Shown piece by piece: positions 1 through 64,000 of a stretch of 64,000 nt of DNA. How positions within the stretch are numbered: the first letter of the stretch is position 1; the number at the start of each line of letters is the position of its first letter. A model generated the notes under the pieces. It saw nothing but the letters and a program-made list of their open reading frames with translations, was not told where the DNA came from and did not search any database. The position numbers and the translations under genes are program-made. The stretch spans positions 1,536,001 through 1,600,000 of the forward strand of contig OZ244048.1 of assembly GCA_965215265.1 (NCBI GenBank), read 5' to 3'. Source of the DNA: Candidatus Poribacteria bacterium (GTDB lineage: Bacteria; Poribacteria; WGA-4E; WGA-3G).

Positions 1-1747
1 GCTTTTCCACGCAGATGTGGCGTATCAAACGGAACTCGCGGCAGCTCAGCTCTCGCCCACGTTTCGGGCATTGTTTGCCGCTGTCGATACCAAATACACA
101 TTGTCCGATGACATCCGGATTGAAATTCGTGAGCCCGGCACACGGTGGATGCTTATTGATGCTGAGAATAACCGGACGTATGAAATCCATAGTGAAGAGA
201 AAGGAGGTGCCGGGGCCCATCTAAGTGTTTATCAGGGAACCGTGAATCCGGAATTGGACACAGGCGAGATCGAGCTTGCAGTAGATGCGTTGCATCTGCT
301 GAATACGGCCAAAACACCGCCTTTTCCGGTTGAAGATGCAGTGGAAGTCGCCGAAGATATCCGGATGCAGTATCGCTTCATAGATCTGCGTCGTCCAGAG
401 ATGCAGAAGACGCTGGCTATCCGCCACAAAGCCGCGCTCGCAGCCCGAAACTATATGAACGAACACGGGTTCTTGGAAATTGAGACACCTATCTTGATGA
501 ACAGCACTCCGGAAGGTGCGCGCGATGTGCTTGTGCCGAGTCGCCATCATCTCGGTAAATTCTACGCCCTTCCTCAATCTCCGCAGCAATTTAAACAGAT
601 CTTAATGATGAGCGGCGTTGACCGTTACTTCCAGATCGCCCGATGCTTCCGCGATGAGGATACCCGTGCCGACCGGCAGCTGGAGTTCACACAACTGGAT
701 ATAGAAATGTCATTCGCCGATGTAGACGATGTGCTTGAAGTCACTGAGGGGCTGATGAAGCGGATTTTTGAAGAGGCGGGCAACATTCCTATCCAAACGC
801 CTTTTCTGCGGATGCCTTATCACGAATCCATCGCGAGGTTCGGGAATGATAAACCCGATACGCGATTCGGTATGGAACTCACAGACCTTTCGGATGTGAT
901 GGTGGATTCGGATTTTCAAGTGTTCACGCGGGCTTTAGCAACCGACGGTCAGGTGAAAGGTATCGCAGTGCCGGGCGGTGCGGATTTTTCCCGGAAGGAG
1001 ATTGAAGACCTGACCCAGTTTGTTTCTACCTATAGAGCAAAGGGATTAGCCTGGATAAAAGTTACGACAGACGGTTTCTCATCGGGTATCGTTAAATTTT
1101 TCACAACCGAGCAACTCTCAACGGCACGCGAACGGATGAATGCCCAGCCGGGCGACATCCTGTTCTTTGTGGCAGATCAGCCGAAGGTTGTTGCTGACGC
1201 ACTTGGTAACCTCCGCCTCCACCTCGGCAAAAAACTGAACCTCATTGACGAAAGCCTCTATAACTTCCTATGGATTGTGGATTATCCGTTGTTTGACTGG
1301 AACGCTGAGGAGAAGCAGTACGAACCGTTCCACCATTTATTTACGGGTGCTACACCGGAAACCGCGGCCCTATTAGACACTTCACCGAGGGACGTGCAGA
1401 GCCAACACTACGACCTGGTTTGCAACGGTTTTGAAATCTGCAGTGGGAGTGTCAGAATTCACCGGTGGGATATCCAGCAGAAGGTTTTCGACGTTCTGGA
1501 AATCAGTGCAGAGGATGTAAGAAATCGGTTTGGGTATTTCATAGATGCGCTTGAGTACGGCACCCCGCCGCATGCGGGCATCGCGCCTGGGCTCGACCGT
1601 ATCGTCATGCTGATGCGCAACGAAGAGAACATTCGCGAGGTCATCGCGTTTCCTAAGTCGCAGCAAGGGCTTTGTCCTTTGACGAATGCCCCGTCCGTTG
1701 TCACAGAAGAACAGTTAGAGGAGCTGTCTATTCGCGTGAATGTGTAA
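1..1747 (+). CDS. aspS: Aspartate--tRNA ligase, 5' end outside the window
   Basis: Class II aaRS motifs (FLEIETP, YALPQSPQQFKQILM, YFQIARCFRDED, YGTPPHAGIAPGLDRIVM) and GAD region; frame open from position 2, so the GTG at 17 is not the true start. Confidence 0.95.
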   Translation, partial: LFHADVAYQTELAAAQLSPTFRALFAAVDTKYTLSDDIRIEIREPGTRWMLIDAENNRTYEIHSEEKGGAGAHLSVYQGTVNPELDTGEIELAVDALHLLNTAKTPPFPVEDAVEVAEDIRMQYRFIDLRRPEMQKTLAIRHKAALAARNYMNEHGFLEIETPILMNSTPEGARDVLVPSRHHLGKFYALPQSPQQFKQILMMSGVDRYFQIARCFRDEDTRADRQLEFTQLDIEMSFADVDDVLEVTEGLMKRIFEEAGNIPIQTPFLRMPYHESIARFGNDKPDTRFGMELTDLSDVMVDSDFQVFTRALATDGQVKGIAVPGGADFSRKEIEDLTQFVSTYRAKGLAWIKVTTDGFSSGIVKFFTTEQLSTARERMNAQPGDILFFVADQPKVVADALGNLRLHLGKKLNLIDESLYNFLWIVDYPLFDWNAEEKQYEPFHHLFTGATPETAALLDTSPRDVQSQHYDLVCNGFEICSGSVRIHRWDIQQKVFDVLEISAEDVRNRFGYFIDALEYGTPPHAGIAPGLDRIVMLMRNEENIREVIAFPKSQQGLCPLTNAPSVVTEEQLEELSIRVNV

Positions 1748-1754
1748 CTCTAGG

Positions 1755-1840
1755 ATGATTCATAGCATAGATAACCTCAGACGAGATTTACACAGGACTT
1801 CACAAAACATAAACCTTTTAGGTACGGAGATATACGAAAA
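1755..1840 (+). repeat. Dispersed repeat unit, A arm
   Basis: atgattcatagcatagataacctcagacgagattt...ggtacggagatatacgaaaa, nearly identical to 4350-4435. Confidence 0.9.
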
Positions 1841-1977
1841 TAGATAGCTCTTCAGATCGATTAAAGGGAGTTGGGCTCCCACCCAAATCCCAAAACCCCG
1901 GTTGTGAGCCCTTGCAAGCAAGGAGTATACAACGGGGTTCATAACAGGATGAATTCTTTACGGAGATATACAAAAAT

Positions 1978-4119
1978 ATGATTCAAAACATAAACGGCTC
2001 CGAAATTTGTGCACTGACCCTCTGCATGGTGCTTTTCTTAATGCCGCTGTCCACCTCGGCGCAAACTGTTAATATCCCCGACGCGAACCTGCGTGCTGCC
2101 ATTGCAGAGGCACTTGGCAAAGCACCAGCCGCAACGATGACCGCGGATGAGATGGAAACTTTGACGCGGTTAGAGGCACCTGACAAAGGGATTCTTAATT
2201 TGACAGGGCTGGAGACTGCGAGAAATCTGGAAGAGATAAACCTTGACAACAATTTGATAACGGATTTATCGCCACTCACGGAATCCACCAGACTGCGTGG
2301 CATAGAGTTGAGACAGAACACGATCACAGATTTATCACCACTTTCAGAATTAATCAGCTTGACAGGACTAGCACTTGACTCTAATTTCATACGTGACCTC
2401 TCACCGCTGGCCGGATTAATCAATTTGAGATGGTTAGGTATTTCGGATAATATCATCTCCGATTTATCCCCCCTAGAGGGTTTGATAAAACTAGAGTCGA
2501 TATGGATGAGCGAAAACCCGCCCGTAGACCTGTCGCCTCTAGAAGGATTAATGAGTTTGACACGTTTCCACTCTTGGGGTACCCCCATACTAAACCTGGC
2601 ACCGCTTGCGGAATTGCCAAAGCTGAGAAAGATAGATATTTGTGGTGCTGGAATATCAGATCTCTCCGCTTTGGAAGGGGTAACGGGCTTAAAAGAACTG
2701 TATCTCGTCGGTAACAATATCTCAGACATCTCCCCGTTGGCGAGTTTAACACAGTTGACACGGTTGAGTCTTAAACATAACGAGGTATCGGATGTAAGAC
2801 CGCTTGCATCTTTGAGTAACTTGACATGGATAGAGCTTGAGGACAATGCGATATCAGACTTTTCGTCCTTGGATGTGTTTCCTGAGAATGTCACTATCCT
2901 TCGGCGCGACAACCCGGGATTCACACGCGCTGCACCGAAAATAGAGGGGCCGTGGTTGTGGGTTATAGTGTCAACAGAAGGAATGTCTGGTTCAAGAGCA
3001 GCAGCTTCTGGAAGAGATTTTCTGGAACATAGCAGTCAGAGTGCTGTAACAGAATTAGAAATTGCGACTCAGGGGGCGACAGAAGGCGATACTGTGGGGA
3101 ATAAAGTCTGGACAATCGGCAGACTCAGGAGAAAAGGGGGCAATAACATCAATGAATTGGTGAACGCTACAGGCCTGGGAACAGATGATATAAATCATCA
3201 TGTGGCTTATGGTCTGGTTACCTTGGACGCACCACGGGAGCAGAATACAAAGATGTTTGTTGGAAGCAGTGATGCTGTTAAGGTCTGGCTCAACGGAGAG
3301 TTGGTTCACGATAACCCTATAGACCGGGATGCTCATGGGTATCAAGAAAATTTCCCTGTCACGTTAAAACAAGGAACAAATATTTTGTTGGTTGCTGTTT
3401 ATGAGGGCGAAGGCTGGTGGAGCGGCTTTTTTGGCTTTGATGCTAGTGCAGACTATACAGTGCTTCTACCGGATACGCGAGTTAGGAGAGGACAGCCGCG
3501 TGTAGCAGATGTGAACGTGGATGGAGAGGTGAGCATTCTGGATCTGATTCTGGTAGCACGCGACTTGGAAAGAAACAAACCGCTTAACTTGCGAACAGAT
3601 ATAGACGGCGATGGAAAAGTCACTATCTCAGACCTGGACCTTGTGGCACAAAGTATGGACTCAATAACAGGTGCTGCCGCCCCTACCTCACTTGCGATGA
3701 ACGCCTATATTTCTTCAACAATGATACGCACGTGGATAGCACGTGCGCAGCTTGAAAACGACGGCTCGCTTCTCTTTGAGCAAGGCATAGCGAACCTGCG
3801 GCAACTTTTAGGAGACATGCTGCCCGAAAAGACACGGCTTCTGGCGAACTATCCGAATCCATTTAACCCTGAAACCTGGATACCGTATCAACTTGCACAA
3901 GCAACCCGTGTGCAGATCCGTATCTATGCGTCAAGTGGCACGTTAGTGCGCACCTTGGATTTAGGGCATCGGGCTGCAGGACACTATGAGCAGAAAAGCC
4001 GTGCCGCCTATTGGGACGGCCGCAATCAACTCGGTGAAGCTGTAGCAAGTGGTGTCTATTTTTACACATTATCTACAGCCGATTTCACGGGTACCGGCAA
4101 AATGCTCATCAGAAAGTAA
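1978..4119 (+). CDS. Secreted internalin-like LRR protein with dockerin-like domain and C-terminal FlgD-Ig/sorting-type domain
   Basis: Signal peptide, IPDANLRAAI cap, 22-aa LRRs, DVNVDGEVSILDL dockerin, NYPNPFNPETWIPY tail. Confidence 0.85.
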   Translation: MIQNINGSEICALTLCMVLFLMPLSTSAQTVNIPDANLRAAIAEALGKAPAATMTADEMETLTRLEAPDKGILNLTGLETARNLEEINLDNNLITDLSPLTESTRLRGIELRQNTITDLSPLSELISLTGLALDSNFIRDLSPLAGLINLRWLGISDNIISDLSPLEGLIKLESIWMSENPPVDLSPLEGLMSLTRFHSWGTPILNLAPLAELPKLRKIDICGAGISDLSALEGVTGLKELYLVGNNISDISPLASLTQLTRLSLKHNEVSDVRPLASLSNLTWIELEDNAISDFSSLDVFPENVTILRRDNPGFTRAAPKIEGPWLWVIVSTEGMSGSRAAASGRDFLEHSSQSAVTELEIATQGATEGDTVGNKVWTIGRLRRKGGNNINELVNATGLGTDDINHHVAYGLVTLDAPREQNTKMFVGSSDAVKVWLNGELVHDNPIDRDAHGYQENFPVTLKQGTNILLVAVYEGEGWWSGFFGFDASADYTVLLPDTRVRRGQPRVADVNVDGEVSILDLILVARDLERNKPLNLRTDIDGDGKVTISDLDLVAQSMDSITGAAAPTSLAMNAYISSTMIRTWIARAQLENDGSLLFEQGIANLRQLLGDMLPEKTRLLANYPNPFNPETWIPYQLAQATRVQIRIYASSGTLVRTLDLGHRAAGHYEQKSRAAYWDGRNQLGEAVASGVYFYTLSTADFTGTGKMLIRK

Positions 4120-4167
4120 TTTGTATATATCAGCACGTTACCCCCTGATGTGGCAGAATATCGTAGA

Positions 4168-4200
4168 TTGACATCCCGCCCGGAACCGGGCGGGAGTCAA
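4168..4200. repeat. GC-rich palindrome (terminator or REP-like)
   Basis: ttgac-a-tcccgcccgg-aa-ccgggcggga-gtcaa downstream of stop 4119. Confidence 0.55.
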
Positions 4201-4238
4201 CCGAACTTACCAACCCACTGGGAGCCTTTTGATGTTCT

Positions 4239-4435
4239 TTATTCATAACATAGAAAGCCTCGGACGAGATTTATGGAAGGGTTATCATAACATCAATCAC
4301 TGTTGGGCTCCTGTAGAGAAAAAAACGAAAAAAGGAGAGATACGAAAAGATGATTCATAGCATAGATAACCTCAGACGACATTTACACAGGACTTCACAA
4401 AACATAACCCTTTTAGGTACGGAGAGATACGAAAA
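4239..4435 (+). repeat. Two head-to-tail dispersed units (B arm then A arm)
   Basis: gacgagattt...gggctcctgtagagaaaaa followed by a copy of the 1755-1840 unit ending just before ATG 4437. Confidence 0.85.
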
Positions 4436-4436
4436 G

Positions 4437-7400
4437 ATGATGAAACAGATGAGAGCCTTCTACCTTCTTGTTGTTTTAACAGTTATCGCGCTAGGGGTTG
4501 GCACCGCTGATGCACAAAACCTCGCGCGACAGGCGTATGCTATCTTTGAACAAAACTGCCTGAACTGCCACGGCCCGCATGGTGCCTATACGGAGGAGCT
4601 CGTGATTGAATCCGCGCAAGGCTTGATTGATTCAGGCGTGGTGGTGCCGAGCAATGCTATCGGTTCGGAATTCTATCGCCGTTTGCTTGGCGATACGGAG
4701 AACGGTCTGCAGATGCCGTGGGGAAAACAGCCACTTTCGCCAGAAGCTATTGGAATAATCGGGGCCTGGATTTTAGCAGGTGCACCGAGCTGGGAGATTC
4801 AACACGATGTTGACTTCATTAGCACGGCTGATATGCTGAACACCATCCAAAGACATCTGGAGACGCTTTCCCCCTTCAACCGCCCCTTCGCGCGTTACTT
4901 TACGCTGACCCATCTCTATAACGCCGGCGAGCTGCCTGAGGCGCTGAGCGCCTACAAGATAGCCCTCTCTAAACTGATAAACAGCCTCTCGTGGGGGTTT
5001 GAGATTCACAATCCGGATGCCATAGGCCCGGCAGGGACGATATTCTACATAGATCTGCGGGACTATGAATGGGATACGAACGACGCATGGACATCGATAG
5101 AGCAGGTCTATCCGTATGCGATTGAGTTCGATGTTCAAACGCAAGCGCCGCTGCGTGACAAACTAATGCACCTCCGTGAAGAAATGGCTTGTGAGGTGCC
5201 GTATGTGTATGTCGATTGGTTCCTCGCGACGGCTGCCTTGCCGCCGCTCTATCACGATATCCTGGATCTGCCCCAAACCGACCGGGAGTTGGAGCGAAGG
5301 CTTGAGGTAGATGTGGCAAGGAATCTTCAGGCGGCACCGGGCGTGCGTGTGTGGCGTGCCGGGTTTAATGATTCCGGGGTGTCAAATCACAACCGCGTGG
5401 TTGAACGACACACGTCTCGGTATGGCGCATATTGGAAAAGCTACGACTTTGATGGGAGTGTAGGCACGCAGAATATCTTCACGCACCCATTGTCTTTCAG
5501 ACAGGATGGTGGTGAAGTCATCTTCAACTTGCCGAACGACTTGCAGGCATACTATATCTCGGATGAGTCTGGGAATAGGATAGATGTAGCGCCGACAACG
5601 ATAGTTTCTAATCCTGCGGCGAGAGATCCAGCAGTGCACAATGGGCTGTCGTGCATAGGGTGTCATACGGAAGGGATGAAGACGTTTGAGGATGGTGTGC
5701 GTTCTGTAGTACTCCAGGCGGGGAACCCACCGTTTGACAAAGAACAGGCGTTGCGTCTGTATGTTGAACAGGGCGAGATGGATGAGCTGGTGGCAGACGA
5801 TGCGAGGCGCTACAGTGAGGCGCTGAAGGAGACGGGTGGTGAACCTGGTGGGATTGAGCCTGTGCACCGTTTCTTTGAGGTGTATCAAGGTCCAGTTGAT
5901 GCGGCGTATGCTGCGGCATCGGTAGGCTTAAAAACTGGGGCGTTCCGGGAACAGATTCGTGCGAAGCCGAGTTTACAACGCCTGGGTTTGCTATCGCTAG
6001 TGGATGAGACGGGGAATGTGAAGCGTGATGCGTGGACGTCGCGTTTTCAGGAGATAGTGAGCGCGCTGAATTCCCCTGACGAGCCTGTTGTGACTCAGCG
6101 TGTGGTTGTGACACCGACGGGCACTTTTCACATCCCCGATGCGAACCTCCGTTCGGCAATTGCCGAAGCCCTCGGCAAAGCACCCGGTGCGGTGGTGACG
6201 GCGGAGGATATAGCAAGGTTAACGCGGCTTGATGCGGATGAAAGAGGCATCCGCGATTTGACAGGGCTTGAGGCGGCGACAAGACTGGAACGGATTGAAT
6301 GTCGTCATAATGCGATAGCCGACCTCTCCCCACTAGCCGGATTAACGCGTCTGAATAACATTAAACTGCGAGGGAACAGAATAACCGATGTATCGCCACT
6401 CGCCGACTTAATCAACGTGGACTGGCTGGGGCTTGAGGAGAACGCGATATCCGATTTATCTCCACTCAAAGGGTTAGTAAAATTGGACGGAATAGGGATT
6501 TCGGACAATCCTATATCGGATGTGTCGCCCCTTGCCAGTCTCATCAGCCTGGAAGGGATAAACGCTTGGCGTACCCATATTAACGACTTTTCCGTTTTGG
6601 CGAAGTTACCAAAGCTGGAGTGGATAGAATTTGGCGACAACAGAGCTATATCCGCATTGCCGTCTTTGAATGGATTAAAAGCGTTGAAACGACTGGAAAT
6701 CAATAACTGCAGCATCTCAGACCTCTCCGGGTTGGCGGAATTACAGCAACTGGAGTGGTTAACATTAGTTAATAACTTGATATCGGATGTGTCGCCATTA
6801 AGAGAGCTAAAAGACTTGAAACATCTGAATCTTGATGCTAACGTTATATCAGACGTGTCGCCGCTTGCAAAACTAACGCGGTTGGAAGTGCTGTACCTTG
6901 AGAACAACGTCATATCGGACACATCGCCGCTTGCAGGGTTAAACAACTTAGAACGGTTGGACCTTCGCAACAATGCGATACTCGACTTTTCGTCTTTAGA
7001 AGCATTACCTGATAAGACATTTATCCGGATGGACGGCAATCCGGGTTTCCCTTCGGGCGGTCCGAAAATAACAGGCCCCTGGTTATGGGCGATAGTACCG
7101 GGAATACGTCTTGATGACAACACAGATTTTCTGGCACGAGCAACGGGTGGTGCAGCGACAGAACTAAAGGTGGCTACCAACGGTGCAAAGGAAGGAAAGG
7201 CTGTGGGAGACAGCGTCTGGACACTTCACAAGCTGGCAGCTAGCGGTGGTAATAACATCAACCGAATGACAGATTCCCTTGGATGGGGGACAGGTGCAGA
7301 GATATATAACCATATCGTCTACGGTTCGGTTGTCTTGGATTCCCCGCATACACAAGAGACAACGATGCTGGTGGGTAGCGATGATGCAGTCAAAGTCTGG

Positions 7401-8651
7401 CTCAACGGAGAGTTGGTTCACCAGGCACTCGTTCATCGCGGGGCTGGCGATTATCAAGACTTTTTCCCCGTGACGTTGAAACAGGGGAAAAACGTGTTGT
7501 TGGTCGCGCTTGACAATCGTGGGCATGGCGGCTTTAGCGGCTTTTTCGGGTTTGCCTCAACTGCGAAATATGAAGTATTCCAACCGAGTCTCCGTTTTAT
7601 CTTTTCCACAGAGACGATGCAGGTCCAGGTCGGCGATACGTTTACCGTGCAGCTGAACGCCGAAAATGTCACCGATTTAGCCGGCTGGCAAACTGATATT
7701 GCGTTTGACTCCGCTGTGCTTGAAGCGGTTGAGGTGAGCGAAGGCGATTTTCTGAAAGCGGAGGGCGTAGATACCTTCTTTCAAGCAGGTGAGATTGATA
7801 ACAAAATCGGTAGAATTACCGGTTTAAACGCAGCGCGACTCTCCCACGCCACGTTGAGTAGACAAGGCACGCTGCTCTCGGTGAAATTCACCGCCATTGC
7901 AAGCGGAAAAAGCGGAGTGACACTGCCTAACTTTCAGGCAGGCTCCCGCGGCGGTCAGACAATCCCTTCGATACCGCCGGAGATGACCGTTGTTGTGGAG
8001 GGTTTGGGCACCCGCCCAAATCCTTCCTTACCTGCGTGGGATGTGAATCGAGATGGTGTCACGAATCTCGTGGATTTGATCCTGGTCGGGTCGGCGCTAG
8101 GGCAATTGCCTGTGAGGAATCCGCGAACAGATGTCAATGGGGATGGCGTTGTAGATGTGTTAGATCTCCAACTGGTTGCGGCACATTTTGGGGAAAGGAT
8201 GGTGCCGGCCGCGGCATCAAGCGCTACCTTGCCCGCGGATTTGACTGCGGAACAAGTGATATGGGTACTGAGTTTTTTACGAGATGCGGATGACGGTTCT
8301 GTTGGTTTAGAACGTGCGATTGCGAATCTCGAACAACTTTTAGGGGCGATGCTGCCGGAGAGAACCGCCCTGCTGGCGAACTATCCGAATCCATTTAACC
8401 CTGAAACCTGGATACCGTATCACTTGGCAACGAGTGCCGATGTGCAGATTCGTATCTATGCGTCGAGTGGGGCATTGGTGCGGACTTTGGATTTAGGACA
8501 TCAGGCTGCAGGACACTATGAGCAAAAAAGCCGGGCGGCGTATTGGGATGGAAAAAATGAAGCAGGTGAGGCTGTAGCGAGCGGTGTTTATTTTTATACG
8601 CTGTCTGCAGGCGATTTCACAGGTACCGGCAAAATGCTCATCAGAAAATAG
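4437..8651 (+). CDS. Secreted multidomain protein: c-type cytochrome (two CxxCH), LRR, cohesin, dockerin, C-terminal sorting-type domain
   Basis: CLNCH and CIGCH, LRR array, cohesin-like VGDTFTVQLNAENVTDLAGWQ, DVNRDG/DVNGDG; start moved to 4437 because 4350-4435 is repeat DNA and a signal peptide follows MMKQMR. Confidence 0.85.
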   Translation: MMKQMRAFYLLVVLTVIALGVGTADAQNLARQAYAIFEQNCLNCHGPHGAYTEELVIESAQGLIDSGVVVPSNAIGSEFYRRLLGDTENGLQMPWGKQPLSPEAIGIIGAWILAGAPSWEIQHDVDFISTADMLNTIQRHLETLSPFNRPFARYFTLTHLYNAGELPEALSAYKIALSKLINSLSWGFEIHNPDAIGPAGTIFYIDLRDYEWDTNDAWTSIEQVYPYAIEFDVQTQAPLRDKLMHLREEMACEVPYVYVDWFLATAALPPLYHDILDLPQTDRELERRLEVDVARNLQAAPGVRVWRAGFNDSGVSNHNRVVERHTSRYGAYWKSYDFDGSVGTQNIFTHPLSFRQDGGEVIFNLPNDLQAYYISDESGNRIDVAPTTIVSNPAARDPAVHNGLSCIGCHTEGMKTFEDGVRSVVLQAGNPPFDKEQALRLYVEQGEMDELVADDARRYSEALKETGGEPGGIEPVHRFFEVYQGPVDAAYAAASVGLKTGAFREQIRAKPSLQRLGLLSLVDETGNVKRDAWTSRFQEIVSALNSPDEPVVTQRVVVTPTGTFHIPDANLRSAIAEALGKAPGAVVTAEDIARLTRLDADERGIRDLTGLEAATRLERIECRHNAIADLSPLAGLTRLNNIKLRGNRITDVSPLADLINVDWLGLEENAISDLSPLKGLVKLDGIGISDNPISDVSPLASLISLEGINAWRTHINDFSVLAKLPKLEWIEFGDNRAISALPSLNGLKALKRLEINNCSISDLSGLAELQQLEWLTLVNNLISDVSPLRELKDLKHLNLDANVISDVSPLAKLTRLEVLYLENNVISDTSPLAGLNNLERLDLRNNAILDFSSLEALPDKTFIRMDGNPGFPSGGPKITGPWLWAIVPGIRLDDNTDFLARATGGAATELKVATNGAKEGKAVGDSVWTLHKLAASGGNNINRMTDSLGWGTGAEIYNHIVYGSVVLDSPHTQETTMLVGSDDAVKVWLNGELVHQALVHRGAGDYQDFFPVTLKQGKNVLLVALDNRGHGGFSGFFGFASTAKYEVFQPSLRFIFSTETMQVQVGDTFTVQLNAENVTDLAGWQTDIAFDSAVLEAVEVSEGDFLKAEGVDTFFQAGEIDNKIGRITGLNAARLSHATLSRQGTLLSVKFTAIASGKSGVTLPNFQAGSRGGQTIPSIPPEMTVVVEGLGTRPNPSLPAWDVNRDGVTNLVDLILVGSALGQLPVRNPRTDVNGDGVVDVLDLQLVAAHFGERMVPAAASSATLPADLTAEQVIWVLSFLRDADDGSVGLERAIANLEQLLGAMLPERTALLANYPNPFNPETWIPYHLATSADVQIRIYASSGALVRTLDLGHQAAGHYEQKSRAAYWDGKNEAGEAVASGVYFYTLSAGDFTGTGKMLIRK

Positions 8652-8652
8652 A

Positions 8653-8978
8653 TTTTTCGTCTACAGGAGCCCAATGACGCTCTATGTTTTTTAAAAACTT
8701 GTGCCTGTGGTGGTGCCCACCCGCCCTTTTCCAGTCTCTTCTTTCAGGAGAGAGGAGTTGGGCGGGTGGGCACCAAAAATCTCGTCTGAGCCTCTTTATG
8801 CTATGCCCAAGGAATCTCCGACGAGATTTACACACGAGCTATCAATAGCATAAGCGTTGATGGTACGGAGATATACAAAAAAGCGATGTTTAGATTCAAT
8901 ACATCAGGAGGCTCTGGCGAGATTTATACAGTAATTTACAAAACATAAACCTTTATGGTACGGAGATATACAAAAAAA
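8653..8978. repeat. Cluster of dispersed units: inverted B arm with nested palindrome, then two A arms
   Basis: ttttcgtctacaggagcccaa...aaatctcgtc, then two gagattt...ggtacggagatatacaaaa units; last ends at ATG 8979. Confidence 0.85.
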
Positions 8979-10550
8979 ATGAATGAAAAAAAAAGTGACA
9001 ATCTTAAACTTCTTTACGGAATTATCATCGCTATTGTTGCAGGTGCGCTTGTTGGGGGAGGGTTCCCAGGGGTAGCGGTGCATACGACGATACTCGGTGA
9101 AATTTTCTTAAACCTACTAAAAATGATAGTGATTCCATTGGTGATCTTCTCCATGATTACCGGTATCACGAATTTAGGCGACATTCGCCATATCGGTTCT
9201 ATCGGTGGTAGGACCGTGCTGTACTATATGGCAACCACGGGGCTCTCCGTGCTGGTGGGTATCCTTCTCGTCAACATTCTGCTGCCCGGCAAAGGCCTCT
9301 CGAAAGGTGAAGAGCATCCGGATTTGAATTATACGCTGAGCGGCGACATGTTGCAGAACGTCACATTAGCGGCTGAATTCAGTAGAAGTTATAACGACAA
9401 GTATGTCATCACCCTCACTGACCAGGGTGTCCGCGGTGAGTTAGGATCCATGTCGGGTACCACTGTCACCGTAAAATCATGGACACTACTGGATCCTGCT
9501 GCCAGATATGTGAGTACAGACAGTGGTGAACGTTTATTGTTCCTCGACGGGAAACCGGCCGAGATCCAACTTAACGCTAGTGGGCAAGGCGTTGACATCG
9601 GGCTTCCTATTGCTGGCAAAATACAAGACAAAAAAGAGCGGGATATGCTCAGCACCCTCAAGGAGGTGTTCCTCGGCAATCTGGAGACTGGAAAAGTGGG
9701 GATGATACCCGAAAATGTATTCAAGGCAATGGCTAATATGGATATTCTCCCCTTAATCTTTTTCTCAATACTTATCGGGGCCGCGCTTTCAGTACTCGGG
9801 GAGCCGGGGAAGCCTGTGATAGCGATGATTTCGGGGCTCAATGATGCCGTGATGCAGCTCGTTCACTGGATTATGTTTGTTGCCCCGGTCGGTATTTTCG
9901 GTCTCATTGCCGGCCGCATCGGAGAGGCAGATGGGTTTGTCGGTTTCTGGCCCGAACTCGTCGCCGTTGGAAAGTATAGTTTTACTGTACTACTAGGCCT
10001 CTCAATTCATGGAGCAATTGTCTTACCCGTAATACTCTTGCTGGTTGGTCGGAGAAATCCGTTAGATTATGTCAAGGGGATGGCAACGGCGCTCTTGAAT
10101 GCATTTTCAACCGCTTCTTCCAGTGCTACCTTGCCCCTCACGATGGAGGGAGTAGAGGAGGAGAACGGTATCTCAAATCGTACTTCGAGTTTTGTGCTGC
10201 CCTTGGGCGCCACAATTAACATGGACGGTACCGCATTATATGAAGCCATTGCAGTCATGTTCATTGCGCAGGTGTACGCGATAACGATGGAACCAGCGCA
10301 GCAGCTTATTGTTGTGCTGACTGCCACGCTTGCGGCGATTGGTGCAGCAGGAATCCCGGAGGCAGGCCTCGTCACAATGGTGATTGTGCTTCGTGCTGTC
10401 GATTTGCCGATTGAGGGAATTACCTTGATTCTCTCCGTGGATTGGTTGTTAGATCGGTTCCGGACGACTGTGAATGTTTGGGGCGATAGCATCGGGGCCG
10501 GTGTCATAGAGACATACGAACTGAAGGATTCTGTGGCAGAGAGTACTTAG
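8979..10550 (+). CDS. Dicarboxylate/amino acid:cation symporter (DAACS family)
   Basis: FSTASSSATLP and PLGATINMDGTALYE motifs; long soluble insertion after TM3. Confidence 0.92.
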   Translation: MNEKKSDNLKLLYGIIIAIVAGALVGGGFPGVAVHTTILGEIFLNLLKMIVIPLVIFSMITGITNLGDIRHIGSIGGRTVLYYMATTGLSVLVGILLVNILLPGKGLSKGEEHPDLNYTLSGDMLQNVTLAAEFSRSYNDKYVITLTDQGVRGELGSMSGTTVTVKSWTLLDPAARYVSTDSGERLLFLDGKPAEIQLNASGQGVDIGLPIAGKIQDKKERDMLSTLKEVFLGNLETGKVGMIPENVFKAMANMDILPLIFFSILIGAALSVLGEPGKPVIAMISGLNDAVMQLVHWIMFVAPVGIFGLIAGRIGEADGFVGFWPELVAVGKYSFTVLLGLSIHGAIVLPVILLLVGRRNPLDYVKGMATALLNAFSTASSSATLPLTMEGVEEENGISNRTSSFVLPLGATINMDGTALYEAIAVMFIAQVYAITMEPAQQLIVVLTATLAAIGAAGIPEAGLVTMVIVLRAVDLPIEGITLILSVDWLLDRFRTTVNVWGDSIGAGVIETYELKDSVAEST

Positions 10551-10678
10551 ATTCAAAACATAGAAAGGCTCAGGCGAGATTTATGCGAGGTTGCATATCA
10601 CATCTGTTGTGTTGTGCTGCAGTAGACGAAAGACGGTACGGAGATATACGAAAAGATGGTACCAAGATATACAAAAAA
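10547..10678 (+). repeat. B-arm unit plus duplicated A-arm ends
   Basis: ggcgagattt...gctgcagtagacgaaa then ggtacggagatatacgaaaa and ggtaccaagatatacaaaaaa. Confidence 0.75.
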
Positions 10679-12803
10679 TCAACAGCATTCTCCTATTACA
10701 GGGACGACGATCCTCGCCATCATCACTGTTGTACTGGCGGCGGCTTGGATCGCGTTCGCCTATTATAAAGGCAGCGGCCCCATTCTGTTGTTGCATCCTA
10801 TTGTCGCTATCTTTCTGATCGTTCTGCTCATCCGGGTTTACCGGTGGATCGAGATAAAAATCATAGTCGGGTTAGAATTGCTGATGATCAGTTTGTGGCT
10901 TTTTGTCACCCTGCTTGATGTACTGATGCCGTTCCTACTCGGCTTCGGGTTTGCATATCTCTTCCGATTTCTCTTTCGTGCAATCCCCTTCTCGAAATCG
11001 TATCAACGTTGGATTGCGACTGTGCTAATCGTCTTTACTTGTGGGTTGCTTCTGTTTTGGACCGGGCGGCAGATAGGCCGTCAGGCTAGACAGATGAGCA
11101 ACGGCTTGCAAAGATTTTATTATGAATCGGTGCTACCCATTGTAGTTGGTGAAACGTTGGAGACAATGGCAGTTGATCGGATAGACGCAACATCCCCGGA
11201 TGCTGCCCCCCCGGATGTCTATCTCGGTACCAATCACGGTATCTATCGCCTCAATCCGAACCGGTCTGGAATCACAAATGGCGATATCGTCGGCAAACGG
11301 ATACAGACAATTGCTTTAACGGATAAGTTTATCTATGCGGGGACACCAGATGGACTTTATAGACGAGCGAAGACAGATGAGAAGGCAGTTTGGAAGAAAA
11401 TCGGTTTTGCAGATACGTCCGTTCAAACGCTCTGCACTATAGAAAGAGCTTCCACGCCAGAAATCTATGTCGGCACTTCTAAAGGGCTTTATAAAGGTGA
11501 TGGCGAAACGTGGTTACCCGTTGCTCCGGAGACATTTGGTGACATATCCATCGTGAGCGTCGTGAAAAGTCGACACAGCCTTTATGTCGCGGCCCGTCCA
11601 CCCAAATCCGCGTCGGCAGCTGCGGGCCCGCCCACCCGGAACCGGGCGGGCGGGCCCGCAGCACTGGATGGGACAAGGTTGTGGGTTCTGGAATTTTCAA
11701 GCATGATGTGGTCTGATTTCCCATCAAATGGGCTCCCGACAGTTAATATCCTCGCATCCGATGCCGATGCTATGTCGCCATTGCTGTCTGCAGGGACACC
11801 TACTGGCATCTATCAATTTAATGCGGAGCAGAATCTGTGGGAGGCCCGTGCAGGGGCAGAACACCTACCAGCATCTATTTCGCTATTAGGGTACTTAGGA
11901 GTTGGGCACCCGCCCAAATCCACCACCGAGCCGGCGCCCCAAGTTGACCGTCGTCAGTTCCTTTATGCCGGGGATAAGACTGTCATCCGGAGCAACGTTA
12001 CGGAGCAGTGGCCCCTGTTGGTTGAACAACATGTCGGTCTTCTTAACACTTATAAGGATTTGGATTTGGGAGGGGGGGAGCTCGGATTGCAGGTGAAGTC
12101 CTACCTGACGCAAAAGATACCGAGCCTTGCAGAAAGTACAGGCGACATTTTCAAGTGGAGTTCAGAGTTCGCCGGCTCGCTAGCCTTTAAGTTCGGCGGT
12201 TTTCTGGCTACAGTGACTTTCTCTTTCATTGTGTTTGTCTACGCCATTCAATCATTTGAGACCTATTTTCGCAATTTGACGCAGCTCATTCCGCATCCAC
12301 ACCGCGATGATGTCAGAACCTACCTGCGCGAGGTTGATGAGAACATGCAACAGTTTCTCAAAGGTCAATTCACAGTAATAGCGATCGTTTCTGTCGTCTC
12401 CTGCACGGCGTATTGGCTAATTGGGGTACCGTTCGCCCTGCTCATCGGCTTGTTGGCTGGACTCTGCAATGCGATTCCGACGTTCGGCCCGTTTATCGGC
12501 GGCGCGTTCGCGTTCACAGCGATGCTGATGGGATTGGCAGCAGGCGATTTCAGCATCATCGGGTTCCTGATACGTAGCGGTTTTGTGTTGGTGGCCATCC
12601 TCGGTATCCAGATGCTTGACAACTCGCTCATCTCGCCAAAAGTGATGAGCCGAGCCGTGGATGTCGATCCGTTGCTTATTATGTTTGGTGTCATTGTCGG
12701 TGGCGCTTTTCTCGGTTTTTGGGGTGTATTGCTAGCGATTCCGATTCTTGTTGTGATAAAATCCGTTATTCATGTCTGGCACACGCACGGAGTGGCAGGA
12801 TAG
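10656..12803 (+). CDS. AI-2E family transporter with inserted beta-propeller-like domain
   Basis: C-terminal GLLAGLCNAIPTFGPFIG, NSLISPKVM, GFWGVLLAIP; central repeats YLGTNHGIY/YAGTPDGLY/YVGTSKGLY. Confidence 0.8.
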   Translation: MVPRYTKNQQHSPITGTTILAIITVVLAAAWIAFAYYKGSGPILLLHPIVAIFLIVLLIRVYRWIEIKIIVGLELLMISLWLFVTLLDVLMPFLLGFGFAYLFRFLFRAIPFSKSYQRWIATVLIVFTCGLLLFWTGRQIGRQARQMSNGLQRFYYESVLPIVVGETLETMAVDRIDATSPDAAPPDVYLGTNHGIYRLNPNRSGITNGDIVGKRIQTIALTDKFIYAGTPDGLYRRAKTDEKAVWKKIGFADTSVQTLCTIERASTPEIYVGTSKGLYKGDGETWLPVAPETFGDISIVSVVKSRHSLYVAARPPKSASAAAGPPTRNRAGGPAALDGTRLWVLEFSSMMWSDFPSNGLPTVNILASDADAMSPLLSAGTPTGIYQFNAEQNLWEARAGAEHLPASISLLGYLGVGHPPKSTTEPAPQVDRRQFLYAGDKTVIRSNVTEQWPLLVEQHVGLLNTYKDLDLGGGELGLQVKSYLTQKIPSLAESTGDIFKWSSEFAGSLAFKFGGFLATVTFSFIVFVYAIQSFETYFRNLTQLIPHPHRDDVRTYLREVDENMQQFLKGQFTVIAIVSVVSCTAYWLIGVPFALLIGLLAGLCNAIPTFGPFIGGAFAFTAMLMGLAAGDFSIIGFLIRSGFVLVAILGIQMLDNSLISPKVMSRAVDVDPLLIMFGVIVGGAFLGFWGVLLAIPILVVIKSVIHVWHTHGVAG

Positions 12804-12872
12804 GTTCTTTGTCTGTCCTGAAGGACAGACACCCATTGGGAATACCGAACTTGCCAACCCGCTGGAAGCCGC

Positions 12873-12964
12873 TTTATGCTACGCTATGCCTAAGAAATCT
12901 CCGACGAGATTTACACACGAGCCCTCAAAAGCATAGACGTTGACGGTACGGAGATATACGAAAA
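12873..12964 (+). repeat. Dispersed repeat unit, A arm
   Basis: ccgacgagatttacacacgag...ggtacggagatatacgaaaa ending 4 nt before der ATG. Confidence 0.9.
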
Positions 12965-12968
12965 CGTT

Positions 12969-14345
12969 ATGAAACCAGAAGCAAATCAAAATTACCAACG
13001 ACCTTCTTCTCTGCCAGTTGTGGCGATTATCGGCAGGCCAAATGTCGGCAAATCCTCTCTCTTTAATCGCATCACAGCCGTTGCCAGCGGTGCAAAAACG
13101 GCGAAAAAAAAGGCCGTCGTTCACGATACTGCTGGGGTGACACGCGATAGAAACTACGCAGCTGCTGAATGGGCGGAACAGCGTTTTACGATTGTAGACA
13201 CCGGCGGCTTAGATACCGATGCGGACGATCGGCTGATTCATAACGTTCAGCTGCAGGTAGATACGGCGTTAGCCGAAGCGTCTCTAATCCTCTTCGTTGT
13301 TGATGCCCGGACCGGTGTGATGCCTCACGATAGCACCATTGCAGACAAACTCCGTGCTGCCAATAAACCGATTTTCCTCGTTGTCAATAAGGTAGATAGC
13401 GAAAGATTGCGTAACGATGCAGCGGAATTTTATGCCCTCGGATTGGGAGAGCCCCTTTTAATCTCGTGTATCCAGAACGAAGGTATTTTGTCGCTGCTGG
13501 ATGAAGTGATAGAGGAACTGCCAGAACCCGAGGCAGATGAGATAGGCGAAGCGGCGCGCTTGATAAAAATCGCGATGGTCGGAAGACCCAACGTTGGAAA
13601 ATCATCACTCATCAACAGGTTACTCGGTGAAGATAGGATGATTGTTGACGACCGGCCCGGAACGACACGGGATGCGGTTAATATCCGCGTGAGCCATGAT
13701 AATATCCCATTTGAAATTGTTGACACGGCAGGCATGCGGCGCAAATCTGCCATAAACGATGAATTGGAATCGGAAACCGTGCAGCGTGCCATCCACAGTA
13801 TCCGTCAAAGCGATATTGCAGTGCTCGTTTTAGATTGCACGCTTCCTGTTGCGCAACAAGATAAGACGATTGCCAATTTTATCCAGCGACACGGCAAAGC
13901 TTCCATACTCGCAATAAATAAATGGGATTTGATTGAAAAGGACAACACCACGCATGGTGCGTTTATGGAAATGCTCGCGATGCAGTTACCAGGGTTCGAG
14001 TATGTGCCCCGCGTCTTCGTTTCCGCCGTCACAGGACAGCGCGTGACTACGATTCTTGACGCTGCGCTTCAGGTATATCGCGAGTATTGTACGCGCATCC
14101 CGACACCGACGCTGAACCGGATGCTAGTAGAGTGGCGTAATGCCTATCCGCCGCCGCGTGTCAAAGGCGTCCGACCCGCACTCAAATATATCACACAAAT
14201 TGAGACAAAACCGCCGACGTTCCTGATTTTCGGACGGAATCTCCATCGAATCCGCCCACCATATCAGGCATACCTCGTTAACAACCTGCGCAAAGAATTT
14301 GGGTTCCACGGCACACCCATACGCATCTATTACCGACATTCATAA
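12969..14345 (+). CDS. der: Ribosome biogenesis GTPase Der (EngA)
   Basis: Two G domains (GRPNVGKSS twice, DTGG/DTAG, NKVD/NKWD) and KH-like tail. Confidence 0.97.
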   Translation: MKPEANQNYQRPSSLPVVAIIGRPNVGKSSLFNRITAVASGAKTAKKKAVVHDTAGVTRDRNYAAAEWAEQRFTIVDTGGLDTDADDRLIHNVQLQVDTALAEASLILFVVDARTGVMPHDSTIADKLRAANKPIFLVVNKVDSERLRNDAAEFYALGLGEPLLISCIQNEGILSLLDEVIEELPEPEADEIGEAARLIKIAMVGRPNVGKSSLINRLLGEDRMIVDDRPGTTRDAVNIRVSHDNIPFEIVDTAGMRRKSAINDELESETVQRAIHSIRQSDIAVLVLDCTLPVAQQDKTIANFIQRHGKASILAINKWDLIEKDNTTHGAFMEMLAMQLPGFEYVPRVFVSAVTGQRVTTILDAALQVYREYCTRIPTPTLNRMLVEWRNAYPPPRVKGVRPALKYITQIETKPPTFLIFGRNLHRIRPPYQAYLVNNLRKEFGFHGTPIRIYYRHS

Positions 14346-14362
14346 CGCGAAAGGAGGGAGTC

Positions 14363-15337
14363 TTGTCCAGATTCAAAGTTTTTATCACACGTCCCATTCC
14401 GCAGCAGATTGTTGACGCGATGGCATCGGAATGCGAAATAGATATGTGGCACACGAGTGCCATCCTACCGCCCATTGCTGAAAAAATCGGCCCGCTTGAT
14501 GGTTTGATGACTTACGGGCATGAACCGGTTTCCGCTGAAATGATTAACACCGCTCCAAATCTGAAGGCGATTTCCGTCGTTGGAGTCGGCTACGACCATG
14601 TGGATGTGGCAGCATGCAGAGAACGCGGGATTGCCCTCGGGCACACGCCCGGCATCCTCAGCGATACGACTGCTGACATGACGATGGCGCTCTTGCTCGC
14701 TGCTTCGCGTAACATTGTGCCGGCTTACCGACATGTCCAATTGAACAAAAGGTGGAGCTACTACGATCCGAACATTCTCTGGGGTTACGACGTACATCAC
14801 GCCACGTTGGGCATCGTCGGGATGGGGCGCATCGGGTACGCCGTCGCAAAGCGGGCCTCCGCATTTGACATGCGCGTCCTCTATTACAAACGCAGCCGCA
14901 GGCATGATTGGGAAGAAGCGCTCGGTATTGAATACGCCCAACTTGAACAACTCCTCCAAACCGCAGATTTCGTGACACTCCACGTGCCGTTGACAGATGA
15001 AACGTACCATCTTATCGGAGCAAAGGAATTCAAACTCATGAAACCGACCGCCATTTTAGTCAATATCGCAAGGGGACCTGTGGTCGACCACGATGCGTTA
15101 TATAGCGCCTTGAGCGATGGGGAGATTGCAGGAGCTGCGCTTGACGTAACGGAACCGGAGCCTATTAACACAGATCATCCGCTTCTCACCCTGGATAACC
15201 TGCTCATCGCACCGCATCTCGGGAGCGCAACAATCCAGACACGCACCAAGATGGCGACTATGGCAATGGAAAACTTACTTGCTGGACTAAAAGGGGAACA
15301 GCTGCCTTACGCAGTGCTTCAACCAAAGCCTGCATAA
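14363..15337 (+). CDS. D-glycerate dehydrogenase / glyoxylate reductase family
   Basis: GMGRIG, NIARG, LDVTEPEP, PHLGSAT; AGGAGG upstream of TTG. Confidence 0.9.
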   Translation: MSRFKVFITRPIPQQIVDAMASECEIDMWHTSAILPPIAEKIGPLDGLMTYGHEPVSAEMINTAPNLKAISVVGVGYDHVDVAACRERGIALGHTPGILSDTTADMTMALLLAASRNIVPAYRHVQLNKRWSYYDPNILWGYDVHHATLGIVGMGRIGYAVAKRASAFDMRVLYYKRSRRHDWEEALGIEYAQLEQLLQTADFVTLHVPLTDETYHLIGAKEFKLMKPTAILVNIARGPVVDHDALYSALSDGEIAGAALDVTEPEPINTDHPLLTLDNLLIAPHLGSATIQTRTKMATMAMENLLAGLKGEQLPYAVLQPKPA

Positions 15338-15478
15338 AGCCCTCCGATTCGTTTTGCTTTTTTGAGCAATTGAAGGTTTCGTAAACTTACCTATCCTGCC
15401 ACTCGTCTGAGCGGTTTAGGGTTTTATTTCAGAGGGTTTTGCTTTAGATAATGATATTGGGTTTTGTCTGCCCGATTT

Positions 15479-15760
15479 TTAGAATATCGAAGACATCCCC
15501 ATTGACGCGAAAACTCCCACCCATCCAACTCCTGCGATTGTAGCGTTTACCAGCTCCACACTCTTAGGAACAATAATAGACTTTCGCTTGAAACGTCCGA
15601 ACCCCTGCCGCATTAAACCATTGTTCCGCTCAATGTGATGTGTTTCAGTTTTCGTCTGAATCAATACATCTGCTCGGATAAGACTCTTATACGGTTGCCA
15701 ATCATCGGTGTAATACACCTTCACTTGCCAGGGCACCAAGCGTTTGAGAAGTTGTGATCT
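15479..15760 (-). mobile_element. IS1-family transposase (InsB-like) remnant
   Basis: YYTDDWQPY...THHIERNN...RFKRKS resembles the IS1 InsB C-terminus; N-terminus absent. Confidence 0.7.
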
Positions 15761-15821
15761 ATTTTTGCTTAAGGATACCTTATCTGTTTTTCGGTGTCAA
15801 TAAAAATCCATCTGATTTTTA

Positions 15822-15850
15822 TTGACAGGTTTTTCAACATCTGTTATACT
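15822..15850 (+). promoter_or_regulatory. Sigma70-type promoter of the helicase/methyltransferase locus
   Basis: TTGACA-17 nt-TATACT with TG extension; -35 lies in a perfect 14-bp inverted repeat (15795-15827). Confidence 0.7.
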
Positions 15851-15937
15851 TTAACTAATTATGAAATAAGTGAGTGTGATACCCCAAGGATTAAAGAGCC
15901 CAGAGTCGTATCATTATTTTACGAAAAACTCTCTTAT

Positions 15938-16017
15938 TTCAAAACCTCGAAGGGCTCCGACGAGATTTACACACGAGTACTCACGACATCAGCGATGACG
16001 GGACTGAAATATACGAA
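15938..16017 (+). repeat. Dispersed repeat unit, A-arm variant
   Basis: ggctccgacgagatttacacacgag...gggactgaaatatacgaa directly abutting ATG 16018. Confidence 0.85.
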
Positions 16018-19000
16018 ATGCCTAGAATTTTTGATAATATAGACCAGCAACTGCTACCCGAGCTTCAACAGACACTTGAAACCGCCACGCATGCAGATTT
16101 TTGTGTCGGCTATTTTAACCTGCGAGGGTGGAGAAAGGTCAATGCTTACATTCAGAAGTGGGGCGGTGGTGAAGGTGCATGTTGCCGCCTGTTAGTCGGG
16201 ATGCAACGATTGCCGCAAGAAGAGCTCCGCGAGGCCAGACGGCTCGATCAGCAGAGCCATGGCATAGACAATCAGAGCGCGAGTCGTCTCAAACGAAGAT
16301 TAGCAGAAGAGTTCCGAGAACAGTTGACCGTCGGTTTTCCGACGCGTGAGGACGAAAACGGTTTGCGTCAATTGGCACAGCAGATTCGTGACGAGAAGGT
16401 GAAGGTAAAACTATTTCTCCGACATCCGCTTCACGCGAAACTCTATCTGCTCTACCGATCTGACCCGATTACGCCAATTGTCGGCTACCTCGGCAGTAGC
16501 AACCTAACGCTTGCCGGCCTGTCCCAGCAAGGAGAACTCAACGTTGATGTTGTTGACTTAGATGCTTGCGAGAAACTAGCGGAGTGGTTTGAAGCACGTT
16601 GGGAAGACTGGTGGTGTATTGATATTTCGGATGAATTGGTCGAAATTATTGAACAGAGCTGGGCGCGTGAAGAGTTCATTCCGCCCTATCACATTTACAT
16701 TAAAATGGCGTATCATCTCTCACAGGAAGCGCGCGCCGGATTGACTGAATTTCAGATTCCGCGCGAATTTCAAGGCAAACTCTTTGAATTTCAGACCGCT
16801 GCTGTTAAAATCGCAGCGCATCACCTGAATAGACGCGGCGGGGTGCTCATCGGCGATGTTGTTGGGCTCGGCAAAACGCTCATGGGAACGGCCCTCGCGC
16901 GCATACAAGAAGATGATTACGGACTTGAAACCTTAATTATCTGTCCGAAAAACCTAGTCAAGATGTGGGAAAATTATCGATACGAGTATCACCTGCGTGC
17001 GAGGGTGCTCTCCATTAGCCGAGTCATCAATGAGTTGCCCAACCTTCGCCGCTATCGTCTCGTCATGATTGACGAAAGCCATAACCTCAGAAACCGTGAG
17101 GGCAAACGCTACAAGGCTATTCAGGAATATATCCACGAAAATGAGAGCAAGGTTATCCTCCTCTCTGCAACGCCCTACAACAAAACCTATCTGGATCTCT
17201 CTAATCAGCTCCGCCTTTTTGTAGACGAAACTGAAGACCTGGGCATCCGTCCAGAGCAATATATCAAGAGGTTAGGTGGTGAAAGCGAGTTTATTCGCAA
17301 ACACCAAAGTGGGGCCCGGACGCTAAAAGCGTTTGAACAGAGCGAGTACATTGACGATTGGCGTGAACTGATGCGCCGGTATCTTGTCCGCCGCACGCGC
17401 AGTTTCATCATGGAGAACTACGCCGAAACCGAGCCGGAGACAGAACGCAAGTTCCTCGCCTTTGCCGATGGGACGTGCTCCTACTTCCCGATACGCGTTC
17501 CAAAAACAGTCCAGTTCTGCATTGATGAAGCAGACCCGGACGATACCTACGCCCAGTTATATTCTGCTTATGTTGTGAACATCATTAGCAATCTCAAACT
17601 GGCGCGATACGGACTCGCCAATTACATTCTTGATACGCCCACGGAACCGCCGACACAAGCAGAGCAGCAACAGTTGAATAACCTCTCCCGTGCTGGGCAA
17701 CGGCTGATCGGCTTCAGCCGGACGAACCTTTTCAAACGTCTTGAAAGTAGCGGGCAGGTGTTCATCCAGTCCGTAGCTCGGCACATCCTACGAAACTATA
17801 TTTTCCTCCACGCCATCGAGAACGACCAGCCGCTGCCAATTGGCGGACAAAACGCTGAAATGCTCGATCCTCGTTTCTACGATGGAGATACTGACGATGT
17901 TAATTTTACTTCAGATCCGTTTGATGAAGACGATGATGAGACACAAATTGATAGGACTCACGCGCAACCCACGTCCAATACAGTTGATTCCTTCAAACAG
18001 CGCGCCGCAGATGTCTATCAACGGTACACGACAGAATATAAGAGCAGGTTCAAGTGGATGCGTCCTGATCTTTTCCGGGGCTCGCTTCACGAAGAGCTGA
18101 CTGAAGACGCACACGCGCTACTAGACATCTTGCAACGGTATGGCGACTGGGATACCGAGAAAGACGCAAAACTCAACGCGCTTGAAAACCTCTTAACCCA
18201 GGTACACCCGGAAGATAAAGTATTGGTTTTCACCCAGTTTGCGGATACGGTGAAGTATTTGACAGATACCCTCTCAGCGCGCGGACTAACACAAATCGCT
18301 GCGGTAACCGGCGATTCGGCAGATCCCACCGCTTTGGCACACCGCTTTAGTCCTATTAGCAACAATAGTAAGGCGGAAGATGAGCTGCGAGTACTGATTA
18401 GCACTGATGTGCTGAGTGAAGGACAGAATTTACAAGATTGTTCAATTGTTGTCAACTACGACTTACCGTGGGCAATTATACGGTTGGTTCAACGCGCCGG
18501 ACGCGTCGACCGGATAGGTCAACACGCTGAAAATATTTTGTGCTATTCGTTTTTACCTGCAGACGGAGTGGAACGCATTATTAACTTGCGCGGTCGTGTG
18601 CGTACACGGTTGCTTGAAAACGCTAAAGTTGTGGGAGCCGACGAGGCATTTTTTGAAGATGACGGGGTACGTGGTGAAGAGGCAATTCTTAACCTTTACC
18701 ACGAGCAGGCAGGCTTGCTTGATGATGAACAGGACAACGATGTCGATCTTGCCTCGTACGCTTATCAGATTTGGAAAAACGCCATTACACAAGATGCATC
18801 CTTAGAACGAATCGTTTCTGAACTCCCCGCTGTCGTCTATTCAACCCGGTCGCATGAGCCAACGGAACCGGAGCCGGAAGGCGCGCTGGTTTACATCCGG
18901 ATAGGGCAGGAAAACGACGCGCTGGCATGGATAGCCCGAGATGGACAGAGCGTCACGGAATCGCAGTTCGCAATTCTCCAAGCCGCAGCGTGTGAACCAG

Positions 19001-19407
19001 ATACAAAGGCACTGTCACCGCTTGAAGAACACCACCACCTCGTGCAAGAAGCCGCTCGACGGATGGTTTCTGAAGAACGTCCCGTTGGCGGACAACTCGG
19101 ACAACCGTCGGGGGCACGTTTCCGTACCTACAAACGCCTGAAGCAATACGCCAACAACGTCCAAAATACCTTATTTTCTACACACGAACTTAGAAGCGCC
19201 ATTGGTGATATCTATCGCTACCCTCTCCGTCAAAACGCAACGGATACGCTCAATCGCCAACTCCGTAGCGGTATTTCAGATGATGACTTGGTGGCACTCG
19301 TAACCGATTTGTGGAACGAAGACCGGCTCTGTCTAATTGAAGAAGAAAAAGAGAGGCAAGAATCACAGATTGTCTGTTCATTGGGGCTTAGTGCAAGTGA
19401 GGCATGA
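16018..19407 (+). CDS. PLD-nuclease domain fused to SNF2-like SF2 helicase (restriction component)
   Basis: LHAKLY...GSSNLT (HKD-like), GDVVGLGKT, DESH, SAT, SEGQNLQD, QRAGRVDRIGQ. Confidence 0.88.
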   Translation: MPRIFDNIDQQLLPELQQTLETATHADFCVGYFNLRGWRKVNAYIQKWGGGEGACCRLLVGMQRLPQEELREARRLDQQSHGIDNQSASRLKRRLAEEFREQLTVGFPTREDENGLRQLAQQIRDEKVKVKLFLRHPLHAKLYLLYRSDPITPIVGYLGSSNLTLAGLSQQGELNVDVVDLDACEKLAEWFEARWEDWWCIDISDELVEIIEQSWAREEFIPPYHIYIKMAYHLSQEARAGLTEFQIPREFQGKLFEFQTAAVKIAAHHLNRRGGVLIGDVVGLGKTLMGTALARIQEDDYGLETLIICPKNLVKMWENYRYEYHLRARVLSISRVINELPNLRRYRLVMIDESHNLRNREGKRYKAIQEYIHENESKVILLSATPYNKTYLDLSNQLRLFVDETEDLGIRPEQYIKRLGGESEFIRKHQSGARTLKAFEQSEYIDDWRELMRRYLVRRTRSFIMENYAETEPETERKFLAFADGTCSYFPIRVPKTVQFCIDEADPDDTYAQLYSAYVVNIISNLKLARYGLANYILDTPTEPPTQAEQQQLNNLSRAGQRLIGFSRTNLFKRLESSGQVFIQSVARHILRNYIFLHAIENDQPLPIGGQNAEMLDPRFYDGDTDDVNFTSDPFDEDDDETQIDRTHAQPTSNTVDSFKQRAADVYQRYTTEYKSRFKWMRPDLFRGSLHEELTEDAHALLDILQRYGDWDTEKDAKLNALENLLTQVHPEDKVLVFTQFADTVKYLTDTLSARGLTQIAAVTGDSADPTALAHRFSPISNNSKAEDELRVLISTDVLSEGQNLQDCSIVVNYDLPWAIIRLVQRAGRVDRIGQHAENILCYSFLPADGVERIINLRGRVRTRLLENAKVVGADEAFFEDDGVRGEEAILNLYHEQAGLLDDEQDNDVDLASYAYQIWKNAITQDASLERIVSELPAVVYSTRSHEPTEPEPEGALVYIRIGQENDALAWIARDGQSVTESQFAILQAAACEPDTKALSPLEEHHHLVQEAARRMVSEERPVGGQLGQPSGARFRTYKRLKQYANNVQNTLFSTHELRSAIGDIYRYPLRQNATDTLNRQLRSGISDDDLVALVTDLWNEDRLCLIEEEKERQESQIVCSLGLSASEA

Positions 19408-19421
19408 ACCTTCGGAGCCGT

Positions 19422-19615
19422 TTATGTTTAGACTTCAAAAGACTATACCTAAGCAATCTTCAACGAGATTTTTTAGTATATTGCAGCACAACAAAGGCTG
19501 CTGCTATGCTAAGTCCTTTACAAATCTCGCTCTTTTTCGTATATCTCCGTACCATCAACGCTTAGGTATTGATTAACAATACATCAGGCGTTGTGGGGCT
19601 CCAGTATACAAAAAA
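19422..19615. repeat. Scrambled cluster of four repeat-unit fragments in both orientations
   Basis: caacgagattt (+), inverted B arm, inverted A end tttttcgtatatctccgtacc, B end ggggctccagtatacaaaaaa (+). Confidence 0.8.
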
Positions 19616-19628
19616 CAGGGAAACACCG

Positions 19629-22600
19629 ATGCAAATCAATCTTCCAGAGATACGTCAACACCTGAAAGCATTCGACTTCGAACGCCTCTTTAATGAACTC
19701 GGTTGGGATGCGCATGCCCAAACGCTCACCGTCACGGTAGATGAAACCGACTATCAACTCACCGCCATCGCCCAGAAACGCGGCCTAGTCGCCTTTGAAT
19801 GTCCTCCGGCAATCGAAACCGACGGACATCCCCCCGATTACGCAACACGCCGTAGCATTCAACGACGCGTCGCCAAATCTGTACACGAACACTTTATTAT
19901 CTACACGGACGCAGAGAAAAACACACAGATATGGCAGTGGCTCAAACACGAACCCGGCAAACCCGCCGCATCTAGAGAACATCGCTACCATAGAACACAA
20001 CCCGGCGACTCGCTACTCCAAAAACTCCAAACCATCGCTTTTAGCTTGGCGGAGGAAGAACAACTGACGCTGCCAGACGTGACTGGACGTGTTCAGGCAG
20101 GCTTTGACGTTGAAAAAGTCACCAAACGCTTTTATGAGCAGTTCAAAAGGGAACACGCCGCCTTTCTCAGCTTCCTCAAAGGGATTCCTGATGAAGAGAT
20201 GCAGCGCGGGTATGCCTCTGTGATGCTCAATCGCTTGATGTTCATCTATTTTATTCAGAAGAAGGGGTTCCTCGATAACGACGACAACTATCTACGCACC
20301 AAACTGGCAGAGAACCAAGCCGCCAGTGCCGCCGCGCCCCCCTCATCCAATAGATACTACAAAGAGTTCCTCTGTCCGCTCTTCTTTGAAGGGTTTGCGA
20401 AACCGGAAGCGGAACGCAGCCGAGAGATGCACCGCTTGCTCGGAAACATCCCATACCTCAACGGCGGCATCTTTCAAAAACACGAGATTGAAAAACTTCA
20501 CGGGGAAAAGATTGAGATTCCAGACGCGGCTTTTGAACAGATTTTCACCTTCTTTGAACGTTACCAGTGGCATCTAGACGAGCGCCCGCTGCGAAACGAT
20601 AACGAGATAAACCCTGATGTGCTGGGTTACATCTTTGAAAAGTACATTAACCAGAAGCAGATGGGTGCCTACTACACGAAAGAGGACATAACGGAATATA
20701 TCAGCAAAAATACGATGCTTCCGTTCCTATTTGATGCGGCGCGGCGTTCGTGTAGAATCGCATTTGAAGGGGACACGTCCGTGTGGCAGCTGCTACAAGC
20801 GGAGCCTGAGCGCTACGTCTACGATGCGGTGAAACACGGTGTCGCCTTAGATTTACCACCAGAAATCGCCGTCGGTATCAACGAGCCCACTAAACGCAAG
20901 GAATGGAACACGTTGTCCCCTGCTGAATACGGGTTGCCGACGGACATTTGGCGGGAAGTTGTAGCACGCCGGCAACGTTACGAAACCGTCCGCACTAAAC
21001 TCGCAAATGGCGAAATAAGGGACATCAACGCGCTGATAACAGACAACCTCAACATTCGTCAATTCGCGCAAGACGTGATTGAGAGTTGTGAAGGGCCCGA
21101 GCTGCTCCGTGCGTTTTGGAAAGCGATGACGCAGCTAACTGTGCTGGATCCGACGTGCGGCTCCGGTGCCTTCCTTTTCGCCGCGCTCAATCTCCTCGAA
21201 CCGCTCTATGAGGCGTGCCTGGATCGGATGCAGGCTTTCTTGGACGAGGAAGCGCACCACTCCCGTAAATATACCGACTTCCGACAACTCCTTGAGCGTA
21301 TCCAGCAGCACCCTAACCGCCGCTACTTCATCCTCAAGTCCATCATCGTCAACAACCTTTACGGGGTAGACATCATGGACGAGGCTGTTGAGATTTGCAA
21401 GCTGCGGATGTTCCTGAAACTGGTGGCGCAGATTGAAAATGTGAGGCAGATTGAACCGCTGCCAGACATAGACTTTAACGTGCAGGCAGGCAACACACTC
21501 GTCGGCTATGCCACTTATGAGGAGGTAGAAAAAGCCGTCACCGGTAAATTAGACTTTGACGACACGATGGGGCGGATTGAAGCACGTGCAGAGGACGTTG
21601 AAAGTTTGTTTACGCTGTTTCGTCAGCAGCAAACCGCGTTGGGCGGGACAGTGAACCCGTCTGACAAACAGAAGTTGCAGGGTAAACTGAAGGAGTTAGG
21701 GTCCGAACTGAATCAGTACCTTGCGGGAGAATACGGTGTGAAGACTACACAAATGTATAGTGGAAGGGGGGGGGAAATAGAGAAATTACAAGTGACGCTG
21801 CTTATCAGGCGTGGCTTTCTTCACATAAGCCGTTCCATTGGTTCATCGCGTTTTACGGCATCCTCAAGAAGGGCGGGTTCGATGTGATTATCGGCAATCC
21901 ACCGTATGTGGAATATAGCAAGGTGAAGAAAGAGTACACCATCAAGGGATATGAGACAGAGAAATGTGGGAATTTATATGCGTTTGTGTTCGAAAGGAGT
22001 TTCCAGCTGCTTCAAAAGAGCGGGTGGAAATCGATGATAATCCCTGTTTCAGCTTACAGTACTGATAGAATGTTTCCCCTCCAAGCTCTATTTCGTCGCT
22101 CCAAGCGAGTTGGGTGGGTGCAAACATACGATGTTTTTCCTTCAAAATTGTTTGTCGGAGCAAAGCAACGGCTGGCAATTTATATCGTTCAACAGAGCTC
22201 GCAACCATCTCCAGCGTTATACGCGACGCGCTATAATAGGTGGCATGAACCCTTTCGCGAACATCTCTTCGCCCTTATGGAATATACAGATGTCACGCAG
22301 ATGTCCGCTCAACATTCAGTCCCCAAGGTTCACAGCGCTATTGAACAAAGCATCTGGAACAAACTGTCTCAATTCTCAGTCTTAGAGACGCACCTTACCG
22401 CAAGACGTGTCCCACACACAATCTATTTCCATAACGCGCCGTACTACTTTATGCGGGCAATGGACTTTATTCCTTACTTCTGGAATGAACGAGATGGGGA
22501 GAAAATCTCAACACATCTCAAACCTCTATATTTAACAACCGCACTCGAGGCAGCCGTTGTTGCAGCTACAATGAACAGTTCATTATTTTATTGGTGGTAT

Positions 22601-22927
22601 GTTATTCTCTCCGATTGCCGTACTTTAAACTTGCGTGAAATTAGAAGCTTCCCTATCGGCGTTGCGCAAATGGAAAAATCCATAAAGCAGAATCTCTCTG
22701 CACTCTCCGCTGATTTGATGCAGGATTTAAAGCGCCACGCACAACGCAAGGAGACAACCTACAAAACCACCGGGCGTGTTGTCTATGATGAGTTTCACCC
22801 GCGTCATTCCAAATCCATCATAGACAAAATTGACCGTGTGCTTGCACAACACTACGGTTTTACGGATGAGGAATTAGATTTCATCCTCAACTACGACATC
22901 AAGTATCGGATGGGGTTGGGGAAGTGA
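19629..22927 (+). CDS. Eco57I-like N6-adenine methyltransferase with TRD, frameshifted at a G9 tract (21766-21774)
   Basis: GAYYT and DPTCGSGAF in ORF1; PFHWF...GGFDVIIGNPPY continues in the frame of ORF 21884-22927; one extra G fuses the two frames. Confidence 0.85.
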
Positions 22928-23392
22928 TAAAGCCAATTGGCTGATGGCCCAAACGAATGCGAATTACCCAATTACCCCGAGCGGTTACGTAAATCTTCGG
23001 GCAGAGACCTCTGAAATTACCTTGACACGGTGAAAATTATCCATTCCGACGGTATAATTCCAACTTAGAGGTAGAAATTGCCCTTATATGCCAGAAACTT
23101 CCGTGGATAAGAAAAAGATTCATTTACGCCCATTTTTTGTAGCAGGCTTGTGAGAAAGGGGTTCTTGTGAAGGATGTGTATTGTTGGGTGTTAGAATCAG
23201 GCTATGCAGGATTTTAGGATTTTCAGGAGAAGCGGCGATTTGCGAGATTGAAATCTTTTTCGCCGGTTTTTTGCGTCGAGCAGATCCCGCTTTGGGATGA
23301 CTGACAGGTTTTCCTCATACAGAGACCTCGCCATCGCCCCTACTGTCAACTCAGGGGAAAAAATAGGGGAGAATGAGATAAGAAAAAGAGGC

Positions 23393-23421
23393 TTGACTTT
23401 TGTTGGAAAATGTGGTTTAAT
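23393..23421 (+). promoter_or_regulatory. Putative sigma70 promoter
   Basis: TTGACT-17 nt-TTTAAT about 40 nt upstream of ATG 23462. Confidence 0.4.
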
Positions 23422-23461
23422 TTATATAAACGTTTCACATGAAAGTAGCAAAGTTCGGATT

Positions 23462-24252
23462 ATGAAAACAACAGCACAATCAACCATAAAATATGAGAAT
23501 CCGCCCATTGATGAGATTGTTTGCGGTGTCCGTTTCGATCCAATTAAGCAGTTGCAATCCGGACATTTCGGCATACTATGGCAAAAGTTTAGGCCCGATT
23601 TCCGAAAACCGAAGATCAAAACTTGGTCGGTCCGGTGTCTAAAGAAAAACTTGAAAGCCCTATCAAATTTCCATTACCAAGGGTCTGGTTCATACACAAA
23701 AACGAAAACGAGCTTATCCAAGTACAACGGAATCGCTTCCTTTACAATTGGCGGCAAAGACAACCGGAGAATAAATATCCGGGTTACAAAGAAGTTGCCG
23801 AGAATTTTGAAAGATACCGATCTCGTTTCCAAGAATTTCTAGTAGAGGAAAACTTGGGAAATTTCGTGACAAAAGAATACGAATTAACCTACATAGATCT
23901 CATTCCGCAAGGGCAAGGCTGGGAAAAACTCGGCGATATGGAAAAAGTCTTCCCAAATTTGTTATCTGTAACAAGACAAGGGCTACTTTCAACCGATGTA
24001 AGAGCGATCCATTGGCAAACTGTCTTGGGCCTACCAAACGGCATAGGACAATTAGGAATTTCGATTCGTAACGCTAATCGAATCTCTACTAATCAACAGA
24101 TTATCGTTATTGAATTTAGGGCACGAAGTAACCGGCCATATCAACGTATGCATGCCTGGTTTGAGGCCGCGCCTGACACAATTATCAAACTTTTTTCTGA
24201 TCTCATCAGCGACGAAATTCAAGAGAAATTCTGGGGTCGAAAATCATGCTAG
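23462..24252 (+). pseudogene. TIGR04255-like protein, frameshift near 23602
   Basis: YENPPIDEIVCGVRF start; continues in another frame as PRVWF...LIQVQRNRFLYNWR...YPGY. Confidence 0.7.
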
Positions 24253-24704
24253 ATCGCTACACGCAGCCTACAGCAACGATAGGTGGAGACATAAACTTTA
24301 TCTTCTACTTAGAAGAAAAAGAAAAATTGGATCCTTCAAAACTCTTCCGGCAAAATACAAGTGCATTCTCTGAATTCGGCTTTACTACAGGAACAATAGT
24401 CGAAACTATAAGTTCTTCGTTCGGTGAAGAGGAAATGCCAGAGATTCCAGAGCCCTCTACGCAAAACACAATTACATCGCGCGAATTAAGTTTTGAGGAA
24501 GAAATTGTATCTGGAATAACACAAGACTTTACAGATCAACCCGTGCAACAATTTGACTTTCTTTCCTACAATGAAGAAGATCTCCTTGATTGGGATACTG
24601 CTATAATTGCTCCACCTCCTCGTCCATCAGGCACAATACGGGTTAAGTTAAAATACAAGGGACGGAGTCAACCTTTTCCTGCTGAAAATTTTTGGGAAGA
24701 ATAG
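24246..24704 (+). CDS. Acidic hypothetical protein
   Basis: 152-aa ORF overlapping the upstream stop; middle gene of a three-gene operon. Confidence 0.55.
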   Translation: MLDRYTQPTATIGGDINFIFYLEEKEKLDPSKLFRQNTSAFSEFGFTTGTIVETISSSFGEEEMPEIPEPSTQNTITSRELSFEEEIVSGITQDFTDQPVQQFDFLSYNEEDLLDWDTAIIAPPPRPSGTIRVKLKYKGRSQPFPAENFWEE

Positions 24705-24734
24705 GTATTAGCCCCTTTAGGAAATATTTTAGAA

Positions 24735-25268
24735 ATGGCTTACCCTTGGTATTGTTTAGTAAATAGTGATGAACTAGAACAAGGAGACATCTTAGAACAC
24801 TGTCCGGTGTTTGCTCCACCCCTTAATTTAATTCTCTTGAAGACGAGGAAGCAGATTTTACGTGGAAGAATCGCGATGTTATTATCATGTCTCAAAGTTG
24901 TGATTTAGTGAAGGGTAGAGAAAAAGTGAAGGAAGTGTTACTTTGCACGATATGGAATCGCTCAGAACTTGTAAAGCTTCCAGGCGGGAACTTATCCGCA
25001 AAATCAGGTATGGAACAAGTTCGAAAAGGGCGATTGCCCAGTTTACAAATGCTTAAACAAATGTGAATTACCGCATACAGAAAGAGACTTCAGAGTTGTT
25101 GACTTTCGCAGCACTTATACACTCCCAATAGATTTTTGCAGAGCGTTTGCGAGAAAATCTAAAAACCGCATTAGAGTCCTATCTCCGTATCGGGAACATC
25201 TCTCTCAAGGCTTTGCTCGTTTTTTCAGGCGGGTTGGTCTACCTACCGATGTTCCTCCATTCAGATAA
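24735..25268 (+). pseudogene. Conserved hypothetical (SQSCD motif), two frameshifts; absent from ORF track
   Basis: Manual translation MAYPWY...LEQGDIL / IIMSQSCDL / VVDFR...LSPYREHLSQGFARFFRRVGLP with shifts near 24830 and 25055. Confidence 0.7.
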
Positions 25269-25536
25269 TCTTATGCGTGCGGTGCCCTCTTGTCGGAGCC
25301 CCGGGCTTCTGCGCGCGGGTGCGCTAACAAGCCGAGTCGGCTTATGTCAACGGCACCGGGGCGACAATCGCCCGGCACCCTACTGTGGGCTCGTATTGGC
25401 TATTCATCTATTTGTGCGTGGACAGCGTGCTTCGGCACGCCTGCCCACCCGCAATCAAACCGATAACGACTTATAAACCTAACCGATGCGATAACCGCAT
25501 CGACAACGGACACATCGTCCGAAAGGATATTTTGAA

Positions 25537-26145
25537 ATGAAAGATTGGATGAACGCGAAAAAAGGCATCGTGATTTTATTGGGCGGGCTGGTGTTAGTGT
25601 TTGCCTGCTACGGGCTGGTAAGAGCGCAATACGGCTTGAAGCCCGTTCAATCAGAGACGCGGCACATCGCCCCGCCGGTTGGGGGGCTCGCAGGGCTCGA
25701 GAGTGACTTGCCTGCAGTCTCCTCTGACTCGGTTTCTCCTGAAACGGTTGCAGAGTGGTTGTCCCTCTTACGTGCGAACGATGACGGTTCAGCCGTCTTT
25801 GCACAGGGGATAGCGAACCTTGAACAGGTGCTGTGGGAGATGCAGCCTGTGGAGCGGCCGCGGCTGTTAGCGAACTATCCGAATCCGTTCAACCCAGAGA
25901 CGTGGATACCTTATCAACTGGCAGTGCCAGCGGATGTGGAGATATCCATCTATGCGTTGGACGGGCGGTTAGTCCGGACGTTAGCATTGGGACATCAAGC
26001 GGCGGGCCGTTACGAGAGCAAGGCGCGTGCCGCGTATTGGGACGGGCGCAACGCCTCTGGTGAGCGTGTTGCAAGTGGTATCTATTTCTATACGCTGCGC
26101 GCCGGCGACTTCTCCGCGACGCAGAAGATGTTGATTAGGAAGTAA
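25537..26145 (+). CDS. Small secreted protein consisting mainly of the conserved C-terminal sorting-type domain
   Basis: Signal peptide, DDGS..F.QGIANL helix and NYPNPFNPETWIPY...KMLIRK. Confidence 0.8.
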   Translation: MKDWMNAKKGIVILLGGLVLVFACYGLVRAQYGLKPVQSETRHIAPPVGGLAGLESDLPAVSSDSVSPETVAEWLSLLRANDDGSAVFAQGIANLEQVLWEMQPVERPRLLANYPNPFNPETWIPYQLAVPADVEISIYALDGRLVRTLALGHQAAGRYESKARAAYWDGRNASGERVASGIYFYTLRAGDFSATQKMLIRK

Positions 26146-26296
26146 AGGGAGACAGATGTGTAAGGGTGTGTGTGCCGTCTGCGTTTGACGCGGCGGTCCC
26201 GCCTCCAACCCCTCGTATTTTTAGCCGCGAGTGTTTCGCGGCATTTGGAGGACTCTAATGTATGATAAAAACGTGTCAAAGGTTTGGAGGGCTGTA

Positions 26297-29029
26297 ATGA
26301 ATAATAAAAGCGTGTCAGTGATGTTAGCAATATTGGCGTGTATAGTTTTAAGTTTAGGGAGTGTTGGCAATGTGTGGGCACAAAGGGTAAGCGTGGCTGC
26401 GGATGTCGGTGTGCTTTCGGCTGTGAAAGGTGATGCGGATGTGAATGGTGATGGCCGTGTGGATATAGTGGATTTGGCACTGGTAGCGGCGCGCCTGGGA
26501 ACCCGCGGTAACAGTTCGGCAGATTTGAACGGGAATAGTGTAGTGGATATAGGGGATGTGGCGTTAGTAGCAGAGGGGTTTAACGGTGCGGCGTCTGCAC
26601 CTGCGGCACCTGCGTCTGTGCCTGCAGGGATGGTGCTCATCCCCGGCGGCACCTTCCAGATGGGCAGCGATGCTGCTGATGCGCGGGATAACGAGCAGCC
26701 TGTGCGGAGGGTGCATGTGGACGCGTTCTATATGGATACGCACGAAGTGACTAACGCGGCGTATCAAACTTTTGTGCTGGCGAACCCGCAGTGGCAGAAG
26801 GGGCGTATTTCGGATGCCTTCCACAGCGGTAAGTACCTAAAACATTGGGAAGGTAATAACTATCCAGGGGGTAAAGGGGACCATCCTGTGACGTATGTGT
26901 CGTGGTATGCGGCGATGGCATATTCTGCGTGGGCAGGGAAGCGTCTTCCAACGGAGGCGGAGTGGGAGAAAGCGGCACGCGGTGGGGAGGCAGGCCGGAA
27001 GTATCCGTGGGGAGACACGATAACGGCGAACGATGCGAACTACGATAGGAATGTAGACGATACGACTTCTGTGGGGAGTTATGCTGCGAACGGGTATGGG
27101 CTGTTCGACATGGCTGGGAACGTTCACGAGTGGTGCCTTGATGAATGGGATAAGACATTTTATGCTGCGTCTCCGTCTCGTAATCCGCTGCGTGGTGTGT
27201 CTGGTAGTACGCTTGCGAATGTGGCTGAGATTGTAGCGGACTACACAGGCGTAAATGTGAACTTAAAGCGGGTTTTGCGGGGTGGTAATTGGCGTGCTGA
27301 TGCACGTTACCTGCGCGTCGCCGATAGGTTCAAAAGGGAGCCGACGTTCACGGAAAGCTTCGCCGGGTTTCGTTGTGTGAGTGCAGAGCCGCCGCCGGAG
27401 CTCCCCACACCGCCGGAACCACCCACACCGCCGGAGCCACCCGCACTGGAGCCGGAGCCACCCGCACCGCAGGCACCTGCAGGGATGGCCCTCATCCCCG
27501 CGGGCGAGTTCCAGATGGGCAGCAACGATGCCGAGGCCGATGGTGACGAGCAGCCTGTGCGGAGGGTGCATGTGGACGCGTTCTACATGGATACGCACGA
27601 AGTGACGAACGCCGAGTATAGAAGTTTTCTGCTGGCGAACCCGCAGTGGCGGAAGACGCGGATTCCGGATGCCCTCCATGATGGTAATTACCTAAGCGAT
27701 TGGGACGGTAATAAGTATCCTAAGCGTAAGGGGGACCATCCTGTGGTGAATGTGTCGTGGTATGCGGCGATGGCGTATGCGGCGTGGGCAGGTAAGCGTC
27801 TTCCAACGGAGGCGGAGTGGGAGAAAGCGGCGCGCGGCGGTTGGCTAGGGTTAAAGTATCCGTGGGGAAAGACGATATCCTCTGTGCATGCGAACTACGG
27901 TAGGAATGTAGGGGACACCCGTCCTGTGGGGAGTTATGCGGCGAACGGGTATGGGCTGTTCGACATGGCCGGCAACGTTTACGAGTGGTGCCTTGATGCG
28001 TATAATGTGGATTTTTATTCTGCGTCTCCGTCTCGTAATCCGCTGAGTGGAGTGTCTGGCAGTATGCTCGCGAATCTGGATGAGATTGTATCGGACTATA
28101 CCAATATTGAGTCTTCTCGCGTGTTGCGCGGCGGTAGCTGGTCCTTTGATTCACTCTTCCTGCGTGCCGCTAATCGCCGCGGGGATACCCCTACAGACAC
28201 CAACGGCAGCTACGGGTTCCGGTGTGCGAGGGCTGTGACTCCTTCCGTGCCGCCGGCACCGGGAGGGATGGCACTCATTCCCGCGGGTGCCTTCCAGATG
28301 GGCAGCAACGATGCCGAGGCCGCTGGTGAAGAGCAGCCTGTGCATACGGTGTATGTGGACGCGTTCTATATGGATACGCACGAAGTGACGAACGCCGAGT
28401 ATAAAAGTTTTGTGCTGGCGAATCCCGAGTGGCAGAAGACGCGGATTCCGCCTGCACTCCACAATGGTAATTATCTAAACCATTGGGACGGTAATAACTA
28501 TCCAGTGGGTAAGGGGGACCATCCTGTGACGTATGTGTCGTGGTATGGTGCGATGGCGTATGCTGCGTGGGCAGGGAAGCGTCTTCCAACGGAGGCGGAA
28601 TGGGAGAAAGCGGCACGCGGGGGGTTAGTTGGTAAGAAATACCCGTGGGGAGACACGATAACGCCGGACGATGCGAACTACGGTAATAATGTAGGCGGTA
28701 CAACGGCTGTGGGGAGTTATGCAGTGAACGGGTATGGGCTATATGATATGGCCGGCAACGTGTGGGAGTGGTGTCTTGATGCGTATAATGAGGATTTCTA
28801 TTCTGCGTCTCCGTCTAGTAATCCGCTGAGTGGTGTGTCTGACAGTATGCTCGCGAATCTGGATGAGATTATAGATAACTATACCAATGTTACCTCCTCT
28901 CGCGTGTTGCGTGGCAGGGGTTGGGCCGATAATCCGCGTACCGTGCGTGTCGCCGCTCGCTTCGGGCCTCCGCCGACGCTCACGTTCAACAACCTCGGGT
29001 TCCGGTGTGCGAGGGCTGTAACCCCTTAA
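26297..29029 (+). CDS. Secreted dockerin plus three tandem FGE-sulfatase (C-type lectin fold) domains; candidate DGR target
   Basis: GGAGG before ATG 26297; three copies of FQMGS...RLPTEAEWEKAARGG...DMAGNV.EW...GFRC separated by Pro-rich linkers. Confidence 0.9.
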   Translation: MNNKSVSVMLAILACIVLSLGSVGNVWAQRVSVAADVGVLSAVKGDADVNGDGRVDIVDLALVAARLGTRGNSSADLNGNSVVDIGDVALVAEGFNGAASAPAAPASVPAGMVLIPGGTFQMGSDAADARDNEQPVRRVHVDAFYMDTHEVTNAAYQTFVLANPQWQKGRISDAFHSGKYLKHWEGNNYPGGKGDHPVTYVSWYAAMAYSAWAGKRLPTEAEWEKAARGGEAGRKYPWGDTITANDANYDRNVDDTTSVGSYAANGYGLFDMAGNVHEWCLDEWDKTFYAASPSRNPLRGVSGSTLANVAEIVADYTGVNVNLKRVLRGGNWRADARYLRVADRFKREPTFTESFAGFRCVSAEPPPELPTPPEPPTPPEPPALEPEPPAPQAPAGMALIPAGEFQMGSNDAEADGDEQPVRRVHVDAFYMDTHEVTNAEYRSFLLANPQWRKTRIPDALHDGNYLSDWDGNKYPKRKGDHPVVNVSWYAAMAYAAWAGKRLPTEAEWEKAARGGWLGLKYPWGKTISSVHANYGRNVGDTRPVGSYAANGYGLFDMAGNVYEWCLDAYNVDFYSASPSRNPLSGVSGSMLANLDEIVSDYTNIESSRVLRGGSWSFDSLFLRAANRRGDTPTDTNGSYGFRCARAVTPSVPPAPGGMALIPAGAFQMGSNDAEAAGEEQPVHTVYVDAFYMDTHEVTNAEYKSFVLANPEWQKTRIPPALHNGNYLNHWDGNNYPVGKGDHPVTYVSWYGAMAYAAWAGKRLPTEAEWEKAARGGLVGKKYPWGDTITPDDANYGNNVGGTTAVGSYAVNGYGLYDMAGNVWEWCLDAYNEDFYSASPSSNPLSGVSDSMLANLDEIIDNYTNVTSSRVLRGRGWADNPRTVRVAARFGPPPTLTFNNLGFRCARAVTP

Positions 29030-29050
29030 ATCTTTACCCCTTTACCCCTC

Positions 29051-29068
29051 CGAGCTGCGTGCAGCTCG
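29051..29068. other. Perfect GC hairpin 21 nt after the stop (candidate DGR cis hairpin)
   Basis: cgagctgc-gt-gcagctcg, no U tract. Confidence 0.5.
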
Positions 29069-29147
29069 TATCGAATGGAAAAAGCCCGAATAGCAAAGTT
29101 TGATGTTGCGGAATTTGAATGAAATTCCGCAACATCAAATGTTGTCA

Positions 29148-29321
29148 TCACGAATCTTCTCTATCGATGCGCTGCGGCAACCGGTTGACTTCTATCTCTG
29201 TCTGGATAGAGGCACCCAGCCCAGAGAAGGGCAGCGCGAGGAACTCTTTGAAGAAAGGGTCCCAAAACTTCCGTTTGCTTTGTGTTTCTTTAGATGTCTC
29301 TGGTGCCGTAGTTTGCCTCAT
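29148..29321 (-). pseudogene. Short gene fragment, possibly N-terminus of an Rpn/PD-(D/E)XK-like protein
   Basis: 57-aa frame ...WDPFFKEFL...EIEVNRLPQRID; TTGACA-18-TATACT upstream. Confidence 0.3.
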
Positions 29322-29436
29322 CTATCTGCTTAGACGCTCCACTTCTCATAATAAAGTATAGCAGCCTCCCTATTATTTTGTCAAGGCCGTCTCCAGATGT
29401 CGCTTCTCAAGGCGGCCTCGGTGCTTCTCTGAAAAC

Positions 29437-29480
29437 AAAAAAACCAGGGGCAGCCATGTGAGGGTGGCTGCCCCTGGTTT
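29437..29480 (-). terminator. Rho-independent terminator
   Basis: 16-bp stem aaaccaggggcagcca/tggctgcccctggttt followed by a T run on the minus strand. Confidence 0.8.
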
Positions 29481-29540
29481 AGGTTAGGTTAGTTTAGTTT
29501 AACTTAGATTTCACTGAGTTTATTCTCCCGAGTTAAGTTG

Positions 29541-31109
29541 TTAATCTGACAGCGGCGAGATATCCGATACTTGCGTATCACTGAGATCCAGCACTCTCAA
29601 GTTCGTGAGGTTTGCCAGCGGCGAGACATCCGACACTTGCGTACCCCCGAGATCCAACTCTTCCAAGTTGGTGGCGTATTCAAGTCCAGTCAGCTTGCTA
29701 ACGTCTGAGCCACCTAAATCTAGGCTTGTCAAGTCTAGCATATGTACCGAGGTCACAGCCGTCCCCGCGGCGATGTTGAGTGTCTCCTTGATTTTCGCAC
29801 GGAGCGTCTCATCCGGAATGGTCACCTCGACGCTTGTATTTACAGGCACCGTCAGCGTATTCGAGGCCAGGCTCAGGTTGCCCGCTATGTCCATGGTGGC
29901 ATTCTCTGGCACCGTTATTTCCACATTTCCGTCAAAAGCCGACGGCGGCGTGATAGTCGCTCTGTAGACTTTGAAGGCGGAACTATGTTTCACCTGTCCG
30001 TTATCATCCTTCATAGGAGGAAAACCGGGATCCCGATGGTCTAAGCCTATCAACATCGGGGCTGAAACCTGCCAATCAGCCGCGGTGGAGCCCAATGTCA
30101 CCGCGGTGTCATCTACCTTGAGCGTGATGTCCGTCGCCTCGAAGCCTCGCGTGGTATCTGCAATCACACCATCATCGCCACCTCCAATCCCATAATTGTA
30201 GAATAGGAATTCCACATCAAAGGACTCTGTCTGAGTGTCAGGTTCGGTAACAGCCGCATCGGGGTCTGTCGTTGAAAAGTCCACATGGGCGGTGCGGAAA
30301 CCCATCTCATCATGAGTCTCAGCCTTGATCAGCCCGGGAATCCTCACATTCGCCCGGATAGTATCTATGAGATAGTCATAAGTGTTGACATCTGCCTTAT
30401 TATAAAATAAGCCAAGTTTGTTCACAAGCTCGGCCCCGGCCCAAGCTTGTCCTCCTTGATGGGTACGTTTGATGTGATTATTAGCATCGGGAAGATTATA
30501 GGGAGGAACGTTAGGGATCTGAGCAAAACGCAGATCGCCGAAAACGTCATCACCGTCTTGCACCGTGTATGTGAAATATACGACTTTATTATCGAGTTCC
30601 GCCGTGGTCATAGTTTCATTATACACCGCGAGTAAATCCGTTCTGAGGTCCTGGTCTAAACGTAAAACCAGGTACGGCTTGTTGGAATCCGGATTCGTGA
30701 CTGTCACGTCGTCCCCAAATGTCAACTTAAAATGGATATTATCGCCAGTCGTGAAGAATTTAACTGTTCTGTCTGTCGTGGGTATGGAGGTGGAGGTGGA
30801 GTACCCCGGTGCAGTAAGAACATTACCTGTTTGAGCGTCTAGTAGCGGCTGCCCAGCACGATTGTTCCAATCGGCCAGTAACGCTATGCGGGCCGCGTTA
30901 TAGAGGGAATCGCCTGTCACTCGTGGATCGGGCGTGTCTGTCGTTATCTCAAGACTGTCTAAAACCGGTATATTTGCCTGCACGGTAGCCATCGGTGCGG
31001 CTAACATCGCAATCCCGGCTATCGAAATTACAGATGAGATAAATCCGCCACTCAACACGCAAATAAAACACTTAACATATAGAAGGGGGGGGTGCATTCT
31101 TCTCTTCAT
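29541..31109 (-). CDS. Secreted Ig-like protein ending in a short LRR tract (possibly C-terminally truncated)
   Basis: Hydrophobic N-terminus, DIAGN Ig-like motif, IPDETLRAKI cap and about three LRRs before the stop. Confidence 0.7.
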   Translation of the reverse strand: MKRRMHPPLLYVKCFICVLSGGFISSVISIAGIAMLAAPMATVQANIPVLDSLEITTDTPDPRVTGDSLYNAARIALLADWNNRAGQPLLDAQTGNVLTAPGYSTSTSIPTTDRTVKFFTTGDNIHFKLTFGDDVTVTNPDSNKPYLVLRLDQDLRTDLLAVYNETMTTAELDNKVVYFTYTVQDGDDVFGDLRFAQIPNVPPYNLPDANNHIKRTHQGGQAWAGAELVNKLGLFYNKADVNTYDYLIDTIRANVRIPGLIKAETHDEMGFRTAHVDFSTTDPDAAVTEPDTQTESFDVEFLFYNYGIGGGDDGVIADTTRGFEATDITLKVDDTAVTLGSTAADWQVSAPMLIGLDHRDPGFPPMKDDNGQVKHSSAFKVYRATITPPSAFDGNVEITVPENATMDIAGNLSLASNTLTVPVNTSVEVTIPDETLRAKIKETLNIAAGTAVTSVHMLDLTSLDLGGSDVSKLTGLEYATNLEELDLGGTQVSDVSPLANLTNLRVLDLSDTQVSDISPLSD

Positions 31110-31643
31110 CTTATCTAACTCCTTGTTATTCTTTATCCCGTGACGGAATAAACTTTATAGTCTTCTGACTAAGTTATAGAACCCAAAAAAAACACTTTAG
31201 CTATATTATACCATAAAACAAAACGCGAAAAAAAGCCGACTTTTTTCTCTTATATCTATCATGATACCCGCAATCTGAGAAAATTCAATTCTTTTTTTCG
31301 AATTCCTGAAATTGAGCCTTGTATCTATTTGCAGACGATTTTATACACAGGGCTCCAAACGACTTCGTCACACTTATAGAAACGTTATGGGTTGTAAAAG
31401 GGTTACAATACAAAAAATGTCAATCCATTTTACGCCATTTTACGGATGTTGCCTCAAACCGGTTCGGCAACTCACTTTTAATTAAATTAATTATACCTGC
31501 AATCTAAAAGAAATGTCCACTCTTTTTCTCTTGTATCTACTTAAGTATACCACTACCTACACTTGTTGGGGGGACGGAAATATCAACCCGCTTTCCTATC
31601 TTTGTTCTGTATTCAGGCTGCCGCTTCGCACTCGTCCGACATC

Positions 31644-32507
31644 CTAGCCGCGCATAACCCCAGTTTCCTCTAACCAGACTTTCAAGGGAACATCCACATC
31701 CTTGGGAGAAAAATGACCGTTCGCGTTCGTACCTCCTCCCAGCAGCTGCTGACGAATCGGATCGGCGCGATCAAACATCTCTTCCGGAATCGTCATATCG
31801 TCTTTACTCCGCAGCCAGCGGTACCCATAGCCGTAAAATAGCCCTTTTCGCGTAATAGCAGACTCATTTTCACTCCGCGCATGCCAAATCCGACGGTCAA
31901 AGAATACTGCAGCGCCTGGCTTACAGCACATAGGTATCGCCCCCTCCGGAGGAGAACCATCTACTGGGAGTTCTAAAGTATCCAAGAGATGGCTACCGGG
32001 AATCATGTACAAATTTCCGCGCCCTGTTTCTGAACAGTCGGAGAGCCAATACACAACCTTTATCGAAAGCCGCGGGCGTGGCGAACTTTCAATCTCTATA
32101 TTGACACGACCGCTATCCTGATGCCATCCTAACGGCGCTGACTTACCCCGGGATATCTCAGGGCGCGGCGGCGTGATAATCAGATGGCTATGGTAGCAGT
32201 AAATGTTCCAGCCCAAAGCACCCCACACCTTCGGAAACGTTTTATACCAATCCAAAATGTTGACGAATAGCTGATCTTTCCCGAGAACATTGGGATAGAA
32301 AAAGTTTTGGGTTTCTGTCAGAGGCTTTTTGGTATACGCATCGTAACCTGCATCAAGATGCGCTTGGTAAATGCTATCAACACGGTTCTCAAGCCGTTCA
32401 ACGAGCGCCAGTGGCAGCGCGTTTTCCACAATAAAATATCCTTCTTCGTTCAATCCACGGAGTTGTTCAGCCGTGATTTGATGCTGTAGATGCCGTTCAT
32501 CAAGCAT
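31644..32507 (-). CDS. Phytanoyl-CoA dioxygenase (PhyH) family
   Basis: WHQD, IPGSH, FDRRIWH. Confidence 0.88.
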   Translation of the reverse strand: MLDERHLQHQITAEQLRGLNEEGYFIVENALPLALVERLENRVDSIYQAHLDAGYDAYTKKPLTETQNFFYPNVLGKDQLFVNILDWYKTFPKVWGALGWNIYCYHSHLIITPPRPEISRGKSAPLGWHQDSGRVNIEIESSPRPRLSIKVVYWLSDCSETGRGNLYMIPGSHLLDTLELPVDGSPPEGAIPMCCKPGAAVFFDRRIWHARSENESAITRKGLFYGYGYRWLRSKDDMTIPEEMFDRADPIRQQLLGGGTNANGHFSPKDVDVPLKVWLEETGVMRG

Positions 32508-32559
32508 GCTCCACTCCTCCTATTGCATTCAAGACAGTCCAAACTAGTGTGCGTGTCTC

Positions 32560-32826
32560 CTAAGCGGGTAAAGGTCCCTCTATCTCATCTACGAGGTGAA
32601 TAGAATGAATGACATCGCGGAGGTCTGTCAGGGGGACTTTCGTATTGTGTATACAATCAATGAAATGGCGGTGCATTGTTAAAACCCCTTCATAACTGGC
32701 TGAGTCGCGCCGGTCGACACCGTCTACCGCCCATCCGCCCATAACTTTTCTATTGTTGTCCTCATAAATTTCAATCTCTTCAGGAATTTTCAGATAACAT
32801 CCGATGCCGACTCCATGTAATTCAGA
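32560..32826 (-). pseudogene. C-terminal remnant of a Gfo/Idh/MocA-like oxidoreductase
   Basis: ELHGVGIGCY...HFIDCI...PLTDLRD; frame cut at the 29-bp duplicated methyltransferase tail. Confidence 0.5.
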
Positions 32827-32855
32827 AACTACGACATCAAGTATCGGATGGGGTT
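32827..32855 (+). repeat. 29-bp exact copy of methyltransferase 3' end (22889-22917)
   Basis: aactacgacatcaagtatcggatggggtt at both sites. Confidence 0.9.
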
Positions 32856-32989
32856 AGCAAAGGACTAAGACGGTTGAACAAACCGCTTCCCTAAAGGAAA
32901 TGCCGCTGCAGATACCCAATAGTATGGATAAATAAACAGATGTCAACAAGCGCATCTGGGATGATATAAATCCTGATTCCGTTAATTAA

Positions 32990-33862
32990 TTATCCATGCC
33001 AATTCAGATCGATGCTGGTGTATCCGTGCGTGTATTGGTGGAGATGGGGCGGTAATTCTGTTAAAAACTGCCTACCCGCGTCCGGTATCTCCCAGGGAAT
33101 ATCGATGTGATGGGCCCGGCTCCGGAAACCGACACCGCACGACAACCGAATTTCATCGATTTGATTGGGGAATGCGGCGTGATACGTCCGGTGTGCAAAC
33201 ACAATCATATCCCCCGGATTCGTGAAGAGCGGCACTAACCCCGGAATATCAAAACCGTTGTATGCTTTTTCTTCTTCACCTGCTTTATAGAAGGAACGTC
33301 TGTCCGCTGTCATGTTGAAACCTTCGGGCCCTTTCCAGTTTTCAACATGAGAATCTTCAATTATGCACAGCCCTCCATGTTCCGGACGAGAACCGGTCAG
33401 GTAGAACCATTTGCCGGAGGGCCACATGCCCCGGTTGAGCACATCCCCTGAATTTTTGGGTGATTCGTTCGAAAACCCACACCAATCTGTGTGCCATGCG
33501 ACAGGCTGAGACTCCGGCATCCGAATAATAGCGGCGGAACGGTGAAGTGTCAGTTCGTCCGTCCCGAGCAGGTGTCGGTGGATTTTCATAAAGGGTTCGT
33601 ATCCTAAGATTTGCCATGCCCCTGCTCCGGATTCGATCCAAGCGTGTCGTGTACGGCTTTGCCCTGGCTGCAATTCTCTGTTCGGGTCCGTTCCAACGAA
33701 AACCGCCTGTTTTAAACTGTCAACCCACTCATGTGGTAAGACATCTTTAATAATTGCGAAGCCGTGTGCGTCTAGACATTCGGACATCAGAGGAAGCTCA
33801 TCGACGGTAAATTCGTAGGTATATTCCAGTTCAGGTTTTTGAATCTGTAGGTAATGTTCCAT
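32990..33862 (-). CDS. Phytanoyl-CoA dioxygenase (PhyH) family
   Basis: WHTD, IEDSH, PGDMIVFAHRTYH. Confidence 0.85.
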   Translation of the reverse strand: MEHYLQIQKPELEYTYEFTVDELPLMSECLDAHGFAIIKDVLPHEWVDSLKQAVFVGTDPNRELQPGQSRTRHAWIESGAGAWQILGYEPFMKIHRHLLGTDELTLHRSAAIIRMPESQPVAWHTDWCGFSNESPKNSGDVLNRGMWPSGKWFYLTGSRPEHGGLCIIEDSHVENWKGPEGFNMTADRRSFYKAGEEEKAYNGFDIPGLVPLFTNPGDMIVFAHRTYHAAFPNQIDEIRLSCGVGFRSRAHHIDIPWEIPDAGRQFLTELPPHLHQYTHGYTSIDLNWHG

Positions 33863-34220
33863 AATTTCGTCAGACCTAATTGCCGTAGATATTAAGTGCT
33901 GTCATTTTAGCAGACGTTCAGCGTTGCGTCAACCGTATTTTTTTTTGAGCAGGAGGCGTGCCTGGGAAATCGATTCTGCAGGGGAAAAAACTCAAAAGGT
34001 ATCATGCACTTGCATGAATTGCTAGCTTTTGTTAAAATATGACTGCTTCATAAACATCTCCACTCATAGCAAAGCATTCATTTTCCAAGGATTCGGTATA
34101 AGAGCGCCCGAATAGGCAAACGAGATAAGAACTATAATTTGGTTCGTTCATTACATCTGTCGCGACATTCGCCTGGGTAATGGCTAAATAACCAGGGCAA
34201 ATAGGAACATAAAGCAGGCA

Positions 34221-34868
34221 GTGACACAATCAATTCAACTTATCACACAAAAAGAGACGAATTATCCGGCAGGGTTGAAGGACTATCTAAAAACAGCAAC
34301 CCCAGAAATTATCTGGGTGAGGGGGAATATCGGCTTATTTCCGGGAGCGAATACCAGTTTAAACGGAGATCTCTGGACGTTCTTTTGCTCCAGCAAATGT
34401 CCGGGGGAAATTATTTTGAAAGCACATGAGTTGGCACAAGCATTCAAGGAAACAGGGGTTCCAACAATTGGTGGCTATCATTCCCCGGTTGAACGTGAAT
34501 GCTTACGCGTCTTACTGCGTGGTTCACAACCGATTCTCTTATGCCCGGCACGGAGCATCGAAAATATGCGGTTGAAACCGGCGTGGAAAGGTGCGTTAGC
34601 CGGGGGGCGTTTATTAATTGTATCTATTTTTGGGGGTTTCCATCGGCGATCGACTGCTGCATTGGCGAAGCAGCGCAACGTTTTCGTTGCAGCACTTTCG
34701 GACAAAATTTGTATCGCGCACGCTGCCAAAAACAGCAAAACCTTGGAATTCGCAGAGATGATAGTGGCGTGGGGTAAACCTATTTTCACTTTTGAGGTAC
34801 CAGCAAACGATGCACTTTTTCAACTGGGGGCGCAGCCGATAGAGGCGTACTTCGGCTGCCTGCAATAA
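34221..34868 (+). CDS. Short DprA-like (SLOG fold) protein
   Basis: FFCSSKCPG, GGYHSPVERECL, RNVFVAALSD. Confidence 0.75.
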   Translation: MTQSIQLITQKETNYPAGLKDYLKTATPEIIWVRGNIGLFPGANTSLNGDLWTFFCSSKCPGEIILKAHELAQAFKETGVPTIGGYHSPVERECLRVLLRGSQPILLCPARSIENMRLKPAWKGALAGGRLLIVSIFGGFHRRSTAALAKQRNVFVAALSDKICIAHAAKNSKTLEFAEMIVAWGKPIFTFEVPANDALFQLGAQPIEAYFGCLQ

Positions 34869-35006
34869 CATTTTTCGCAGGTAAGCATAGGGTCTATTTT
34901 CGTTCTGGGAGTGGCCCTTGGTATGTTTCAGGATTGCAATCTTGATTCTATAACAGGCTTCAAGGCATCCAAGGCACACCTAAACGGACAAAAACAAGAA
35001 AAAAAT

Positions 35007-35035
35007 TTGACATCGTTAAAAAAAAGTGTTATACT
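35007..35035 (+). promoter_or_regulatory. Sigma70-type promoter
   Basis: TTGACA-17 nt-TATACT upstream of the SDR gene. Confidence 0.65.
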
Positions 35036-35081
35036 TATTTTATAATGTAGATTTTGTTTTTTGAAAGGATTCGGTTGAAAT

Positions 35082-35873
35082 ATGGAGCTCGGACTCACGG
35101 ACAAAGTTGCTGTAGTGGGTGCATCCAGTAAAGGGCTTGGTCGTGCCATTGCTGTTGGATTGGCACGAGAAGGCGTGAAAGTCACTATCTGTGCAAGAAA
35201 CAGTGATGCACTTGAGGCGACAGCTAACGAGATTCGCCAAGAAACAGGGGCTGAGGTTCTGGCTGTTCCTACCGATGTGAGTGTCCCTGCACAGGTTAAT
35301 ACACTCATTGACAACGCAATAAATCAGTTTGGCGGCATTGATATTTTGGTGAATAATGCGGGGGGTCCGCGTGCAGGACGGTTTGCAGAGTTGTCTGCCG
35401 AAGATTATCAGACTGCGGTTCAATTAAACCTGATGAGTACCATAAACCTCTGTCGTGCCGTTGTGCCCACAATGCAGGCACGCGGTGGAGGGCGAATCAT
35501 CAACCTCACTTCAGTCTCTGTGAAACAGCCGGTGGACGGATTGATGCTGTCAAATATGGCACGGACGGGTGTCATCGGGTTTGCCAAAACATTAGCGACG
35601 GAACTGGCTCCCGACAAAATCCTGGTTAACAACGTGTGCCCCGGGATTATTTTCACGGATCGTATCCGCCAGTTAGCAACGGTGCGTGCAGAAGAGAGCG
35701 GACTCCCTTTTGATGAGGTGCTTGAGAAGATGATAGCGGATATTCCGCTCGGTAGAATTGGAGAACCGGAAGAGTTTGCGAACCTTGTTGTATTTCTTGC
35801 CTCCGCACGTGCGAGTTATATTACAGGGACGACGATTCAAGTTGATGGGGGTATGGTGAAGGCTCTGCTTTAA
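35082..35873 (+). CDS. Short-chain dehydrogenase/reductase
   Basis: GASSKGLG, NNAGGP, YITGTTIQVDGG. Confidence 0.92.
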   Translation: MELGLTDKVAVVGASSKGLGRAIAVGLAREGVKVTICARNSDALEATANEIRQETGAEVLAVPTDVSVPAQVNTLIDNAINQFGGIDILVNNAGGPRAGRFAELSAEDYQTAVQLNLMSTINLCRAVVPTMQARGGGRIINLTSVSVKQPVDGLMLSNMARTGVIGFAKTLATELAPDKILVNNVCPGIIFTDRIRQLATVRAEESGLPFDEVLEKMIADIPLGRIGEPEEFANLVVFLASARASYITGTTIQVDGGMVKALL

Positions 35874-35933
35874 TGACGTTACGCGTCTGGAGAGACAAAT
35901 TATTACCGTAATATAGCATTAGAGGAGTGATGA

Positions 35934-36653
35934 ATGATGATAATATCTGTAATCATTCCTGCGTTTAACGAAGAGAGGACAATTCAAGAAGTCGTCGATG
36001 CTGTACAGGCGCTTCCAATTCAGACACAGATTATAGTTGTTAATGACGGTTCTACGGATAGGACCTACGTGATTCTGGAAGAGCTACTTAAGAATCATAA
36101 TGCACGCCTACACGGTTCATCGCTTACCGTTGTCCAGTATAAAGAGAATAGAGGCAAAGGGTTTGCAATTCGGAAGGGTTTGTTCCATGTTGAAGGTGAT
36201 GCTGTGGTGATTCAAGATGCAGACTCGGAGCTCTGTCCGAAAGACCTCTTGAAGTTAGTAGAACCATTGAAAAAGGAAGAGATTGACGTTGTTTATGGTT
36301 CGCGTTTTCTCAACGGTCGGGGAAACGCGAGTTACCTCAATTTTGTAGCGAATCGGTTGCTTGCCATGTATACCAATCTGCTTTACGGATGCCGCATCAC
36401 TGATGAATCTACAGGGTATAAAGCTTTTTCGGCAGCATTGATAACCCGGTTAAATTTGAAATGCGAAGGGTTTGAATTTTGTCCAGAAGTTACGGCGAAG
36501 ATATTGCGTGCAGGCTATCATATCCGTGAGGTACCGGTTTCGTATTTTCCGCGCACGAAAAAGGAGGGTAAGAAACTACGATTCTGGTCAGATGGATTTT
36601 TTGCCGCGTGGACGCTTTTAAAATATCGGTTTCTATCAAAGATCGATCTATAG
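35934..36653 (+). CDS. Glycosyltransferase family 2 (DPM1-like)
   Basis: IIPAFNEE, VNDGSTD, QDAD, VYGSRF. Confidence 0.9.
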   Translation: MMIISVIIPAFNEERTIQEVVDAVQALPIQTQIIVVNDGSTDRTYVILEELLKNHNARLHGSSLTVVQYKENRGKGFAIRKGLFHVEGDAVVIQDADSELCPKDLLKLVEPLKKEEIDVVYGSRFLNGRGNASYLNFVANRLLAMYTNLLYGCRITDESTGYKAFSAALITRLNLKCEGFEFCPEVTAKILRAGYHIREVPVSYFPRTKKEGKKLRFWSDGFFAAWTLLKYRFLSKIDL

Positions 36654-36656
36654 ATC

Positions 36657-36892
36657 GCCACTCCTCTCTCCTGCGAAGAGAGACAAAGAAAGGAATTGGG
36701 TGGGCACCACCCTCAACTTCGTAATCTTATCTCTCCTTTAGGAGAGATAAAGAATACCGAACTTGCCAATCTATAGATCGTCGGAGATGACTTAGGTTTA
36801 GTCTTTAAAAATCTAAACATCAGAACCCTCTGGCGAGATTTGTAAAGGATTTAACATAGCAGCCGCCTTTATTAGGCTCCTGTATACAAAAA
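36657..36892. repeat. Palindrome-family copy followed by partial inverted A arm and full B arm
   Basis: 36657-36709 resembles the reverse complement of 8710-8765; ggcgagattt...ggctcctgtatacaaaaa. Confidence 0.8.
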
Positions 36893-36968
36893 GTTGTATG
36901 CCTGCTATAAGTCCTGTTTACCTGAGTCTATTAAGTCATTATAATAAAAAAATGGAGGTTAATCAATT

Positions 36969-38657
36969 ATGTTTAAAAAAAACATCAGTGTCCTTCCACC
37001 TTGGAAGGCCGCTGATTCGCTCGCAGGAGATAGAAAATCTTACACACAGGTTTCGTTATATTCTGTCTTAATTCTAACGCTAATGTTATCAGGGTGGTTA
37101 GTTTTCTCAGCATTTGGGCATAGTGACACATCAGCATTTCTGGAGGACGTTAACAAAGATGGTGTAGTCAACATCCAAGACCTGGTGCTTGTTGCGGCTG
37201 CTTTTGGTAATGCGGCAGACCGGAACGCGCTGCAAAGTCCTGATGTGAATCGCGATGGTATCATCAATGTGCTGGATCTTGTGCGTGTGGGCAATAGTTT
37301 CGGCCAGAGAGGCGAGGTTGACAATTCGACGTATCATGATATTCAGGATTATGTGTTCGATAAAAGTTGTGCAAATAGCGTGTGCCATGCCGCGCCGGCT
37401 AACGCTGCAAACCTGAATCTCACCTATGGGCTCTCTTATGAGGATTTAGTCGGCCGGACACCGCAGAATCCTGCGGCTGCAGCGGCAGGGATGAAATTGG
37501 TGGATCCGGGGAATCCAGATAACAGTTTCCTTTTAACAAAATTGGTGGGCCCCCCGCCGGAACAGGGGACTCGGATGCCGTTTAATGCCGGGCCTATTCA
37601 TGAGGGGAAGATAGAAGCGATTCGGACTTGGATTGCGGCGGGCGCGCCTCAAGACGATCAGCTTGCCGGTATCGGAGACCTCTCTGTACTACGCGATCCG
37701 GAGGAAACGTTTGTGGCACCTGCACCGCCCGCACCTGGGCAAGGCTACCAACTCCGGCTCCCTCCCTTCAAAATTGAACCGGGAACAGAACGAGAAGTCT
37801 TCTATGCAACGCAAATTAAGGATGAAAATGGGCAGCCGCCGGCGGGCGACATCTTTATTAACAAAGTTGAGATTTATTACCCCTCTGGTAGCCATCACTT
37901 CATCGTCTATCGCATTACAGAGGAAGGATTGGCGAAGGATGTCCTGAGTAGAGGTGTGATGCCCGGTATTGCTGTCGACCCGGCAGAGAGTTTCCGAGAG
38001 CTTGATACCGAAGATCCGCAGGTCCTCGGGAATTTTGGAATTGATCGGCTTTTCGTAATAGGGACACAGACAGACGACACCTCGTTTGAATTTCCAGAGG
38101 GTGTGGCCCTAAGGCTCCCTGGCAACACAGTCTACGATCTGAATTCGCATTACATCAATCTATTGGGAACGGAGCCTCTCATCGGGGAAACGTATGTAAA
38201 TTTCTACACGATTCCGGAAGAAGAGGTGCAATACGAGGCGGTGGAAATCTTCATTTCTAATCGGAGCATTTACGTGCCGCCTGGGACGACACGGCTTGCC
38301 ACAATGGATATGTTTGTTGAGGATGAGCTCGAACGCCGGGGCCACACGCCTGATACAAAGTTGAATGTGTTCTTGCTGACATCTCATATGCACCGTCACG
38401 GCGAGTTGTTTGAAATCAATCAGATGTCGACGGATGAATTGTTGCATCGGAGCGTGGCTTATGACGATGCCCCAATAACCTTATTCGATCCGGCTCTCGT
38501 CTTAGACGTAACAGATGGACTCAGTTTCCAATGCACGCACAGCAACTATGATACGCCTACGCCTCTCGAATTCGGACTGACCTCTGAGGACGAGATGTGT
38601 ATCATGTTCGGTTATTACTATATCCCAACTGCAAATGCAGGGGAACAAATTAAGTAG
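36969..38657 (+). CDS. Secreted dockerin plus copper type II ascorbate-dependent monooxygenase-like protein
   Basis: DVNKDG/DVNRDG, CANSVCH, SHHF, NSHY, SHMHRHG and DEMC copper-ligand pattern. Confidence 0.75.
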   Translation: MFKKNISVLPPWKAADSLAGDRKSYTQVSLYSVLILTLMLSGWLVFSAFGHSDTSAFLEDVNKDGVVNIQDLVLVAAAFGNAADRNALQSPDVNRDGIINVLDLVRVGNSFGQRGEVDNSTYHDIQDYVFDKSCANSVCHAAPANAANLNLTYGLSYEDLVGRTPQNPAAAAAGMKLVDPGNPDNSFLLTKLVGPPPEQGTRMPFNAGPIHEGKIEAIRTWIAAGAPQDDQLAGIGDLSVLRDPEETFVAPAPPAPGQGYQLRLPPFKIEPGTEREVFYATQIKDENGQPPAGDIFINKVEIYYPSGSHHFIVYRITEEGLAKDVLSRGVMPGIAVDPAESFRELDTEDPQVLGNFGIDRLFVIGTQTDDTSFEFPEGVALRLPGNTVYDLNSHYINLLGTEPLIGETYVNFYTIPEEEVQYEAVEIFISNRSIYVPPGTTRLATMDMFVEDELERRGHTPDTKLNVFLLTSHMHRHGELFEINQMSTDELLHRSVAYDDAPITLFDPALVLDVTDGLSFQCTHSNYDTPTPLEFGLTSEDEMCIMFGYYYIPTANAGEQIK

Positions 38658-38668
38658 GAAGCCTGACA

Positions 38669-38707
38669 TTATATGAGTGGGTACTTTTTGAGTACCTGCT
38701 CATATAA
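38669..38707 (+). terminator. Hairpin after stop, probable terminator
   Basis: ttatatgagtgggtact...agtacctgctcatataa followed by a T run. Confidence 0.55.
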
Positions 38708-38709
38708 CG

Positions 38710-38909
38710 TTTTTCGTATATTTCAGCCCAATAAAGGTCTTTTGTATACAGGAGCCCAATAAAGGCGGCTGCTATGTTAAATCCTTTACAAATCTCGTCT
38801 GAGCCTTCTGAAGCTTTGACTTCAAAAGACTATACCGAAGGTGTCTCCGACGAGATGTACATCGGATTTAACAAGACATAACCCTTGATGGGGCTGAAAT
38901 ATACAAAAA
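38710..38909. repeat. Inverted B/A pair of the dispersed repeat
   Basis: ttttgtatacaggagccc...aaatctcgtc / gacgagatgt...ggggctgaaatatacaaaaa; A arm matches 45189-45275 in reverse. Confidence 0.88.
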
Positions 38910-38920
38910 GATGTTTTCCT

Positions 38921-40813
38921 ATGGGTACCACTTATCTAAAGCAAAGCGGCTTCCTGGAGGCCCTCACGGAGCGCATTCTTGTGTGCGATGGTGCCATCGG
39001 CACGGAACTCCGAAAACGCGTCCCGTCCTATTTACAGTGCATTGATGCGTGCAATATTCATAGCACGTACGCGCCTATCGTCAAGGAAATTCACTGCACT
39101 TATCGGGACGCGGGGGCTGATGTCATCCAGACTAATACCTATCAAGCGAATAGAGAAGCTTTAGCGGTTCATGGCTTAGCAGAACAGGTAGAACTGATAA
39201 ACCGGGCAGGTGTGCAGCTTGCGCAAGCTGTGGCTGGAGATAGATGCTATGTGGCAGGTTCTGTCGGGCAAATTCCGTTTCAAACCTTAGACGCTGCGGG
39301 TACCGACCGGAGCGTCTCCACGAAAACGGTTCGCCGGCTCTTCAAAGAGCAGATGGATGCTTTGGTTCATGAAGGGGTGCAGCTGCTAGTTTTGGAAACG
39401 TTCGTTTCTGTGAGGCAAGCCGAGATTGCGACAAAGCAGGCACTCACGTACGGTGTTCCTGTAATCGTTCTCATGAGTGGGATTTCAGGTGGCACGATGG
39501 GCAGCGGGCTGGATGTCCGTGTTTTCGCCCGGGAGTTGGAGCAGTTAGGGGCGCACGCGGTTGGGATTAACTGTAGGGGGCCGCATGACTTAGTTGAAGC
39601 GATGGAACTGCTGGCACCAGTCATTAAAGTCCCGCTCGTTGTGCAACCTAACGCTGGAAATCCGAGGATTGAACAAGGAGAAATTGCGGTTTCATACACG
39701 GTGACTGCAGAGGTTTTCAGCGATTATGTAGAAAAATTAGTTGAACTTGGTGCGAACATGATAGGCGGCTGTTGTGGTACAACACCGGATTACACAGCAA
39801 AAATCCGCTCTATTGTTGGAGAACAGAAGCCGGCGGAACGGCAGACGCGAATCTTCGTTCTACCGCGCCGTATCGCAGCCAAACCATCAAAGCGTGTTCC
39901 AAACGAAAACCCCGTCCAACAAGTATTTGAAACACGCGAACGTATTGTGAGTGTAGAGACGCGCGCAAATACGTTCCCGCAATTGCGTGCGTTATTGAAA
40001 GAAGCGAAAACCCTCGCCCAACTCGGTGTAGATTTATTTGATGTGACTGACAATTCTGGGGCTGTGGTTAACATCGGAGCAGTTGGCACAGCGTATCGCC
40101 TTCAGCAATCCACTCAGATTCCGACACTTATCCATTGGACAACGCGTTCGCGAAACCTGATTAGTATGCAATCGCATCTTTTGGAAGCAGAGACGCTCGG
40201 TATCCGCGGTATTGTCGCGCTATCCGGAGACCATCCGAAGGCAGGTCCCTATGAAGCAGCGAGCCTTGTCCCTGATGTGCGGGGAGCGGTGCAACTGATG
40301 AAACTCATCGCGCGGTTAAACCGGGGGGAGCTCGCAGACGGTTCGTCGATTGGCGAACCATGTTCGTTTTACTATGGCGGTGGGTTTACAATCGCCGAGA
40401 ATCTTAAGCCCCATGTCAAACACCTCACAAGTAAAGTAGAACAAGGTGCTAAGTTCGCTTATACGCAACCGGTCTGGACGTTTGAAGATGTTGTGCATAC
40501 ACAGAAAGCGACCGAACACCTCGGCATCAAAATCCTTTACGGTATCCTTCCCTTAACGAGTTTCCGTAGTGCGTCCTACCTACGGGACAACTTGGGCCTC
40601 TATATTCCACAGTTCATCGTTGAAAAATTCCACGACCTTGGCGATACCGCGGGGCATGAACTTGGAATGAAGTTAACCTTGGAATTGGTCAAAGAACTCC
40701 GGAATCAGGAGCAGATACCTATAGATGGTATCTACCTGATTCCGCCAGCTCGCATGAATTGGAAAAACAGGTGCCGCGCGATCTCGGAAATCGTCAAAAC
40801 GTACCGTTTTTGA
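38921..40813 (+). CDS. Bifunctional homocysteine S-methyltransferase / methylenetetrahydrofolate reductase (YitJ-like)
   Basis: DGAIGTEL, GINC, PNAG, IGGCCGTTP; MTHFR half with RNL, SGD, AYTQP. Confidence 0.88.
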   Translation: MGTTYLKQSGFLEALTERILVCDGAIGTELRKRVPSYLQCIDACNIHSTYAPIVKEIHCTYRDAGADVIQTNTYQANREALAVHGLAEQVELINRAGVQLAQAVAGDRCYVAGSVGQIPFQTLDAAGTDRSVSTKTVRRLFKEQMDALVHEGVQLLVLETFVSVRQAEIATKQALTYGVPVIVLMSGISGGTMGSGLDVRVFARELEQLGAHAVGINCRGPHDLVEAMELLAPVIKVPLVVQPNAGNPRIEQGEIAVSYTVTAEVFSDYVEKLVELGANMIGGCCGTTPDYTAKIRSIVGEQKPAERQTRIFVLPRRIAAKPSKRVPNENPVQQVFETRERIVSVETRANTFPQLRALLKEAKTLAQLGVDLFDVTDNSGAVVNIGAVGTAYRLQQSTQIPTLIHWTTRSRNLISMQSHLLEAETLGIRGIVALSGDHPKAGPYEAASLVPDVRGAVQLMKLIARLNRGELADGSSIGEPCSFYYGGGFTIAENLKPHVKHLTSKVEQGAKFAYTQPVWTFEDVVHTQKATEHLGIKILYGILPLTSFRSASYLRDNLGLYIPQFIVEKFHDLGDTAGHELGMKLTLELVKELRNQEQIPIDGIYLIPPARMNWKNRCRAISEIVKTYRF

Positions 40814-40851
40814 ATCACACATCACATCAAAGGATTTGGGCCCTAATCCAA

Positions 40852-40914
40852 AGACGAGATTTGTAAAAGAATTTATCAAAACACCAGGCTTTTATGTGCT
40901 CCTGTAGACGAAAA
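40852..40914 (+). repeat. Dispersed repeat unit, B arm
   Basis: gacgagatttgtaa...gtgctcctgtagacgaaaaa just upstream of ATG 40925. Confidence 0.8.
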
Positions 40915-40924
40915 AGGAACCTTG

Positions 40925-42844
40925 ATGCGAAACCCGCCCGAAAAAAACCGCATAACGGGCCGTTCCCTGCTTTTAGGGGTACTTCTGATACCGCTTAACG
41001 TCTATTGGATGACGCTGGTTGAAGTAAAGTACTATTCACTTGACGGTTCGTGCCTCCCGCTTTTCATCCAACCTGTTTTTATAATGTTTGTGTGCGTTGT
41101 AGCAAACTGTGTGCTGAAATATCTCGCGCCGCGACAGATGCTACAGCAAGGTGAATTGTTATGCATCTATATTATGGTTGCCATCTCTTGTACGTTTGCT
41201 GGGCACGATACGATGCAGAATATGTTCGGCAGCATCGCGCATCCGTTTCGGTTCGCGACAGAAGAAAATGAGTGGCAGGCCCTCTTTTTTCGTTATCTGC
41301 CGGCGTGGTTAACCGTAAGTGATGTACAAAGTTTACAAGGGTTTTATGAGGGAGAATCGAGTTTCTATAATCAACATAATTTTTATACTTGGATAAAGCC
41401 GCTGGCGTTCTGGGGGCTTTTTTTTCTCATCATGATGTTCATGATGCTTTGTATCAATACACTGATTCGTAAGCGGTGGACGGAGCATGAGAAACTGGCG
41501 TACCCAATTATCCAATTGCCCCTGGGACTATCTGAGGCGGGTGGCTTCCGGCTGCTGAAAAATCGGATGATGTGGTTGGGTTTTAGCATCGCCGTAGCGA
41601 TTGGTATCATAAACGGGATTCACTATCTGTTTCCGCAATTTCCGGAGATTCCGTATATTAAGCGTGCGCCGGTGTGGCATAACATTTTCACAGAGCGCCC
41701 TTGGAATGTTATCCGTTGGACCCGGATTTCAGTGTATCCATTTGCGGTCGGTTTAGCATTTTTTCTTCCGCTGGATCTGTCATTTTCGTGTTGGTTTTTC
41801 TTCGTTGTGCGTTTAGCGGAGCGTGTTCTCGGTGCAGCATTAGGGACGCGTTATTTTCCGGCACTCAATGAACAAGCGTATGGCGCGTGGATTGCACTGT
41901 TCGTGCTTGCAGTCTGGGTGACGCGCCGTCATCTGTTTGAAGTGATGAAAAAGGCATTTGGCTTCAATTCACGGCTTGACGATTCAGAGGAACCGATGCC
42001 GTATCGTGCCGCGTTGTTCGGGATAGTCGGTTCGCTAATCGGGCTTGGCGTGTTTGCCTCAATTGCGGGAATGGCACTATGGGTTGCCGGCATCTTCTTC
42101 GGGCTGTATTTCCTTCTCTCTTTCGCCATTACGCGCGTCCGTGCGGAACTTGGCACGCCGCATGAGATTTACTACGTCAATCCACACGACATCATCGCCA
42201 CTGTAGGAGGCACTCGTCAATTCGACCCGTCGAGTTTGACAATTCTATCGCTTTTCTATTGGTTCAATCGCGGTTATAGGAATCACCCGATGCCGAATCA
42301 AATTGAGGCGTTTAAACTTGCAGAATCGACAGGCATGGGCAATCGCCGTTTGTGGATAGCGATGCTGATTGCTATCATCGTCGGGATAGTAGCAACGTTT
42401 TGGGCGAATCTGGACATCACGTTCCGTAACGGTGCCGTTGCAAAGGCTGGCGGATTTAAAGGATGGGTAGGCAGAGAGTCGTTTAACAGACTTCAACGTT
42501 GGCTGCACAATCCGTCTGAACCGAACTGGACTGGCATTGGCTTCATGGGCATCGGTGCTTTGCTAACCTTTCTGATGATGTATATGCGGATGCATTTTTT
42601 GTGGTGGCCATTTCATCCGGCGGGGTATGCCCTCGCGATTAGTTTTGCGATGGATTATTTCTGGTTTGCGTTCTTGGCTGCGTGGTTTCTCAAGCTTATG
42701 ATTTTACGGCATGGTGGGCTACGGCTGCATCGTCGTGTCGCGCCGTTGTTTTTAGGCTTAATCTTGGGGGATTATGTTATCGGGAGTATCTGGGCAATTA
42801 TCGGCCCGGCGTTCGGTATGCGTACCTATAAAATTTTTATCTGA
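40925..42844 (+). CDS. Polytopic membrane protein (DUF6785/DUF6784-like putative transporter)
   Basis: Many TM helices, W..HEKLAYPI.QLP and WWPFHPAGYA motifs. Confidence 0.7.
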   Translation: MRNPPEKNRITGRSLLLGVLLIPLNVYWMTLVEVKYYSLDGSCLPLFIQPVFIMFVCVVANCVLKYLAPRQMLQQGELLCIYIMVAISCTFAGHDTMQNMFGSIAHPFRFATEENEWQALFFRYLPAWLTVSDVQSLQGFYEGESSFYNQHNFYTWIKPLAFWGLFFLIMMFMMLCINTLIRKRWTEHEKLAYPIIQLPLGLSEAGGFRLLKNRMMWLGFSIAVAIGIINGIHYLFPQFPEIPYIKRAPVWHNIFTERPWNVIRWTRISVYPFAVGLAFFLPLDLSFSCWFFFVVRLAERVLGAALGTRYFPALNEQAYGAWIALFVLAVWVTRRHLFEVMKKAFGFNSRLDDSEEPMPYRAALFGIVGSLIGLGVFASIAGMALWVAGIFFGLYFLLSFAITRVRAELGTPHEIYYVNPHDIIATVGGTRQFDPSSLTILSLFYWFNRGYRNHPMPNQIEAFKLAESTGMGNRRLWIAMLIAIIVGIVATFWANLDITFRNGAVAKAGGFKGWVGRESFNRLQRWLHNPSEPNWTGIGFMGIGALLTFLMMYMRMHFLWWPFHPAGYALAISFAMDYFWFAFLAAWFLKLMILRHGGLRLHRRVAPLFLGLILGDYVIGSIWAIIGPAFGMRTYKIFI

Positions 42845-42930
42845 GGTTCTGTGCCTGCAGCATGCGGATGACTCGGATAAGTCCGATAGGCGGACAGTGC
42901 CATCCGTCCCCTATATCTCCTATAAAAACA

Positions 42931-43543
42931 ATTTTTTGTATATCTCCGTACCATCAACGCTTATATCGTGGGTACTCGTGTGTAAATCTCGCCAGAGCCA
43001 TTCTAGATTATGATTCCTCAATCACCTTCAGACGCTTTTATGCTTCATCACGTTTTTTTGTATATCTCCGTACCATCAACGCTTATGTCGTGGGTACTCG
43101 TGTGTAAATCTCGCCAGAGCCATTCTAGGTTATGATTCCCCAATCACCTTCAGACGCTTTTATGCTTCATCACGTTTTTTTGTATATCTCCGTACCATCA
43201 ACGCTTATGTCGTGGGTACTCGTGTGTAAATCTCGCCAGAGCCATTCTAGGTTATGATTCCTCAATCACCTTCAGACGCTTTTATGCTTCATCACGTTTT
43301 TTTGTATATCTCCGTACCATCAACGCTTATGTCGTGGGTACTCGTGTGTAAATCTCGCCAGAGCCATTCTAGGTTATGATTCCTCAATCACCTTCAGACG
43401 CTTTTATGCTTCATCACGTTTTTTTGTATATCTCCGTACCATCAACGCTTATGTCGTGGGTACTCGTGTGTAAATCTCGCCAGAGCCATTCTAGATTATG
43501 ATTCCTCAATCACCTTCAGACGCTTTTATGCTTCATCACGTTT
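42931..43543 (-). repeat. Tandem array, 5 x 122 bp, each unit containing an A arm
   Basis: gtatatctcc recurs at 42938, 43060, 43182, 43304, 43426; units differ at only about 3 positions. Confidence 0.97.
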
Positions 43544-43557
43544 CCCTCCTAAAAAAG

Positions 43558-45130
43558 TTAAGCATGCCCTTCTTCACGGATAAGGCCGCCAACGAACACT
43601 CCGGAAAACAGCAGGATTGCAAGGGCGTAAGGTGCCGCTTCAGCGAACATCGCTTCTGTTGTGTAACTCCATACGTTGAGCGCCAACGTCTCATAACCGG
43701 CAGGCGATAAGAGAAATGTGAGCGGTAACTCCTTCATCGTCGCCAGGAAAACGAGAACGGCAGCAGCACGCATGCCTCGGATAAGAATAGGGATAACAGC
43801 CCGGAAAAACGCCTGTACTGGTGAATCTCCGAGCGAACGTGCGGCTTCCTCTAAGTGGGGTGAAACTTGGTACAGTGCACTGCGTACGGGTCCGATGGCT
43901 TCCGCCAAGAAGTGTAGCGCACATGCGTAGATGAGGACGAACACCGTTTTATAAATAAAAGAGACAGTATTTAAAACAAAAAAGATCAGCGAAAGTGCGA
44001 ACGCAAGCGGGGGCACGGCATAAATGATATAAGCAACCCGCGCTAACCCGTTTGAGAAACGTGACGGATAACGTACATCGACGTAAGCAAACGGCACCGC
44101 TAAAACGGCACAGATAACTGCTGTAGGGATTGCGATTGACAGGGAGCCGATAAAACCGTCTAACATCGCTAAGAAGGGGTTTCCGGAACTGACGGTACCT
44201 CTGAATAGCCACAGGATAACTGCACCCGCTGGCACAACGACCGTTGCAAAGATAAGCAAGGCGAGATAAAAATATGCAGGAACACGCAAGCCTTTGAGCG
44301 AAACCAATGATACTGGACGGGACAATCCACGTCCCACTCGGTGCAAGGCAACCCGCCTGAGCAACTTTGCCTCAATGTAAAGCAGACAGCTTGTAAACGC
44401 GAGCAGCATCAACGCAAGCCATGCCGCCGAAACATGCTCAAAAGAAAGCATATATTCTGCATAGAGGGCGTAACTAAAGGTTTCATATCGCATTAACGAC
44501 ACAACCCCAAAGTCGCCTAAGACATGTAAACTGATGAGCAGCCCACTGGCGTAGAACGCAGGCTTAAGTTGTGGGAGAATAACGTGGTAGAAAACCTCAC
44601 GGGAACTATAGCCGAGGCTTCGGGCGGATTCCTCAAGGGGCGCATCGAGCCCTAACAGCGCTGCACGTAGATTTAAAAAAAGATAGGGAAATGTGTAAGC
44701 GCCGAGCGCGAGGAGCGCTCCCCAATACCCACTTAGGCGAGGAATGCTCCTGCCGAAAAACGCGGCAACAATGCCGTTGTTACCGCCAAGTGCCAATAGC
44801 GCATACGCCATAACGTAACCGGGAATCGCAAGCGGCAAAACGCATAGCACCGTAAAAAAACGTTTGTTCCTCAGGTTTGTTCGGCACGTCAACCATGCCG
44901 CCGGCATTGCGAAAAGAAAATCGAGAATGAGTACGCCGATGCCCAGCAGCAACGTGTTAAGCAGAAGCTTGAAGTTCCGCCCCCGAAATACAATCTCAGA
45001 AAGCATCTTACCCTCAACTGAAAATGCTTTCCAGAATAGGTAGCCTAATGGAATCAGGCCCCCGAGTGCTACGGCGATTGCGATGTAAAAGAAATACGCA
45101 TGTCCTCCGTCAGGAATAATGCGGTGTTTG
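43558..45130 (-). CDS. Fe3+ ABC transporter permease (FbpB/SfuB-like); native start displaced by repeat cluster
   Basis: Two EAA loops (LEESARSLG, LEEAARSLG); frame extends upstream of ATG 45006 through an extra TM helix to the repeat at 45131. Confidence 0.85.
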
Positions 45131-45362
45131 TTTTGTATATCTCCGTACCATCATCACTTATGTCGCGATGTCCTATGTGTAAATCTCGTTTTTTTGTATA
45201 TTTCAGCCCCATCAAGGGTTATGTCTTGTTAAATCCGATGTACATCTCGTCGGAGACACCTTCGGTATAGTCTTTAAAATCATAACATCAAACGGCTCAG
45301 ACGAGATTTTCACAGGTTTTTATATAGCAGCCGCCTTGTTACGGGCTCCTGTATACAAAAAA
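45131..45362. repeat. A arm plus complete inverted A/B pair
   Basis: 45131-45188 A arm (minus); 45189-45362 tttttgtata...aaatc center...tatacaaaaa. Confidence 0.9.
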
Positions 45363-45498
45363 CCTTTATTGGTTATGATACAAAACATCAATCTGCCTCT
45401 TCAATCACCCTCCTCCCTCAACGCCCAGATTTCAAGGTGCGCGGCTTGCAACTCAGTCTATCAACCGGATTCCGGAACATTGATTTGGCATACCGTGC

Positions 45499-46491
45499 TC
45501 ATAAAACTTCAACGTGCTTTAACAACCGGGTCGTTCCCTCGAGATCGTCCATCTCATTGAGATTGAAACTGGGTACCAACTCAAGCAGCTCAGATAACGG
45601 CAACAGATTCTCATTGGGAGTGACACCCTCGATGACAGGATATTCAAAAACCTCATTCACAAAGTAATCTTGCGCTTTCGTGGCTAGCAAGAATTCAATG
45701 AATTTCACTGCAGTGTCCGGATTCTTGGCATTTTTCAACAAGCCGATGCCAGCAACATTCACCAGATTCCCCGGGTCTCTCTTCTCAAAAAAAGTCTGTG
45801 CCACAGGAAAATTTGCATCCCTGTTTTTGAAACGGAGAAGGTAGTAGTGGTTCGGTAACCCGAGGTCAATCTCACCTGCAGCGAGTGCCTCAATGATCGG
45901 TGTATTCTTAGCGTAGACTTTAGCGCCATTGGCTTTCATACCCTGTAGCCATTCTTCCGTCTGCTCTTCACCGACCTGCATCCGCATCGCCGTGACAAAC
46001 GCTTGAAAGGAAGCGTTGCTCGGTGCCCAGCCAACTCTGTCTTTCCACACCGGCTGCGTTAAGTCAAAGATACTTTTCGGGAGTTGTTCCATAGTCACCC
46101 GTTCAGGACTATAGGCAAGCACGCGCGCCCTGCCGCTTGTAGCAACCCACAATCCATCTGCGTCTCGAAAATTGGCTGGAACCTTGGCTTGAATTGTCGC
46201 TGGTAACTCTTTAAACAGCCCTTTTTTGCTGACAGCCCCCAAAGCCCCGGCATCCTGCGCCCAAAAAAGCGCAGCAGGGCTCTTTTTCCCTTCCGTCATG
46301 AGTGCTGCAGCCAACGGCGTGGTACCGCCATAGTTAACCTTGACCTGAATGCCTGTCTGTTCTTGAAACTGTTGAATAATGGGTTCAACAAGACTTTTGC
46401 TCCGTCCGGAATAGATAATCAACTCATCTGCTGCTGCGAACGCAACGCTGAAGATGGATAAGAGTAATATAGATAAAACACGGTTAAACAT
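45499..46491 (-). CDS. Fe3+ ABC transporter substrate-binding protein (FbpA/SfuA-like)
   Basis: IYSGR, SGRARV, NHYY iron-ligand motif, FEYP; AAGGAG before ATG 46491. Confidence 0.9.
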   Translation of the reverse strand: MFNRVLSILLLSIFSVAFAAADELIIYSGRSKSLVEPIIQQFQEQTGIQVKVNYGGTTPLAAALMTEGKKSPAALFWAQDAGALGAVSKKGLFKELPATIQAKVPANFRDADGLWVATSGRARVLAYSPERVTMEQLPKSIFDLTQPVWKDRVGWAPSNASFQAFVTAMRMQVGEEQTEEWLQGMKANGAKVYAKNTPIIEALAAGEIDLGLPNHYYLLRFKNRDANFPVAQTFFEKRDPGNLVNVAGIGLLKNAKNPDTAVKFIEFLLATKAQDYFVNEVFEYPVIEGVTPNENLLPLSELLELVPSFNLNEMDDLEGTTRLLKHVEVL

Positions 46492-46595
46492 AGTTATCTC
46501 CTTTAGCAACTAAAAAGATTGTTATGAACATTTGCCAGATGAAAGTAGGCATAACACCAAAGATTTTGACACATCAACGAGAAGAAAGTTCAGAA

Positions 46596-47642
46596 TTACT
46601 GTTTTGGTACGACCCGCCAGCGCGTTACCATCCCTGCCGTAATATGATCTGCGACATGGCAATGATACATCCAGTTTCCAGGTGTTTTCGCTGTCATATC
46701 TACAGAGATCATAGTTCCAGGAAGGAGTTCAACAACATCGGTGCGTCTACCAGCATTCAGCACTGTTTGCCCATGCCAATGCACCGTGTGCATATCAACT
46801 TCGGTCCCCAAGCCGACGAGGTACCAGCGCACTCTGTCGCCCTCAGTCACTTCCAACCCCAGCAGATTACCAAAGATAAACCCGTTAATCGTATGCTTGA
46901 GATTCCCTTCTTCTGCCTCTTCAAGGGAATCATAGTCAGTCTGCTGTCCGCTTTTGATAATTTCTCTTCCATTTTCATCGAAGATGAGGAAGAGTGTGGT
47001 GAACGTTTTGTCAATATCCTTTGGGCGTGCATCTGCCTCTGAACGTTCCATTCCTTTTTTGGTGACGACGATGGTGCCGATTAACCCGTCATACACCTCT
47101 GTAACAGCATCCACATGTGAATGATAAAGCCAGACGATAGACGATGGGTCACTAGGCCCTGGGGCAGCGTCGCTGTTTACCTCCCAGTGATAGGTAAACG
47201 TACTACCGGGACCCACGGCGGCACCGGGTCCCTTCATATCCGCCCCTTCATTCTGCTCGTCGTATTGCAGTCCGTGTACGTGGATGCTCAACGGTTTATC
47301 AGCAAGGTTACGGAAATGCACCGTCAGGCTATCGCCTTCGACAGCGTGCAGCTGCGGTCCGAGAATCCCCATCCACTCAGGCTGCTCAACCCGTGTCGTG
47401 TAAGTACCATCAGTGTATTGAATGTACCGGTACTTCTGATACACAAGCGCCTTGCCCCAAACTCCGAGTCCTGTTTTGGGATGCATAAGGTTTTGTCCAC
47501 TCGGTGCGTAATTCCATTCAACTTTCTCCGCTGCGAGCCAATACTCCCGTGTCGCTGCACCTGCAATCCCAATATACAGAGATAATAGCACACCTATGCC
47601 CACGAAAAAGACAAACTTCAATTTTATGATAGTGAGACTCAT
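46596..47642 (-). CDS. Two-domain multicopper oxidase, ceruloplasmin-like sequence
   Basis: SIHVHG, WLYHSH, HTVHWHG, WMYHCHVADHITAGM. Confidence 0.9.
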   Translation of the reverse strand: MSLTIIKLKFVFFVGIGVLLSLYIGIAGAATREYWLAAEKVEWNYAPSGQNLMHPKTGLGVWGKALVYQKYRYIQYTDGTYTTRVEQPEWMGILGPQLHAVEGDSLTVHFRNLADKPLSIHVHGLQYDEQNEGADMKGPGAAVGPGSTFTYHWEVNSDAAPGPSDPSSIVWLYHSHVDAVTEVYDGLIGTIVVTKKGMERSEADARPKDIDKTFTTLFLIFDENGREIIKSGQQTDYDSLEEAEEGNLKHTINGFIFGNLLGLEVTEGDRVRWYLVGLGTEVDMHTVHWHGQTVLNAGRRTDVVELLPGTMISVDMTAKTPGNWMYHCHVADHITAGMVTRWRVVPKQ

Positions 47643-47704
47643 TTTCAAAATAAATACGTCGACTCCATAAGAACCTATATTCGGTTAGATTTACTATGTA
47701 TTGT

Positions 47705-47733
47705 ATTATACCACAAAAATACCCCAATGTCAA
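47705..47733 (-). promoter_or_regulatory. Consensus sigma70 promoter for the oxidase/iron uptake genes
   Basis: TTGACA-17 nt-TATAAT on minus strand; a divergent TTGACA at 47740. Confidence 0.8.
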
Positions 47734-47949
47734 AAAAAATTGACAAATGTCATTAATTCATGATAGCATGAAAAAAATGATGACTCAGGACAATTCCATG
47801 AAAAATTCAATCATACCTTGCTGTCTATTCTTGATGCTGCCGTTTTTAGACAGAATCAGTATGAACAGATATGCAGCCGATGTTACCACTAAACCATTGG
47901 CTAGCAGCACTCAATTTAGGGAAGTTGAGGAAGCCGCGAAGGCTTTTTC

Positions 47950-48876
47950 ATGTTTCATAAAAGGATTTCAATGAATTTGAGGCTTTTCTTGTCTGCTAAA
48001 AACGTATCAATGGTATTGGCGTGTCTACTCACCGTTTTGGGTTGCGGTGGCACGAAAAGGGCTGCCCCGACCGCCGCGCCGCCTGCTGGCATGGCGCTTA
48101 TCCCTGCTGGCGATTTCCGGATGGGTAGCGACGATACAGATTCTCGGACGAATGAGCAGCCGGTGCACCGTGTGTATGTGGATGCGTTCTATATGGACAC
48201 GCACGAGGTGACAAATTCGGACTACAAGCGTTTTCTGCTTGCAAATCCGCAGTGGCAGAAGGGACGTATTTCTCGTGCACTCCACAATGGTGAGTACCTA
48301 AAAGACTGGAATGGGAATAACTATCCTGCGAGTAAAGGAGAGCATCCGGTGAAGCATGTGAGTTGGTATGCGGCGATGGCTTATGCACGGTGGGCAGGGA
48401 AACGTCTGCCGACGGAGGCGGAGTGGGAGAAAGCGGCACGCGGCGGTAAAAAAGGGCTAAAATACCCGTGGGGTAACACGATAACGCCGAGTGATGCGAA
48501 CTATGGTTGGAATGTCGGAGATACTTGTGCTGTAGGGAGTTATACGCCTAACAGGTACGGGCTGTATGACATGGCGGGTAACGTTCACGAGTGGTGTCTT
48601 GATGCATATAATGTGGATTTCTATTCTTCGTCTGCGCGGCGTAATCCGTTAAGTGACGTGGGTACGATAGCCAATCTGGGTGCGATTATAGATGCTTTCA
48701 CAAAAGTTAAGTCGGTTCGCGTGTTGCGAGGCGGTAGCTGGTACGATAATGCCCGACCTGTTCGCGTCGCCTATCGTGGCGGGGCAACGCCGACGGATTC
48801 GTTCATCAACCTCGGTTTTCGTTGCGTGAGGTCTGTTCGACAGTCAGAAGCAGGATTTGCAAGATTGGAGGACTGA
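47950..48876 (+). CDS. FGE-sulfatase domain lipoprotein, paralog of the 26297 domains
   Basis: Lipobox-like VLGC, RLPTEAEWEKAARGG, RGGSW...LGFRC; exact start uncertain. Confidence 0.88.
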   Translation: MFHKRISMNLRLFLSAKNVSMVLACLLTVLGCGGTKRAAPTAAPPAGMALIPAGDFRMGSDDTDSRTNEQPVHRVYVDAFYMDTHEVTNSDYKRFLLANPQWQKGRISRALHNGEYLKDWNGNNYPASKGEHPVKHVSWYAAMAYARWAGKRLPTEAEWEKAARGGKKGLKYPWGNTITPSDANYGWNVGDTCAVGSYTPNRYGLYDMAGNVHEWCLDAYNVDFYSSSARRNPLSDVGTIANLGAIIDAFTKVKSVRVLRGGSWYDNARPVRVAYRGGATPTDSFINLGFRCVRSVRQSEAGFARLED

Positions 48877-49070
48877 CAGGATAAGAGGGGCCTCGTGCAG
48901 ACAGCAGGCTCTTGAATAGCACGCAGCAATCCGTCTAAAAAGGTACAGCGGTGGTGTCTGTCTGTTGCAGTTGAAAAAACGTGCGTTGATCGGATATCGC
49001 TTAGAGGTGATTTATCCAAAATCACAATTCGTATCTCTTGGTACCATCATCGCGTTTGTTTTGATGGCTC

Positions 49071-49700
49071 GTGTGTTGGCAGGATAGGTATTCTTTAATG
49101 TCAAATACAGTTAATCTAAAAATATTTCAAAAAACGTTCGATTCTTATTTTTGGAAATGGTACGGAGTTGTGAGCATCCTTTATGTTTCTATTTTCTGCA
49201 CCTACACTGCCGTGGCATTCGGTATCCTCACAAGTGAGTCTGAGTTACCTCCGTTTCTCTACCGACTCATTGCCCCGCTTGAATATTCAGAGTGGATGGG
49301 TGGCATTCCAATTGGCGGAAAGCAAATCGGTTTTCTAACATTTGGTGCTATGTCAGTTGGGGCTGTGTCTATCGGTGCCTTTTCTGTTGGGATTGTTTCT
49401 GTTGGTGCTTTTTCAATAGGAGTTTTTGCGTTTGGTGGTAACTCTTTGGGTATCATCGCCATCGGAGGAGGGACAAGTTTTGGGTGCTTTGCCGGAGCGG
49501 CAAAGACAAGCGGGAGATTTGACATCGGTAAGGCGTTAGGTGTGTTCGCGGTTGCTCCTGAAACTTATGGTGTCTATACGTTATCTTACAATGGCGGCGG
49601 CACCTACAGTTTATCACCATCTCGTGCGGACGCGGAAGCGGTTGCATTTTTTTGCCGGTGGTTACCAAAATTCAAGAAAACTTTTCACAGTCCGGCTTAA
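49071..49700 (+). CDS. Membrane protein with Gly-rich pentapeptide-like repeats
   Basis: GAMSV-GAVSI-GAFSV-GIVSV-GAFSI; start uncertain (ATG 49098 likely); degenerate A-arm fragment at 49028-49076. Confidence 0.6.
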   Translation: MCWQDRYSLMSNTVNLKIFQKTFDSYFWKWYGVVSILYVSIFCTYTAVAFGILTSESELPPFLYRLIAPLEYSEWMGGIPIGGKQIGFLTFGAMSVGAVSIGAFSVGIVSVGAFSIGVFAFGGNSLGIIAIGGGTSFGCFAGAAKTSGRFDIGKALGVFAVAPETYGVYTLSYNGGGTYSLSPSRADAEAVAFFCRWLPKFKKTFHSPA

Positions 49701-50053
49701 CGCTCGCCAATTGTCGACGGCAACTTCTCTCGAAATCAGTCGCTTATGGTTGTTGGAAAACGTTCCGTCCATTCTGAGTTTGCCATGTCTTATCTGATGT
49801 TTTTGACATGCGCCCAGGTACTCGCCAATTTCCCAGTCGGTGAAACGGCTAAGGCTTTCTCAAGTCCGTTATTCATGACATGTTTGATGTTATCGTCGGT
49901 GAGTGGTGCGTTAAAAACGCCGACTTCATCAATGAACCCGCGGAAAGACCAGCCAGGATTTTTCCAAGAGGCAAGCCAAATCTCACCATCGGGTTTATCG
50001 TCAGCTTTCCCGACCTTTTTATCTGCAACGGGTTCGCCGTCCACGTAGAGTTT

Positions 50054-50170
50054 TTCGTATATCTCCGTACCATCAACGTCTATGTAATGATAACTCGTGT
50101 GTAAATCTCGTCGGAGCCTCACTAGGTTATGATTCCTCAATAACTTTACGTGCTAACTCTTCAATCTCGA
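50054..50170 (-). mobile_element. 117-bp intragenic insertion containing an A arm
   Basis: Separates YDGDII from KLYVDG. Confidence 0.8.
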
Positions 50171-50263
50171 AATGATATCGCCATCATAGGTGAGGGCGAC
50201 AAAACTCCACTCGTCTTGTTTCCATGTACCACCTCGGATATGCGTTGCGCCCTGATCTGCGTT

Positions 50264-50350
50264 TTTTCGTATATCTCCGTACCATCAACGCTTATGTCAT
50301 GAGTACTCGTGTGTAAATCTCGTCGGAGTTTTTCGATGCTATGAATCGTT
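50264..50350 (-). mobile_element. 87-bp intragenic A-arm insertion with AACG direct repeat
   Basis: cgtt at 50260-50263 and 50347-50350; separates SIAVN from ADQGATH. Confidence 0.85.
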
Positions 50351-50916
50351 AACAGCAATACTTCCGTAAAAATCGGCAGCTCCGATTTGTATGGTGGGGT
50401 TATGCCAATCGCGTTCAATTAGCCGTGTGTGCGGATTGGGGGGTGCAGTAGTCGGTTTGACCCAGAGGAGATACGTGAAACCGTCAAGGTAATCGTCGGT
50501 AGTTTTGCTTGCGAGGATGGCGACGTGGCCCGTGCCATCAAACTCCAACCCTTTCCCGAGTTTTCCATCTGTCCATTTCGCTTTTACTACGAGTCCATCA
50601 TTGCCGTTTCCGGAACGATCTTCGACTTTGTCGCCTTTTCCTTCGTCAAGCAGCCAGATGCCAATAATCGATTCCGGATCTATTTTGGCAAAGGCATCGT
50701 GCTGGTAAATCTGAATTGGGAATATCGCTACCAGAGTTATGAGACAAAATGCGATACATGTTATAGTTCTCATTTTAGAAGTTTCCCCTTTGCTTAGATC
50801 TGATTTTACTACATTTAAAAGATTATAGTATTTCCCGTTTATTGTCAATGAACTTACGAGATATTCATTAGCCCCATTTTTTTGCGTGAGTAATATATAG
50901 ATGCGATGCGTTGCTG

Positions 50917-51110
50917 TCAGAGAGAGCGTGTCTCGGGAATTTTGTCTCCGACTACCCAAACAACAATTCCTCCCTCTTTTGTTACGCGATAGAGATGCAC
51001 TGCGATACTTTCGAAGTCAAATGAGTATCCTTTGTAGTCACGAAACTTGTCGTAGGGAGGAGATGTCGCGGTGATATCTATAATTTGTTCATCAGAGAGG
51101 TGCCCAGTTT
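50917..51110 (-). pseudogene. N4-cytosine/N6-adenine DNA methyltransferase fragment
   Basis: IDITATSPPY...LYRVTKEGGIVVWVVGD only. Confidence 0.7.
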
Positions 51111-51175
51111 CCGTTAGTGGCAGAACTGATTGAAATCTTGGCGGCAAATATTAAGAGATAAGCCACACATGTGCC

Positions 51176-53878
51176 TCAAAACTCATATATAATTCCGAAA
51201 GAGAAAAAGATGGGGAATTGGGGTATCTCCAGAGATTCATTGGCTTCTCTCCAGTCAAGTTCTTCCATGTCACTCTCATACTCTAACGTTTCGATGCCCT
51301 CTACCAATTGATCAGCAATGCTTAACCTTATTTTATTTCTGCTGTTGTAGACATTCAAGATTTCGATAAACGTCGTTATAGGGATTCCCCACCGCGTTGT
51401 TTTGCGACTGAAACGGAGATCCAAGCGGTTATAAGCCGGGAACTCTGTTGGCAAAATTGCACCTGTAACATCAGAGATGAGTGGGTGCATCCCCACCGTT
51501 ACAGGGTCCTGAACCATAATGAGGGTATTTAAGGGAACTGCGGTGGTACCACTAGAATATTGCCACCTCGCACCGATCTCCGTTTTAGTCGTTGGGTTGT
51601 AGTTGGCAACAATGCTAACAACGTGTGTGTTATCAAAGAGAAAAGGTTTGTAGCCATCTTCCGGTGTCTCACGTCGTTCGGCGTGGGTATAGGCATAAGA
51701 TACCCATCCGAAGAATTTTTCGCTCACGCGGTGCCGCAAGAACATCTCTGCTCCGCTCACAAACCCTTTTCCTTGATTGAGGTACGGTGTTGTAATCACG
51801 GTGTCCGATTCATCAAAAAGTGCCCCAAGATCTACGGATCGCGTGGCTAATTTTTGCATGTGTTTGTAGTAGAGTGAGAATTTGAGTTCTGTCTGCGGTG
51901 AGAGTTGATGTTCTAACTCCATGATATAATGCTGGGTTAGGCTTGATTTTAGCTTCCGGTTCCCCTCGGCCTTTAGGACCTGATATGCTAAGGGGCTCTG
52001 TTCATAGCTGCCGTAGGCGAACCGGAGGGTGGAAGTCGTTGGCAATGTGACGCTAAGGCTTCCACGCGGCTGAATTGAGAGTTCATCTGTCAAATTGAGA
52101 TAATCAAACCGCACACCGATTGCCATTGACAGAAATGAGAACAGATCATAGCGTCCTTGTAGGTATCCCTCGGCACGCCGAAACGCGTAATTAAATTCGT
52201 CGTGTTTTTGGCCCCATGACGGTTCCTCATCATCATCAAAATCTACGGTTGCTAGGAAAGTGGTGCGTGCGAGACTCTTGGCTGGACTAAATGCAAGGAG
52301 AAATCCTGGCTCAAATTGAAGTGTCGGTGTTAATTGGTAAAACACGTCTTCGCGAAGCGTATACATAGGGGTGTTAACCTTGACATTGTAGATGAATTCT
52401 TCGTTCTCAGCGCTGTCGTCTTGACTTGAGGCATCCTTGAAATTGACATTGAGAAAATTGTGAGAACGTGTGAGGGAGAGATAGGACGTGAGTTTATCAG
52501 TGAAATTAGAGCGGAGATGGATGCCTTCTGCTTCAAACCCGTTTTTGAAATATGCAGAAAAATCACCGGTGTCTTCGATATCTTCTGACCTAAAATTAGA
52601 GAAGTCAAAAAAATCTGTGGCTCCCAAACCGTTGAGCGTGAGGTGATGCTTTTTCGTGAGTTGATAAGCAAATTTGAGTTGATAGTCAGACCAGTTTGGA
52701 AATGTCCAATCAACAAAACGCCCTAAAATGAGATCGAGTGTGGTGAATCGCCCTGCAATGGATGCGTACCCCTTGTTGCCAATTTTGGCTCCAACGAAAC
52801 CAGAGGGTGAAAAAATGTTCAGGTCGAGCGTGCCTGTTAGCCTCTTTTTCAACTCTTCACGCGAACGGATGTCAATAACCGATTGTGAATCCAATCCAAA
52901 TTCGGCACCGTAGCCGCCAGCATAGATGCGAATGTCTTCAATACTATTTGAGTTAATCGTTGAGATAATGCCGCCAAAATGGAACGGATAGCCGACCGGG
53001 GTTCTATCTAAATACATGAGCGTTTCCCCCGGCGCACTTCCACGGATATAGAGGATTCCGAAGATATCGTTGGGGATACCGATGCTCGGCAGCGTCGTGA
53101 GCCCTTTGAGTGCATCACGCCCTATGCCGGGAATCCGTATCAGTTCGCTACCTTGAATCTGCTTTCGGCTAATCGTCGGCCGGAGGCGTTGGCCCTCCAC
53201 CACAACTGTTTCTAGCTTTGCCACTGTCCCGAGATATACTTTCACCTGTGTAGTCTCGCCTGCTGTTACCTCTATTGTCGTAGCCATCGGTGTCTTATAC
53301 GCTGCATGTGTGATGGACAGGGTGTAGGTGTCAGGCGCGATGTCTGTAAACTGAAAGTTTCCGGAAGCATCTGTTTTTCTGGACACGTTGATTTCGACAA
53401 GGAGGCTCTCTGCCTCGGCAAGAGGCTTCCCTGTTGTTTGGTCATAGACATAACCGTCGATATCCCCGTTATTGGTGGCTTTCACAAACGTAACCGCTGT
53501 ACCGGGGTAAAATCTTCCGCGGAGCGTCTCGCCCGCACGAATCTCAATCAGAATCTCTGTGGGTGTACTATAGATGGGATGGGATATGGAGAGTGTATAT
53601 GTTCCGGTAGGAATTTCGGTAAACCGAAATGTTCCGTCTTCATCTGTTTTTTGGGACTCCTCAATCTCAACGAGGTGCACCTCAGCTTCAACTAACGGTG
53701 TAGCGGGGTCGTGCTGGAGGACTGTGCCTTCTATATCACCTGTGTGCGGAAAAACCCGCTGCCAGATGCTTTTTTTCGTTTTTGAGGTCTTGTCTTTTTT
53801 AGTATCGTCCGTTTCGGCAAAAACAGAGAACGTTACCATGAGCACTACAAACAGAACTAGATATGAACAAAATTTCAT
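51176..53878 (-). CDS. TonB-dependent receptor with two carboxypeptidase-regulatory-like domains
   Basis: Signal peptide, duplicated GDIxG.V repeats, plug (LYIRG, YAGGYGAEFG), barrel ending in F. Confidence 0.88.
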   Translation of the reverse strand: MKFCSYLVLFVVLMVTFSVFAETDDTKKDKTSKTKKSIWQRVFPHTGDIEGTVLQHDPATPLVEAEVHLVEIEESQKTDEDGTFRFTEIPTGTYTLSISHPIYSTPTEILIEIRAGETLRGRFYPGTAVTFVKATNNGDIDGYVYDQTTGKPLAEAESLLVEINVSRKTDASGNFQFTDIAPDTYTLSITHAAYKTPMATTIEVTAGETTQVKVYLGTVAKLETVVVEGQRLRPTISRKQIQGSELIRIPGIGRDALKGLTTLPSIGIPNDIFGILYIRGSAPGETLMYLDRTPVGYPFHFGGIISTINSNSIEDIRIYAGGYGAEFGLDSQSVIDIRSREELKKRLTGTLDLNIFSPSGFVGAKIGNKGYASIAGRFTTLDLILGRFVDWTFPNWSDYQLKFAYQLTKKHHLTLNGLGATDFFDFSNFRSEDIEDTGDFSAYFKNGFEAEGIHLRSNFTDKLTSYLSLTRSHNFLNVNFKDASSQDDSAENEEFIYNVKVNTPMYTLREDVFYQLTPTLQFEPGFLLAFSPAKSLARTTFLATVDFDDDEEPSWGQKHDEFNYAFRRAEGYLQGRYDLFSFLSMAIGVRFDYLNLTDELSIQPRGSLSVTLPTTSTLRFAYGSYEQSPLAYQVLKAEGNRKLKSSLTQHYIMELEHQLSPQTELKFSLYYKHMQKLATRSVDLGALFDESDTVITTPYLNQGKGFVSGAEMFLRHRVSEKFFGWVSYAYTHAERRETPEDGYKPFLFDNTHVVSIVANYNPTTKTEIGARWQYSSGTTAVPLNTLIMVQDPVTVGMHPLISDVTGAILPTEFPAYNRLDLRFSRKTTRWGIPITTFIEILNVYNSRNKIRLSIADQLVEGIETLEYESDMEELDWREANESLEIPQFPIFFSFGIIYEF

Positions 53879-53879
53879 G

Positions 53880-54112
53880 TTTTTGTATATCTCCGTACCA
53901 TCAACGTCTATGTAATGATAGCTCGTGTGTAAATCTCGTCGGAGCCGTTCGACGTTTTGACTCTAAATATCACCTTCCTCCTCCTCCGTATCTTCACCGC
54001 TTATCGCTTTTTTGTATATCTCCGTACCATCAACGTCTATGTAATGATAGCTCGTGTGTAAATCTCGTCGGAGCCGTTCGATGTTTTGACTCTAAATATC
54101 ACCTTCCTCCTC
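53880..54112 (-). repeat. Two tandem A-arm units, 129-bp period
   Basis: gtatatctcc at 53885 and 54014; proximal copy ends 1 nt before ATG 53878. Confidence 0.92.
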
Positions 54113-54265
54113 CGTTTTCAGTTTTGTTGCCTGCCGCCGCGGCTTGGATGAGGTAAATTCACTCAAGCTGGGACAGGAATATTCTCTGATTTCGATTAAT
54201 CGTGGAATACTTCCATCAATTGAATCTGTTTCGAACTTAAATTGGTTGTAATGATCGAATTGGGT

Positions 54266-54829
54266 TTATTCAAAATTCTCTCTGTTCAAATCAAATGAAA
54301 ATTGCCCGAAAACCTTTGATTTACTGACAATTTCATCTTCATCTGAATCAACCAGTTTGCCTTTGAAGTTAAGTTCACCACCGCTATTATGGGAAAACTC
54401 TCCTGTCAAAAGGTAGGTACTGCCAGCTTCTACATCAGCAGAAAATCTGGATAGGATTTGACGATCACTCGGTGTGTTTTCATGGAAAGACTCGTATATG
54501 ATGAGTAATGACATCTCATATTTTCCGGGATCGACCAAAATCTCGTCGATAGCGAGCTCTTCATACGCGTCAATTTTCTGACGCAAGGCTAACTTGCCAT
54601 CAATTCTGAACACAATCAGATTGGGACGTTGGATCCACTGTCCGTCCGTGTCGATTTTGATAGTAGCGAGTGAGGATTTTGGTAGCTGTGCTACTTTATA
54701 CTCACTCTCTCGCATTAAAAGTGTACCACACCCGGTAAGTAGCGAAACTAGGAGCACAGCCGCTAATAGAATAGAGAGTTTTGTGCTGATATTATCAAGA
54801 TAGAAGTGTATAAATTTGACGCGTTTCAT
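54266..54829 (-). CDS. Putative lipoprotein
   Basis: LLTGC lipobox; GGAGG upstream. Confidence 0.7.
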   Translation of the reverse strand: MKRVKFIHFYLDNISTKLSILLAAVLLVSLLTGCGTLLMRESEYKVAQLPKSSLATIKIDTDGQWIQRPNLIVFRIDGKLALRQKIDAYEELAIDEILVDPGKYEMSLLIIYESFHENTPSDRQILSRFSADVEAGSTYLLTGEFSHNSGGELNFKGKLVDSDEDEIVSKSKVFGQFSFDLNRENFE

Positions 54830-54855
54830 TTTTTCCTCCCCTAAGTTTAAGTGAG

Positions 54856-54953
54856 GGTTTTTCGTTAATAATGGGACGATGGGTCCTCATGATGTCACCG
54901 CCGACATCCGTTTTTGTTTGCACGGTTTTTCGTTAATAATGGGACTATGGGTC
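54856..54953. repeat. Two 30-bp direct repeats with a 38-bp spacer
   Basis: ggtttttcgttaataatgggac(g/t)atgggtc at 54856 and 54924. Confidence 0.85.
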
Positions 54954-55144
54954 TCTCCCAAGCCTTAGCGTATTGCATTTGAGCCCTTTTGCAAAAAGTA
55001 TAAGATAAGTCGCAAAAAATATCAAGAAAAATCAGTTTTTTTATACATGAAAGCGATAAGGCGTGCTTAGCGTGAACGGACTCGTGCCCATTTCGCCAGA
55101 ACTGCTTTGGCCGGATTTTTTCTTCATAGATAGAGACGCATACG

Positions 55145-55322
55145 TTTTTTTGTATATCTCCGTACCATCAACGTCTATGTAATGATAGCTCGTGTGTAAA
55201 TCTCGTCGGAGACTCCTTAGGTAATGTCTTTAAAATCATAACATCAAACGGCTCCGACGAGATTTGTAAGGGATTCAAAATAGCAGCAGCCTGGATTGGG
55301 CACCTGTAGACAAACAAAAAAA
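55145..55322. repeat. Complete inverted A/B pair
   Basis: tttttgtatatctccgtacc...aaatctcgtc...gacgagattt...gggcacctgtagacaaa. Confidence 0.9.
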
Positions 55323-55554
55323 ACGGAATCATCAACGAAAAACGACGCTAGAAATGTAAGCGCTGCTACGTCCCATGCAAACACAGCACATCACGCGGCA
55401 GAATGCCCGTAGAACGCAGATGAACTGTCTTTATCTACTGTCATGGACTTTCGGCTCTCTCCAAACTGCAAGCCTCCGATGGAGCCACAAGTTCAGCACT
55501 CAACACGCACAACCGTCGCTACTGTACCTTCATCTACCTATGTTAGGATTCCTA

Positions 55555-56610
55555 TCAACTCGCCTGTAATCGTCGAATTCGGGCAGGCGTGTCGTCATTC
55601 CGAATCTCGGAAGAGAGGATTCGGAGGTGCAGGTCTTGAATAGGGAGATTTACCTTTACGCCGCCCCGGCGGTGCGATTCGTGCAGTGCGACGGCAATCT
55701 CTAACGCGGCACGTACGTCTTCACCGGAACATTTCGGGGAGTTCTCGTTTTCAATGGCGTTAATCAAATCGGCGACAATCGTTAGTCCCATGCCTTGCAT
55801 TCTGACAGGCAGTGGGAAGGGGCACTTTGCCGGCACTCCGCGTCCGCGTCGTCCGCCGGGAACCATACGGATTAATTCAAAGGTTTCGGCATTGTTATTC
55901 GTATAGTGCAGCCCGCAACAAGGCTGCTGCTATATTAAACCCTTTACAAATCTCGTCGGAGGGTTCCGATGTTTAGATTCAATACATCAGGAGGCTCTGG
56001 CGAGATTTATACAGTAATTTACAAAACATAAACCTTTATGGTACGGAGATATACGAAAAATTGAACGGGTACGCCCGGTTGTGCCGATAACATCGACTTC
56101 CCAGGGTGCTGCCCCACATGCGGTACTGCGTAGATATGCGCGTACGCCGTTATCAAAAACGAGGTAACCGTTTCCCGAGAGATCGTTTTCATCGGCGGCG
56201 GCTTCATCGGATTCCATTTCGCAGAAAACCCATTTGACATTTCCGCCTGCCATGTAGCGAAGAATATCAATGGCGTGACTGCCGTTATGGGAGAGCCCAC
56301 ATTGGGCATACACGGTCACTTGCAGCACGTTGCCGATTTCATCAGCGTCAATTAATCTACGGGCTTCGCTAAAGAACGGATTCCAGCGGCGCACACAATT
56401 TATCGCCAAGGCGACACCTTCTGTGCGGCACGTCGCCACCATCGCATCTGCTTCAGCAAGACTAAGCGAAATCGGTTTTTCTGCCCAAATTGCTTTGACA
56501 CCTGCACGGGCAACATCTTTCACAATAGTAGCCCGAATTCTTGATGTGGTGCAAACGCTGACGATGTCCAAATTCTCTTTCGTCAGCATCTCTTGATAAT
56601 TGTTGTAAAG
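55555..56610 (-). pseudogene. Gfo/Idh/MocA oxidoreductase, 5'-truncated and interrupted
   Basis: LDIVSVCT, AEKP, HNGSHAID; same-frame C-terminal ORF 55555-55866; Rossmann N-terminus missing. Confidence 0.85.
55898..56059. mobile_element. 162-bp intragenic insertion (inverted B/A pair)
   Basis: Removal joins cgt tca att aac aat gcc (RSINNA); A arm essentially identical to 8884-8977. Confidence 0.85.
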
Positions 56611-56781
56611 GTTTTTCGTATACTGCAGCCCAATAAAGGCGGCTGCAATGTTAAAACCTTTACAAATCTCGTCAGAGCCGTTTATGTCTACGATTTTAAA
56701 GACTATACCTAGATAACCTCCAGCGAGATTTACACACGAGCCATCAAAATCATAGGCGTTGATGGTACGGAGATATACGAA
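56611..56781. repeat. Complete inverted B/A pair at the truncation point of the oxidoreductase
   Basis: tttttcgtatactgcagccc...aaatctcgtc...gcgagattt...ggtacggagatatacgaa. Confidence 0.9.
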
Positions 56782-56826
56782 CGGTATCAGCTTCTCAAAC
56801 ATAATTTAGTCAGAGTTAGAAAAAGA

Positions 56827-57810
56827 TTATTTTGATTCTTGAAAAAGAAGCAGCTGAACAGATTGAGCTCGGCTTGTATCCGCTGAATTCTGCTTCTCTT
56901 CAATGTAAGCGCGAAGGCAACGGGCAACATACTCAGCTTGTTTGACTGGTACGGCGTTTCCAATCATCTGCTCCACATCGGTTTTGGAGCCAGAAAAATG
57001 AAAATTTTTCGGAAAGGTTTGGAGATAACTCCGTTCCAAGGTTGTGAGTGGACGGACTCCGGCTGAAATTGGAGCCGTGTCTTTTGGATGTGTTTTGTAA
57101 GTTTTAGGAATTGGGCGATTGACTCCTCGAACCGTTGGACTCGGTTCATCAACGCTAAAAACGGCGCGTCGGCTATAGTTGCGAGGATGCCGGTAATAGT
57201 GAGCTATGCCGAGGCTGTCTCCCAAATAATCCCGTACTGTTATGGGTATCGTCGTCAACTGGTCATCCAGATAACTTCCAAGGGCTCTTCGTTCTTCAGT
57301 TGTCTCAAAGGATATTCCCAACTCGCCAATCAGAAAAAGCCGTTTTCGCCTTTGGGGCACCCCACACCGGTTTGCCTCTAAAATCCGCTGCGTCAGCGAA
57401 TATCCAGCCGCTCTTAAAATCTCATCTGCACGACGATATCGTAGACTTTTTACGGTGCGTTCTACATTTTCCATGACAAACCACTGTGGCTTGGTGTGTG
57501 CTACAATCTGTGCAAAGTTCACGGTGAGGTCTGCTCTACCTAATTCCTCATTGCGTTTTCCTGCGTGTGAAAAATCTTGACAGGGTGGTCCGCCAATAAG
57601 CATGTCAAATTGATACGCATTTAGTGTTTTTAAGGTCTGCTGCCATTTGCTGAGATCGCATTCGTGTATTTTATGTGCAAAATTATCTCGGTAAACTTGT
57701 ATTGCTGGGTGCCAGTTATCAAAAGCAGCAACGGCATCAAATCCGGCATTTTGGAATCCGAGCGTCATGCCGCCGCATCCTGCAAAGAGATCTATGAATT
57801 TTAGTGCCAT
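56827..57810 (-). CDS. C5-cytosine DNA methyltransferase
   Basis: FAGCGG, GGPPCQDFS, ENV, PQRRKR, QMIGNAVP. Confidence 0.95.
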   Translation of the reverse strand: MALKFIDLFAGCGGMTLGFQNAGFDAVAAFDNWHPAIQVYRDNFAHKIHECDLSKWQQTLKTLNAYQFDMLIGGPPCQDFSHAGKRNEELGRADLTVNFAQIVAHTKPQWFVMENVERTVKSLRYRRADEILRAAGYSLTQRILEANRCGVPQRRKRLFLIGELGISFETTEERRALGSYLDDQLTTIPITVRDYLGDSLGIAHYYRHPRNYSRRAVFSVDEPSPTVRGVNRPIPKTYKTHPKDTAPISAGVRPLTTLERSYLQTFPKNFHFSGSKTDVEQMIGNAVPVKQAEYVARCLRAYIEEKQNSADTSRAQSVQLLLFQESK

Positions 57811-57828
57811 TTGTTATTTCTCCTTTTT

Positions 57829-58926
57829 TTACATAAAGATTTCTGGAGAATTAGCCAGAATCGCATCAAAACGTCTCTCTGGGCTTAGCAGCTTCTCGCC
57901 TTGGCCAAGGATAATATGTTTAATTTCAGTTTTGCGGATTCTAGGATGTAAAAGTTCTGCACAGGACATATATGGTTGTATCTTTCTTCCACTCAGGGCA
58001 AAAGCTTTGTCTGTTTGTCTAGAGAATCCAGCACTTACAGTCTGTGTATCAATTTTCCCATCTGTAGAGAAATCAGTAAGCATTTTCATCATCCACAAAA
58101 CCGCTCGCTTTGCTCGTGAGAGTTTTCTAGAATGTCCGTGTTCAGCTGCGTCCAAAAGTAACTTTGCAAAAGCGAACGCACTCCAAACAAAAGCGTCCAA
58201 ACAGTGCTCGTGAAGCCGTGAGAATTTTCCAACAGTCTTCCAAATGGGTTGTATAACTAAGGGTGTTTGATCCTCTATCTTTGTAAGTAACAGATGCCTG
58301 ATAGTTTGGATAATATGTGGCATTTTCTTCAATATGTTATCTTCTGCTTCCCAGCCAAAGTTATTTTGAAACATGGGTCGTAGTATCTCTAAAAACTCTC
58401 TTTGGTGTTCGGCATATTTGGCAACAATCTCAAGTGTTAGATGAATAATTGTATTGGGCCGAGTTACAAGTTCACAACCATACTGTTCCTCAGAAAGATT
58501 ACAAGTTGAATTATCAGGCAAAGCTGTCAATTTAATTTCCAGAGCGCGTAGCCATGGGTTCACAGAATTAGAATTATCCATTACGACGCAATCAATCCGA
58601 GGTAAGGTGCCTTTGACAAACTGCTGATTTTTCCCATAAGTATACTCAAAGGCAAAGAAAATGTCCTGAGAGTCATAGGGATGTCCAAAGATGGAATTCA
58701 CATCAACCTTCTTATGAACAAGATCCGAATTCCTATCTAAAACCAAGTAGATAGGGGCAATATTTAGACTTTGCATGTAACATAATAATGAAATAGGAAA
58801 ACAGTTATTAAAGCTATTCTTGCCCCATGCTTTTGCGTGCCTGAAATCCTTGTTTGTGTTAAGTTGATTTAAACCAAATAGGGCGGGTGTACCGCTAACT
58901 GATGTCGATTCCATTAAATTCCTCAT
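57829..58926 (-). CDS. Type II restriction endonuclease, HindVP-like
   Basis: PALFGL...WGKNSFNNCFP, EIKLTALPD, LSPERRFDA; adjacent to the C5 methyltransferase; visibly AT-rich. Confidence 0.8.
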   Translation of the reverse strand: MRNLMESTSVSGTPALFGLNQLNTNKDFRHAKAWGKNSFNNCFPISLLCYMQSLNIAPIYLVLDRNSDLVHKKVDVNSIFGHPYDSQDIFFAFEYTYGKNQQFVKGTLPRIDCVVMDNSNSVNPWLRALEIKLTALPDNSTCNLSEEQYGCELVTRPNTIIHLTLEIVAKYAEHQREFLEILRPMFQNNFGWEAEDNILKKMPHIIQTIRHLLLTKIEDQTPLVIQPIWKTVGKFSRLHEHCLDAFVWSAFAFAKLLLDAAEHGHSRKLSRAKRAVLWMMKMLTDFSTDGKIDTQTVSAGFSRQTDKAFALSGRKIQPYMSCAELLHPRIRKTEIKHIILGQGEKLLSPERRFDAILANSPEIFM

Positions 58927-59169
58927 TATGTTTCAAGTAGCAAACTCCGCTAGCAAAGAGTCTCTATTCCTCCTCACGGTACTTTGAACTCCGGCCGGAT
59001 TCCGCGCATCTGCCATACATCGATGCCGTGTCTCTTGCCTTTATCATTGCAGATGGTCAAGAGACTATCCGGCAGCCGAAGGAACCGTGGTTAATTCTGC
59101 CGTGAATTTGTAGATTGTTCGATCGTATTCACCTATATAATAGTGAACAGAAGGTTTATGACTAAACAG

Positions 59170-59334
59170 ATTTTTTGTATATCTCCGTACCATCAACGCC
59201 TATGTAATGATAACTCGTGTATAAATCTCGCCAGTGGCAGGGCAGGATAGGTAATCTTTTCTCATGGACAAAAAAAGAATACCTTTTACCTGCCACCCAC
59301 TGGGAGCCATTCTAGATTATGATTCTTCAATCAC
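59170..59334 (-). repeat. A arm split by a nested ~70-bp insert
   Basis: ...aaatctcgccag | tggcagg...cctgcca...ggg | agccattctagattatgatt; flanks are contiguous in the 122-bp tandem unit. Confidence 0.8.
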
Positions 59335-59451
59335 TTTTCGCGCAAGCTCCTTAATCTCTACAGGATCCCCACCTTGTTGTACTGCATTGGATTCGTGGGC
59401 ACAGAAACCTTGTTTAGACAAAAAGGAAGCAAACGTTCCACTTCAACGGTC

Positions 59452-61020
59452 CTATTCATAAATATTCTTCATCTGCCAAGCATCTAGAGACTTGAGTTCA
59501 CACGTTTGCCCTTGCGAACGCAATGACACCCCTATGCTCTCTTGCTTATCTGGGTAGACACGCATGGCGAGACATTGCCGCCCGTTTGCAAACACTTCTA
59601 CAACGCTTTTGTCAACAAAAACACGCAATTTGAGGGTTTCGTCTCGTTCAATGGAGACAGCCCCGGTTTCTGGTGCGCGCGATAGCACATCCGGTGCGAT
59701 GGATGAATACGAAGAATCGATGGTTAGCAGACTGTCGCGAACGTCACGATGTGAGTCCGGATGCCGCATGCCGCGTTCTCTGAAGAAGGCGATGCGTGTG
59801 TATTCCTCTTTCTGCGGGGAACGTAGGACGTTCAACTCGACCATCGGTGCAGATTTCACATCGATTTCCAGTTCAAGTTCCATGGCGTTGCCGGCGATGC
59901 CTTGAAGCACGACTTCCTGGTTGGCAGGGAGAGACATCGCATTAATGTGCTGATGCGTGTGGCGAAGCGATTGAATGTCGCCGGCCGGTTCGATTCCCAC
60001 TTCGTCCTTGGAAAGGAGCGTGAGGTGTCGCGGCAGTGTCATAATCTGGTTCCAACCTTTAGTCGGTTTAGCGGGGTTCATGTTATAGATAACGATAAGT
60101 CCGCCTTTACCATCCGGCGTTGCCGAGGGTGCGTGGACACCTGCCGGGGACGCTGCGCCAAAATTGTTCTTTGCACCGGTTGTCACAACGAACTTGTCGC
60201 GTTCCGTGTCATAATCGCCGAGCAGGTACTGCCCACCACTCATGTGACTAAAAAAGAGGAGCATGTGCCTATCGCCGATCGGCCAAAAATATGGGCAGGC
60301 TCCGTCATCGCCGACCAACGTATACATATCATCCTCAAGGAAGGGATGCAGATAGACCCAATTCGCCAAATCAGCTGAACGGAGGAGGAAGTTGGCACGC
60401 ACTCGCTTCCCGCCGGGTCCATGCGGAAGTGTGCCGCCTGAAAGGGAGTAGTACATGCCATCTTTCTTCCAGATGCACGGATCGAACACACGATAGACAG
60501 GGGTTGTACCGTCCGCGTGTTTCGCCGGGATGACCGCCTTGCCGGACACCTTCTCCCAATTTAAGAGCAACGGATCACTTGAAACCGCCACCATATTACC
60601 GACGACCGTTCCGTGGTACATTGCAATCACGCGTTCTTCTTCTACGAGTGTTGCACCAGAGAAACAGCACCGTTCCGGATTCGGGTAAATAGCGTAAGGC
60701 AGATCTCGCCAATGAATGAGATCATCGCTTATGGCGTGGCCCCAGTGCTGACGTGTATCTTCAGGCGGATATGCCTGATAGAAGAGGTGCCAGTGGCCCT
60801 GCCAGAAACAGAGCCCGTTCGGGTCGTTTAGCATCGCTTCGGGGTTCACGTAATGGTAAATCGGACGGTGTGGGTCGGCGGCATACCGTTTTCGGTACTC
60901 AAGCAGTCTGAGCATCAGCGGATTCGTTTTCAGTTGTTCTTTCTGCTTTTCTAATGTATCAGCAAAGGTATAGTGAGGAACTTTTGAGGTATAATCCTCA
61001 ACTGAATGGGTATTATTCAT
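59452..61020 (-). CDS. Glycoside hydrolase family 32
   Basis: LNDPNG, WGHAIS, FSG, FDP, VDKSVVEVF; GACP where ECP is usual. Confidence 0.88.
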   Translation of the reverse strand: MNNTHSVEDYTSKVPHYTFADTLEKQKEQLKTNPLMLRLLEYRKRYAADPHRPIYHYVNPEAMLNDPNGLCFWQGHWHLFYQAYPPEDTRQHWGHAISDDLIHWRDLPYAIYPNPERCCFSGATLVEEERVIAMYHGTVVGNMVAVSSDPLLLNWEKVSGKAVIPAKHADGTTPVYRVFDPCIWKKDGMYYSLSGGTLPHGPGGKRVRANFLLRSADLANWVYLHPFLEDDMYTLVGDDGACPYFWPIGDRHMLLFFSHMSGGQYLLGDYDTERDKFVVTTGAKNNFGAASPAGVHAPSATPDGKGGLIVIYNMNPAKPTKGWNQIMTLPRHLTLLSKDEVGIEPAGDIQSLRHTHQHINAMSLPANQEVVLQGIAGNAMELELEIDVKSAPMVELNVLRSPQKEEYTRIAFFRERGMRHPDSHRDVRDSLLTIDSSYSSIAPDVLSRAPETGAVSIERDETLKLRVFVDKSVVEVFANGRQCLAMRVYPDKQESIGVSLRSQGQTCELKSLDAWQMKNIYE

Positions 61021-61210
61021 AACAGATTCTCCTTTTTACGATAATCAACTGCTTGCATCATAACATAAACAGATAGTAGATTCAAGGATTTCTTCAGTTA
61101 TTTAAATTGACTAGATTTCACGGTTGTGTTAAAATGTGTATGATAGGCGAGTGTCTTCTTGTTAGAATAAATCGCGACAATCGGATCCATTACCAGAGGA
61201 GAGCAGAACG

Positions 61211-62191
61211 ATGGATAGCACGGAAAAAGCAGCGATGCATGTGGGTGTGCAAGGCATCGGAACATCGCCCAAAGAATTGGCATTCCTCGTTCGCCACGGT
61301 GTGACGCACATGGATGCATCCGTCGAAAACAGTGAAGCTGAAACCTTGATACGACACAAGGAGAGAGCGGCAGATGCAGGTGTTAGTCTTGAAATGATTC
61401 ATATCGGGCTGCCCCGTAGCATACCGTTGGCACAAGTGCCGCAGCGTGACAGAGATATCGATCAGGTTTGCACGATGATTGAAAATGCCGGGAGAGCCGG
61501 GTTACGTGGACTAAATTATAATTTTTGTATTCTCAATCATCAACGCACTGGGCGTACACCAGGGCGCGGCGGTTCAACTTATAGCAGCTTTGACATCTCA
61601 AAGTATGATAACGAGACTTTGTCAGAGGCAGGGAAGGTGAGCCGTGATGAGGCGTTTGACCGAATTGCATATTTTATTGAACGGGTAATTCCGGTGGCTG
61701 AAGCGAATAAAGTGCAGCTGGCGTGCCACCTCAATGACCCACCGGCCCCTGTCTTAAGAGGGGTTGAGCGGTGGAATTATCCAGTGTTTGAGGGGTTAAA
61801 ACGTTTTACTGAAATTGTAGAGAGTCCGTACCACGGTTTTAATTTTTGTTGTGGTACGGCTTCGGAGGGTTTAGATGACCCGGGTACCGAGCTCTACGAA
61901 ATTATCGAGTATTTCGGCAAGCGGAAGAAGATTTTCAACATCCACTTCCGCAATATTCGCGGTGGACTTCACAACTTCCAAGAAGTTTGGCCCGACGAGG
62001 GTGATGTGGAGATGTACAAAGTGGCGCGAACGCTGCGTGATGTCGGCTATCCGTATATGCTGATGCCGGACCACGCACCTAGTCACCCTGATGACACAGC
62101 ACCGCCCGGGGTTTCTGGACGTGTCCGGCAGGCATGGGCGTTCCAGTTCGGATACATTATCGCGCTCATTCAGGCTGTCAATTCGGAATAG
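61211..62191 (+). CDS. Mannonate dehydratase (UxuA)-like protein
   Basis: YNF, HLNDPP, IHFRNIRG, MPDH. Confidence 0.8.
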   Translation: MDSTEKAAMHVGVQGIGTSPKELAFLVRHGVTHMDASVENSEAETLIRHKERAADAGVSLEMIHIGLPRSIPLAQVPQRDRDIDQVCTMIENAGRAGLRGLNYNFCILNHQRTGRTPGRGGSTYSSFDISKYDNETLSEAGKVSRDEAFDRIAYFIERVIPVAEANKVQLACHLNDPPAPVLRGVERWNYPVFEGLKRFTEIVESPYHGFNFCCGTASEGLDDPGTELYEIIEYFGKRKKIFNIHFRNIRGGLHNFQEVWPDEGDVEMYKVARTLRDVGYPYMLMPDHAPSHPDDTAPPGVSGRVRQAWAFQFGYIIALIQAVNSE

Positions 62192-62271
62192 TAGATTAAT
62201 TGGTTTCAGTTAGAGTGATACACTTAGTTAAAACTTATCTTAATGCTAAATTCAACCTTTAGGAGGGAAAA

Positions 62272-63051
62272 ATGAAATCCATTATAGTTTGCTTAGTGCT
62301 CCTAGCCATCAGTCTAACCTTTACAGTCCAAAGTTATGCGGAGATCGACTTTGGAACCGCAAGAGGGATTTGGCTATTAGACGAGGCTCAAGGCGATGTT
62401 ATCAACGATATTTCTCAGAACGACAATCACGGTGAACTTCAGGGCGGAAAATGGGTCAAAGGACCCAATGGGCCTGCGCTAAGTTTAGACGGGGTAAACG
62501 ATCGGGTTATCATTCCGGATTCCGATAGTTTGTATCTGGAAAATGCGTGGACGATTACGGCCTGGACTTTTGTGAATAAAGCCGAGAACGGTTATGGACA
62601 TATTCTCGGCAAAAGGCCTGCGGCTGGTACAGTGGCAAATTACGCGTTCAGGACAAGTAGCAACGGGGCCGGCTGGGAAGCTTACTTTGCTAGAGACGGC
62701 TGGAAGGGTGCTTGGGGGCAAGGGAACGTGAAGAAAGATACTTGGTTGTATATGACTGCAACCTATGACGGCAAGGATAACATTAAAATCTACGAAAATG
62801 CAGAGGAAATCGGTTCTGTTGGCGGGATGGGGAAACCGGCACCTCAGAATAACACGGATGTCAATATTGGCGGTTGGACTGACAACACTTCAGAAACGCT
62901 TAACGGTATGCTCTATGAGGTGGCACTTTTCGATGTTGCCCTGGAAGTAGAGGATATAAGTGAACTGATGGAGAGTGGGCTCTCGACACTCCTGCCTGTT
63001 GAGCCTTCTGGCAAACTTGCTACTACATGGGCAAGAATCAAATCTGAGTAA
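62272..63051 (+). CDS. Secreted LamG-like jellyroll protein
   Basis: Signal peptide, GIWLLDE, TYDG, VEPSGKLATTWARIK; AGGAGG RBS. Confidence 0.88.
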   Translation: MKSIIVCLVLLAISLTFTVQSYAEIDFGTARGIWLLDEAQGDVINDISQNDNHGELQGGKWVKGPNGPALSLDGVNDRVIIPDSDSLYLENAWTITAWTFVNKAENGYGHILGKRPAAGTVANYAFRTSSNGAGWEAYFARDGWKGAWGQGNVKKDTWLYMTATYDGKDNIKIYENAEEIGSVGGMGKPAPQNNTDVNIGGWTDNTSETLNGMLYEVALFDVALEVEDISELMESGLSTLLPVEPSGKLATTWARIKSE

Positions 63052-63259
63052 TACGTCCTGAGCTTACTCTGTAAAGGGGAGCTCTGTCTCCGTCTATTTT
63101 CTGAAAAGACACGTCCTGAACTTGTTTTCTATGGGCGGAGCTCTGTCTCCGTCCGTCTTCCGCAACGAAAACGTCATAGAAAAGGAAGACGGCATGAGCG
63201 AAGATATTGGACATGCACGAGCACTGAGCCGTCAAGTGTGTTATGACATCTCTCATGGT

Positions 63260-63510
63260 GAGCTGGTGCGGAAGAAGCACATACAAACCTGGGTTTGATT
63301 TATAGTTGGCAAGGGCGATATGATGAGGCGATAGTGTTGCATAAGGAGGCACTCGATATGTCGATTGATGCCGAAAACTTACAAGCGGGACATACCAACC
63401 TCTCGCTACTGACCGATTCTGCAAAAACCATAAATGCAGCAGACCTCCACGCCTCACCCATTGGGATGCCAGTCGGTGTACCAGCCGTATGGTGTGAAAT
63501 TGTGGATTAG
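63260..63510 (+). pseudogene. TPR protein fragment
   Basis: AHTNLGLIYSWQGRYDEAI...ALD single TPR with no proper start. Confidence 0.45.
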
Positions 63511-63530
63511 TAAAGCAAAGGAGATGCCTT

Positions 63531-64000
63531 ATGGCACAAACGCCAAACGTACTACTCATCTTCGCCGATGACCATGGGTATGGCGATGTATCGGTACACA
63601 ACGGGCCGTCCATTCAAACCCCAAACCTCGACCGGATTGCATCCGAAGGAGTGCGGTTTACGCAGTTTTATGCGAATTCCTCCGTCTGCTCTCCGAGCCG
63701 TGCTTCCTTGATGACCGGTCGCTATCCTGACAGAGCGGGGGTGCCCGGTGTTATTCGCACGCATGCGAATAACAGCTGGGGATATTTCCGACAAGATGCA
63801 ATCACACTCCCGTCAATGCTGAAGCAAAAAGATTATCGCACCGCACTTATTGGGAAATGGCACCTTGGGCTTGAACCCGAAAATCATCCGTGTCGGCGCG
63901 GCTTTGACCATTTTCACGGGTTCCTTGGGGATATGATGGATGATTACTACACGCACCTTAGGCACGACATCAACTACATGCGACACGGATTTGAGCCTAT
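63531..64000 (+). CDS. Sulfatase, runs off window; absent from ORF track
   Basis: MAQTPNVLLIFADDHGYGD, CSPSRASLMTGR, GKWHLG; AAGGAG RBS. Confidence 0.93.
   Translation, partial: MAQTPNVLLIFADDHGYGDVSVHNGPSIQTPNLDRIASEGVRFTQFYANSSVCSPSRASLMTGRYPDRAGVPGVIRTHANNSWGYFRQDAITLPSMLKQKDYRTALIGKWHLGLEPENHPCRRGFDHFHGFLGDMMDDYYTHLRHDINYMRHGFEP

Follow-up and report, generated by a model that had tools for sequence, protein, structure and literature searches.

A modular noncoding mosaic repeat in a Poribacteria lineage, probably non-autonomous and partly co-opted as gene leaders

The genome of a Candidatus Poribacteria sponge symbiont (a 4.83 Mb MAG) carries an abundant small repeat that we regard, with fair though not high confidence, as a lineage-restricted, modular, noncoding mosaic element of the BIME/BOX kind, non-autonomous, self-targeting, and partly co-opted as gene leaders. 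An nhmmer profile based on 308 strict copies from the genome gave 835 matches genome-wide, covering 62,930 bp or 1.3% of bases, and 755 of these lie outside crude gene cores. Within the window, the whole 64,000-nt stretch that was analyzed, the profile finds 35 whole or partial matches between 1755 and 59249. The original prediction, which suggested such a model and genome-wide count, had estimated about 30 copies in the window and described the family as abundant, modular, and noncoding with fixed geometry; both statements hold, the latter genome-wide. The window contains 32 occurrences of the motif RCGAGATTT, whereas shuffled sequences average 1.61 and contain at most 7 (0 of 100 shuffles reach 32), and the genome contains 693 boxes compared with 47 occurrences of the reversed motif. 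Contigs from four other runs (four studies) extend through unique sequence and are broken at the repeats, and their summed depth is 10 to 25x greater in repeat-bearing bins. The copies are therefore not an artifact of the present assembly, a concern raised at the outset, and the repeat family is real in the window.

Each arm is ~90 bp long and consists of a ~28-nt head, a box, a 41-nt variable core, and a tail. There are three head types, each closing in a quasi-palindromic center, with three center consensus types. The box, CTCnG-ACGAGATTT, is invariant, and the tail is TATAC(A/G) followed by 3 to 8 A, and in doublets a T-run mirrors this A-run. The distance from box start to tail-motif start is 50 ± 1 nt: TA[TG]AC[AG]A begins 49 to 51 nt past the box start in 378 of 693 boxes, and at exactly 50 nt in 305. 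The spacing is fixed, as had been claimed, but the proposed 47 to 48 bp is not its value, which is 41 nt from box end to TATAC and 50 nt from start to start. Outside the fixed motifs the copies have a mean identity of 52.5%, yet their length is constant. Both proposed arm types, A and B, exist, type B being heterogeneous and the type-A tail carrying GGAG; the suggested division of the type-A arm into two ~44-bp subrepeats seems to amount to a likeness between the box and the type-A tail. Single arms do not fold beyond shuffled controls (mean folding energy −15.07 versus −14.96 for shuffles, both strands), and neither an alifold consensus structure nor a helix by column covariation was found in the arms. 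Across the window Rfam returned 0 matches at gathering score; a search of 53800-56900 at E ≤ 1 gave a single match, which lies outside the repeats and is at chance level. In agreement with the initial impression that no described family is recognizable, the repeat matches nothing in Rfam, plasmids, or phages.

Full arms occur at 1755-1841 (+, type A, nhmmer model 7-93, score 65.6), at 15932-16019 (+), ending at the ATG of an SNF2/PLD helicase gene, and at 36805-36894 (+, type B, model 5-94). The full type-B arm at 10546-10633 (+) is accompanied by an extra type-A tail fragment before the ATG of an AI-2E transporter gene, and a type-A arm at 12880-12965 (+) ends 3 nt ahead of the der ATG; each has a decayed orthologue in the congeneric genome G001. 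Less complete copies include an arm without most of its head at 40848-40915 (+, model 27-93), a type-A arm with a shortened head at 59170-59249 (−, model 15-94), and a 5′-shortened arm at 8652-8703 (−, model 43-94) right behind the stop of the 4350-8651 ORF. The predicted head-to-tail pairs were located at 4235-4437 and 8792-8977. The first comprises a full type-B-like arm at 4235-4326 (+, model 4-95, score 55.3) and a full type-A arm at 4351-4437 (+, model 8-94) whose tail runs into the ATG of an LRR gene; the second comprises two full type-A arms, at 8792-8884 (+, model 4-95, score 67.8) and 8887-8977 (+), the latter 99% identical to 55971-56061. A 61-nt core unit that begins at the box lies at 19469-19530 (−, model 33-94), with a 5′-shortened unit stacked behind it at 19533-19576 (−, model 50-93) and another, tail to tail, at 19571-19616 (+, model 49-94). 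The expected tandem organization is represented by an array of 122-bp period at 42810-43665 (−), in which five full arms (42931-43509) share 98 to 100% identity and the end units are diverged.

All five predicted inverted pairs were found, as head-to-head doublets at 38737, 45188, 55144, 55895, and 56610. The first joins a type-B left arm (38737-38827, −) to a right arm (38822-38911, +) whose tail precedes the ATG of a homocysteine methyltransferase/MTHFR gene. The second (45188-45280, −; 45272-45363, +, type B) has a type-A 61-nt core unit stacked on its left tail (45131-45189, −, model 33-91). The third pairs a type-A left arm (55144-55236, −) with a type-B right arm (55227-55316, +), and the whole doublet recurs at genome position 817241-817413. 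The remaining two pair type B on the left with type A on the right (55895-55985, − and 55971-56061, +, with a box-to-box distance of 44; 56610-56701, − and 56694-56781, +). Near-identical variants reported far apart proved genuine: the copies at 8884 and 55967 are 99% identical, and 38825-38909 and 45191-45275 are 100% complementary. Two further couples of full type-A arms lie close together on the minus strand. Those at 53878-53968, whose tail abuts the ATG of a 900-aa CarboxypepD_reg/Plug gene, and 54006-54097 are 129 nt apart and 99% alike, and those at 50050-50139 and 50261-50348 are separated by 212 nt. In another strain, 89 nt replace 50054-50346, leaving one arm instead of two arms and a spacer; this, the sole difference observed at population level, could be plain recombination between direct repeats.

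Genome-wide, units are joined at exact registers. The head is followed by one to several 61-nt cores. Of 230 adjacent pairs, 107 show a head-to-tail box-to-box distance of 60 to 62 nt; the next 61-nt unit, from box to tail, begins exactly at the end of the tail before it. Head-to-head box-to-box distances peak at 36 (n = 13), 44 (n = 43), and 51 to 52 nt (n = 59), producing doublets of 150 to 175 bp in which both tails point outward, toward the flanking genes. Tail-to-tail pairs number just 17, because genes sit between tails; neighbors 300 to 4000 bp apart are arranged +/− in 123 cases and −/+ in 3. The neighbors in the 61-nt register are mostly dissimilar (61 of 87 are <70% alike), and in 60 of these 61 both units have closer relatives elsewhere. 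Most combinations never recur (28 of 37 head-to-tail combinations, 43 of 73 doublets).

Comparison of filled and empty sites, which had been proposed as a check, revealed clean insertions, here between paralogous sites within one genome rather than alleles. Two paralogous sites (CCAT^AAATC) lack the 173-bp doublet found at genome position 817241-817413, which was inserted as one unit; the single arm at genome position 2303313-2303403 is absent from its paralogous site, and further independent insertions occur in one paralogous leader family. The target duplications expected from the original prediction were not seen in the two clean comparisons, a small sample of one doublet and one single arm. 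Copying was taken to be recent, and near-identical copies >100 kb apart bear this out: the nearest relative is ≥95% identical for 66 of the 308 strict copies, and lies >100 kb away for 36 of those 66. Other copies are old. Two orthologous sites are also occupied in the sister species G001, so many copies have been retained; at an orthologous site there the copy is 5′-shortened, suggesting that sequence was lost by deletion and not that the insertion was truncated.

These observations bear on both classes to which the repeat was first assigned. Were it a classical MITE, the doublet would be an internally deleted DDE-type IS with the arms as its long inverted ends, and single arms would be decayed halves. 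Doublets do have inverted outer ends (TTTTTGTATAC...GTATACAAAAA), with both tail and box inverted, and can insert whole; single arms have no inverted ends. The genome retains four broken fragments of DDE_3 (IS630-type) genes. However, a single arm was inserted by itself; the cores of the two arms in a doublet resemble each other less than those of arms paired at random (0.414 versus 0.474); A-A doublets are depleted (3 of 111, with ~16 expected from type frequencies); and the uniqueness of most arm combinations, the missing target duplication, and the want of an intact DDE transposase in the genome (four DDE families searched) all weigh against it. A strict MITE is thus a poor fit that we rate as quite unlikely. 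Under a SINE-like origin, reverse transcription of arm RNA would start from the A-rich 3′ end where the target is nicked, and copies would share a fixed 3′ end, vary at the 5′ end, and stack behind A-runs already in place. Indeed, 754 of 835 matches reach the model 3′ end while 5′ starts are spread, 5′-shortened units stack directly behind tails, and the genome encodes one reverse transcriptase. Detection accounts for part of the 5′ raggedness, however, as the head is poor in information, and the shortened G001 orthologue fits deletion. Moreover, the A-run is just 3 to 8 nt and mirrored in doublets, a doublet with two opposed tails was inserted as one unit, and target duplication is absent. 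The sole RVT_1 match in the genome belongs to a standard diversity-generating retroelement cassette (bAvd, RT, and an FGE-type target) 4 kb from the nearest repeat. The retro-copying proposal therefore finds little purchase, and we consider it highly improbable.

A Pfam scan of 39 window ORFs detected no transposase and no reverse transcriptase, as had been stated. Genome searches for TnpB-type, IS110, rve, and IS256-type (Transposase_mut) families gave 0 matches each, whereas DDE_Tnp_1 gave four weak matches; the Y2 (IS91) search was made without a working positive control. The genome has one intact small serine recombinase and one tyrosine recombinase (Phage_integrase) match, the latter interrupted by an internal stop. 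As candidate partners, the small serine recombinase, 24 Rpn/Transposase_31 genes, and a 319-aa DUF4351-like family showed no co-occurrence with the repeats. The suggested search for a transposase, recombinase, or reverse transcriptase gene bounded by the same arms came out empty across the genome, where no gene family lies between head-outward arms. An integron attC array was rejected on the broken Phage_integrase, on the inverted orientation in which repeats flank genes, and on the conservation of flanking gene order in relatives lacking full copies. REP/REPIN elements moved by a RAYT (Y1 HUH) transposase would account for the extragenic mosaic clusters with alternating orientation and fixed linkers that this genome contains, as in BIMEs, and for insertion that leaves no target duplication. 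Yet Y1_Tnp (PF01797) has 0 matches at E ≤ 0.001 in the genome, a control search being positive in 6 of 14 genomes; the arms are not palindromic and fold no better than shuffles; and the unit measures 61 to 90 nt rather than 20 to 40. This origin has, in our estimation, very little chance of being correct. That no mobilizing enzyme was found among the families searched is also a counterpoint to the selfish reading that we prefer.

Poribacteria are uncultivated sponge symbionts whose complete genomes are recent, and full-text searching of the literature turned up no interspersed repeat family described in them. Counting in related genomes, another of the proposed checks, showed that among 176 Poribacteria genomes the box 12-mer is enriched in three: the present genome, G001 (same genus), and G004 (another genus), with counts of 239, 161, and 40; the other 173 have ≤8. 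In G001 and G004, copies retain CTCCGACGAGAT, a spacing of ~50 nt, arrays of 61-nt units, and doublets joined head to head, but differ in core and tail. Since the box is kept while core and tail diverge, it is a candidate recognition site.

Copies occupy the gaps between genes as far as the start and stop codons. An ATG-led ORF begins ≤15 nt from the tail in 41 of 382 copies, compared with 6 of 382 for the antisense control and ~4% of random positions. The ratio of type A to type B is 43:36 beside start codons but 11:30 beside stop codons (odds ratio 3.3, p = 0.006), so that the GGAG-bearing tail is enriched beside start codons. Unrelated genes have near-identical upstream sequence in common that ends a few bases before the start codon. 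As copies reach start codons and GGAG tails are enriched there, some have probably become the 5′ leader of the gene that follows, or its ribosome-binding region. Alternatively, the host would maintain the module: box and tail would be sites of binding or processing at fixed spacing, used for instance by an RNA-processing enzyme or by a regulatory or nucleoid protein, or the whole would be a leader or ribosome-binding cassette, with each copy kept by selection rather than by selfish spread. Constant length at 52.5% identity also fits selection per copy for a host function, and the conservation of box and 61-nt unit over two genera, the occupied orthologous sites in G001, and an orientation bias with transcription (398 versus 213) agree with it. 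By contrast, density per kb is greatest in convergent gaps (85 copies in 82 kb), tails abut stop codons too, sigma-70-like sites are not enriched (27 versus 27.7 expected), no conserved fold was found, the genes downstream of tails are functionally unrelated, and clean insertions exist beside paralogous empty sites. Enrichment in just three of 176 genomes implies that the phylum does not need the family. We judge host maintenance unlikely.

We favor instead a selfish mosaic repeat. Arms and doublets would be non-autonomous selfish DNA, copied by a putative trans-acting enzyme that recognizes the box, possibly together with the tail, at a constant spacing, and insertion would proceed without target duplication, often beside or into resident copies. 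In a more radical version, which seems to us distinctly doubtful, the arms would be acted on by a system of DNA copying or recombination that has yet to be described. A putative protein would recognize the CTCCGACGAGATTT box and, about five helical turns away, the tail, and units of 61 or ~90 nt would be inserted without target duplication precisely at a resident tail end or head center, so that mosaics would be built unit by unit; the host would then reuse outward tails as gene leaders. If true, this would be transposition or recombination by a new chemistry, or a known nuclease family put to a new use. Should the family prove an inactive relic, it would be an ordinary case of bacterial junk repeats. 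The repeat breaks short-read assemblies at every copy and has rewritten many gene leaders, and it could serve as a strain-typing marker for sponge symbionts.

Several known systems resemble the family. BIMEs of enterobacteria and pseudomonads are extragenic mosaic clusters of REP sequences with alternating orientation and fixed linkers; like the present repeat they are high-copy and extragenic, with few unit types and fixed linker types, lack target duplication, and are species- or clade-specific (PMC2817692). Here, however, the units are 61 to 90 nt and not palindromic, no RAYT gene was found, and tail-to-tail junctions are rare. With the BOX elements of Streptococcus pneumoniae (boxA-boxB(n)-boxC) the resemblance is purely architectural: both are modular and intergenic, affect neighboring gene leaders, have an unknown mobilizing mechanism, and contain an inner module in variable tandem number, here the 61-nt core, whereas BOX is predicted to form stable stem-loop RNA (PMC3049150). 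The present arms have no predicted stable stem-loop, and adjacent 61-nt units are mostly unrelated subfamilies, not local duplicates. Correia/NEMIS elements of Neisseria are MITEs with long inverted ends. They too are small, AT-rich, and noncoding, with hundreds of copies, and like the present repeat they can supply expression signals to neighboring genes (in part PMC3049150); unlike them, the present family shows no target duplication, has heterotypic doublet arms and single arms that move alone, and has no parent IS that we found. Putative mobile promoters, or repeat-borne leaders, were reportedly described by Matus-Garcia et al. in 2012. They share with the present repeat unrelated genes that have near-identical sequence upstream of the start codon, but here only some one in five of the outward tails faces a start codon, and no promoter consensus was found in the arm. 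Outside these standard classes fall the rigid 61-nt unit across genera, non-folding arms, insertion that leaves the target unduplicated, the joining of unrelated units at exact registers, and the lack of a recognizable transposase; given this misfit, the family is a reasonable place to seek a new mobilizing enzyme. The general kind, small selfish DNA like BIME or BOX, is known; the details are unusual.

The RCGAGATTT box occurs 32 times in the window, where 1.6 occurrences are expected and the maximum among 100 shuffles was 7, and a profile derived from 308 strict copies in the genome matched the window 35 times, from 1755 to 59249. The abundance of the repeat originally predicted from this stretch is thus borne out. 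The source genome, a single 4.83-Mb contig of 48% G+C, contains 693 boxes and only 47 of the reversed motif; 835 profile matches (E ≤ 1e-3) together span 62,930 bp (1.3% of the genome). Contigs from four other runs (four studies) match the unique DNA at high identity and end at the repeats, and their summed depth goes up 10-25 fold there. The copies are therefore real and no artefact of the source assembly.

The consensus extends from about -28 to +62 relative to the box. Each arm, as we call the repeat unit of about 90 bp, consists of a weakly conserved head, a box (CTCnG-ACGAGATTT; the CTCCGACGAGATTT box), a core in which the fixed positions are scattered (ACA, TT, CA, ACAT, T.AT and G..C), and a tail of TATAC(A/G) followed by a run of three to eight A residues (mode 5). 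The distance from the start of the box to that of the tail motif TA[TG]AC[AG]A is 49-51 nt in 378 copies, 305 of which have exactly 50 nt; the gap between box and tail measures 41 nt, not the 47-48 bp given in the original prediction. Among 670 arms with a complete core from box to tail, 251 are type A (GGTACGGAGATATAC) and 352 belong to a heterogeneous type B (GGGCTnnnnTATAC and similar). Single arms showed no fold on either strand, with a mean energy of -15.07 versus -14.96 kcal/mol for shuffled sequences, and RNAalifold, run on 120 of 304 unique copies, returned no structure for either strand. When every pair of columns in the repeat alignment was scanned, no helix was found; only two stacked positions emerged (14-34 and 15-33), and these follow the division into A and B subfamilies. 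The repeats had no match in Rfam. These results lend no support to describing the arms as hairpin-forming.

Adjacent arms are spaced in set registers. Box-to-box distances of head-to-tail pairs were 60-62 nt in 107 of 230 cases, 87-88 nt in 15, and 122 nt in seven, and the window holds a 122-bp array of five near-identical arms. Head-to-head pairs, or doublets, in which the tails point outward, peak at box-box distances of 36 (13 pairs), 44 (43 pairs), and 51-52 nt (59 pairs), each register having a separate quasi-palindromic centre consensus. Just 17 pairs meet tail to tail. Given this rarity and the set registers, arms 300-4000 bp apart are nearly always in +/- order (123 cases, against three of -/+), and their inward-pointing tails bracket genes regardless of gene direction. 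Single arms are the commonest clusters ('-' 135, '+' 118), followed by '-+' (75), '++' (28), '--' (23), and longer mosaics.

The neighbours within a cluster are mostly unrelated. In the 61-nt register, 61 of 87 neighbouring pairs are less than 70% alike, and in 60 of these 61 both units are closer to copies elsewhere. Among informative head-to-tail pairs, 28 of 37 are combinations that never recur, as are 43 of 73 doublets. The two arms of a doublet have a likeness of 0.414, compared with 0.474 for random arms, and no doublet exceeds 70%. These observations indicate that the clusters are mosaics and not local duplications; either arms were inserted into resident arms at defined points, or recombination at the conserved box and tail reshuffled them. 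A-A doublets account for three of 111, where about 16 are expected from the type frequencies, a scarcity consistent with selection against long perfect palindromes.

We screened the source genome for sites that join both flanks of a repeat cluster directly. A 173-bp doublet at genome positions 817241-817413, flanked by CCAT and AAATC, is missing at two paralogous sites, with no base duplicated; a single arm including its head (2303313-2303403) is missing from its paralogue, again without duplication. One paralogous leader family comprises four copies with differing arms at two positions, plus short tail fragments. For 66 of the 308 strict copies there is a relative at least 95% identical outside the fixed motifs, and 36 of these lie more than 100 kb apart; the mean pairwise identity of strict copies is 52.5%. 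Empty paralogous sites, near-identical distant copies, and low mean identity together indicate an old and diverse family that is still being copied or was until recently. A metagenome scan for closer strains reached at best ≤72% identity in Der and so supplied no allelic empty sites. Another run has 89 nt in place of 50054-50346 (two arms and a spacer), a strain difference that could be explained by direct-repeat recombination. The idea that the 817-kb doublet landed exactly at a start codon was rejected, as the ORF listing has no long ORF there. This doublet lies directly upstream of one copy of a four-copy sequence (near 547.6, 817.4, 1394.5, and 4828.5 kb) that begins with a perfect-looking predicted promoter, TTGACA-N17-TATACT, followed by conserved non-coding DNA.

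The strict box-to-tail pattern, found 261 times in the source genome, is absent from 40 of 40 relatives. A sequence-only model (104 candidates scored per genome) recovered 18 diverged copies in G001, a sister species in the same genus, and 43 in G004, a relative in another genus. These retain CTCCGACGAGAT, the spacing of about 50 nt, 61-nt arrays, and head-to-head doublets, and differ from the source genome in cores and tails (GACGAAAA, ATAGACAAAA). The box 12-mer occurs 239 times in the source genome, 161 times in G001, and 40 times in G004, and at most eight times in each of the other 173 Poribacteria genomes searched. The der loci of 60 relatives gave no profile match at E ≤ 10; a decayed copy missed by the profile is visible by eye in one relative's der locus (L008). 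In G001, decayed or shortened copies occupy two orthologous gaps, between the symporter and AI-2E transporter genes and between the AI-2E transporter gene and der, so some insertions predate the split from G001. Their shortening indicates that the ragged 5′ ends of the repeats arise at least partly by deletion.

Of the 835 matches, 755 fall outside crude gene cores. In co-directional gaps, 398 copies run along the gene direction and 213 oppose it; convergent gaps hold 85 copies and divergent gaps 59. Tails finish only a few bases from start codons: an ATG-led ORF of at least 80 aa starts within 15 nt of the tail in 41 of 382 copies, where the antisense control has six of 382 and random positions score about 4%. 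Tails are also found near stop codons, where distances peak at 3-8 nt, and GGAG-bearing type A arms are commoner at start-adjacent than at stop-adjacent tails (43:36 versus 11:30, p = 0.006). Start adjacency did not differ significantly between truncated and full copies (25/84 versus 72/352, p = 0.08), and sigma-70-like sites were not enriched in a 20-kb repeat-rich stretch (27 versus 27.7). The genes 3′ of tails are functionally unrelated, including the Der GTPase, a dicarboxylate symporter, a homocysteine methyltransferase/MTHFR fusion, LRR proteins, a helicase, and transporters. The putative role of outward tails as leaders and in ribosome binding is probably secondary, and we consider it improbable that each copy serves a host function. 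Our tests agree with a reading of the family as selfish mosaic repeats that take the place of gene leaders. Repeat orientation along the genome followed no pattern, and GC skew was weak; in 200-kb bins neither GC skew nor gene orientation outlined clear replichores. Repeats are denser at 1.0-1.9 and 4.0-4.6 Mb. A GFO_IDH_MocA oxidoreductase ORF on the minus strand of the window (55987-56802), whose Pfam match begins at profile position 45, merges with repeat arms at both ends; the repeats seem to have truncated the gene or given it a new head.

No mobilising enzyme for the repeats was found in the source genome among the families searched. Y1_Tnp, TnpB-type, IS110, rve, and IS256-type models had no matches, DDE_Tnp_1 gave four weak matches, and DDE_3 four broken fragments. 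One serine recombinase is intact and one broken. The sole tyrosine recombinase, at 4117565-4118038, is the only match to the Phage_integrase Pfam model and is interrupted by an internal TGA; this model revealed no intact Xer-type recombinase. The single RVT_1 gene lies in a bAvd-RT cassette adjoining an FGE-type target gene and belongs to a diversity-generating retroelement. With this as the only reverse transcriptase, and with the ragged 5′ ends partly due to deletion, the SINE-like unit proposed originally is not supported. The retroelement (L075; 1418596-1422237, outside the window) looks complete, with an FGE-sulfatase-type target C-terminus, a bAvd accessory gene, a 354-aa reverse transcriptase, and then two Rpn/Transposase_31 genes.

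Several candidate partners were rejected. The 24 Rpn/Transposase_31 genes of the source genome lie kilobases from repeats in 22 cases, and the family was not found in the repeat-bearing G001. The intact serine recombinase, which sits beside a doublet, was found in neither G001 nor G004. A repeat lies upstream of five of seven copies in a multi-copy 319-aa family (Atlas lead DUF4351, 'transposase family protein'), which is abundant in most repeat-less relatives and not found in G001. This family has 42 matches in the source genome, and both it and the Rpn/Transposase_31 family are abundant in most related genera and missing from searches of the 4.0-Mb G001 genome. Another family, with ten copies and a repeat downstream, encodes a DNA methylase, and a head-outward pair at genome positions 2326611-2327981, one of three, encloses an ordinary 572-aa ORF.

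Restriction-modification genes adjoin repeat clusters in the window at 19569-22927 and 56827-58926; they comprise a type IIG enzyme, MmeI/Eco57I-like and seemingly divided between two ORFs, and a HindVP endonuclease accompanied by a C5 cytosine methylase. The genome also carries multiple copies of several methylase families. A 932-aa protein (26231-29029) has three FGE-sulfatase domains encoded by internal DNA repeats of about 800 bp (80-87% identity), and a single-domain paralogue 20 kb away (47950-48876) is 71-78% identical; the L075 retroelement likewise targets FGE-type domains.

Full-text searching found no paper on such interspersed repeats in Poribacteria. REP elements have a palindromic unit and a RAYT, whereas this repeat has neither. 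MITEs are flanked by a target duplication, whereas the insertions compared here show no duplication and the arms are heterotypic. BOX elements are predicted to fold into a stable structure, according to PMC3049150, unlike the arms described here. The family is best filed with the interspersed mosaic intergenic repeats, of the BIME/REP, BOX, and MITE-like kind.

Follow-up and report, generated by a model that had tools for sequence, protein, structure and literature searches.

A repeat arm of about 90 bp and near-constant length is scattered through the 64,000 nucleotides of a Candidatus Poribacteria bacterium contig that were analyzed here (the window), and we consider it probable, if well short of certain, that this is a selfish, non-autonomous, MITE-like repeat whose A-rich end can be tolerated at translation starts, so that copies found there persist. 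Judging from sequence, the arm end probably serves as a weak substitute ribosome-binding site (RBS) at the genes whose start codons it adjoins. A portable RBS is plausible but weak, and a parasite that the host tolerates is a likelier identity for the repeat than a regulatory system.

Anatomy and distribution of the repeat

The window holds 41 arm ends, 23 of them with GGAG, and a profile built from 28 arms yielded 38 matches at E<0.01, covering about 5% of its length. A-type arms terminate in GGAG, ATATAC and a run of A, and B and variant arms share the same last bases without GGAG. The window contains the end motif GGAGAKATACRAAAA 21 times, and 100 shuffles contain it 0 times. The copies have diverged (mean column identity of 78%), and their alignments show islands of conserved motif along an arm of fixed length. 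Arms stand singly, in tandem (with periods of 87, 95, 122 and 129 bp) or back to back as imperfect palindromes of about 180 bp, and the two-arm copies are 77–83% complementary across 126–135 nt, forming terminal inverted repeats round a non-coding core. A second, REP-like inverted-repeat family, seen at 4150–4220, 12790–12860, 15370–15400, 36660–36770 and 59245–59300, repeatedly splits arms at the same small central hairpin, and an IS1 transposase remnant (15479–15739) lies between two arm pieces.

The two intact arm pairs that were folded gave strong structures (z of -2.83 and -5.90). Single arms showed no strong fold in eight leaders (z from -1.4 to +1.9), and a ninth leader, with the arm end alone, gave a z of -2.2. 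The consensus fold of the single arm comprised 3 pairs with no covariation, an Rfam search of the window returned 0 matches at the gathering score, and a relaxed search returned 13 weak matches, none of which fell on an arm core. A structured-RNA or riboswitch reading was rejected on these grounds. A leader-peptide reading, prompted by one frame that stays open in 13 of 14 arms when a column with a one-base insertion is removed, was also rejected, as pN/pS was 0.79 against a null of 0.96 +/- 0.24 and thus not under the shuffle null. A sigma-70 promoter scan of 53800–56830 found no match within the arms, and an extended -10-like motif near some repeat centres was seen by eye only. Three of the seven terminator-like matches in the scanned region come from arms read inward.

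Relatives were sampled from GTDB around der only. The Der protein encoded at 12969, which scores above the TIGR03594 cut-off, retrieved 59 loci when used as query, 48 of which form a group at 59–80% identity with titles that are almost all Candidatus Poribacteria. The closest relative (L035) keeps synteny across ten genes at 64–88% identity. The arm profile gave no match at E<0.01 on the 48 Poribacteria der loci, and the end motif, with one mismatch allowed, is absent from all 59 retrieved loci; a weak arm-end-like stretch at 304–357 of L035, shortly 5' of a gene (E of 0.018 in a single-locus search), is a possible decayed copy. A BLAST search of plasmids and phages with a two-arm copy as query found no match. 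Among the relatives sampled at der, the repeat is restricted to the lineage of one Poribacteria species, and literature searches over open-licence papers and preprints turned up no description of it.

Proximity to start codons and orientation

A sequence-only reading of this DNA had placed arm ends immediately before ten start codons, all pointing into the gene. The ten positions are correct: the GGAG motif lies 5' of the ATGs at 1978, 4437, 8979, 10656, 12969 (Der) and, on the minus strand, 53878, with 12–15 nt from GGAG to ATG, and variant or B ends precede 16018, 19629, 38921 and 40925. They are, however, a selection, as only 6 of the 23 GGAG ends lie at most 7 nt from a start, the other 17 belonging to upstream or tandem copies, facing stop codons, lying 30–319 nt off a start or sitting inside broken genes. 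An A-type arm with a GGAG end at 1756..1841 (plus strand) is 139 nt from the next start, an A arm at 59168..59330 (minus strand), which is split by the second repeat and has a captured gene end before it, is 247 nt away, and the intact two-arm copy at 55141..55317 is 319 nt away. The two-arm copy at 4118..4328 has its left end at the stop codon of an LRR gene and its left arm split by the second repeat, and the one at 8650..8886 has its left B arm at a stop codon, split by a hairpin insert. A partial left arm with a B arm (36778..36897) lies 78 nt 5' of a gene with its own Shine-Dalgarno (SD) sequence, a two-arm copy with an extra A arm (45128..45366) precedes a gene that retains a native GGAGG, and a degenerate arm at 49025..49075 (minus strand) is antisense to the genes on both sides. 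The intact copy 5' of ATG 38921 (38706..38915) combines a B and a variant A arm and folds into a long hairpin.

Proximity was assessed with one outermost end per spacer, the null being uniform insertion in the residual spacer, and all p-values given here are indicative only, because the copies are not independent. Start proximity in the window exceeds chance, with 7 of 14 start-facing clusters at most 7 nt from the start where 2.72 were expected (p=0.0007). Two starts are element-made, as ATG 10656 lies within a tandem duplicate of an arm end and ATG 1978 within a truncated next arm; without these, the count is 5 of 12 (p=0.004). At a limit of 17 nt, it rises to 10 of 14 against 4.06 expected (p=6e-5). 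Stop-facing ends gave 2 of 9 at both limits, the difference from start-facing ends being significant at 17 nt (Fisher p=0.03) but not at 7 nt (p=0.19). Placement of the target sequence (TT^AA, see below) was tried as the source of this proximity and rejected: in the 246 spacers of the relatives, only 15 of 212 TTAA sites (7.1%) lie at most 7 nt from a start, and since TTAA is not concentrated near starts there, target choice gives no account of the enrichment.

Orientation shows a sense bias. Excluding the array near 43 kb, 26 ends are sense and 10 antisense, the GGAG ends are sense in 15 of 18 cases (15 against 3), and so are 9 of 10 one-direction clusters. That all ends point into a gene is partly built in, because two-arm copies face both ways, and the ends at 4120 and 8656 adjoin stop codons. 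The six GGAG ends that adjoin a start all lack an intact partner arm, and in no case among the five intact two-arm copies does a GGAG end fall at a start, a pattern to be expected if initiation is blocked by the long hairpin. The proposal that the element targets or is retained at starts fares better in its second half; targeting is unsupported, as copies also lie inside genes (twice in a LamG gene, twice in a Gfo/Idh/MocA, or GFO, gene) and as GGAG is not needed for an end to adjoin a start, the helicase gene being the example.

The arm end as a possible ribosome-binding site

The arm end is the sole SD-like sequence before six genes. On the plus strand, an arm end followed by a truncated next arm (1955..2008) supplies both ATG 1978 and about 11 codons of an LRR/dockerin gene. 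An extra end and an A arm at 4329..4436 adjoin ATG 4437 and are in frame from ATG 4350 (P0278), a tandem A arm at 8884..8978 adjoins the SDF transporter ATG 8979, and a B arm with two end duplicates (10543..10678) provides, in the second duplicate, ATG 10656 and 8 codons of an AI-2E transporter. The A arm 5' of der (12879..12968, ATG 12969) has a truncated partner arm. On the minus strand, two tandem A arms with a 129-bp period occupy 53876..54103, the last adjoining ATG 53878.

As an SD, the arm GGAG offers a 4-nt match at an aligned spacing of 10–13, and the spacer between GGAG and ATG measures 12–13 nt in five of the six cases. Orthologue leaders have an SD match in 134 of 159 cases, with a median spacing of 6 and 11 of the 134 at a spacing of at least 10; in the relatives' spacers, 18 of 246 SDs are spaced by at least 10. 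The optimal spacing is usually 5–9 nt, and A-rich spacers favour translation in E. coli, as reported in PMC7264876. The noted match to the T7 gene 10 leader extends over 10 nt and nothing further, as T7 pairs a 6-nt SD with an 8-nt spacer, against 4 nt and 12–15 nt in the arm; a relationship to that leader was rejected as coincidence.

The claim that native leaders have been replaced, even that of der, stands for two genes. The SDF gene has lost the native SD that 34 of 35 orthologues possess, leaving only that of the arm, and the helicase gene has lost the SD present in 12 of 12 orthologues to a variant arm without GGAG, which lies right against its ATG at 16018 (15929..16017, plus strand). 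The methyltransferase gene, in contrast, retains a 13-nt host leader behind a mosaic of partial arms (19408..19617), and the DUF6785 gene retains its native SD, the B arm at 40811..40916 (plus strand) having inserted at TT^AA within the upstream stop codon, as seen by comparison with L035. For der, replacement is not established, since in L036, with the element absent, both the GGAG leader and the N-terminus are similar, and the der SD and leader may, by this comparison, be partly ancestral. The der leaders of relatives vary widely. Tandem duplications of that leader were seen in several relatives (L010, L015, L032), so leader turnover is common in the group. Tandem TAACTGA-type heptamers stand directly before the AI-2E starts in L006, L009, L012, L015, L016, L019 and others; a TAACTGA heptamer before starts is reported for Beggiatoaceae in PMC4679880.

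A serious, though somewhat unlikely, alternative is that the GGAG is incidental and that initiation proceeds without SD pairing, via the A-rich unstructured spacer or by translational coupling. The short match at a spacing that is rare among orthologues and relatives would fit such a reading, as would the helicase start adjoined by an end without GGAG and the AI-2E orthologues, only 4 of 27 of which have any SD match (the window's AI-2E ATG being element-derived). The link between GGAG and closeness, at 6 of 9 against 1 of 5, is likewise not significant (p=0.13, again indicative). However, GGAG is carried by 6 of the 7 ends lying at most 7 nt from a start, the spacer is clustered at 12–13 nt, and some der leaders of relatives have an SD match at 11–12 (5 of 44).

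Mobility, target site and apparently captured sequence

The LamG gene at 49790..50773 (minus strand) is broken by two single-arm insertions, both also on the minus strand. One (50048..50170) carries a 37-nt captured gene end and shows no duplication when compared with P0003, a conspecific 259-aa LamG protein from another assembly that is 98% identical to that of the window; the other (50260..50346) has 4 bases common to both sides. As this intact conspecific allele is without both inserts, the comparison indicates that the repeat is recently mobile. An intact two-arm copy (55894..56064) splits the GFO gene, without duplication, precisely where the homologue P0123 is continuous, and another (56608..56783) lies where the gene misses its N-terminal part of about 60 codons. 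In the region of this gene with the missing N-terminal codons (55555–58926), a HindVP-type restriction-modification pair was also seen, with arm copies on either side.

All four insertion sites that could be reconstructed are TT^AA, TTAA occurring at 0.3% of positions, and the bases shared by both flanks number 0, 0–1, 0 and 4, which gives no fixed-length target-site duplication; of the empty sites, three were inferred from protein sequence and one from another species (L035). The absence of a fixed duplication would suggest a tyrosine-type enzyme. No mobilising enzyme or cognate IS, no reverse transcriptase and no RAYT gene was found among the 44 window ORFs scanned, and a crude motif screen of the 48 loci found no RAYT gene either.

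The 37 nt carried into the LamG gene resemble a host gene end that is also found before the arm at 59317. Arms accompanied by paralogous host gene ends (KVIEES-stop) with synonymous differences were observed at 50130–50168, 59317–59427 and 42995–43520, and the synonymous differences suggest that arms have captured upstream sequence. On the minus strand, 42928..43540 consists of five tandem 122-bp units, each an A arm joined to about 27 nt of the beginning of a gene that has been lost. In this array (42928–43560), the five copies duplicate the SD-ATG start of the gene that followed an ABC permease, and nothing more of that gene is left. The start of an ABC permease (45006–45101) looks frameshifted just 3' of its SD-led ATG.

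It would also be conceivable, though improbable in our judgment, that RNA is the intermediate by which the arms move, in a target-primed reverse transcription where the A-rich 3' end primes at TT^AA and the variable 5' end can carry upstream transcript. The target geometry of LINE-1 may resemble this pattern of sites. The fixed A-rich end, the TT left flank at 4 of 4 sites, the variable overlap (0, 0–1, 4 and about 27 nt), the captured gene ends at 50130–50168 and 59317–59427 and a sense bias even inside a broken gene would all accord with such a route, but the GFO gene holds whole two-arm copies with both ends precise, as expected of a DNA element, and the window ORFs include no reverse transcriptase. 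In its boldest form, which we hold to be decidedly improbable, the repeat would be a bacterial short interspersed element that primes with its A-tail at TT^AA, takes the ends of upstream genes along and, by virtue of a terminal RBS evolved on the way, can colonise the leaders of essential genes, rewriting initiation across one symbiont genome, perhaps with thousands of ends if the density of the window is typical.

The sequence is metagenome-derived, with mosaic junctions and with the intact LamG allele in another assembly, which would speak for misassembly at repeats. We regard it as close to negligible, as the copies differ from one another, the window contig spans 4.83 Mb, and P0001, whose cluster lies on two contigs, has the same two GFO insertions with one residue different.

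Arms in proteins outside the window

A profile of the arm-encoded peptide matched 14 of 7999 candidates scored, namely two window proteins, one marginal and apparently unrelated protein and 11 others, which we infer to belong to the same species. In 7 of these 11, a methionine that fits the native start lies 0–5 codons after the arm end (an SDR, an LRR paralogue, a DUF368-type transporter, MtaB, an NtrC-like regulator, the beta part of a fused glycyl-tRNA synthetase and, with a variant end, one marginal match), so the start-adjoining geometry recurs beyond the window, in a sample that holds in-frame, stop-free copies only and is therefore biased to short distances. Of the other four, the N-terminus is replaced in two, a third contains an in-frame insert in its interior, and the last is probably a spurious ORF. 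In P0283, an in-frame arm-derived peptide occupies residues ~300–345, in the alpha-beta linker of the fused glycyl-tRNA synthetase. As such fusions are also found in other bacteria (Atlas), the element cannot be claimed as the origin of this one. Of 27 candidates in a search with the 59-aa two-arm peptide, the conspecific GFO protein was the single match.

Comparison with known repeats

The closest precedent, by analogy, is Neisseria REP2, which, with Borrelia IR-A/IR-B, shares with the window repeat the character of a dispersed intergenic repeat of 100–200 bp with an RBS (putative in the window repeat), and sometimes an ATG, directly before unrelated genes (PMC3184786). REP2 is described there with a promoter, two stem-loops, no terminal inverted repeats, 23–26 copies and demonstrated co-regulation. 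The window repeat differs in having two-arm inverted forms, no single-arm structure and about 40 ends per 64 kb, and in breaking genes; an RBS and ATG before an ORF in the manner of REP2 is found at 6 of 23 GGAG ends, with a weak SD at long spacing, and the built-in promoter was not matched by arms within 53800–56830. A genome-wide regulatory layer, as had been suggested, is unlikely, given no conserved single-arm structure, no promoter in the arms scanned, unrelated downstream functions and absence from the 48 relatives. These same points, together with the 17 of 23 GGAG ends away from starts, the gene-breaking insertions and the strain-level polymorphism, make it quite doubtful that translation starts are where the element is directed or has been domesticated, with co-regulation of the genes as for REP2, although the start enrichment, which recurs outside the window, the REP2 precedent (PMC3184786), and the fixed arm length and motif islands, which could bind a protein, speak for it.

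Bacterial MITEs such as Correia, ERIC, RUP and Nezha are likewise non-coding, shorter than 200 bp and equipped with inverted ends, and form long hairpins, filled and empty sites and ORF fusions (PMC3184786); filled and empty sites are present here too (P0003, L035). The window repeat has, however, no fixed target-site duplication, half-elements that move alone and no cognate IS among the 44 window ORFs. With REP/REPIN-RAYT and TIRYT systems, it shares inverted doublets, tandem arrays, extragenic abundance and lineage restriction (PMC3733652, PMC3116915), but it has no GTAG- or CGTC-tagged conserved hairpin unit, its arms are 90 bp rather than the 20–40 given for REP in these accounts, and RAYT was unseen among the 44 window ORFs. 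The Start Associated Sequences of Cluster K mycobacteriophages are also asymmetric SD-bearing repeats just before starts, yet are described as 13 bp long, placed 3–7 nt before starts, linked to a start in nearly all cases, and conserved from phage to phage (PMC3203893), while the window repeat is mobile and start-linked in 6 of 23 cases. In the window repeat, in-frame copies occur in P0279, P0272 and the P0283 linker, a likeness by description to Rickettsia palindromic elements, which insert in frame into proteins; unlike those, most of its copies are intergenic. In-frame repeat fusions are reviewed in PMC3184786.

Proposed explanation and implications

The reading that we favor, that of a selfish MITE-like repeat, would run as follows. 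Arms of about 90 bp, single, tandem or back to back, insert at TT^AA without fixed duplication, in genes and in spacers, as at the four reconstructed sites. They would be moved by an enzyme acting in trans, for which a tyrosine-type transposase or recombinase is our guess because of the absence of a fixed duplication. An insertion, or a deletion on the element side, that reaches a start codon would normally silence the gene and be purged, but the arm end, with GGAG and an unstructured A-rich spacer, would permit enough initiation for start-reaching copies to accumulate. Copies that block expression, such as antisense arms, which are terminator-like when read inward, and intact two-arm hairpins that bury the end, would be lost or broken; the terminator-like character of arms read inward would explain the sense bias, although selection does not clearly account for the two insertions that lie in sense within the broken LamG gene. 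The portable RBS would be a by-product that cuts the cost of insertion, rather than part of a regulatory network.

These results point to a mobilising enzyme that would target TT^AA and leave no duplication of fixed length. They also indicate that gene callers are misled, as arm-derived peptides appear in 11 database proteins beyond the window. If the ends drive translation, a mobile repeat has been caught replacing RBSs from one strain or sister species to the next, in some cases close to housekeeping genes, and this, if true, would offer a route for start-associated repeats of the REP2 type to arise without an initial adaptive role.

Follow-up and report, generated by a model that had tools for sequence, protein, structure and literature searches.

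The window analysed here is a 64,000-nucleotide stretch of a Candidatus Poribacteria contig (OZ244048.1) from a bacterium of the sponge-symbiont type, and the gene under study lies on its forward strand. The longest ORF (26231..29029, 932 aa) encodes a dockerin-like module and three non-catalytic FGE-type C-type-lectin (CLec) domains. Translation likely starts at ATG 26258 or ATG 26297, each with GGAGG 5-6 nt on its 5' side; a signal-peptide-like stretch, MNNKSVSVMLAILACIVLSLGSVGNVWAQ, was read by eye after ATG 26297. Neither ATG-start version of the protein was found in the protein collection. Upstream on the same strand is a 202-aa gene (25537..26145) whose product starts with a hydrophobic leader, as judged by eye, and ends in a domain resembling FlgD_ig / Por_Secre_tail (Pfam FlgD_ig, 36 bits with a cut-off of 27; Por_Secre_tail, 24.2 bits, under the cut-off of 27). 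This gene is 80-100% identical to the DNA located 5' of paralogous target genes, and the two genes were duplicated together.

The dockerin-like module (26426..26581, + strand) consists of two DxNGDGxVDxxD-type repeats. The Dockerin_1 score of the 932-aa protein, 18.7 bits, is below the Pfam gathering cut-off of 22.9 for a type I dockerin. Paralogs with an almost identical N-terminus exceed that cut-off (27.8, 29.8 and 29.5 bits), the stretch itself showing 93-98% identity to paralogs, and a cohesin+dockerin+FGE target in the same genome scored 30.8 bits. Eight cohesin matches were found in the host genome. By homology, 26426-26581 plausibly acts as a dockerin, through which the target protein might plausibly be displayed by cohesin-dockerin binding.

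Pfam PF03781 (FGE-sulfatase) matched three stretches of the ORF (E 4.1e-186): domain 1 at 26627..27379 (genome 1562627-1563379), domain 2 at 27479..28231 (genome 1563479-1564231) and domain 3 at 28265..29014 (genome 1564265-1565014), all on the + strand. The fold was assigned from sequence matches, domain 3 aligning to bacterial FGE 6muj with E 5e-38 and to the TvpA structure 2y3c with E 1e-12. TvpA reportedly belongs, with remote targets, to the DGR of Treponema denticola, in work credited to Le Coq and Ghosh in 2011. The LCHDSYC segment of 6muj, whose cysteines are the catalytic pair of FGE, is replaced in domain 3 by WADNP with a 3-residue gap; it has no cysteine, and domain 3 does not classify as a catalytic FGE. 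In the same alignment, the variable residues of domain 3 fall in the loop replacing the FGE active-site loop.

The first-pass annotation had proposed that the three domains are similar in DNA except at their ends, and that these ends are variable regions of a remote DGR. Mean column identity in the three-domain DNA alignment was 88%, with divergence concentrated in the last ~100 columns. The 29-codon blocks that it had delimited (27290-27376, 28139-28225 and 28922-29008) all have the same length and keep the reading frame, and all eight codon triplets that it had listed were correct. Its description of fixed third bases with changes at codon positions 1-2 holds for domain 2 versus domain 3 (14/12/7 differences at positions 1/2/3) but is less true for domain 1 (14/12/14 versus domain 2 and 13/11/9 versus domain 3). 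The excess at positions 1-2 in the domain-2/domain-3 block is real, because the 100 codons directly upstream differ at 16/13/31 positions.

A genome search for the AAY-rich TR expected beside a DGR RT revealed one RT, with Avd and such a TR next to it. RVT_1 matched only once in the whole 4.83-Mb genome (85 bits). The RT carries the motifs YVDD and IGNLTSQ; the SQ motif is a hallmark of DGR RTs. With RTs of Nostoc, Anabaena, Fischerella and others it shares 55-60% identity, and its best PDB match is 8ub7 (E 9.6e-63; depositor's name 'Reverse transcriptase'); none of the NCBIfam RT models scored over its own cut-off. The accessory protein, a bAvd, matched both NF033474 (120.1 bits, cut-off 80) and PF22296 (82.9 bits, cut-off 40). 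The TR (genome 1421032-1421146, ...WNNNTRNLRAANRNRNTPTNTNNNNGFRCAKT) and the RT lie about 143.9 kb upstream of domain 3. A-to-N change in the mutagenised part of the TR cannot produce a stop codon. The IMH* of the TR is a variant, GGGTTCCGGTGTGCGAAGACCCT, ...GCGAAGACCCT, different from the IMH of domains 2 and 3 (GGGTTCCGGTGTGCGAGGGCTGT). An Rfam scan of the DGR locus gave no match.

Domains 2 and 3 align with the TR without gaps across 115 nt, with mismatches at 20/35 A and 4/80 non-A positions for domain 2 and at 24/35 A and 8/80 non-A positions for domain 3; at the end of domain 1, the corresponding numbers are 23/35 and 22/80, and mismatches there are not confined to TR adenines. Within the 29 codons, mismatches were found at 23/33 A vs 12/54 non-A positions in domain 1, 20/33 vs 4/54 in domain 2 (p 1.1e-7) and 23/33 vs 4/54 in domain 3 (p 1.3e-9). 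All three blocks are thus adenine-biased, and with TR and RT present in the genome the proposal of a remote DGR target is supported.

The VR of domain 3 (28898..28996, + strand) is homologous to the TR and is followed by an IMH (28997..29019) that agrees at 23/23 positions with the IMH of the RT-adjacent target (genome 1419164). The tail said to be common to domains 2 and 3 is this same GGGTTCCGGTGTGCGAGGGCTGT, present at 28214-28236 and 28997-29019. Next come the stop codon TAA and a conserved post-stop spacer (ATCTTTACCCCTTTACCCC..., 29027..29050) that is repeated after terminal cassettes; the 22-nt element starting from TAA has 7 exact copies in the genome and 21 with <=3 mismatches, and it follows terminal cassettes. 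The expected GC hairpin was located at 29051..29068, 21 nt after the stop, as a potential target-site hairpin/cruciform with a GC-rich 7-bp stem and a 4-nt loop, CGTG. Folded as DNA, it gave -7 kcal/mol (z -2.44; 5/200 shuffles were equally good). It is not an intrinsic terminator: there is no T-run, and a terminator scan made no call. A 41-nt palindrome farther downstream (29099-29139) was considered as a dispersed repeat and rejected, being single-copy in the genome. Judged from its sequence, the domain-3 cassette appears to be a complete trans target with TR homology, IMH, stop, spacer and hairpin.

To describe what has happened to this cassette since duplication, we compared cassettes whose 300 nt of upstream sequence are 93-99% identical, and scored 33 TR-adenine positions separately from the remaining 39 core positions. 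Between the domain-3 cassette and paralog 4441513, differences fall at 25/33 A and 2/39 non-A positions, and between it and paralog 4143499 at 22/33 A and 3/39 non-A positions; upstream of the cassette, these closest paralogs are 93-94% identical to it. Identity drops to 63-65% only in the interval 28918-28977, and the flanks are 93-97% identical. Because 22-25 of 33 adenine positions versus 2-3 of 39 others have changed, domain 3 was rewritten by adenine mutagenesis after duplication. The nearest other cassette in the genome differs at 19/33 A positions, so that of domain 3 was not copied from an extant paralog.

These comparisons bear on a reading without any retroelement at the locus, in which gene conversion among some 36 paralogous cassettes shuffles a binding loop that is under diversifying selection. 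The family is large and clearly recombining, with mosaic marker types in cassettes such as 1004522 and 1666147, and the coincidence of the variable residues with the loop in place of the FGE active site would suit such selection. However, third codon positions are largely spared by the changes, and in the two variable segments no non-A position is hit (0/27), a pattern not predicted by selection at the protein level; the non-A mismatches of domain 3 to the TR all lie within adenine-free blocks. The genome holds no donor cassette for domain 3, the matching TR adjoins RT and Avd, and the pattern of change tracks TR adenines already between paralogs. We consider this reading very improbable.

The cassette of domain 2 (28115..28213, + strand) is internal and has a DGR-written pattern. 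Its IMH (28214..28236) shows 0/23 mismatches to the consensus and continues into linker coding sequence with no stop. Relative to paralog cassettes 4142716 and 4442296, with an identity of 0.97 over the upstream 300 nt, it has 0/33 A and 4/39 non-A differences; since no adenine position differs from either paralog, domain 2 carries a frozen cassette. The TR-like end of domain 1 (27266..27388, + strand) has an IMH with 6/23 mismatches and differs from the paralog at 4141867 at 0/33 A and 1/39 non-A positions, and near-identical copies of its block occur in five other proteins. We infer that it is an older, decayed cassette and not a live VR. Hairpins were looked for after the ends of domains 1 and 2 and were not found.

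Of the three VRs proposed in the first-pass annotation, then, that of domain 3 stood as rewritten at TR adenines, and those of domains 1 and 2 did not, the former being degenerate and shared with other proteins and the latter unchanged at adenines. By these paralog comparisons the three blocks are unequal, only domain 3 having been altered at TR adenines since gene duplication. The adenine bias common to all three might still point to live VRs of one multi-VR target, and there is a precedent: Wu et al. 2018 (PMC5758913) describe a triple-VR CLec protein in which two VRs are internal and each seems to have undergone mutagenesis. In addition, the internal paralog cassette 1795018, which has no hairpin, is almost TR-perfect (1 non-A mismatch); either the hairpin is not strictly required or writing preceded the internal position. 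Yet three live VRs are hard to reconcile with 0/33 adenine differences in domain 2 (two paralogs) and domain 1 (one paralog) against 22-25/33 for domain 3 in the same genes, with the degenerate IMH of domain 1 or with two internal ends devoid of hairpins, and we attach hardly any probability to them.

In the whole genome, TR-like cassettes number 36, spread over about 24 genes; there, FGE/CLec cassettes are joined to varied N-terminal domains, one of them a caspase-type peptidase. The same hairpin element, its stem perfect over 7-10 bp and its loop 4 nt long, follows 14/26 terminal cassettes and 0/8 internal ones. The loops are CGTG, CACG, CATG, CGCG or CAGG, and the stem variants CCGAGCTG/CAGCTCGG and CCGATCTG/CAGATCGG are one compensatory pair apart. 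The 8 non-A mismatches of domain 3 to the present TR make up a marker set, T15 G21 T24 G46 T51 T53 C57, which is common to other cassettes; the markers at positions 53 and 57 are also present in the TRs of two sister genomes. Because this set is shared elsewhere, the last full-length rewriting of domain 3 used a TR allele other than the present one. The high identity of paralog flanks could partly reflect gene conversion instead of recent duplication.

In a sister Poribacteria genome (G004), the RT is 83% identical, the RT-adjacent VR differs from its TR at 15 A and 0 non-A positions, and 26 further TR-like segments are present. A genome of the same genus (G001) showed no RT match; its best match to the target-gene region had E 2.9e-30 and is no close counterpart. 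An ENA protein (P0014) ends in a domain 83% identical to domain 3, with nearly the same sequence before the VR and a different VR. In a homolog search of the protein collection, the best outside matches were 75-84% identical, the query and its two closest paralogs being absent from the matches listed.

Logan contigs of metagenomic runs are, at this locus, unitigs of 90-220 nt with depths summed over paralogs, and we therefore used exact-match contigs alone. Exact copies of the domain-3 VR (0 differences) turned up in contigs of X4 (28882-29038) and X7 (28852-29022), runs that belong to different studies; one of the two may be the source sample. As contigs drop rare variants, these identical VRs neither show nor exclude heterogeneity. 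Contigs of run X1 had no match at 28926-28979, though the flank 29045-29192 was present, and raw reads of Hi-C run X9 gave 41 reads, none of them 95% alike. A metagenome scan for any VR between two anchors of the domain-3 locus returned 0 matches; the scan with the IMH* of the TR returned one, which was dismissed as the end of an unrelated FGE gene.

Domain 3 might instead belong to a fossil family: written by the DGR in the past, with the locus or the whole element now inactive, its paralog differences old and its flanks homogenised by gene conversion. Nearly all cassettes do depart from the present TR at non-A positions (in 26 gapless cassettes, at 1-24 of the 39 in the core), the marker set of domain 3 fits another TR allele, six cassettes, including the RT-adjacent VR, exceed the TR in length by one codon, and the same domain-3 VR appeared in two studies. 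Nevertheless, RT, Avd and TR are all intact, the IMH is mismatch-free at 21/34 sites, perfect hairpins persist after the terminal cassettes counted above, and some cassettes have only 0-2 non-A mismatches. Between the host genome and G004, ~190 nt 3' of the TR are better conserved than the TR itself. Moreover, the contrast of domain 3 with domains 1 and 2 in the same duplicated genes requires adenine-specific change after the copies separated. Inactivity is a possibility to be taken seriously, but we judge it rather unlikely.

We consider it likely that this secreted, dockerin-bearing three-CLec protein is a trans target of the only DGR of the genome, with a complete C-terminal cassette that has been rewritten at adenines. 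In the proposed mechanism, the RT copying TR RNA would insert random bases opposite adenines, and the resulting cDNA would replace the VR leftwards from the IMH. Homing would act in trans on the domain-3 cassette, and rewriting would alter the putative ligand-binding loop that stands in for the FGE active-site loop. The missing hairpin may be the reason why the internal domain-2 cassette is frozen.

Homing of Bordetella phage BPP-1 needs a hairpin with a 7-10 bp stem, a 4-nt loop and a distance of 4-34 bp (Guo et al. 2011, PMC3240598), and the domain-3 hairpin, with its 7-bp stem and 4-nt loop, fits these requirements as described there. The order VR, IMH and GC-rich hairpin is the same in both systems, and in both the stem is kept as a structure, not as a sequence. 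The loops differ (those listed above versus GRNA in BPP-1; PMC3240598), the hairpin here lies 31 nt after the IMH behind the conserved spacer, and 144 kb of a cellular genome separate the target from the RT.

In Treponema denticola, one RT/TR likewise serves distant targets that are FGE-type CLec variable proteins, and 38/56 variable columns of the VRs are at TR adenines, with non-adenine differences also present (Nimkulrat et al. 2016, PMC4891356). According to that account there are seven targets, lipoproteins with one VR each, as opposed to about 24 genes with tandem domains and dockerin here. Cyanobacterial cellular DGRs, whose CLec paralogs are likewise dispersed (Vallota-Eastman et al. 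2020, PMC7517822), are similar in having C-terminal FGE/CLec cassettes on varied N-terminal domains, including a caspase-type peptidase, recent intragenomic target duplication, and remote cassettes near 3' ends. As far as that paper describes them, they differ from the present case in their N-terminal modules (kinase-type versus dockerin/cohesin) and mostly cytosolic proteins, whereas those here look secreted; here the host is of Poribacteria type, one TR is matched by 36 cassettes, and two or three CLec domains occur in tandem. Other multi-VR targets (Wu et al. 2018, PMC5758913; Dore et al. 2024, PMC10907252) also have several cassettes per protein with unequal diversification; in our case, the inequality is deduced from paralog comparison, not population reads, and agrees with which cassettes have the hairpin and which lack it. 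The standard that Wu et al. 2018 (PMC5758913) applied to non-adjacent targets was 'only A-to-N differences, allowing minor exceptions'.

The target is therefore a case of a known system, a cellular DGR with remote paralogous targets, and is notable for its scale of one RT/TR against 36 cassettes in about 24 genes; the most non-adjacent targets given for one DGR in the 2018 survey is seven (Wu et al., PMC5758913). A literature search found no description of a DGR in Poribacteria, the two being mentioned together in a cold-seep virus paper. The locus also contains a built-in control: among three cassettes of one repeatedly duplicated protein, only the hairpin-flanked one is altered at TR adenines, in agreement with the hairpin requirement proven experimentally in a phage DGR. 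This provides a testable case for the fixation of DGR-written specificities.

A broader and quite speculative idea, which we think improbable as it stands, is that a single DGR, acting in trans, maintains lectin cassettes throughout the genome as a library and functions as an 'explore, then archive' ratchet. Only hairpin-flanked C-terminal cassettes would be rewritten; fusion of a new domain behind a cassette would remove its stop, spacer and hairpin, and the frozen specificity would then pass intact to later duplicates, domain 2 being an example. A fresh terminal cassette would meanwhile keep exploring. Multi-lectin proteins would be mounted by their dockerins on cohesin scaffolds, and the symbiont would gain a combinatorial binding surface, part fixed and part variable. 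On a practical note, matches of this kind that Poribacteria-type genomes show to 'sulfatase-modifying enzyme' probably represent variable modules for binding and not enzymes.

The window was placed at G000:C1:1536001-1600000 in a single-contig genome of 4.83 Mb (G000). ORF 26231-29029 (+) encodes 932 amino acids, with three stretches matching PF03781 (FGE-sulfatase, E 4.1e-186) and a Dockerin_1 match of 18.7 bits, below the cut-off of 22.9. Candidate ATG starts at 26258 and 26297 are each preceded by GGAGG, and a start at 26297 would give a leader that, judged by eye, resembles a signal peptide. Aligned as DNA, the three domains showed 88% identity per column, lower only near the domain ends. 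There the first-pass annotation had delimited three 29-codon blocks as variable regions (VRs) of a diversity-generating retroelement (DGR). The blocks are indeed of equal length and in frame, its eight listed codon triplets are correct (8/8), and we also confirmed the tail shared by domains 2 and 3 and the hairpin at 29051-29068, which has a 7-bp stem and a 4-nt loop (-7 kcal/mol, z -2.44). The claimed bias towards codon positions 1 and 2 is real between domains 2 and 3 (14/12/7 differences at positions 1/2/3, versus 16/13/31 in the 100 codons directly upstream) but weaker for domain 1, whose block gave 14/12/14 against domain 2 and 13/11/9 against domain 3.

Scanning the whole genome with RVT_1, we found a single reverse transcriptase (RT), a 356-aa ORF at genome positions 1419874-1420944 with the motifs YVDD and IGNLTSQ; its closest solved structure was 8ub7 (E 9.6e-63), an entry named merely 'Reverse transcriptase'. 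The 121-aa ORF directly upstream was identified as Avd by two models, both above cut-off (PF22296, 82.9 bits, cut-off 40; NF033474, 'diversity-generating retroelement protein Avd', 120.1 bits, cut-off 80). Directly upstream of Avd are two FGE genes with ends resembling a template repeat (TR), and downstream of the RT lies the TR itself (1421032-1421146; SRVLRGGSWNNNTRNLRAANRNRNTPTNTNNNNGFRCAKT), in whose mutagenised part A-to-N changes can create 0 stop codons. The remote RT and template sought by the first-pass annotation were thus located, the TR lying 143,866 nt before the start of the domain-3 cassette. The ~190 nt after the TR (G000:C1:1421147-1421340; L018:2774-2967 in the extracted locus) are conserved above the TR itself between this genome and the sister Poribacteria genome G004 (locus L019), and include the identical stretch GGGTTGCCAGAGTTGGTGTGCCTCCGA. 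It probably forms the structured spacer portion of the DGR RNA. A search of the DGR locus and the post-TR region against Rfam returned no hit.

We compared the TR-like cassettes ending domains 1-3 (dom1, 27266-27388; dom2, 28115-28213; dom3, 28898-28996) with the TR; the alignment spans 115 positions, of which 35 are A and 80 non-A. Mismatches at A and non-A positions numbered 23/35 and 22/80 in dom1, 20/35 and 4/80 in dom2, and 24/35 and 8/80 in dom3. As predicted, they were adenine-biased in all three (Fisher p over the 87 nt of each block: 1.6e-5, 1.1e-7 and 1.3e-9, respectively). The non-A mismatches of dom3 all fall in adenine-free blocks (positions 15, 19, 21, 24, 46, 51, 53 and 57), and its two variable segments differ from the TR at 23/33 A and 0/27 non-A positions. 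The IMH, the element at the VR 3' end, carries 6/23 mismatches in dom1.

Elsewhere in the genome, close paralogs of the gene together with its upstream neighbour occur at 4140067 and 4441336 (92-93% identity over ~3.6 kb), and further ones at 1260863 and 1792270 (85-86% identity). For each cassette pair we took the ungapped identity over the preceding 300 nt and counted how many of the 33 TR-adenine and 39 other core positions differ. No A difference separated dom1 from 4141867 (upstream identity 0.99; non-A differences, 1), or dom2 from 4142716 or 4442296 (0.97 and 4 for each), whereas dom3 differed at 25 A and 2 non-A positions from 4441513 (0.94) and at 22 and 3 from 4143499 (0.93). In the paralog alignment, 63-65% identity was confined to 28918-28977, between flanks of 93-97%. 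Since these cassettes belong to the same duplicated genes, the contrast indicates that, once the copies had diverged, only the terminal cassette, dom3, underwent rewriting at TR adenines, and that the internal cassettes dom1 and dom2 changed by drift alone. The earlier view of three DGR variable regions is therefore upheld for domain 3 (22-25/33) but not, since the duplication, for domains 1 and 2 (0/33). None of the genome's cassettes qualified as donor of the dom3 sequence, the nearest differing at 19/33 A positions.

A search for IMH-like sites returned 36, or 34 without the TR and one unrelated site. A stop follows the IMH by 8 nt in 26/34 (terminal sites), and a linker is read through in 8/34 (internal sites). 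Behind the terminal sites comes a conserved spacer, marked by a 22-nt element starting from TAA (7 exact copies, 21 at <=3 mismatches). At 14/26 terminal and 0/8 internal sites, a perfect stem of 7-10 bp closed by a 4-nt loop lies ~31 nt past the IMH. In the remaining 12/26 terminal sites the script detected no perfect stem of 6 bp or more, though on inspection several contain the element with a single mismatched pair; a compensatory pair distinguishes two stem versions. In phage BPP-1, efficient homing needs a hairpin/cruciform downstream of the IMH, and in other DGRs the stems are GC-rich, 7-10 bp long and capped by 4-nt loops, and lie 4-34 bp from the VR (excerpts of Guo et al. 2011, PMC3240598). 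The IMH, stop, spacer and hairpin are all present at dom3. In dom2 a perfect IMH is followed by linker codons, and we infer that the missing hairpin froze this cassette. The internal paralog cassette 1795018, with a single non-A mismatch to the TR, either weakens that inference or was written while still terminal.

Two orphan target-site ends lie outside the window at G000:C1:2998871 and 4393899 (minus strand), each comprising a perfect IMH with stop, spacer and hairpin. Both follow ~90 nt of non-coding sequence that they share, and each is located just past the stop of a gene ending ...GLHD.E.RYFQ...WWPPD. No FGE domain or VR was found upstream of them, and deletion of former targets may have left them behind. 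An inverted repeat at 29099-29139, between the target gene and a convergent LRR gene (29541-31109, minus), pairs perfectly over 18 bp around a 5-nt loop; it is present once in the genome and was called terminator-like on the minus strand.

At non-A positions dom3 carries the markers T15 G21 T24 G46 T51 T53 C57, where the present TR has C T C C C C T. The set is common to cassettes 4441513 and 3916363 and largely present in nine others; positions 52-57 read GTCGCC, marker-like, in the TRs of two sister Poribacteria genomes and GCCGCT in the present TR. Dom3 thus received its last full-length writing from another TR allele, older or now lost. The markers of dom2 are of the present-TR type yet predate the duplication, so any ordering of the writing events is tentative. 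Six cassettes, the RT-adjacent one among them, exceed the TR by one codon, which lies in the AAC run in 4/6. Cassettes with the fewest non-A mismatches (RT-adjacent 1419062, 1795831, 3732663, 4795102 and others) have five AAC-derived codons versus the TR's four; 4795102 (101 nt) and 4150367 (94 nt) are out of frame. These length differences suggest TR length polymorphism, slippage on the AAC run, or assembly errors.

The exact dom3 VR (0 differences) occurs in a 157-nt contig of run X4 and a 171-nt contig of run X7, from two studies. One of these runs may come from the source sample, and rare variants are lost in contigs, which hence say little on dom3 heterogeneity. Run X1 had depth 0 across 28926-28979, yet a contig over 29045-29192 with 5 differences. 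A raw-read run (X9) gave 41 reads, none 95% alike.

PF03781 matches number 58 in the genome. Employing 5' and 3' anchors, we found 39 TR-like ends; leaving out the TR itself and two FGE ends with an unrelated middle (842429 and 1308880), 36 cassettes remained in 24 ORFs, seven of which hold two or three. Twenty-six have the TR length, 6 one extra codon and 4 other lengths. Among ten target ORFs scanned for domains, three combine a dockerin with two or three FGE domains, one has cohesin, dockerin and FGE, one a caspase-type peptidase with 3 FGE, one a C39-like peptidase with FGE, and four an FGE match alone. Seven FGE genes with TR-like ends, some truncated and several with conserved spacer and hairpin, cluster in ~9 kb at G000:C1:997696-1006764. 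A second FGE-domain gene in the window (47950-48876, +; 308 aa), with a lipoprotein-like leader by eye, has a degenerate TR-like end (~48715-48837; mismatches 21/35 A, 16/80 non-A) and a decayed IMH; neither a stop nor a hairpin directly follows that end. Of 8 cohesin matches genome-wide, one (7614-7940) falls in window ORF 4350-8651 (+), whose 1433 aa also include a CxxCH motif, leucine-rich repeats, a dockerin-like repeat pair and the same FlgD_ig/Por_Secre_tail-like C-terminus as the small gene that precedes the DGR target. The product of this ORF may serve as a scaffold for proteins that carry dockerins.

Among solved structures, domain 3 is matched by FGEs (E 5e-38) and by TvpA (2y3c, E 1e-12). 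Aligned to 6muj, WADNP stands for the loop LCHDSYC, with a 3-residue gap and no cysteine; the VR spans exactly the equivalent of this loop and the following strand. Since the loop cysteines of 6muj are the catalytic ones and domain 3 lacks them, this domain is probably a binding module rather than an enzyme. Remote targets, multi-VR targets and unequal VR activity are all already published: according to excerpts of Wu et al. 2018 (PMC5758913), one CLec target has three VRs and no DGR surveyed has more than seven non-adjacent targets, and those of Vallota-Eastman et al. 2020 (PMC7517822) describe paralog families of CLec targets in cyanobacteria. Multi-VR targets with unequal activity are also covered by Dore et al. 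2024 (PMC10907252). What stands out here is the cassette count for a single TR, the tandem lectins with dockerin, the host group, and the clean internal control of a rewritten terminal cassette versus frozen internal ones.

Of the 30 relatives searched, G004 alone carries a close RT (83% identity); the same-genus genome G001 gave no RT match. The RT-adjacent VR of G004 differs from its TR at 15 A and 0 non-A positions, and that TR has 26 further matching segments at E <= 0.001. In GTDB (one genome per species), 380 stretches were related to the RT: the best were two Poribacteria MAGs (82-83%), in keeping with the Poribacteria label of the host, followed by one uncultured-bacterium MAG (68% and 64%) and by others at 51-60%, mostly from cyanobacteria.

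Follow-up and report, generated by a model that had tools for sequence, protein, structure and literature searches.

The LamG gene read from position 50773 to 49790 on the minus strand of the window (the whole stretch of DNA that was analysed, 64,000 nucleotides of a Poribacteria genome) is most probably a pseudogene of very recent origin: among about 36 paralogs, this one has been hit twice by a currently mobile, non-coding and species-specific mini-element. Both inserts carry in-frame stops, so that translation is expected to stop after residue 144, with loss of the protein; the gene would thus have lost its function. The window lies in a single-contig genome of 4.83 Mb (48% GC, 95% complete) in which 36 matches to the LamG domain were recorded. 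The parts of the gene, its intact paralog and the copies of the element that are referred to below are listed in Table 1.

Table 1. Positions in the window of the LamG gene segments, the two inserts, the intact paralog and other copies of the element.
Feature	Position	Strand	Description
LamG segment 1	50347..50773	-	ATG, signal-peptide-like N-terminus and first half of the domain (codons 1-142 + 1 nt)
Insert 1	50260..50346	-	87-bp short form of the element, sense
LamG segment 2	50171..50259	-	89 nt
Insert 2	50054..50170	-	117-bp long form of the element, sense
LamG segment 3	49790..50053	-	contains the TAA stop; PF13385 match
Intact LamG paralog	62272..63051	+	259 aa; Laminin_G_3 PF13385, 66.6 bits, E 3.6e-18
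Tandem array	42932..43543	-	five head-to-tail 122-bp units (period 122, 5.0 copies, 98% matches)
Second tandem array	53880-54113		1.8 x 129 bp
Start-adjacent copy	53879..53944	-	A-run ends one base before the ATG (53878) of a 900-aa ORF

Translation of the minus strand from 50773 to 49790 yields a single frame that is interrupted by four stops. It opens at the ATG of position 50773 with MRTITC and runs to a first stop after AVNDS, which is followed by two further stops, an open stretch of 43 residues and a fourth stop, beyond which the frame stays open to the TAA at 49790. Three of these stops lie in insert 1 (after AVNDS, HEYS and HKR), and the fourth, a TAG after SRLKS, is supplied by the 5′ extension of insert 2. 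The core of insert 2 is in the frame that is translated in other genes (LRRDLHTSYHYIDVDGTEIYE), and insert 1 is in another frame. The sequence AACG is present at both ends of insert 1, so that its boundary slides by 4 nt. Outside the inserts the gene segments contain no further lesion, and the scripted excision of both inserts by their coordinates left 780 nt with a terminal stop only, that is 259 codons plus the stop. The structure described in the earlier note (87-bp and 117-bp inserts in sense orientation, stops in both, the AACG repeat, one frame and no other lesion) was fully borne out, and its claim that removal gives 780 bp and 259 aa, the length of the intact paralog, was confirmed by this excision. 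Segment 3 reaches 28.6 bits against PF13385 (cut-off 27.6), and segment 1 alone gives no match. Neither promoter-like (sigma-70-type) sites nor a terminator were detected in the inserts; two promoter-like sites in 49700-50900 lie outside them, the expectation from shuffled sequence being 2.2. Before its stop (window 49790-49850) the gene encodes a C-terminal motif, V.P..KL...W..[IL]K, that is common to the LamG paralogs and orthologs, and a sorting signal is one possibility for its role. Immediately upstream of the gene lies a 76-aa ORF (window 50917-51147, minus strand) which is probably a gene fragment; from an SPPY motif, read by eye and unscored, we take it to be the N-terminal piece of a DNA methyltransferase.

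Orthologs were sought with segment 1 in 41 genomes, comprising the genome itself and 40 relatives. The best of them come from other genera of the family, are 76-77% identical and have open frames of about 271 aa that are free of stops; paralogs within the genome reach at most 39% identity (tblastn), and the same-genus genome, G001, gave a LamG match at the level of a paralog only. Ten orthologs from 10 related genomes (254-263 aa, and one with an open frame of 224 aa) were aligned with a read-through translation of the window gene in which X stood at the stops. All ten are uninterrupted, and in none of them is a residue found opposite either insert. Segment 1 aligns colinearly with them up to the point between GSIAV and N, and the ortholog flanks, GSIAV-NADQ and YDGxxL-xL[YF]VDG, are those of the window gene after removal of the inserts. 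In one ortholog (L002) the Laminin_G_3 match scores 71 bits and extends over residues 75-232. The ratio dN/dS, which the earlier note had proposed to determine against uninterrupted orthologs, is 0.11 and 0.08 for the joined segments compared with the two closest orthologs, with dS near saturation; the LamG gene has therefore been constrained over most of its history.

The occurrence of the gene with and without its inserts was followed in public sequencing data, where a search returned matches in 17 runs from 10 studies, none recorded as RNA; contigs of four runs were aligned. Two of the four runs, from two studies, hold empty alleles with about 99% identity to the window (X7 and X6), and the other two, from two other studies, hold filled alleles (X1 and X5). 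The X7 contig (4658 nt, depth 118) covers 49700-50053, 50171-50259 and 50347-50900, skipping exactly the 117 bp and the 87 bp, and has nine other letter differences and an insertion of TACA upstream of the start codon. In X6 the 117-bp skip is on one contig and the 87-bp skip on a second. Segment 2 is connected straight to its neighbouring segments by X7 record 24 and X6 record 17. The joint left by the 117-bp insert (50053 to 50171) has a positional ambiguity of 0 nt, and at the joint left by the 87-bp insert (50259 to 50347) 4 nt fit either side, these being the AACG repeat. Exact DNA junctions that lack the inserts, of the kind for which the earlier note had proposed to look, are thus present in the X7 and X6 contigs. 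These alleles differ from the window allele by seven (X7) and four (X6) coding differences, which marks them as sister strains and not as revertant molecules of one population.

The filled alleles bear on the question of whether the assembly might have misplaced copies of a repeat into a gene that is in fact intact. The high copy number of the element, and the fact that short-read contigs break within it, would favour such an artefact. X1 records 4 and 8, however, bridge three of the four junctions between insert and gene (insert 2/segment 2, segment 2/insert 1 and insert 1/segment 1); each of these has 31 nt or more to either side and no mismatches, and the fourth is covered by 27 nt only. 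X1 record 4 is free of mismatches all the way from insert 2, across segment 2, to insert 1. The contigs of X5, which belongs to another study, run from the gene into the inserts and stop there instead of skipping them. An assembly artefact is thus extremely improbable. Taken together, the skipping and the insert-carrying contigs indicate that the insert-free form exists as DNA of sister strains, and that the inserts are recent and polymorphic among strains. The empty alleles of the public runs and the ten orthologs make the empty state the ancestral one and the inserts recent, and the direction of change appears to have been insertion rather than excision.

The existence of filled and empty alleles in nature might also be expected of a reversible DNA switch, in which precise excision would reactivate LamG, as in the phase variation of a surface lectin, and the X6 and X7 alleles would be revertants. 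Such a switch would find a 4-nt direct repeat flanking insert 1, excision would restore a perfect frame of 259 codons, and the LamG gene is one of a large set of paralogs whose products are secreted. Insert 2, however, has no flanking repeat from which a precise deletion could proceed, since no nucleotide fits either side of its joint, and the empty alleles stand on different SNP backgrounds, as their coding differences show. Furthermore, the empty state is ancestral in all ten orthologs, no recombinase is linked to the element, and no insert-free joint was seen in the contigs of X1 or X5, though contigs drop rare variants. A switch of this kind is therefore regarded as improbable.

The preferred reading, that of a young pseudogene, leaves some features to be accounted for. 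Both insert lengths are multiples of three, which is most simply a matter of chance (1 in 9), yet two hits in one gene of 780 bp, both in sense and both of such a length, are an unusual coincidence. The nearest copy of insert 1 in the genome is 94% identical over 84 nt and that of insert 2 is 89% identical over 121 nt, from which it follows that the donors are absent from the chromosome as assembled. Imperfect nearest copies are odd for fresh copy-and-paste; the donor may have been extrachromosomal or lost, or the copying may be error-prone. Other genes interrupted by stops were sought by a screen for repeat clusters flanked in either direction by 60 or more open codons, a screen which short fragments escape, and none was found among 24 of the 51 candidates that were inspected, all of these being junctions of gene, repeat and gene or copies that are read through.

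The element itself is abundant in this genome and confined to it among those compared. A search by nhmmer with insert 2 found 335 copies in the genome. The tail gave 20 matches in the 64-kb window against 314 in 4833 kb, an approximately five-fold local enrichment, and in the window a 24-mer of the element has 15 matches (with at most three mismatches) and a 28-mer 17, with no matches to either in shuffled sequence. It was found in none of 40 relatives, the same-genus genome among them, and there were no matches in IMG/VR; ten JGI metagenome contigs share an 18-mer with it, as chance matches only. The typical unit measures about 82-88 nt, and the longest about 197 nt. In its fullest form the element consists of a 20-nt left arm (CTGTGTAAATCTCGTCGGAG), a loop, a complementary right arm and a tail of 46 nt. 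The loop between the arms is 25, 33, 40 or 41 nt long, and 156 of 408 arms have a partner. All copies have in common a 3′ end of the form ...CGTTGATGGTACGGAGATATAC[G/A]AAAAA, the tail ending in GATATAC[G/A]AAAAA, while the 5′ starts are spread over about 120 nt, several start points being recurrent. The alignment is about 50 copies deep at its 5′ extreme and becomes more than 300 deep in the final 60 nt.

In the copies of about 197 nt the 5′ extension is homologous to the last approximately 50 codons of a TerS-like helix-turn-helix (HTH) gene. This gene (L118:981-1703, G000:C1:3557480-3558202) is single-copy and encodes a protein of 240 aa with two HTH domains, the best PHROG match of which is to a terminase small subunit (1.4e-11), and two copies of the element come after it. 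It was considered as a mobilising factor and set aside as a lead only, being single-copy and having no catalytic domain by Pfam, with only the last 50 or so codons recurring.

With respect to genes, the copies show a marked preference of orientation. Of those situated between co-directional ORFs 200 of 264 are in sense, as are 16 of the 18 inside crude ORF calls. Of 327 copies 38 are followed, 0-4 nt past the 3′ end of the element, by the start of an ORF of 80 aa or more, compared with 3-14 copies in each of the other 5-nt bins; the end of the element thus does function beside start codons elsewhere in the genome. It is conceivable on these grounds that the fragments of the LamG gene are translated separately, the GGAG/A-rich end of the element providing the downstream pieces with a ribosome-binding site; the ORF that starts at window position 53878 is an example of the arrangement that this proposal has in its favour. 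Neither LamG insert, on the other hand, is followed by an ATG, the nearest candidate start past insert 2 being a GTG 6 nt beyond the A-run, and the pieces would split a single beta-sandwich domain, Laminin_G_3 occupying ortholog residues 75-232. Separate translation of the fragments is accordingly held to be quite improbable.

One sense frame of the element core is open (LRRDLHTSYHYIDVDGTEIYEK), and copies that are in frame and free of stops occur in linkers of UvrA, GlyQS and GcvP, where the relatives have none. At ten read-through sites the frame is open for 100 codons or more in both directions. Pfam identifies the host genes as a fused double UvrA, a GlyQ-GlyS fusion and GcvP, and the copies fall between the domains. 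The same fused genes are present in all five relatives examined, without the residues derived from the element. The UvrA-UvrA and GlyQ-GlyS fusions (L020 and L021; G000:C1:1077177-1083425 and 4244340-4247525) measure 1901-2083 and 1037-1062 codons, respectively, in the genome itself and the five relatives. Copies without stops in essential genes are what selection on a translated sequence would produce, and would be unnecessary under splicing. At G000:C1:1637600-1638900 (minus strand) an ORF which resembles a sulfotransferase, from an unscored reading of motifs, has two to three partial copies in frame between its conserved blocks. A repeat of 33 nt that is unrelated to the element and forms a hairpin (unit TTGCATCGAGACCGGGAGGTCTCTCCTAC...) was encountered in another Poribacteria genus (genome G002, locus L024:1915-2085 and L133-L135). 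It has 55 matches, with 1268 first-look candidates, forms tandem arrays and is translated in the same UvrA loop, so that coding sequence may be subject to invasion by repeats throughout the phylum.

The read-through copies also bear on the proposal that the inserts are removed at the RNA level, as tiny introns or by ribosomes that bypass them, in which case full-length LamG would still be made. Translational bypass with take-off and landing codons is known from gene 60 of phage T4, and AAC, the codon that precedes insert 1, is found again shortly before the insert ends, superficially like such a pair; the sense orientation of the inserts and their lengths, each divisible by three, would also suit this proposal. 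Insert 2, however, has no matching take-off and landing codons, and at 87 and 117 nt the inserts are far below the size of known self-splicing introns, which are far larger than this. An Rfam search of the window at gathering thresholds gave no match, despite the 20 matches to the element tail there. RNAalifold found no consensus structure, variation at the predicted pairs being mostly one-sided and pair-breaking. Finally, the copies in UvrA, GlyQS and GcvP are stop-free in the frame of the host, as expected of translated sequence, which argues against removal from RNA; this is considered very improbable. The idea that the element is a structured RNA was examined separately. The fold, which was derived from the consensus, has pairing in 78% of cells where slid partners have 33-44%, and the idea was dropped because compensatory changes were absent at the predicted pairs.

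Of the two inferences drawn in the earlier note, that of a very recent insertion agrees with the ten uninterrupted orthologs, the empty contigs of about 99% identity, the lack of any other lesion and the dN/dS of 0.08-0.11. Its alternative, precise removal at the DNA or RNA level, did not find support: the empty form occurs in the DNA of other strains only, insert 2 has no flanking repeat, Rfam matches and compensatory changes are lacking, and copies are translated elsewhere.

The manner in which the element moves can be approached from the ends of the two LamG inserts, both of which are without the left arm and without terminal inverted repeats. Insert 1 begins within a few bases of the symmetry centre of the loop in its nearest relative copy, and insert 2 begins at TCGAGATTGAAGAG, like two other copies. 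At both sites A residues of the target continue the A-run of the element (the AA of AACG at site 1 and AAA at site 2). The target duplication is 4 nt at site 1 and 0 nt at site 2, which does not fit a transposase with a fixed stagger, and the element is in this respect unlike a transposon with terminal inverted repeats that moves by staggered cuts. The ends would be compatible with a process of copy-in that is anchored at the 3′ end, uses A/T microhomology and is driven by an enzyme or factor acting in trans; we infer such a process with low confidence.

Candidates for an enzyme were sought in the genome. No match to the Y1 transposase (PF01797) was obtained in G000, the controls matching in six genomes, and IS110-type and TnpB proteins likewise gave no match in the genome; in the search for IS91-type transposases the control itself found no match anywhere. 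A crude screen for a parent insertion sequence (IS), in which left and right arms 300-5000 nt apart were paired, enclosed eight unrelated ORFs and no recurring transposase, and a census of long repeats gave 191 repeated regions, none of them linked to the element. There is one reverse transcriptase match (RVT_1) in the genome, and no other, within a cassette resembling a diversity-generating retroelement (DGR). An involvement of the DGR, which would show as adenine-specific variation between copies, was rejected, as most A columns of core and tail are 95-100% conserved.

The DGR-like cassette (L013, G000:C1:1418596-1422237) comprises a target gene, an accessory ORF of 118 aa and a reverse transcriptase of 354 aa, labels which come from reading the ORFs, RVT_1 alone having been scored. 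Its template-repeat region has about 30 further matches in the genome, among them window 28115-28229 and 28898-29012, and is matched at 81% by a C-terminal stretch (48717-48776) of an FGE-sulfatase-like ORF (window 47950-48876, plus strand) that adjoins the LamG gene. A further repeated unit of about 2 kb was observed at L131 (G000:C1:4114900-4117800), where it lies beside integrase-like fragments; it is repeated at least nine times at 90-95% identity. By eye, from a DPPF-type motif that is unscored, it is presumably a DNA methyltransferase, split in this copy into 128 and 486 aa, and a copy of the element lies just beyond its stop on the opposite strand.

Several classes of short bacterial repeats offer themselves for comparison. 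The Rickettsia palindromic elements (RPEs) are described in a review (PMC10969869, citing Ogata et al. 2000 and 2002) as short, high-copy and partly palindromic elements that are situated in protein-coding genes and read in frame. Judged by that description, the Poribacteria element is similar in being read through in frame in conserved genes (UvrA, GlyQS and GcvP) and absent from their orthologs, and it differs in its unit of about 87 nt, as against about 150 bp, and in its phylum. Most of its copies, moreover, are intergenic and sense-oriented, and the two in LamG carry stops, breaking the gene rather than extending it. We know of no mobilising enzyme for the RPEs, and none was found for the Poribacteria element either.

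The mycobacterial MIRUs, reportedly described by Supply and colleagues in 1997, are said to be intergenic repeats in sense orientation that form head-to-tail arrays and abut the start codons of downstream genes. The Poribacteria element shares these traits, being likewise sense, intergenic, arranged in head-to-tail arrays and adjacent to start codons, but it is found in coding sequence as well, and its single insertions are polymorphic. With REP sequences and REPINs it has in common arms that form hairpins, a high copy number and clustering between genes; it differs from the REP/REPIN-RAYT system in the absence of a Y1 (RAYT/IS200-type) transposase from the genome and in its long asymmetric tail. 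The Correia element of Neisseria is presented in the same review (PMC10969869) as a small multi-copy element whose presence in coding sequence varies among strains. As far as that account goes, the Poribacteria element resembles it and other MITEs in being short, non-coding, present in many copies and strain-variable in coding sequence. In contrast to MITEs its inserts are without terminal inverted repeats and most of its arms are unpartnered, duplications are of no fixed length (4 and 0 nt), and no IS with matching ends was found. The element thus resembles, in the terms of the review, both the RPEs, as it is translated in genes, and strain-variable MITEs, as it disrupts them, while departing from the latter in structure.

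A wider reading would join these observations into an undescribed route of mobilisation in bacteria, combined with repeats that are tolerated or exploited across the Poribacteria. Under it, a single-stranded intermediate would be the source from which short units are copied in, with the A-rich 3′ end as anchor and with a few preferred 5′ starts, one of them at the centre of a hairpin, and neither a self-encoded transposase nor terminal inverted repeats would be needed. The repeats would yield linkers in housekeeping enzymes and 5′ leaders at start codons, and would silence, and perhaps later reactivate, members of large surface-protein families such as LamG. The 33-nt repeat in the UvrA loop of another genus hints that such use of repeats is phylum-wide. 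As a whole this wider reading is unlikely, and it is offered as speculation. A literature search at the level of titles and the openings of abstracts found no work on repeat elements in Poribacteria.

The broken LamG gene is in itself an ordinary young pseudogene. As its filled and empty alleles are both documented, two fresh insertions can be delimited with single-base precision, and direct evidence of this kind for mobility that is still going on in an uncultured sponge symbiont is rare. Of wider significance is the element, which is species-specific, has about 335 copies and no recognisable transposase partner, and is read through as part of essential enzymes, behaviour for which Rickettsia is the best-known case. 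Should the pattern prove to hold throughout the Poribacteria, it would bear on the diversification of symbiont surface proteins, on the origin of new peptide linkers and on the annotation of metagenome-assembled genomes (MAGs), in which such repeats can mimic or mask the boundaries of genes.

Follow-up and report, generated by a model that had tools for sequence, protein, structure and literature searches.

Two insertions of a short, high-copy repeat interrupt a LamG gene in a Candidatus Poribacteria genome

Introduction

In a Candidatus Poribacteria genome available as a single contig of 4,833,177 nt (95% complete), a gene for a LamG-domain protein is interrupted twice, by 87 and by 117 nt, and public sequencing runs hold the same gene with neither insert. 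The gene lies in the window, the whole stretch of 64,000 nt analysed here, and coordinates are those of the window unless the genome is named. We consider it very probable that this allele is a young pseudogene produced by two independent repeat insertions, and that its interruption is a strain polymorphism and not an intron, a switch or an excisable or spliced element. In the model that we propose, a short non-autonomous mobile repeat would have hit the LamG paralog twice, independently, in the lineage of the assembly, the two copies representing distinct variants of its sequence. Insert 1 would halt translation two codons after residue 143 and thereby turn the allele into a pseudogene, which would be too young to have suffered any other decay, and sister strains about 99% identical would have kept the intact gene. 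We infer that the allele no longer yields its product, and that both inserts were copied from other members of the repeat in a transposition-like process.

Taken alone, the LamG case is an ordinary one of a gene decaying through mobile DNA. The repeat family behind it is new, restricted to one lineage and currently active, a small repeat resembling the Rickettsia palindromic elements (RPE). The finding of empty and filled alleles in independent public samples makes it a case of a small non-autonomous repeat currently mobile in an uncultivated sponge symbiont.

Anatomy of the interrupted gene

The LamG gene is read from the minus strand, in the following parts; its intact paralog in the window is listed last.

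50773..49790, minus strand: interrupted LamG gene, ATG at 50773, stop codon at 49790-49792, three segments in one frame
50347..50773, minus strand: coding segment 1, with the ATG, a signal-peptide-like N-terminus and the first half of the domain
50260..50346, minus strand: insert 1, 87 nt, sense to the gene, with TAG, TGA and TGA in frame; its boundary slides by 4 nt
50171..50259, minus strand: coding segment 2, about 30 codons, joined to both inserts on contig 50111-50290 of public run X1
50054..50170, minus strand: insert 2, 117 nt, sense to the gene, with one in-frame TAG in its 5' part; limits unambiguous
49790..50053, minus strand: coding segment 3 including the stop codon, supported by Pfam and by the ortholog alignment
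62272..63051, plus strand: intact LamG paralog, 259 aa, Laminin_G_3 profile positions 1-151, E = 3.6e-18

Joined by coordinates, the three segments give 780 nt, that is, 259 codons and a stop, which agrees with the length that an earlier note, made from the sequence alone, had given for the gene after removal of the inserts and equals the length of the paralog at 62272-63051. Segment 3 matches the Pfam family Laminin_G_3 (PF13385) over profile positions 94-151 of 151 with 29.9 bits (cut-off 27.6). Segment 1 alone has no Pfam match, and it shares 76-77% identity with residues 1-142 of the uninterrupted orthologs in the relatives G007 and G002. Reading through the whole gene meets four in-frame stops, two TAG and two TGA, three of them in insert 1 and one in insert 2.

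The read-through, with X at the stops, was aligned with the longest open frames (255-272 aa) of nine related genomes. All nine orthologs are uninterrupted: they lack exactly 29 codons at one insert site and 39 at the other, and have no further indel there. Of 39 additional homolog loci in species representatives, 35 also have an open frame of at least 240 codons and two of the other four lie at contig ends; the repeat core occurs in none of the 39. Two sense-oriented inserts of 87 and 117 bp with in-frame stops, the first flanked by AACG, had been described in the earlier note, and both the ortholog gaps and the insert-free contigs described below bear this out; that the three segments share one frame with no other lesion holds equally in the nine-ortholog alignment and in the allele of run X7.

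The genome holds more than 30 paralogs with a Laminin_G_3 (LamG/ConA-like) domain, as found by tblastn. None is close to the interrupted gene, the best identity being 39-40%, and the paralog at 62272-63051 is itself distant, with 31-37% identity to other members of the LamG family. In G001, a genome of the same genus, the best match to the interrupted gene (E = 8e-21) is not a close ortholog. In view of this redundancy and of the lack of a close ortholog in G001, the LamG paralog is dispensable.

Directly upstream of the LamG gene, at 50917-51147 on the minus strand, a 76-aa ORF with an SPPY motif resembles the N-terminus of an N6/N4 DNA methylase and is probably another gene remnant. A promoter and terminator scan of 49600-51000 found none inside the inserts, and its counts were the same as in shuffled sequence.

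The two inserts

The limits of the inserts were taken from insert-free contigs of other public runs. At insert 1 they are ambiguous, AACG (cgtt on the plus strand) standing at both ends, so that a target duplication can be at most 4 nt; at insert 2 the empty allele fixes the limits and the target duplication is 0 nt. Both inserts carry the 23-nt core CTCCGACGAGATTTACACACGAG, followed some 25 nt further on by the 3' module GGTACGGAGATATAC and an A-run, and these shared parts confirm that they belong to one repeat element, as had been supposed. Terminal inverted repeats are absent from insert 2: its 5' end, TCGAGATT..., is not the inverted counterpart of its 3' end, ...ATATACGAA.

Between core and 3' module the two inserts differ at 5-6 positions, and their 5' parts are unlike. 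Hence they represent two independent arrivals and not a local duplication. The closest genomic copy of insert 1 is 94% identical over 83 nt. For insert 2 the closest is 89% identical over 114 nt, its 3' 63 nt are 100% identical to a different copy, and its 5' start recurs in two other genomic copies; from such comparisons the copies look mosaic. It is an oddity for very recent copies that neither LamG insert has a near-identical parent in the genome.

The lengths of both inserts are divisible by 3, for which the chance is one in nine. Among stop-containing intragenic inserts with defined limits this is true of four of five (p ~0.045), which we judged too weak to build on. A TT^AA target was considered and rejected: both empty sites of the LamG gene can be read as TT/AA, and the two copies that share the 5' start of insert 2 follow CCC and CAT.

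Filled and empty alleles in public runs

At least part of the stretch is held by 18 public runs from 11 studies, and the contigs of four of them (X1, X5, X6 and X7) were compared; the comparison rests on contigs, which drop rare variants. In X7, a single contig of 4658 nt spans 49600-50053, 50171-50259 and 50347-50950 with adjoining record coordinates, so that exactly 117 and 87 nt are missing. In X6, from a different study, the 117-nt skip is found on one contig and the 87-nt skip on another. The joints are the same in both runs, 50053 to 50171 (117 nt skipped, overlap 0) and 50259 to 50347 (87 nt skipped, overlap 4), and they are the insert-free junction sequences that the earlier note had predicted.

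The filled form is present in X1, whose contigs 49600-50080, 50111-50290 and 50299-50950 cross every boundary between segment and insert with 0 mismatches, and in X5, from another study, whose contig 49600-50080 passes the junction of segment 3 and insert 2 by 27 nt, segment 2 being uncovered. These contigs bear on the reading that an assembler misplaced copies of the repeat into the LamG gene. The high copy number and the breaking of short-read contigs inside the repeat would lend themselves to such an error; against it stand the X1 contigs, although X1-X4 may derive from the sample behind the window assembly, and the X5 contig. We give an assembly artefact practically no credit.

Filled and empty alleles lie on different haplotypes. 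Two SNPs, 49818 G>A and 50514 A>G, are common to X6 and X7 and absent from X1 and X5, which show no difference from the window in their unique parts. Over the 780-nt coding sequence X7 differs from the window at seven positions, five nonsynonymous and two synonymous, none of them breaking the frame. Since the SNPs between the alleles are mostly nonsynonymous, constraint on the LamG gene is weak in any case, and the loss of function is undatable from them. Position 50514 falls in codon 87, which encodes Leu in the window and Pro in X6, X7 and nearly all of the nine aligned orthologs; this Leu may mark the onset of relaxed constraint in the broken allele.

Could the same strain carry both forms? 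In a reversible DNA switch, precise excision would restore the gene and the population would flip between LamG-off and LamG-on. Such a switch would explain why the empty alleles miss exactly 87 and 117 nt without a scar and why the three segments are otherwise intact, and, as insert 2 made no target duplication, its precise loss would restore the original sequence. Nevertheless, (i) the empty alleles belong to a different haplotype with shared SNPs, and the outgroups are all empty, which makes the empty form ancestral; (ii) no insert-free joint was seen in the X1 or X5 contigs, a weak point, given that contigs drop rare variants; and (iii) this single-contig, 95%-complete genome contains neither a Y1 transposase of the IS200/IS605/RAYT type (PF01797) nor an IS110-type DEDD transposase (DEDD_Tnp_IS110, PF01548), each search having matched 6 of 14 genomes in the control. 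Y1 transposases are the known agents of precise single-strand excision. A switch is thus very unlikely in our view. What the empty contigs show is an intact allele in its own right, carried by a strain that shares about 99% identity.

Taking into account that all outgroups are empty and that the empty alleles sit on another haplotype, the empty state is ancestral and the filled form derived and young. A very recent insertion, one of the two readings offered in the earlier note, is accordingly supported by the empty alleles on a haplotype about 1% different, by the insert-free orthologs and by the unlesioned segments.

The repeat family

In the window the 23-nt core occurs 15 times, against 0 in 100 shuffles. 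Genome-wide there are 193 copies of the core at up to three mismatches and 347 copies of the 3' module, and an nhmmer profile search gives 752 matches that merge into 468 loci; the repeat thus occupies about 350-470 sites. Outside this genome it was sought in several ways. None of 40 relatives, several of them single-contig, has a match to the 117-nt insert. In JGI metagenome contigs the core has 0 exact matches, and the one match to the 20-nt 3' module is ordinary coding sequence lacking the core. In the literature library searched, no paper among the matches listed links Poribacteria to miniature inverted-repeat or similar repeat elements.

The common unit measures about 75-90 nt, as in insert 1, and the longest forms about 205 nt; a 117-nt form with both ends as in insert 2 exists at two other sites. 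The 3' end is constant and A-rich, the 5' end variable. Three arrangements in the window show how units combine:

42927..43543, minus strand: tandem array of the repeat, 122-nt unit, five copies 98% alike
53874..54113, minus strand: two tandem copies, 129-nt unit, ending directly before the ATG (53878) of a 900-aa gene that adjoins the LamG gene
55141..55283, minus strand: long palindromic variant of the repeat, with a 16-bp hairpin of the core and an inverted copy

The loci are strongly clustered: neighbours lie less than 300 nt apart in 91 cases, whereas 18 such gaps are expected and the most in any of 1000 simulations was 34. They are also oriented with the genes: inside crude ORFs 72 copies are sense and 12 antisense, and the gene downstream of a copy lies on the same strand for 168 copies versus 95.

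Copies in other genes and before start codons

The sense frame of the repeat that reads ...LRRDLHTS...DGTEIYEK is free of stops in 99 of 150 distinct right arms, against 45 and 12 of 150 for the other two sense frames. At 21 loci at least 60 open codons stand on both sides of a copy; these copies are placed within genes, in linkers or as leaders ahead of start codons. An earlier screen for open frames, which allowed a freedom of +/-20 nt and gave 156 matches, proved too permissive and was replaced by tests of paralog continuity and Pfam profiles. The fused double uvrA gene contains an in-frame, stop-free insert of about 65-70 aa, which none of the seven aligned relatives has, the same-genus genome included. 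In Sulfotransfer_1 and in PGA_cap the Pfam profile continues across a stop-free in-frame copy, and in gcvP and at the junction of glyQ and glyS copies lie in linkers.

Some of these loci deserve a description of their own. The double UvrA is encoded in one open frame of about 1840-2080 codons (genome 1077177-1083425), and the fusion is kept in 14 of 14 relatives searched; the gene of this genome carries several in-frame copies. At genome 4244340-4247525, two copies of the repeat connect glyQ and glyS into a continuous open frame in which the beta subunit lacks an obvious start codon of its own; from this arrangement glyQ-glyS may be a repeat-mediated fusion. A TlyA-like methyltransferase gene (genome 4051100-4052113) has a perfect 34-nt direct repeat flanking about 87 nt of repeat sequence, the whole read through in frame. 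The 34-nt repeat was considered as a target duplication of the host and rejected, being a variant of the 3' module of the element and thus a sign of tandem partial units.

Many copies lie immediately before genes. For 128 of 347 copies an ORF of 100 codons or more starts within the next 60 nt; the distances peak sharply at 6 nt, where 31 copies lie. The end of the repeat often stands 4-8 nt before the next start codon, as at 53874-53973, 12851-12968, 8885-8978 and 10543-10655 in the window and at many loci of the genome. The repeat brings a GGAG about 12 nt upstream of the start, and some annotated ORFs begin at an ATG inside the repeat (TTGATGGTAC), their products reading 'MVRRYTK...'. Judged by these motifs, the repeat may act as a portable translation leader.

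Stop-bearing copies behave differently. Open frames of 120 codons or more on the same strand flank 41 stop-containing copies, and the Pfam test covered 40 of these. In 38 of the 40 pairs the flanks are clearly different genes (gyrB and gyrA, OmpH and LpxD, a kinase and a response regulator, dxs-like and TlyA-like genes) or share no domain; the remaining two are DNA methylase genes. In one, a DNA methylase/HNH gene at 4.338 Mb, there are two copies, one shifting the frame and one in frame with stops; the other, at 4.517 Mb, has one in-frame copy with a stop. Stop-bearing copies are therefore found inside dispensable genes only, the LamG gene and two DNA methylase genes. The flanking frames are in the same phase for 25 of the 41 stop-containing copies, about 14 being expected, and in most of these 25 the two flanks plainly belong to different genes. 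With the clustering of copies, their co-orientation with genes, the other double hits and the redundancy of the LamG family, a double hit on the LamG gene is unsurprising.

These counts weigh on the reading that the inserts are removed or bypassed at the level of RNA or translation, by splicing or ribosomal hopping, so that the gene would still yield a full-length LamG protein. In favour of it, neither insert disturbs the frame. The 4-nt repeat of insert 1 puts an AAC codon in frame just before the insert, two codons ahead of a TAG, and another at its end, and the AAC pair formally provides matched take-off and landing codons for a bypass; the ends of insert 2 provide none. A working mechanism of removal should let essential genes tolerate copies that carry stops or shift the frame, yet none of the 40 pairs tested has a stop-containing or frame-shifting copy in a housekeeping gene. 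Copies in essential genes are stop-free and in frame throughout, and one of the DNA methylase copies shifts the frame. As regards the RNA itself, no Rfam family reaches gathering scores in the 64-kb window and one chance match (E = 0.67) falls near other copies; the inserts fold no better than shuffled sequence (RNAfold z = +1.34 and -0.06), and RNAalifold finds no consensus structure in the 150 distinct right arms. A group I or group II intron or a self-cleaving RNA was rejected on the absence of Rfam matches in the 64 kb, on the lengths of 87 and 117 nt, and because the sole RVT_1 gene belongs to a diversity-generating retroelement (DGR). We regard removal or bypass as even less probable than a switch. 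Since stop-bearing copies are confined to dispensable genes, the pattern is that of DNA insertions filtered by selection and not of removal from RNA.

The suggestion in the earlier note that the inserts are precisely removed from DNA or RNA is therefore unsupported, in that the empty alleles belong to another haplotype and no ribozyme or intron family, stable fold or Y1 transposase was found. The consequence for annotation is that adjacent in-frame ORF pieces of such kind are to be read as a repeat-interrupted pseudogene and not as a split or intron-containing gene.

Mobility of the repeat

In addition to the absence of Y1 and IS110-type transposases, the search for Y2_Tnp (PF04986, IS91) gave 0 matches in the genome, the control being silent everywhere as well. 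Repeated blocks of at least 600 nt ending at a copy were examined in a non-exhaustive search; their genes, for a DNA methylase and for an Rpn/YhgA-like protein, each have the repeat as upstream leader, and no transposase flanked by the repeat was among them.

The only RVT_1 gene adjoins an Avd-like gene and a template repeat/variable repeat (TR/VR) pair, and this reverse transcriptase therefore belongs to a DGR. The DGR occupies genome 1418596-1422237, with an Avd-like gene of 118 aa and a reverse transcriptase of 354 aa. Its TR (locus positions 2439-2551) is 84% identical to the 3' end of the adjacent FGE-sulfatase gene, the VR, with 16 mismatches. TR-like stretches (72-81%) are present at the 3' ends of FGE-sulfatase paralogs of the window, at 28115-28229, 28898-29012 and 48717-48776, the last in a gene (47950-48876) that lies immediately upstream of the LamG gene.

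The constant A-rich 3' end, the variable 5' end, the lack of terminal inverted repeats, the duplications of 0-4 nt and the mosaic copies could together point to an undescribed type of mobile element in bacteria, one that propagates through copying anchored at the 3' end. Formally this would be like SINE-like target-primed retroposition or one-ended rolling-circle transposition, the sole recognisable reverse transcriptase here being that of the DGR. We hold such a novel kind of element to be unlikely; were it real, its copies would also be ready-made translation leaders and in-frame protein inserts.

Comparison with known systems

In programmed translational bypass, known from T4 gene 60 and from the mitochondrial byps of Magnusiomyces, the ribosome passes over gaps of about 27-55 nt. 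The LamG gene shares with these cases an in-frame, stop-containing gap inside a gene and, at insert 1, matched AAC codons at both ends. It differs in that its gaps are of 87 and 117 nt, that insert 2 has no matched codons and that there is no stable local fold.

REPs are extragenic repeats. The family described here recalls REP/REPIN elements in that its long variants are hairpins of two inverted cores and its hundreds of copies are clustered. It departs from the REPIN/RAYT system, the genome lacking Y1_Tnp and the copies being frequent in genes and co-oriented with them.

Classical MITEs (Correia/NEMIS, ERIC, RUP and BOX) are described in passages of PMC10969869 as small, high-copy elements with no transposase that are polymorphic between strains and that disrupt genes or fuse with ORFs. 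The Poribacteria repeat is likewise small, codes for no transposase, and is high-copy and strain-polymorphic. However, terminal inverted repeats are missing from the inserted copies, palindromes being limited to longer variants elsewhere, and there is no fixed target duplication (0 nt at insert 2, at most 4 nt at insert 1), with a constant 3' end and a variable 5' end. Moreover, a non-exhaustive search found no parent IS with matching ends.

The closest likeness in behaviour, as compared apart from sequence, is to the RPE, which according to passages of the same source (PMC10969869) insert in frame into unrelated genes. Like them, the repeat is about 90-200 nt long, high-copy, partly palindromic and of no known transposase. 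It has one frame that is usually stop-free (99/150) and is read through in frame in uvrA, sulfotransferase and PGA_cap, so that in-frame, stop-free copies occur in unrelated genes, the one in uvrA being absent from the orthologs. Unlike the RPE, it belongs to another phylum, and many of its copies stand directly before start codons or in tandem arrays; the two LamG copies, moreover, carry stops and so destroy the protein instead of decorating it. One element breaks dispensable genes (a LamG paralog and methylases of restriction-modification), adds stop-free peptides to others (uvrA, sulfotransferase, PGA_cap) and fills the spacers before start codons. The family thus extends RPE-like behaviour to an unrelated phylum, with better evidence of recent activity.
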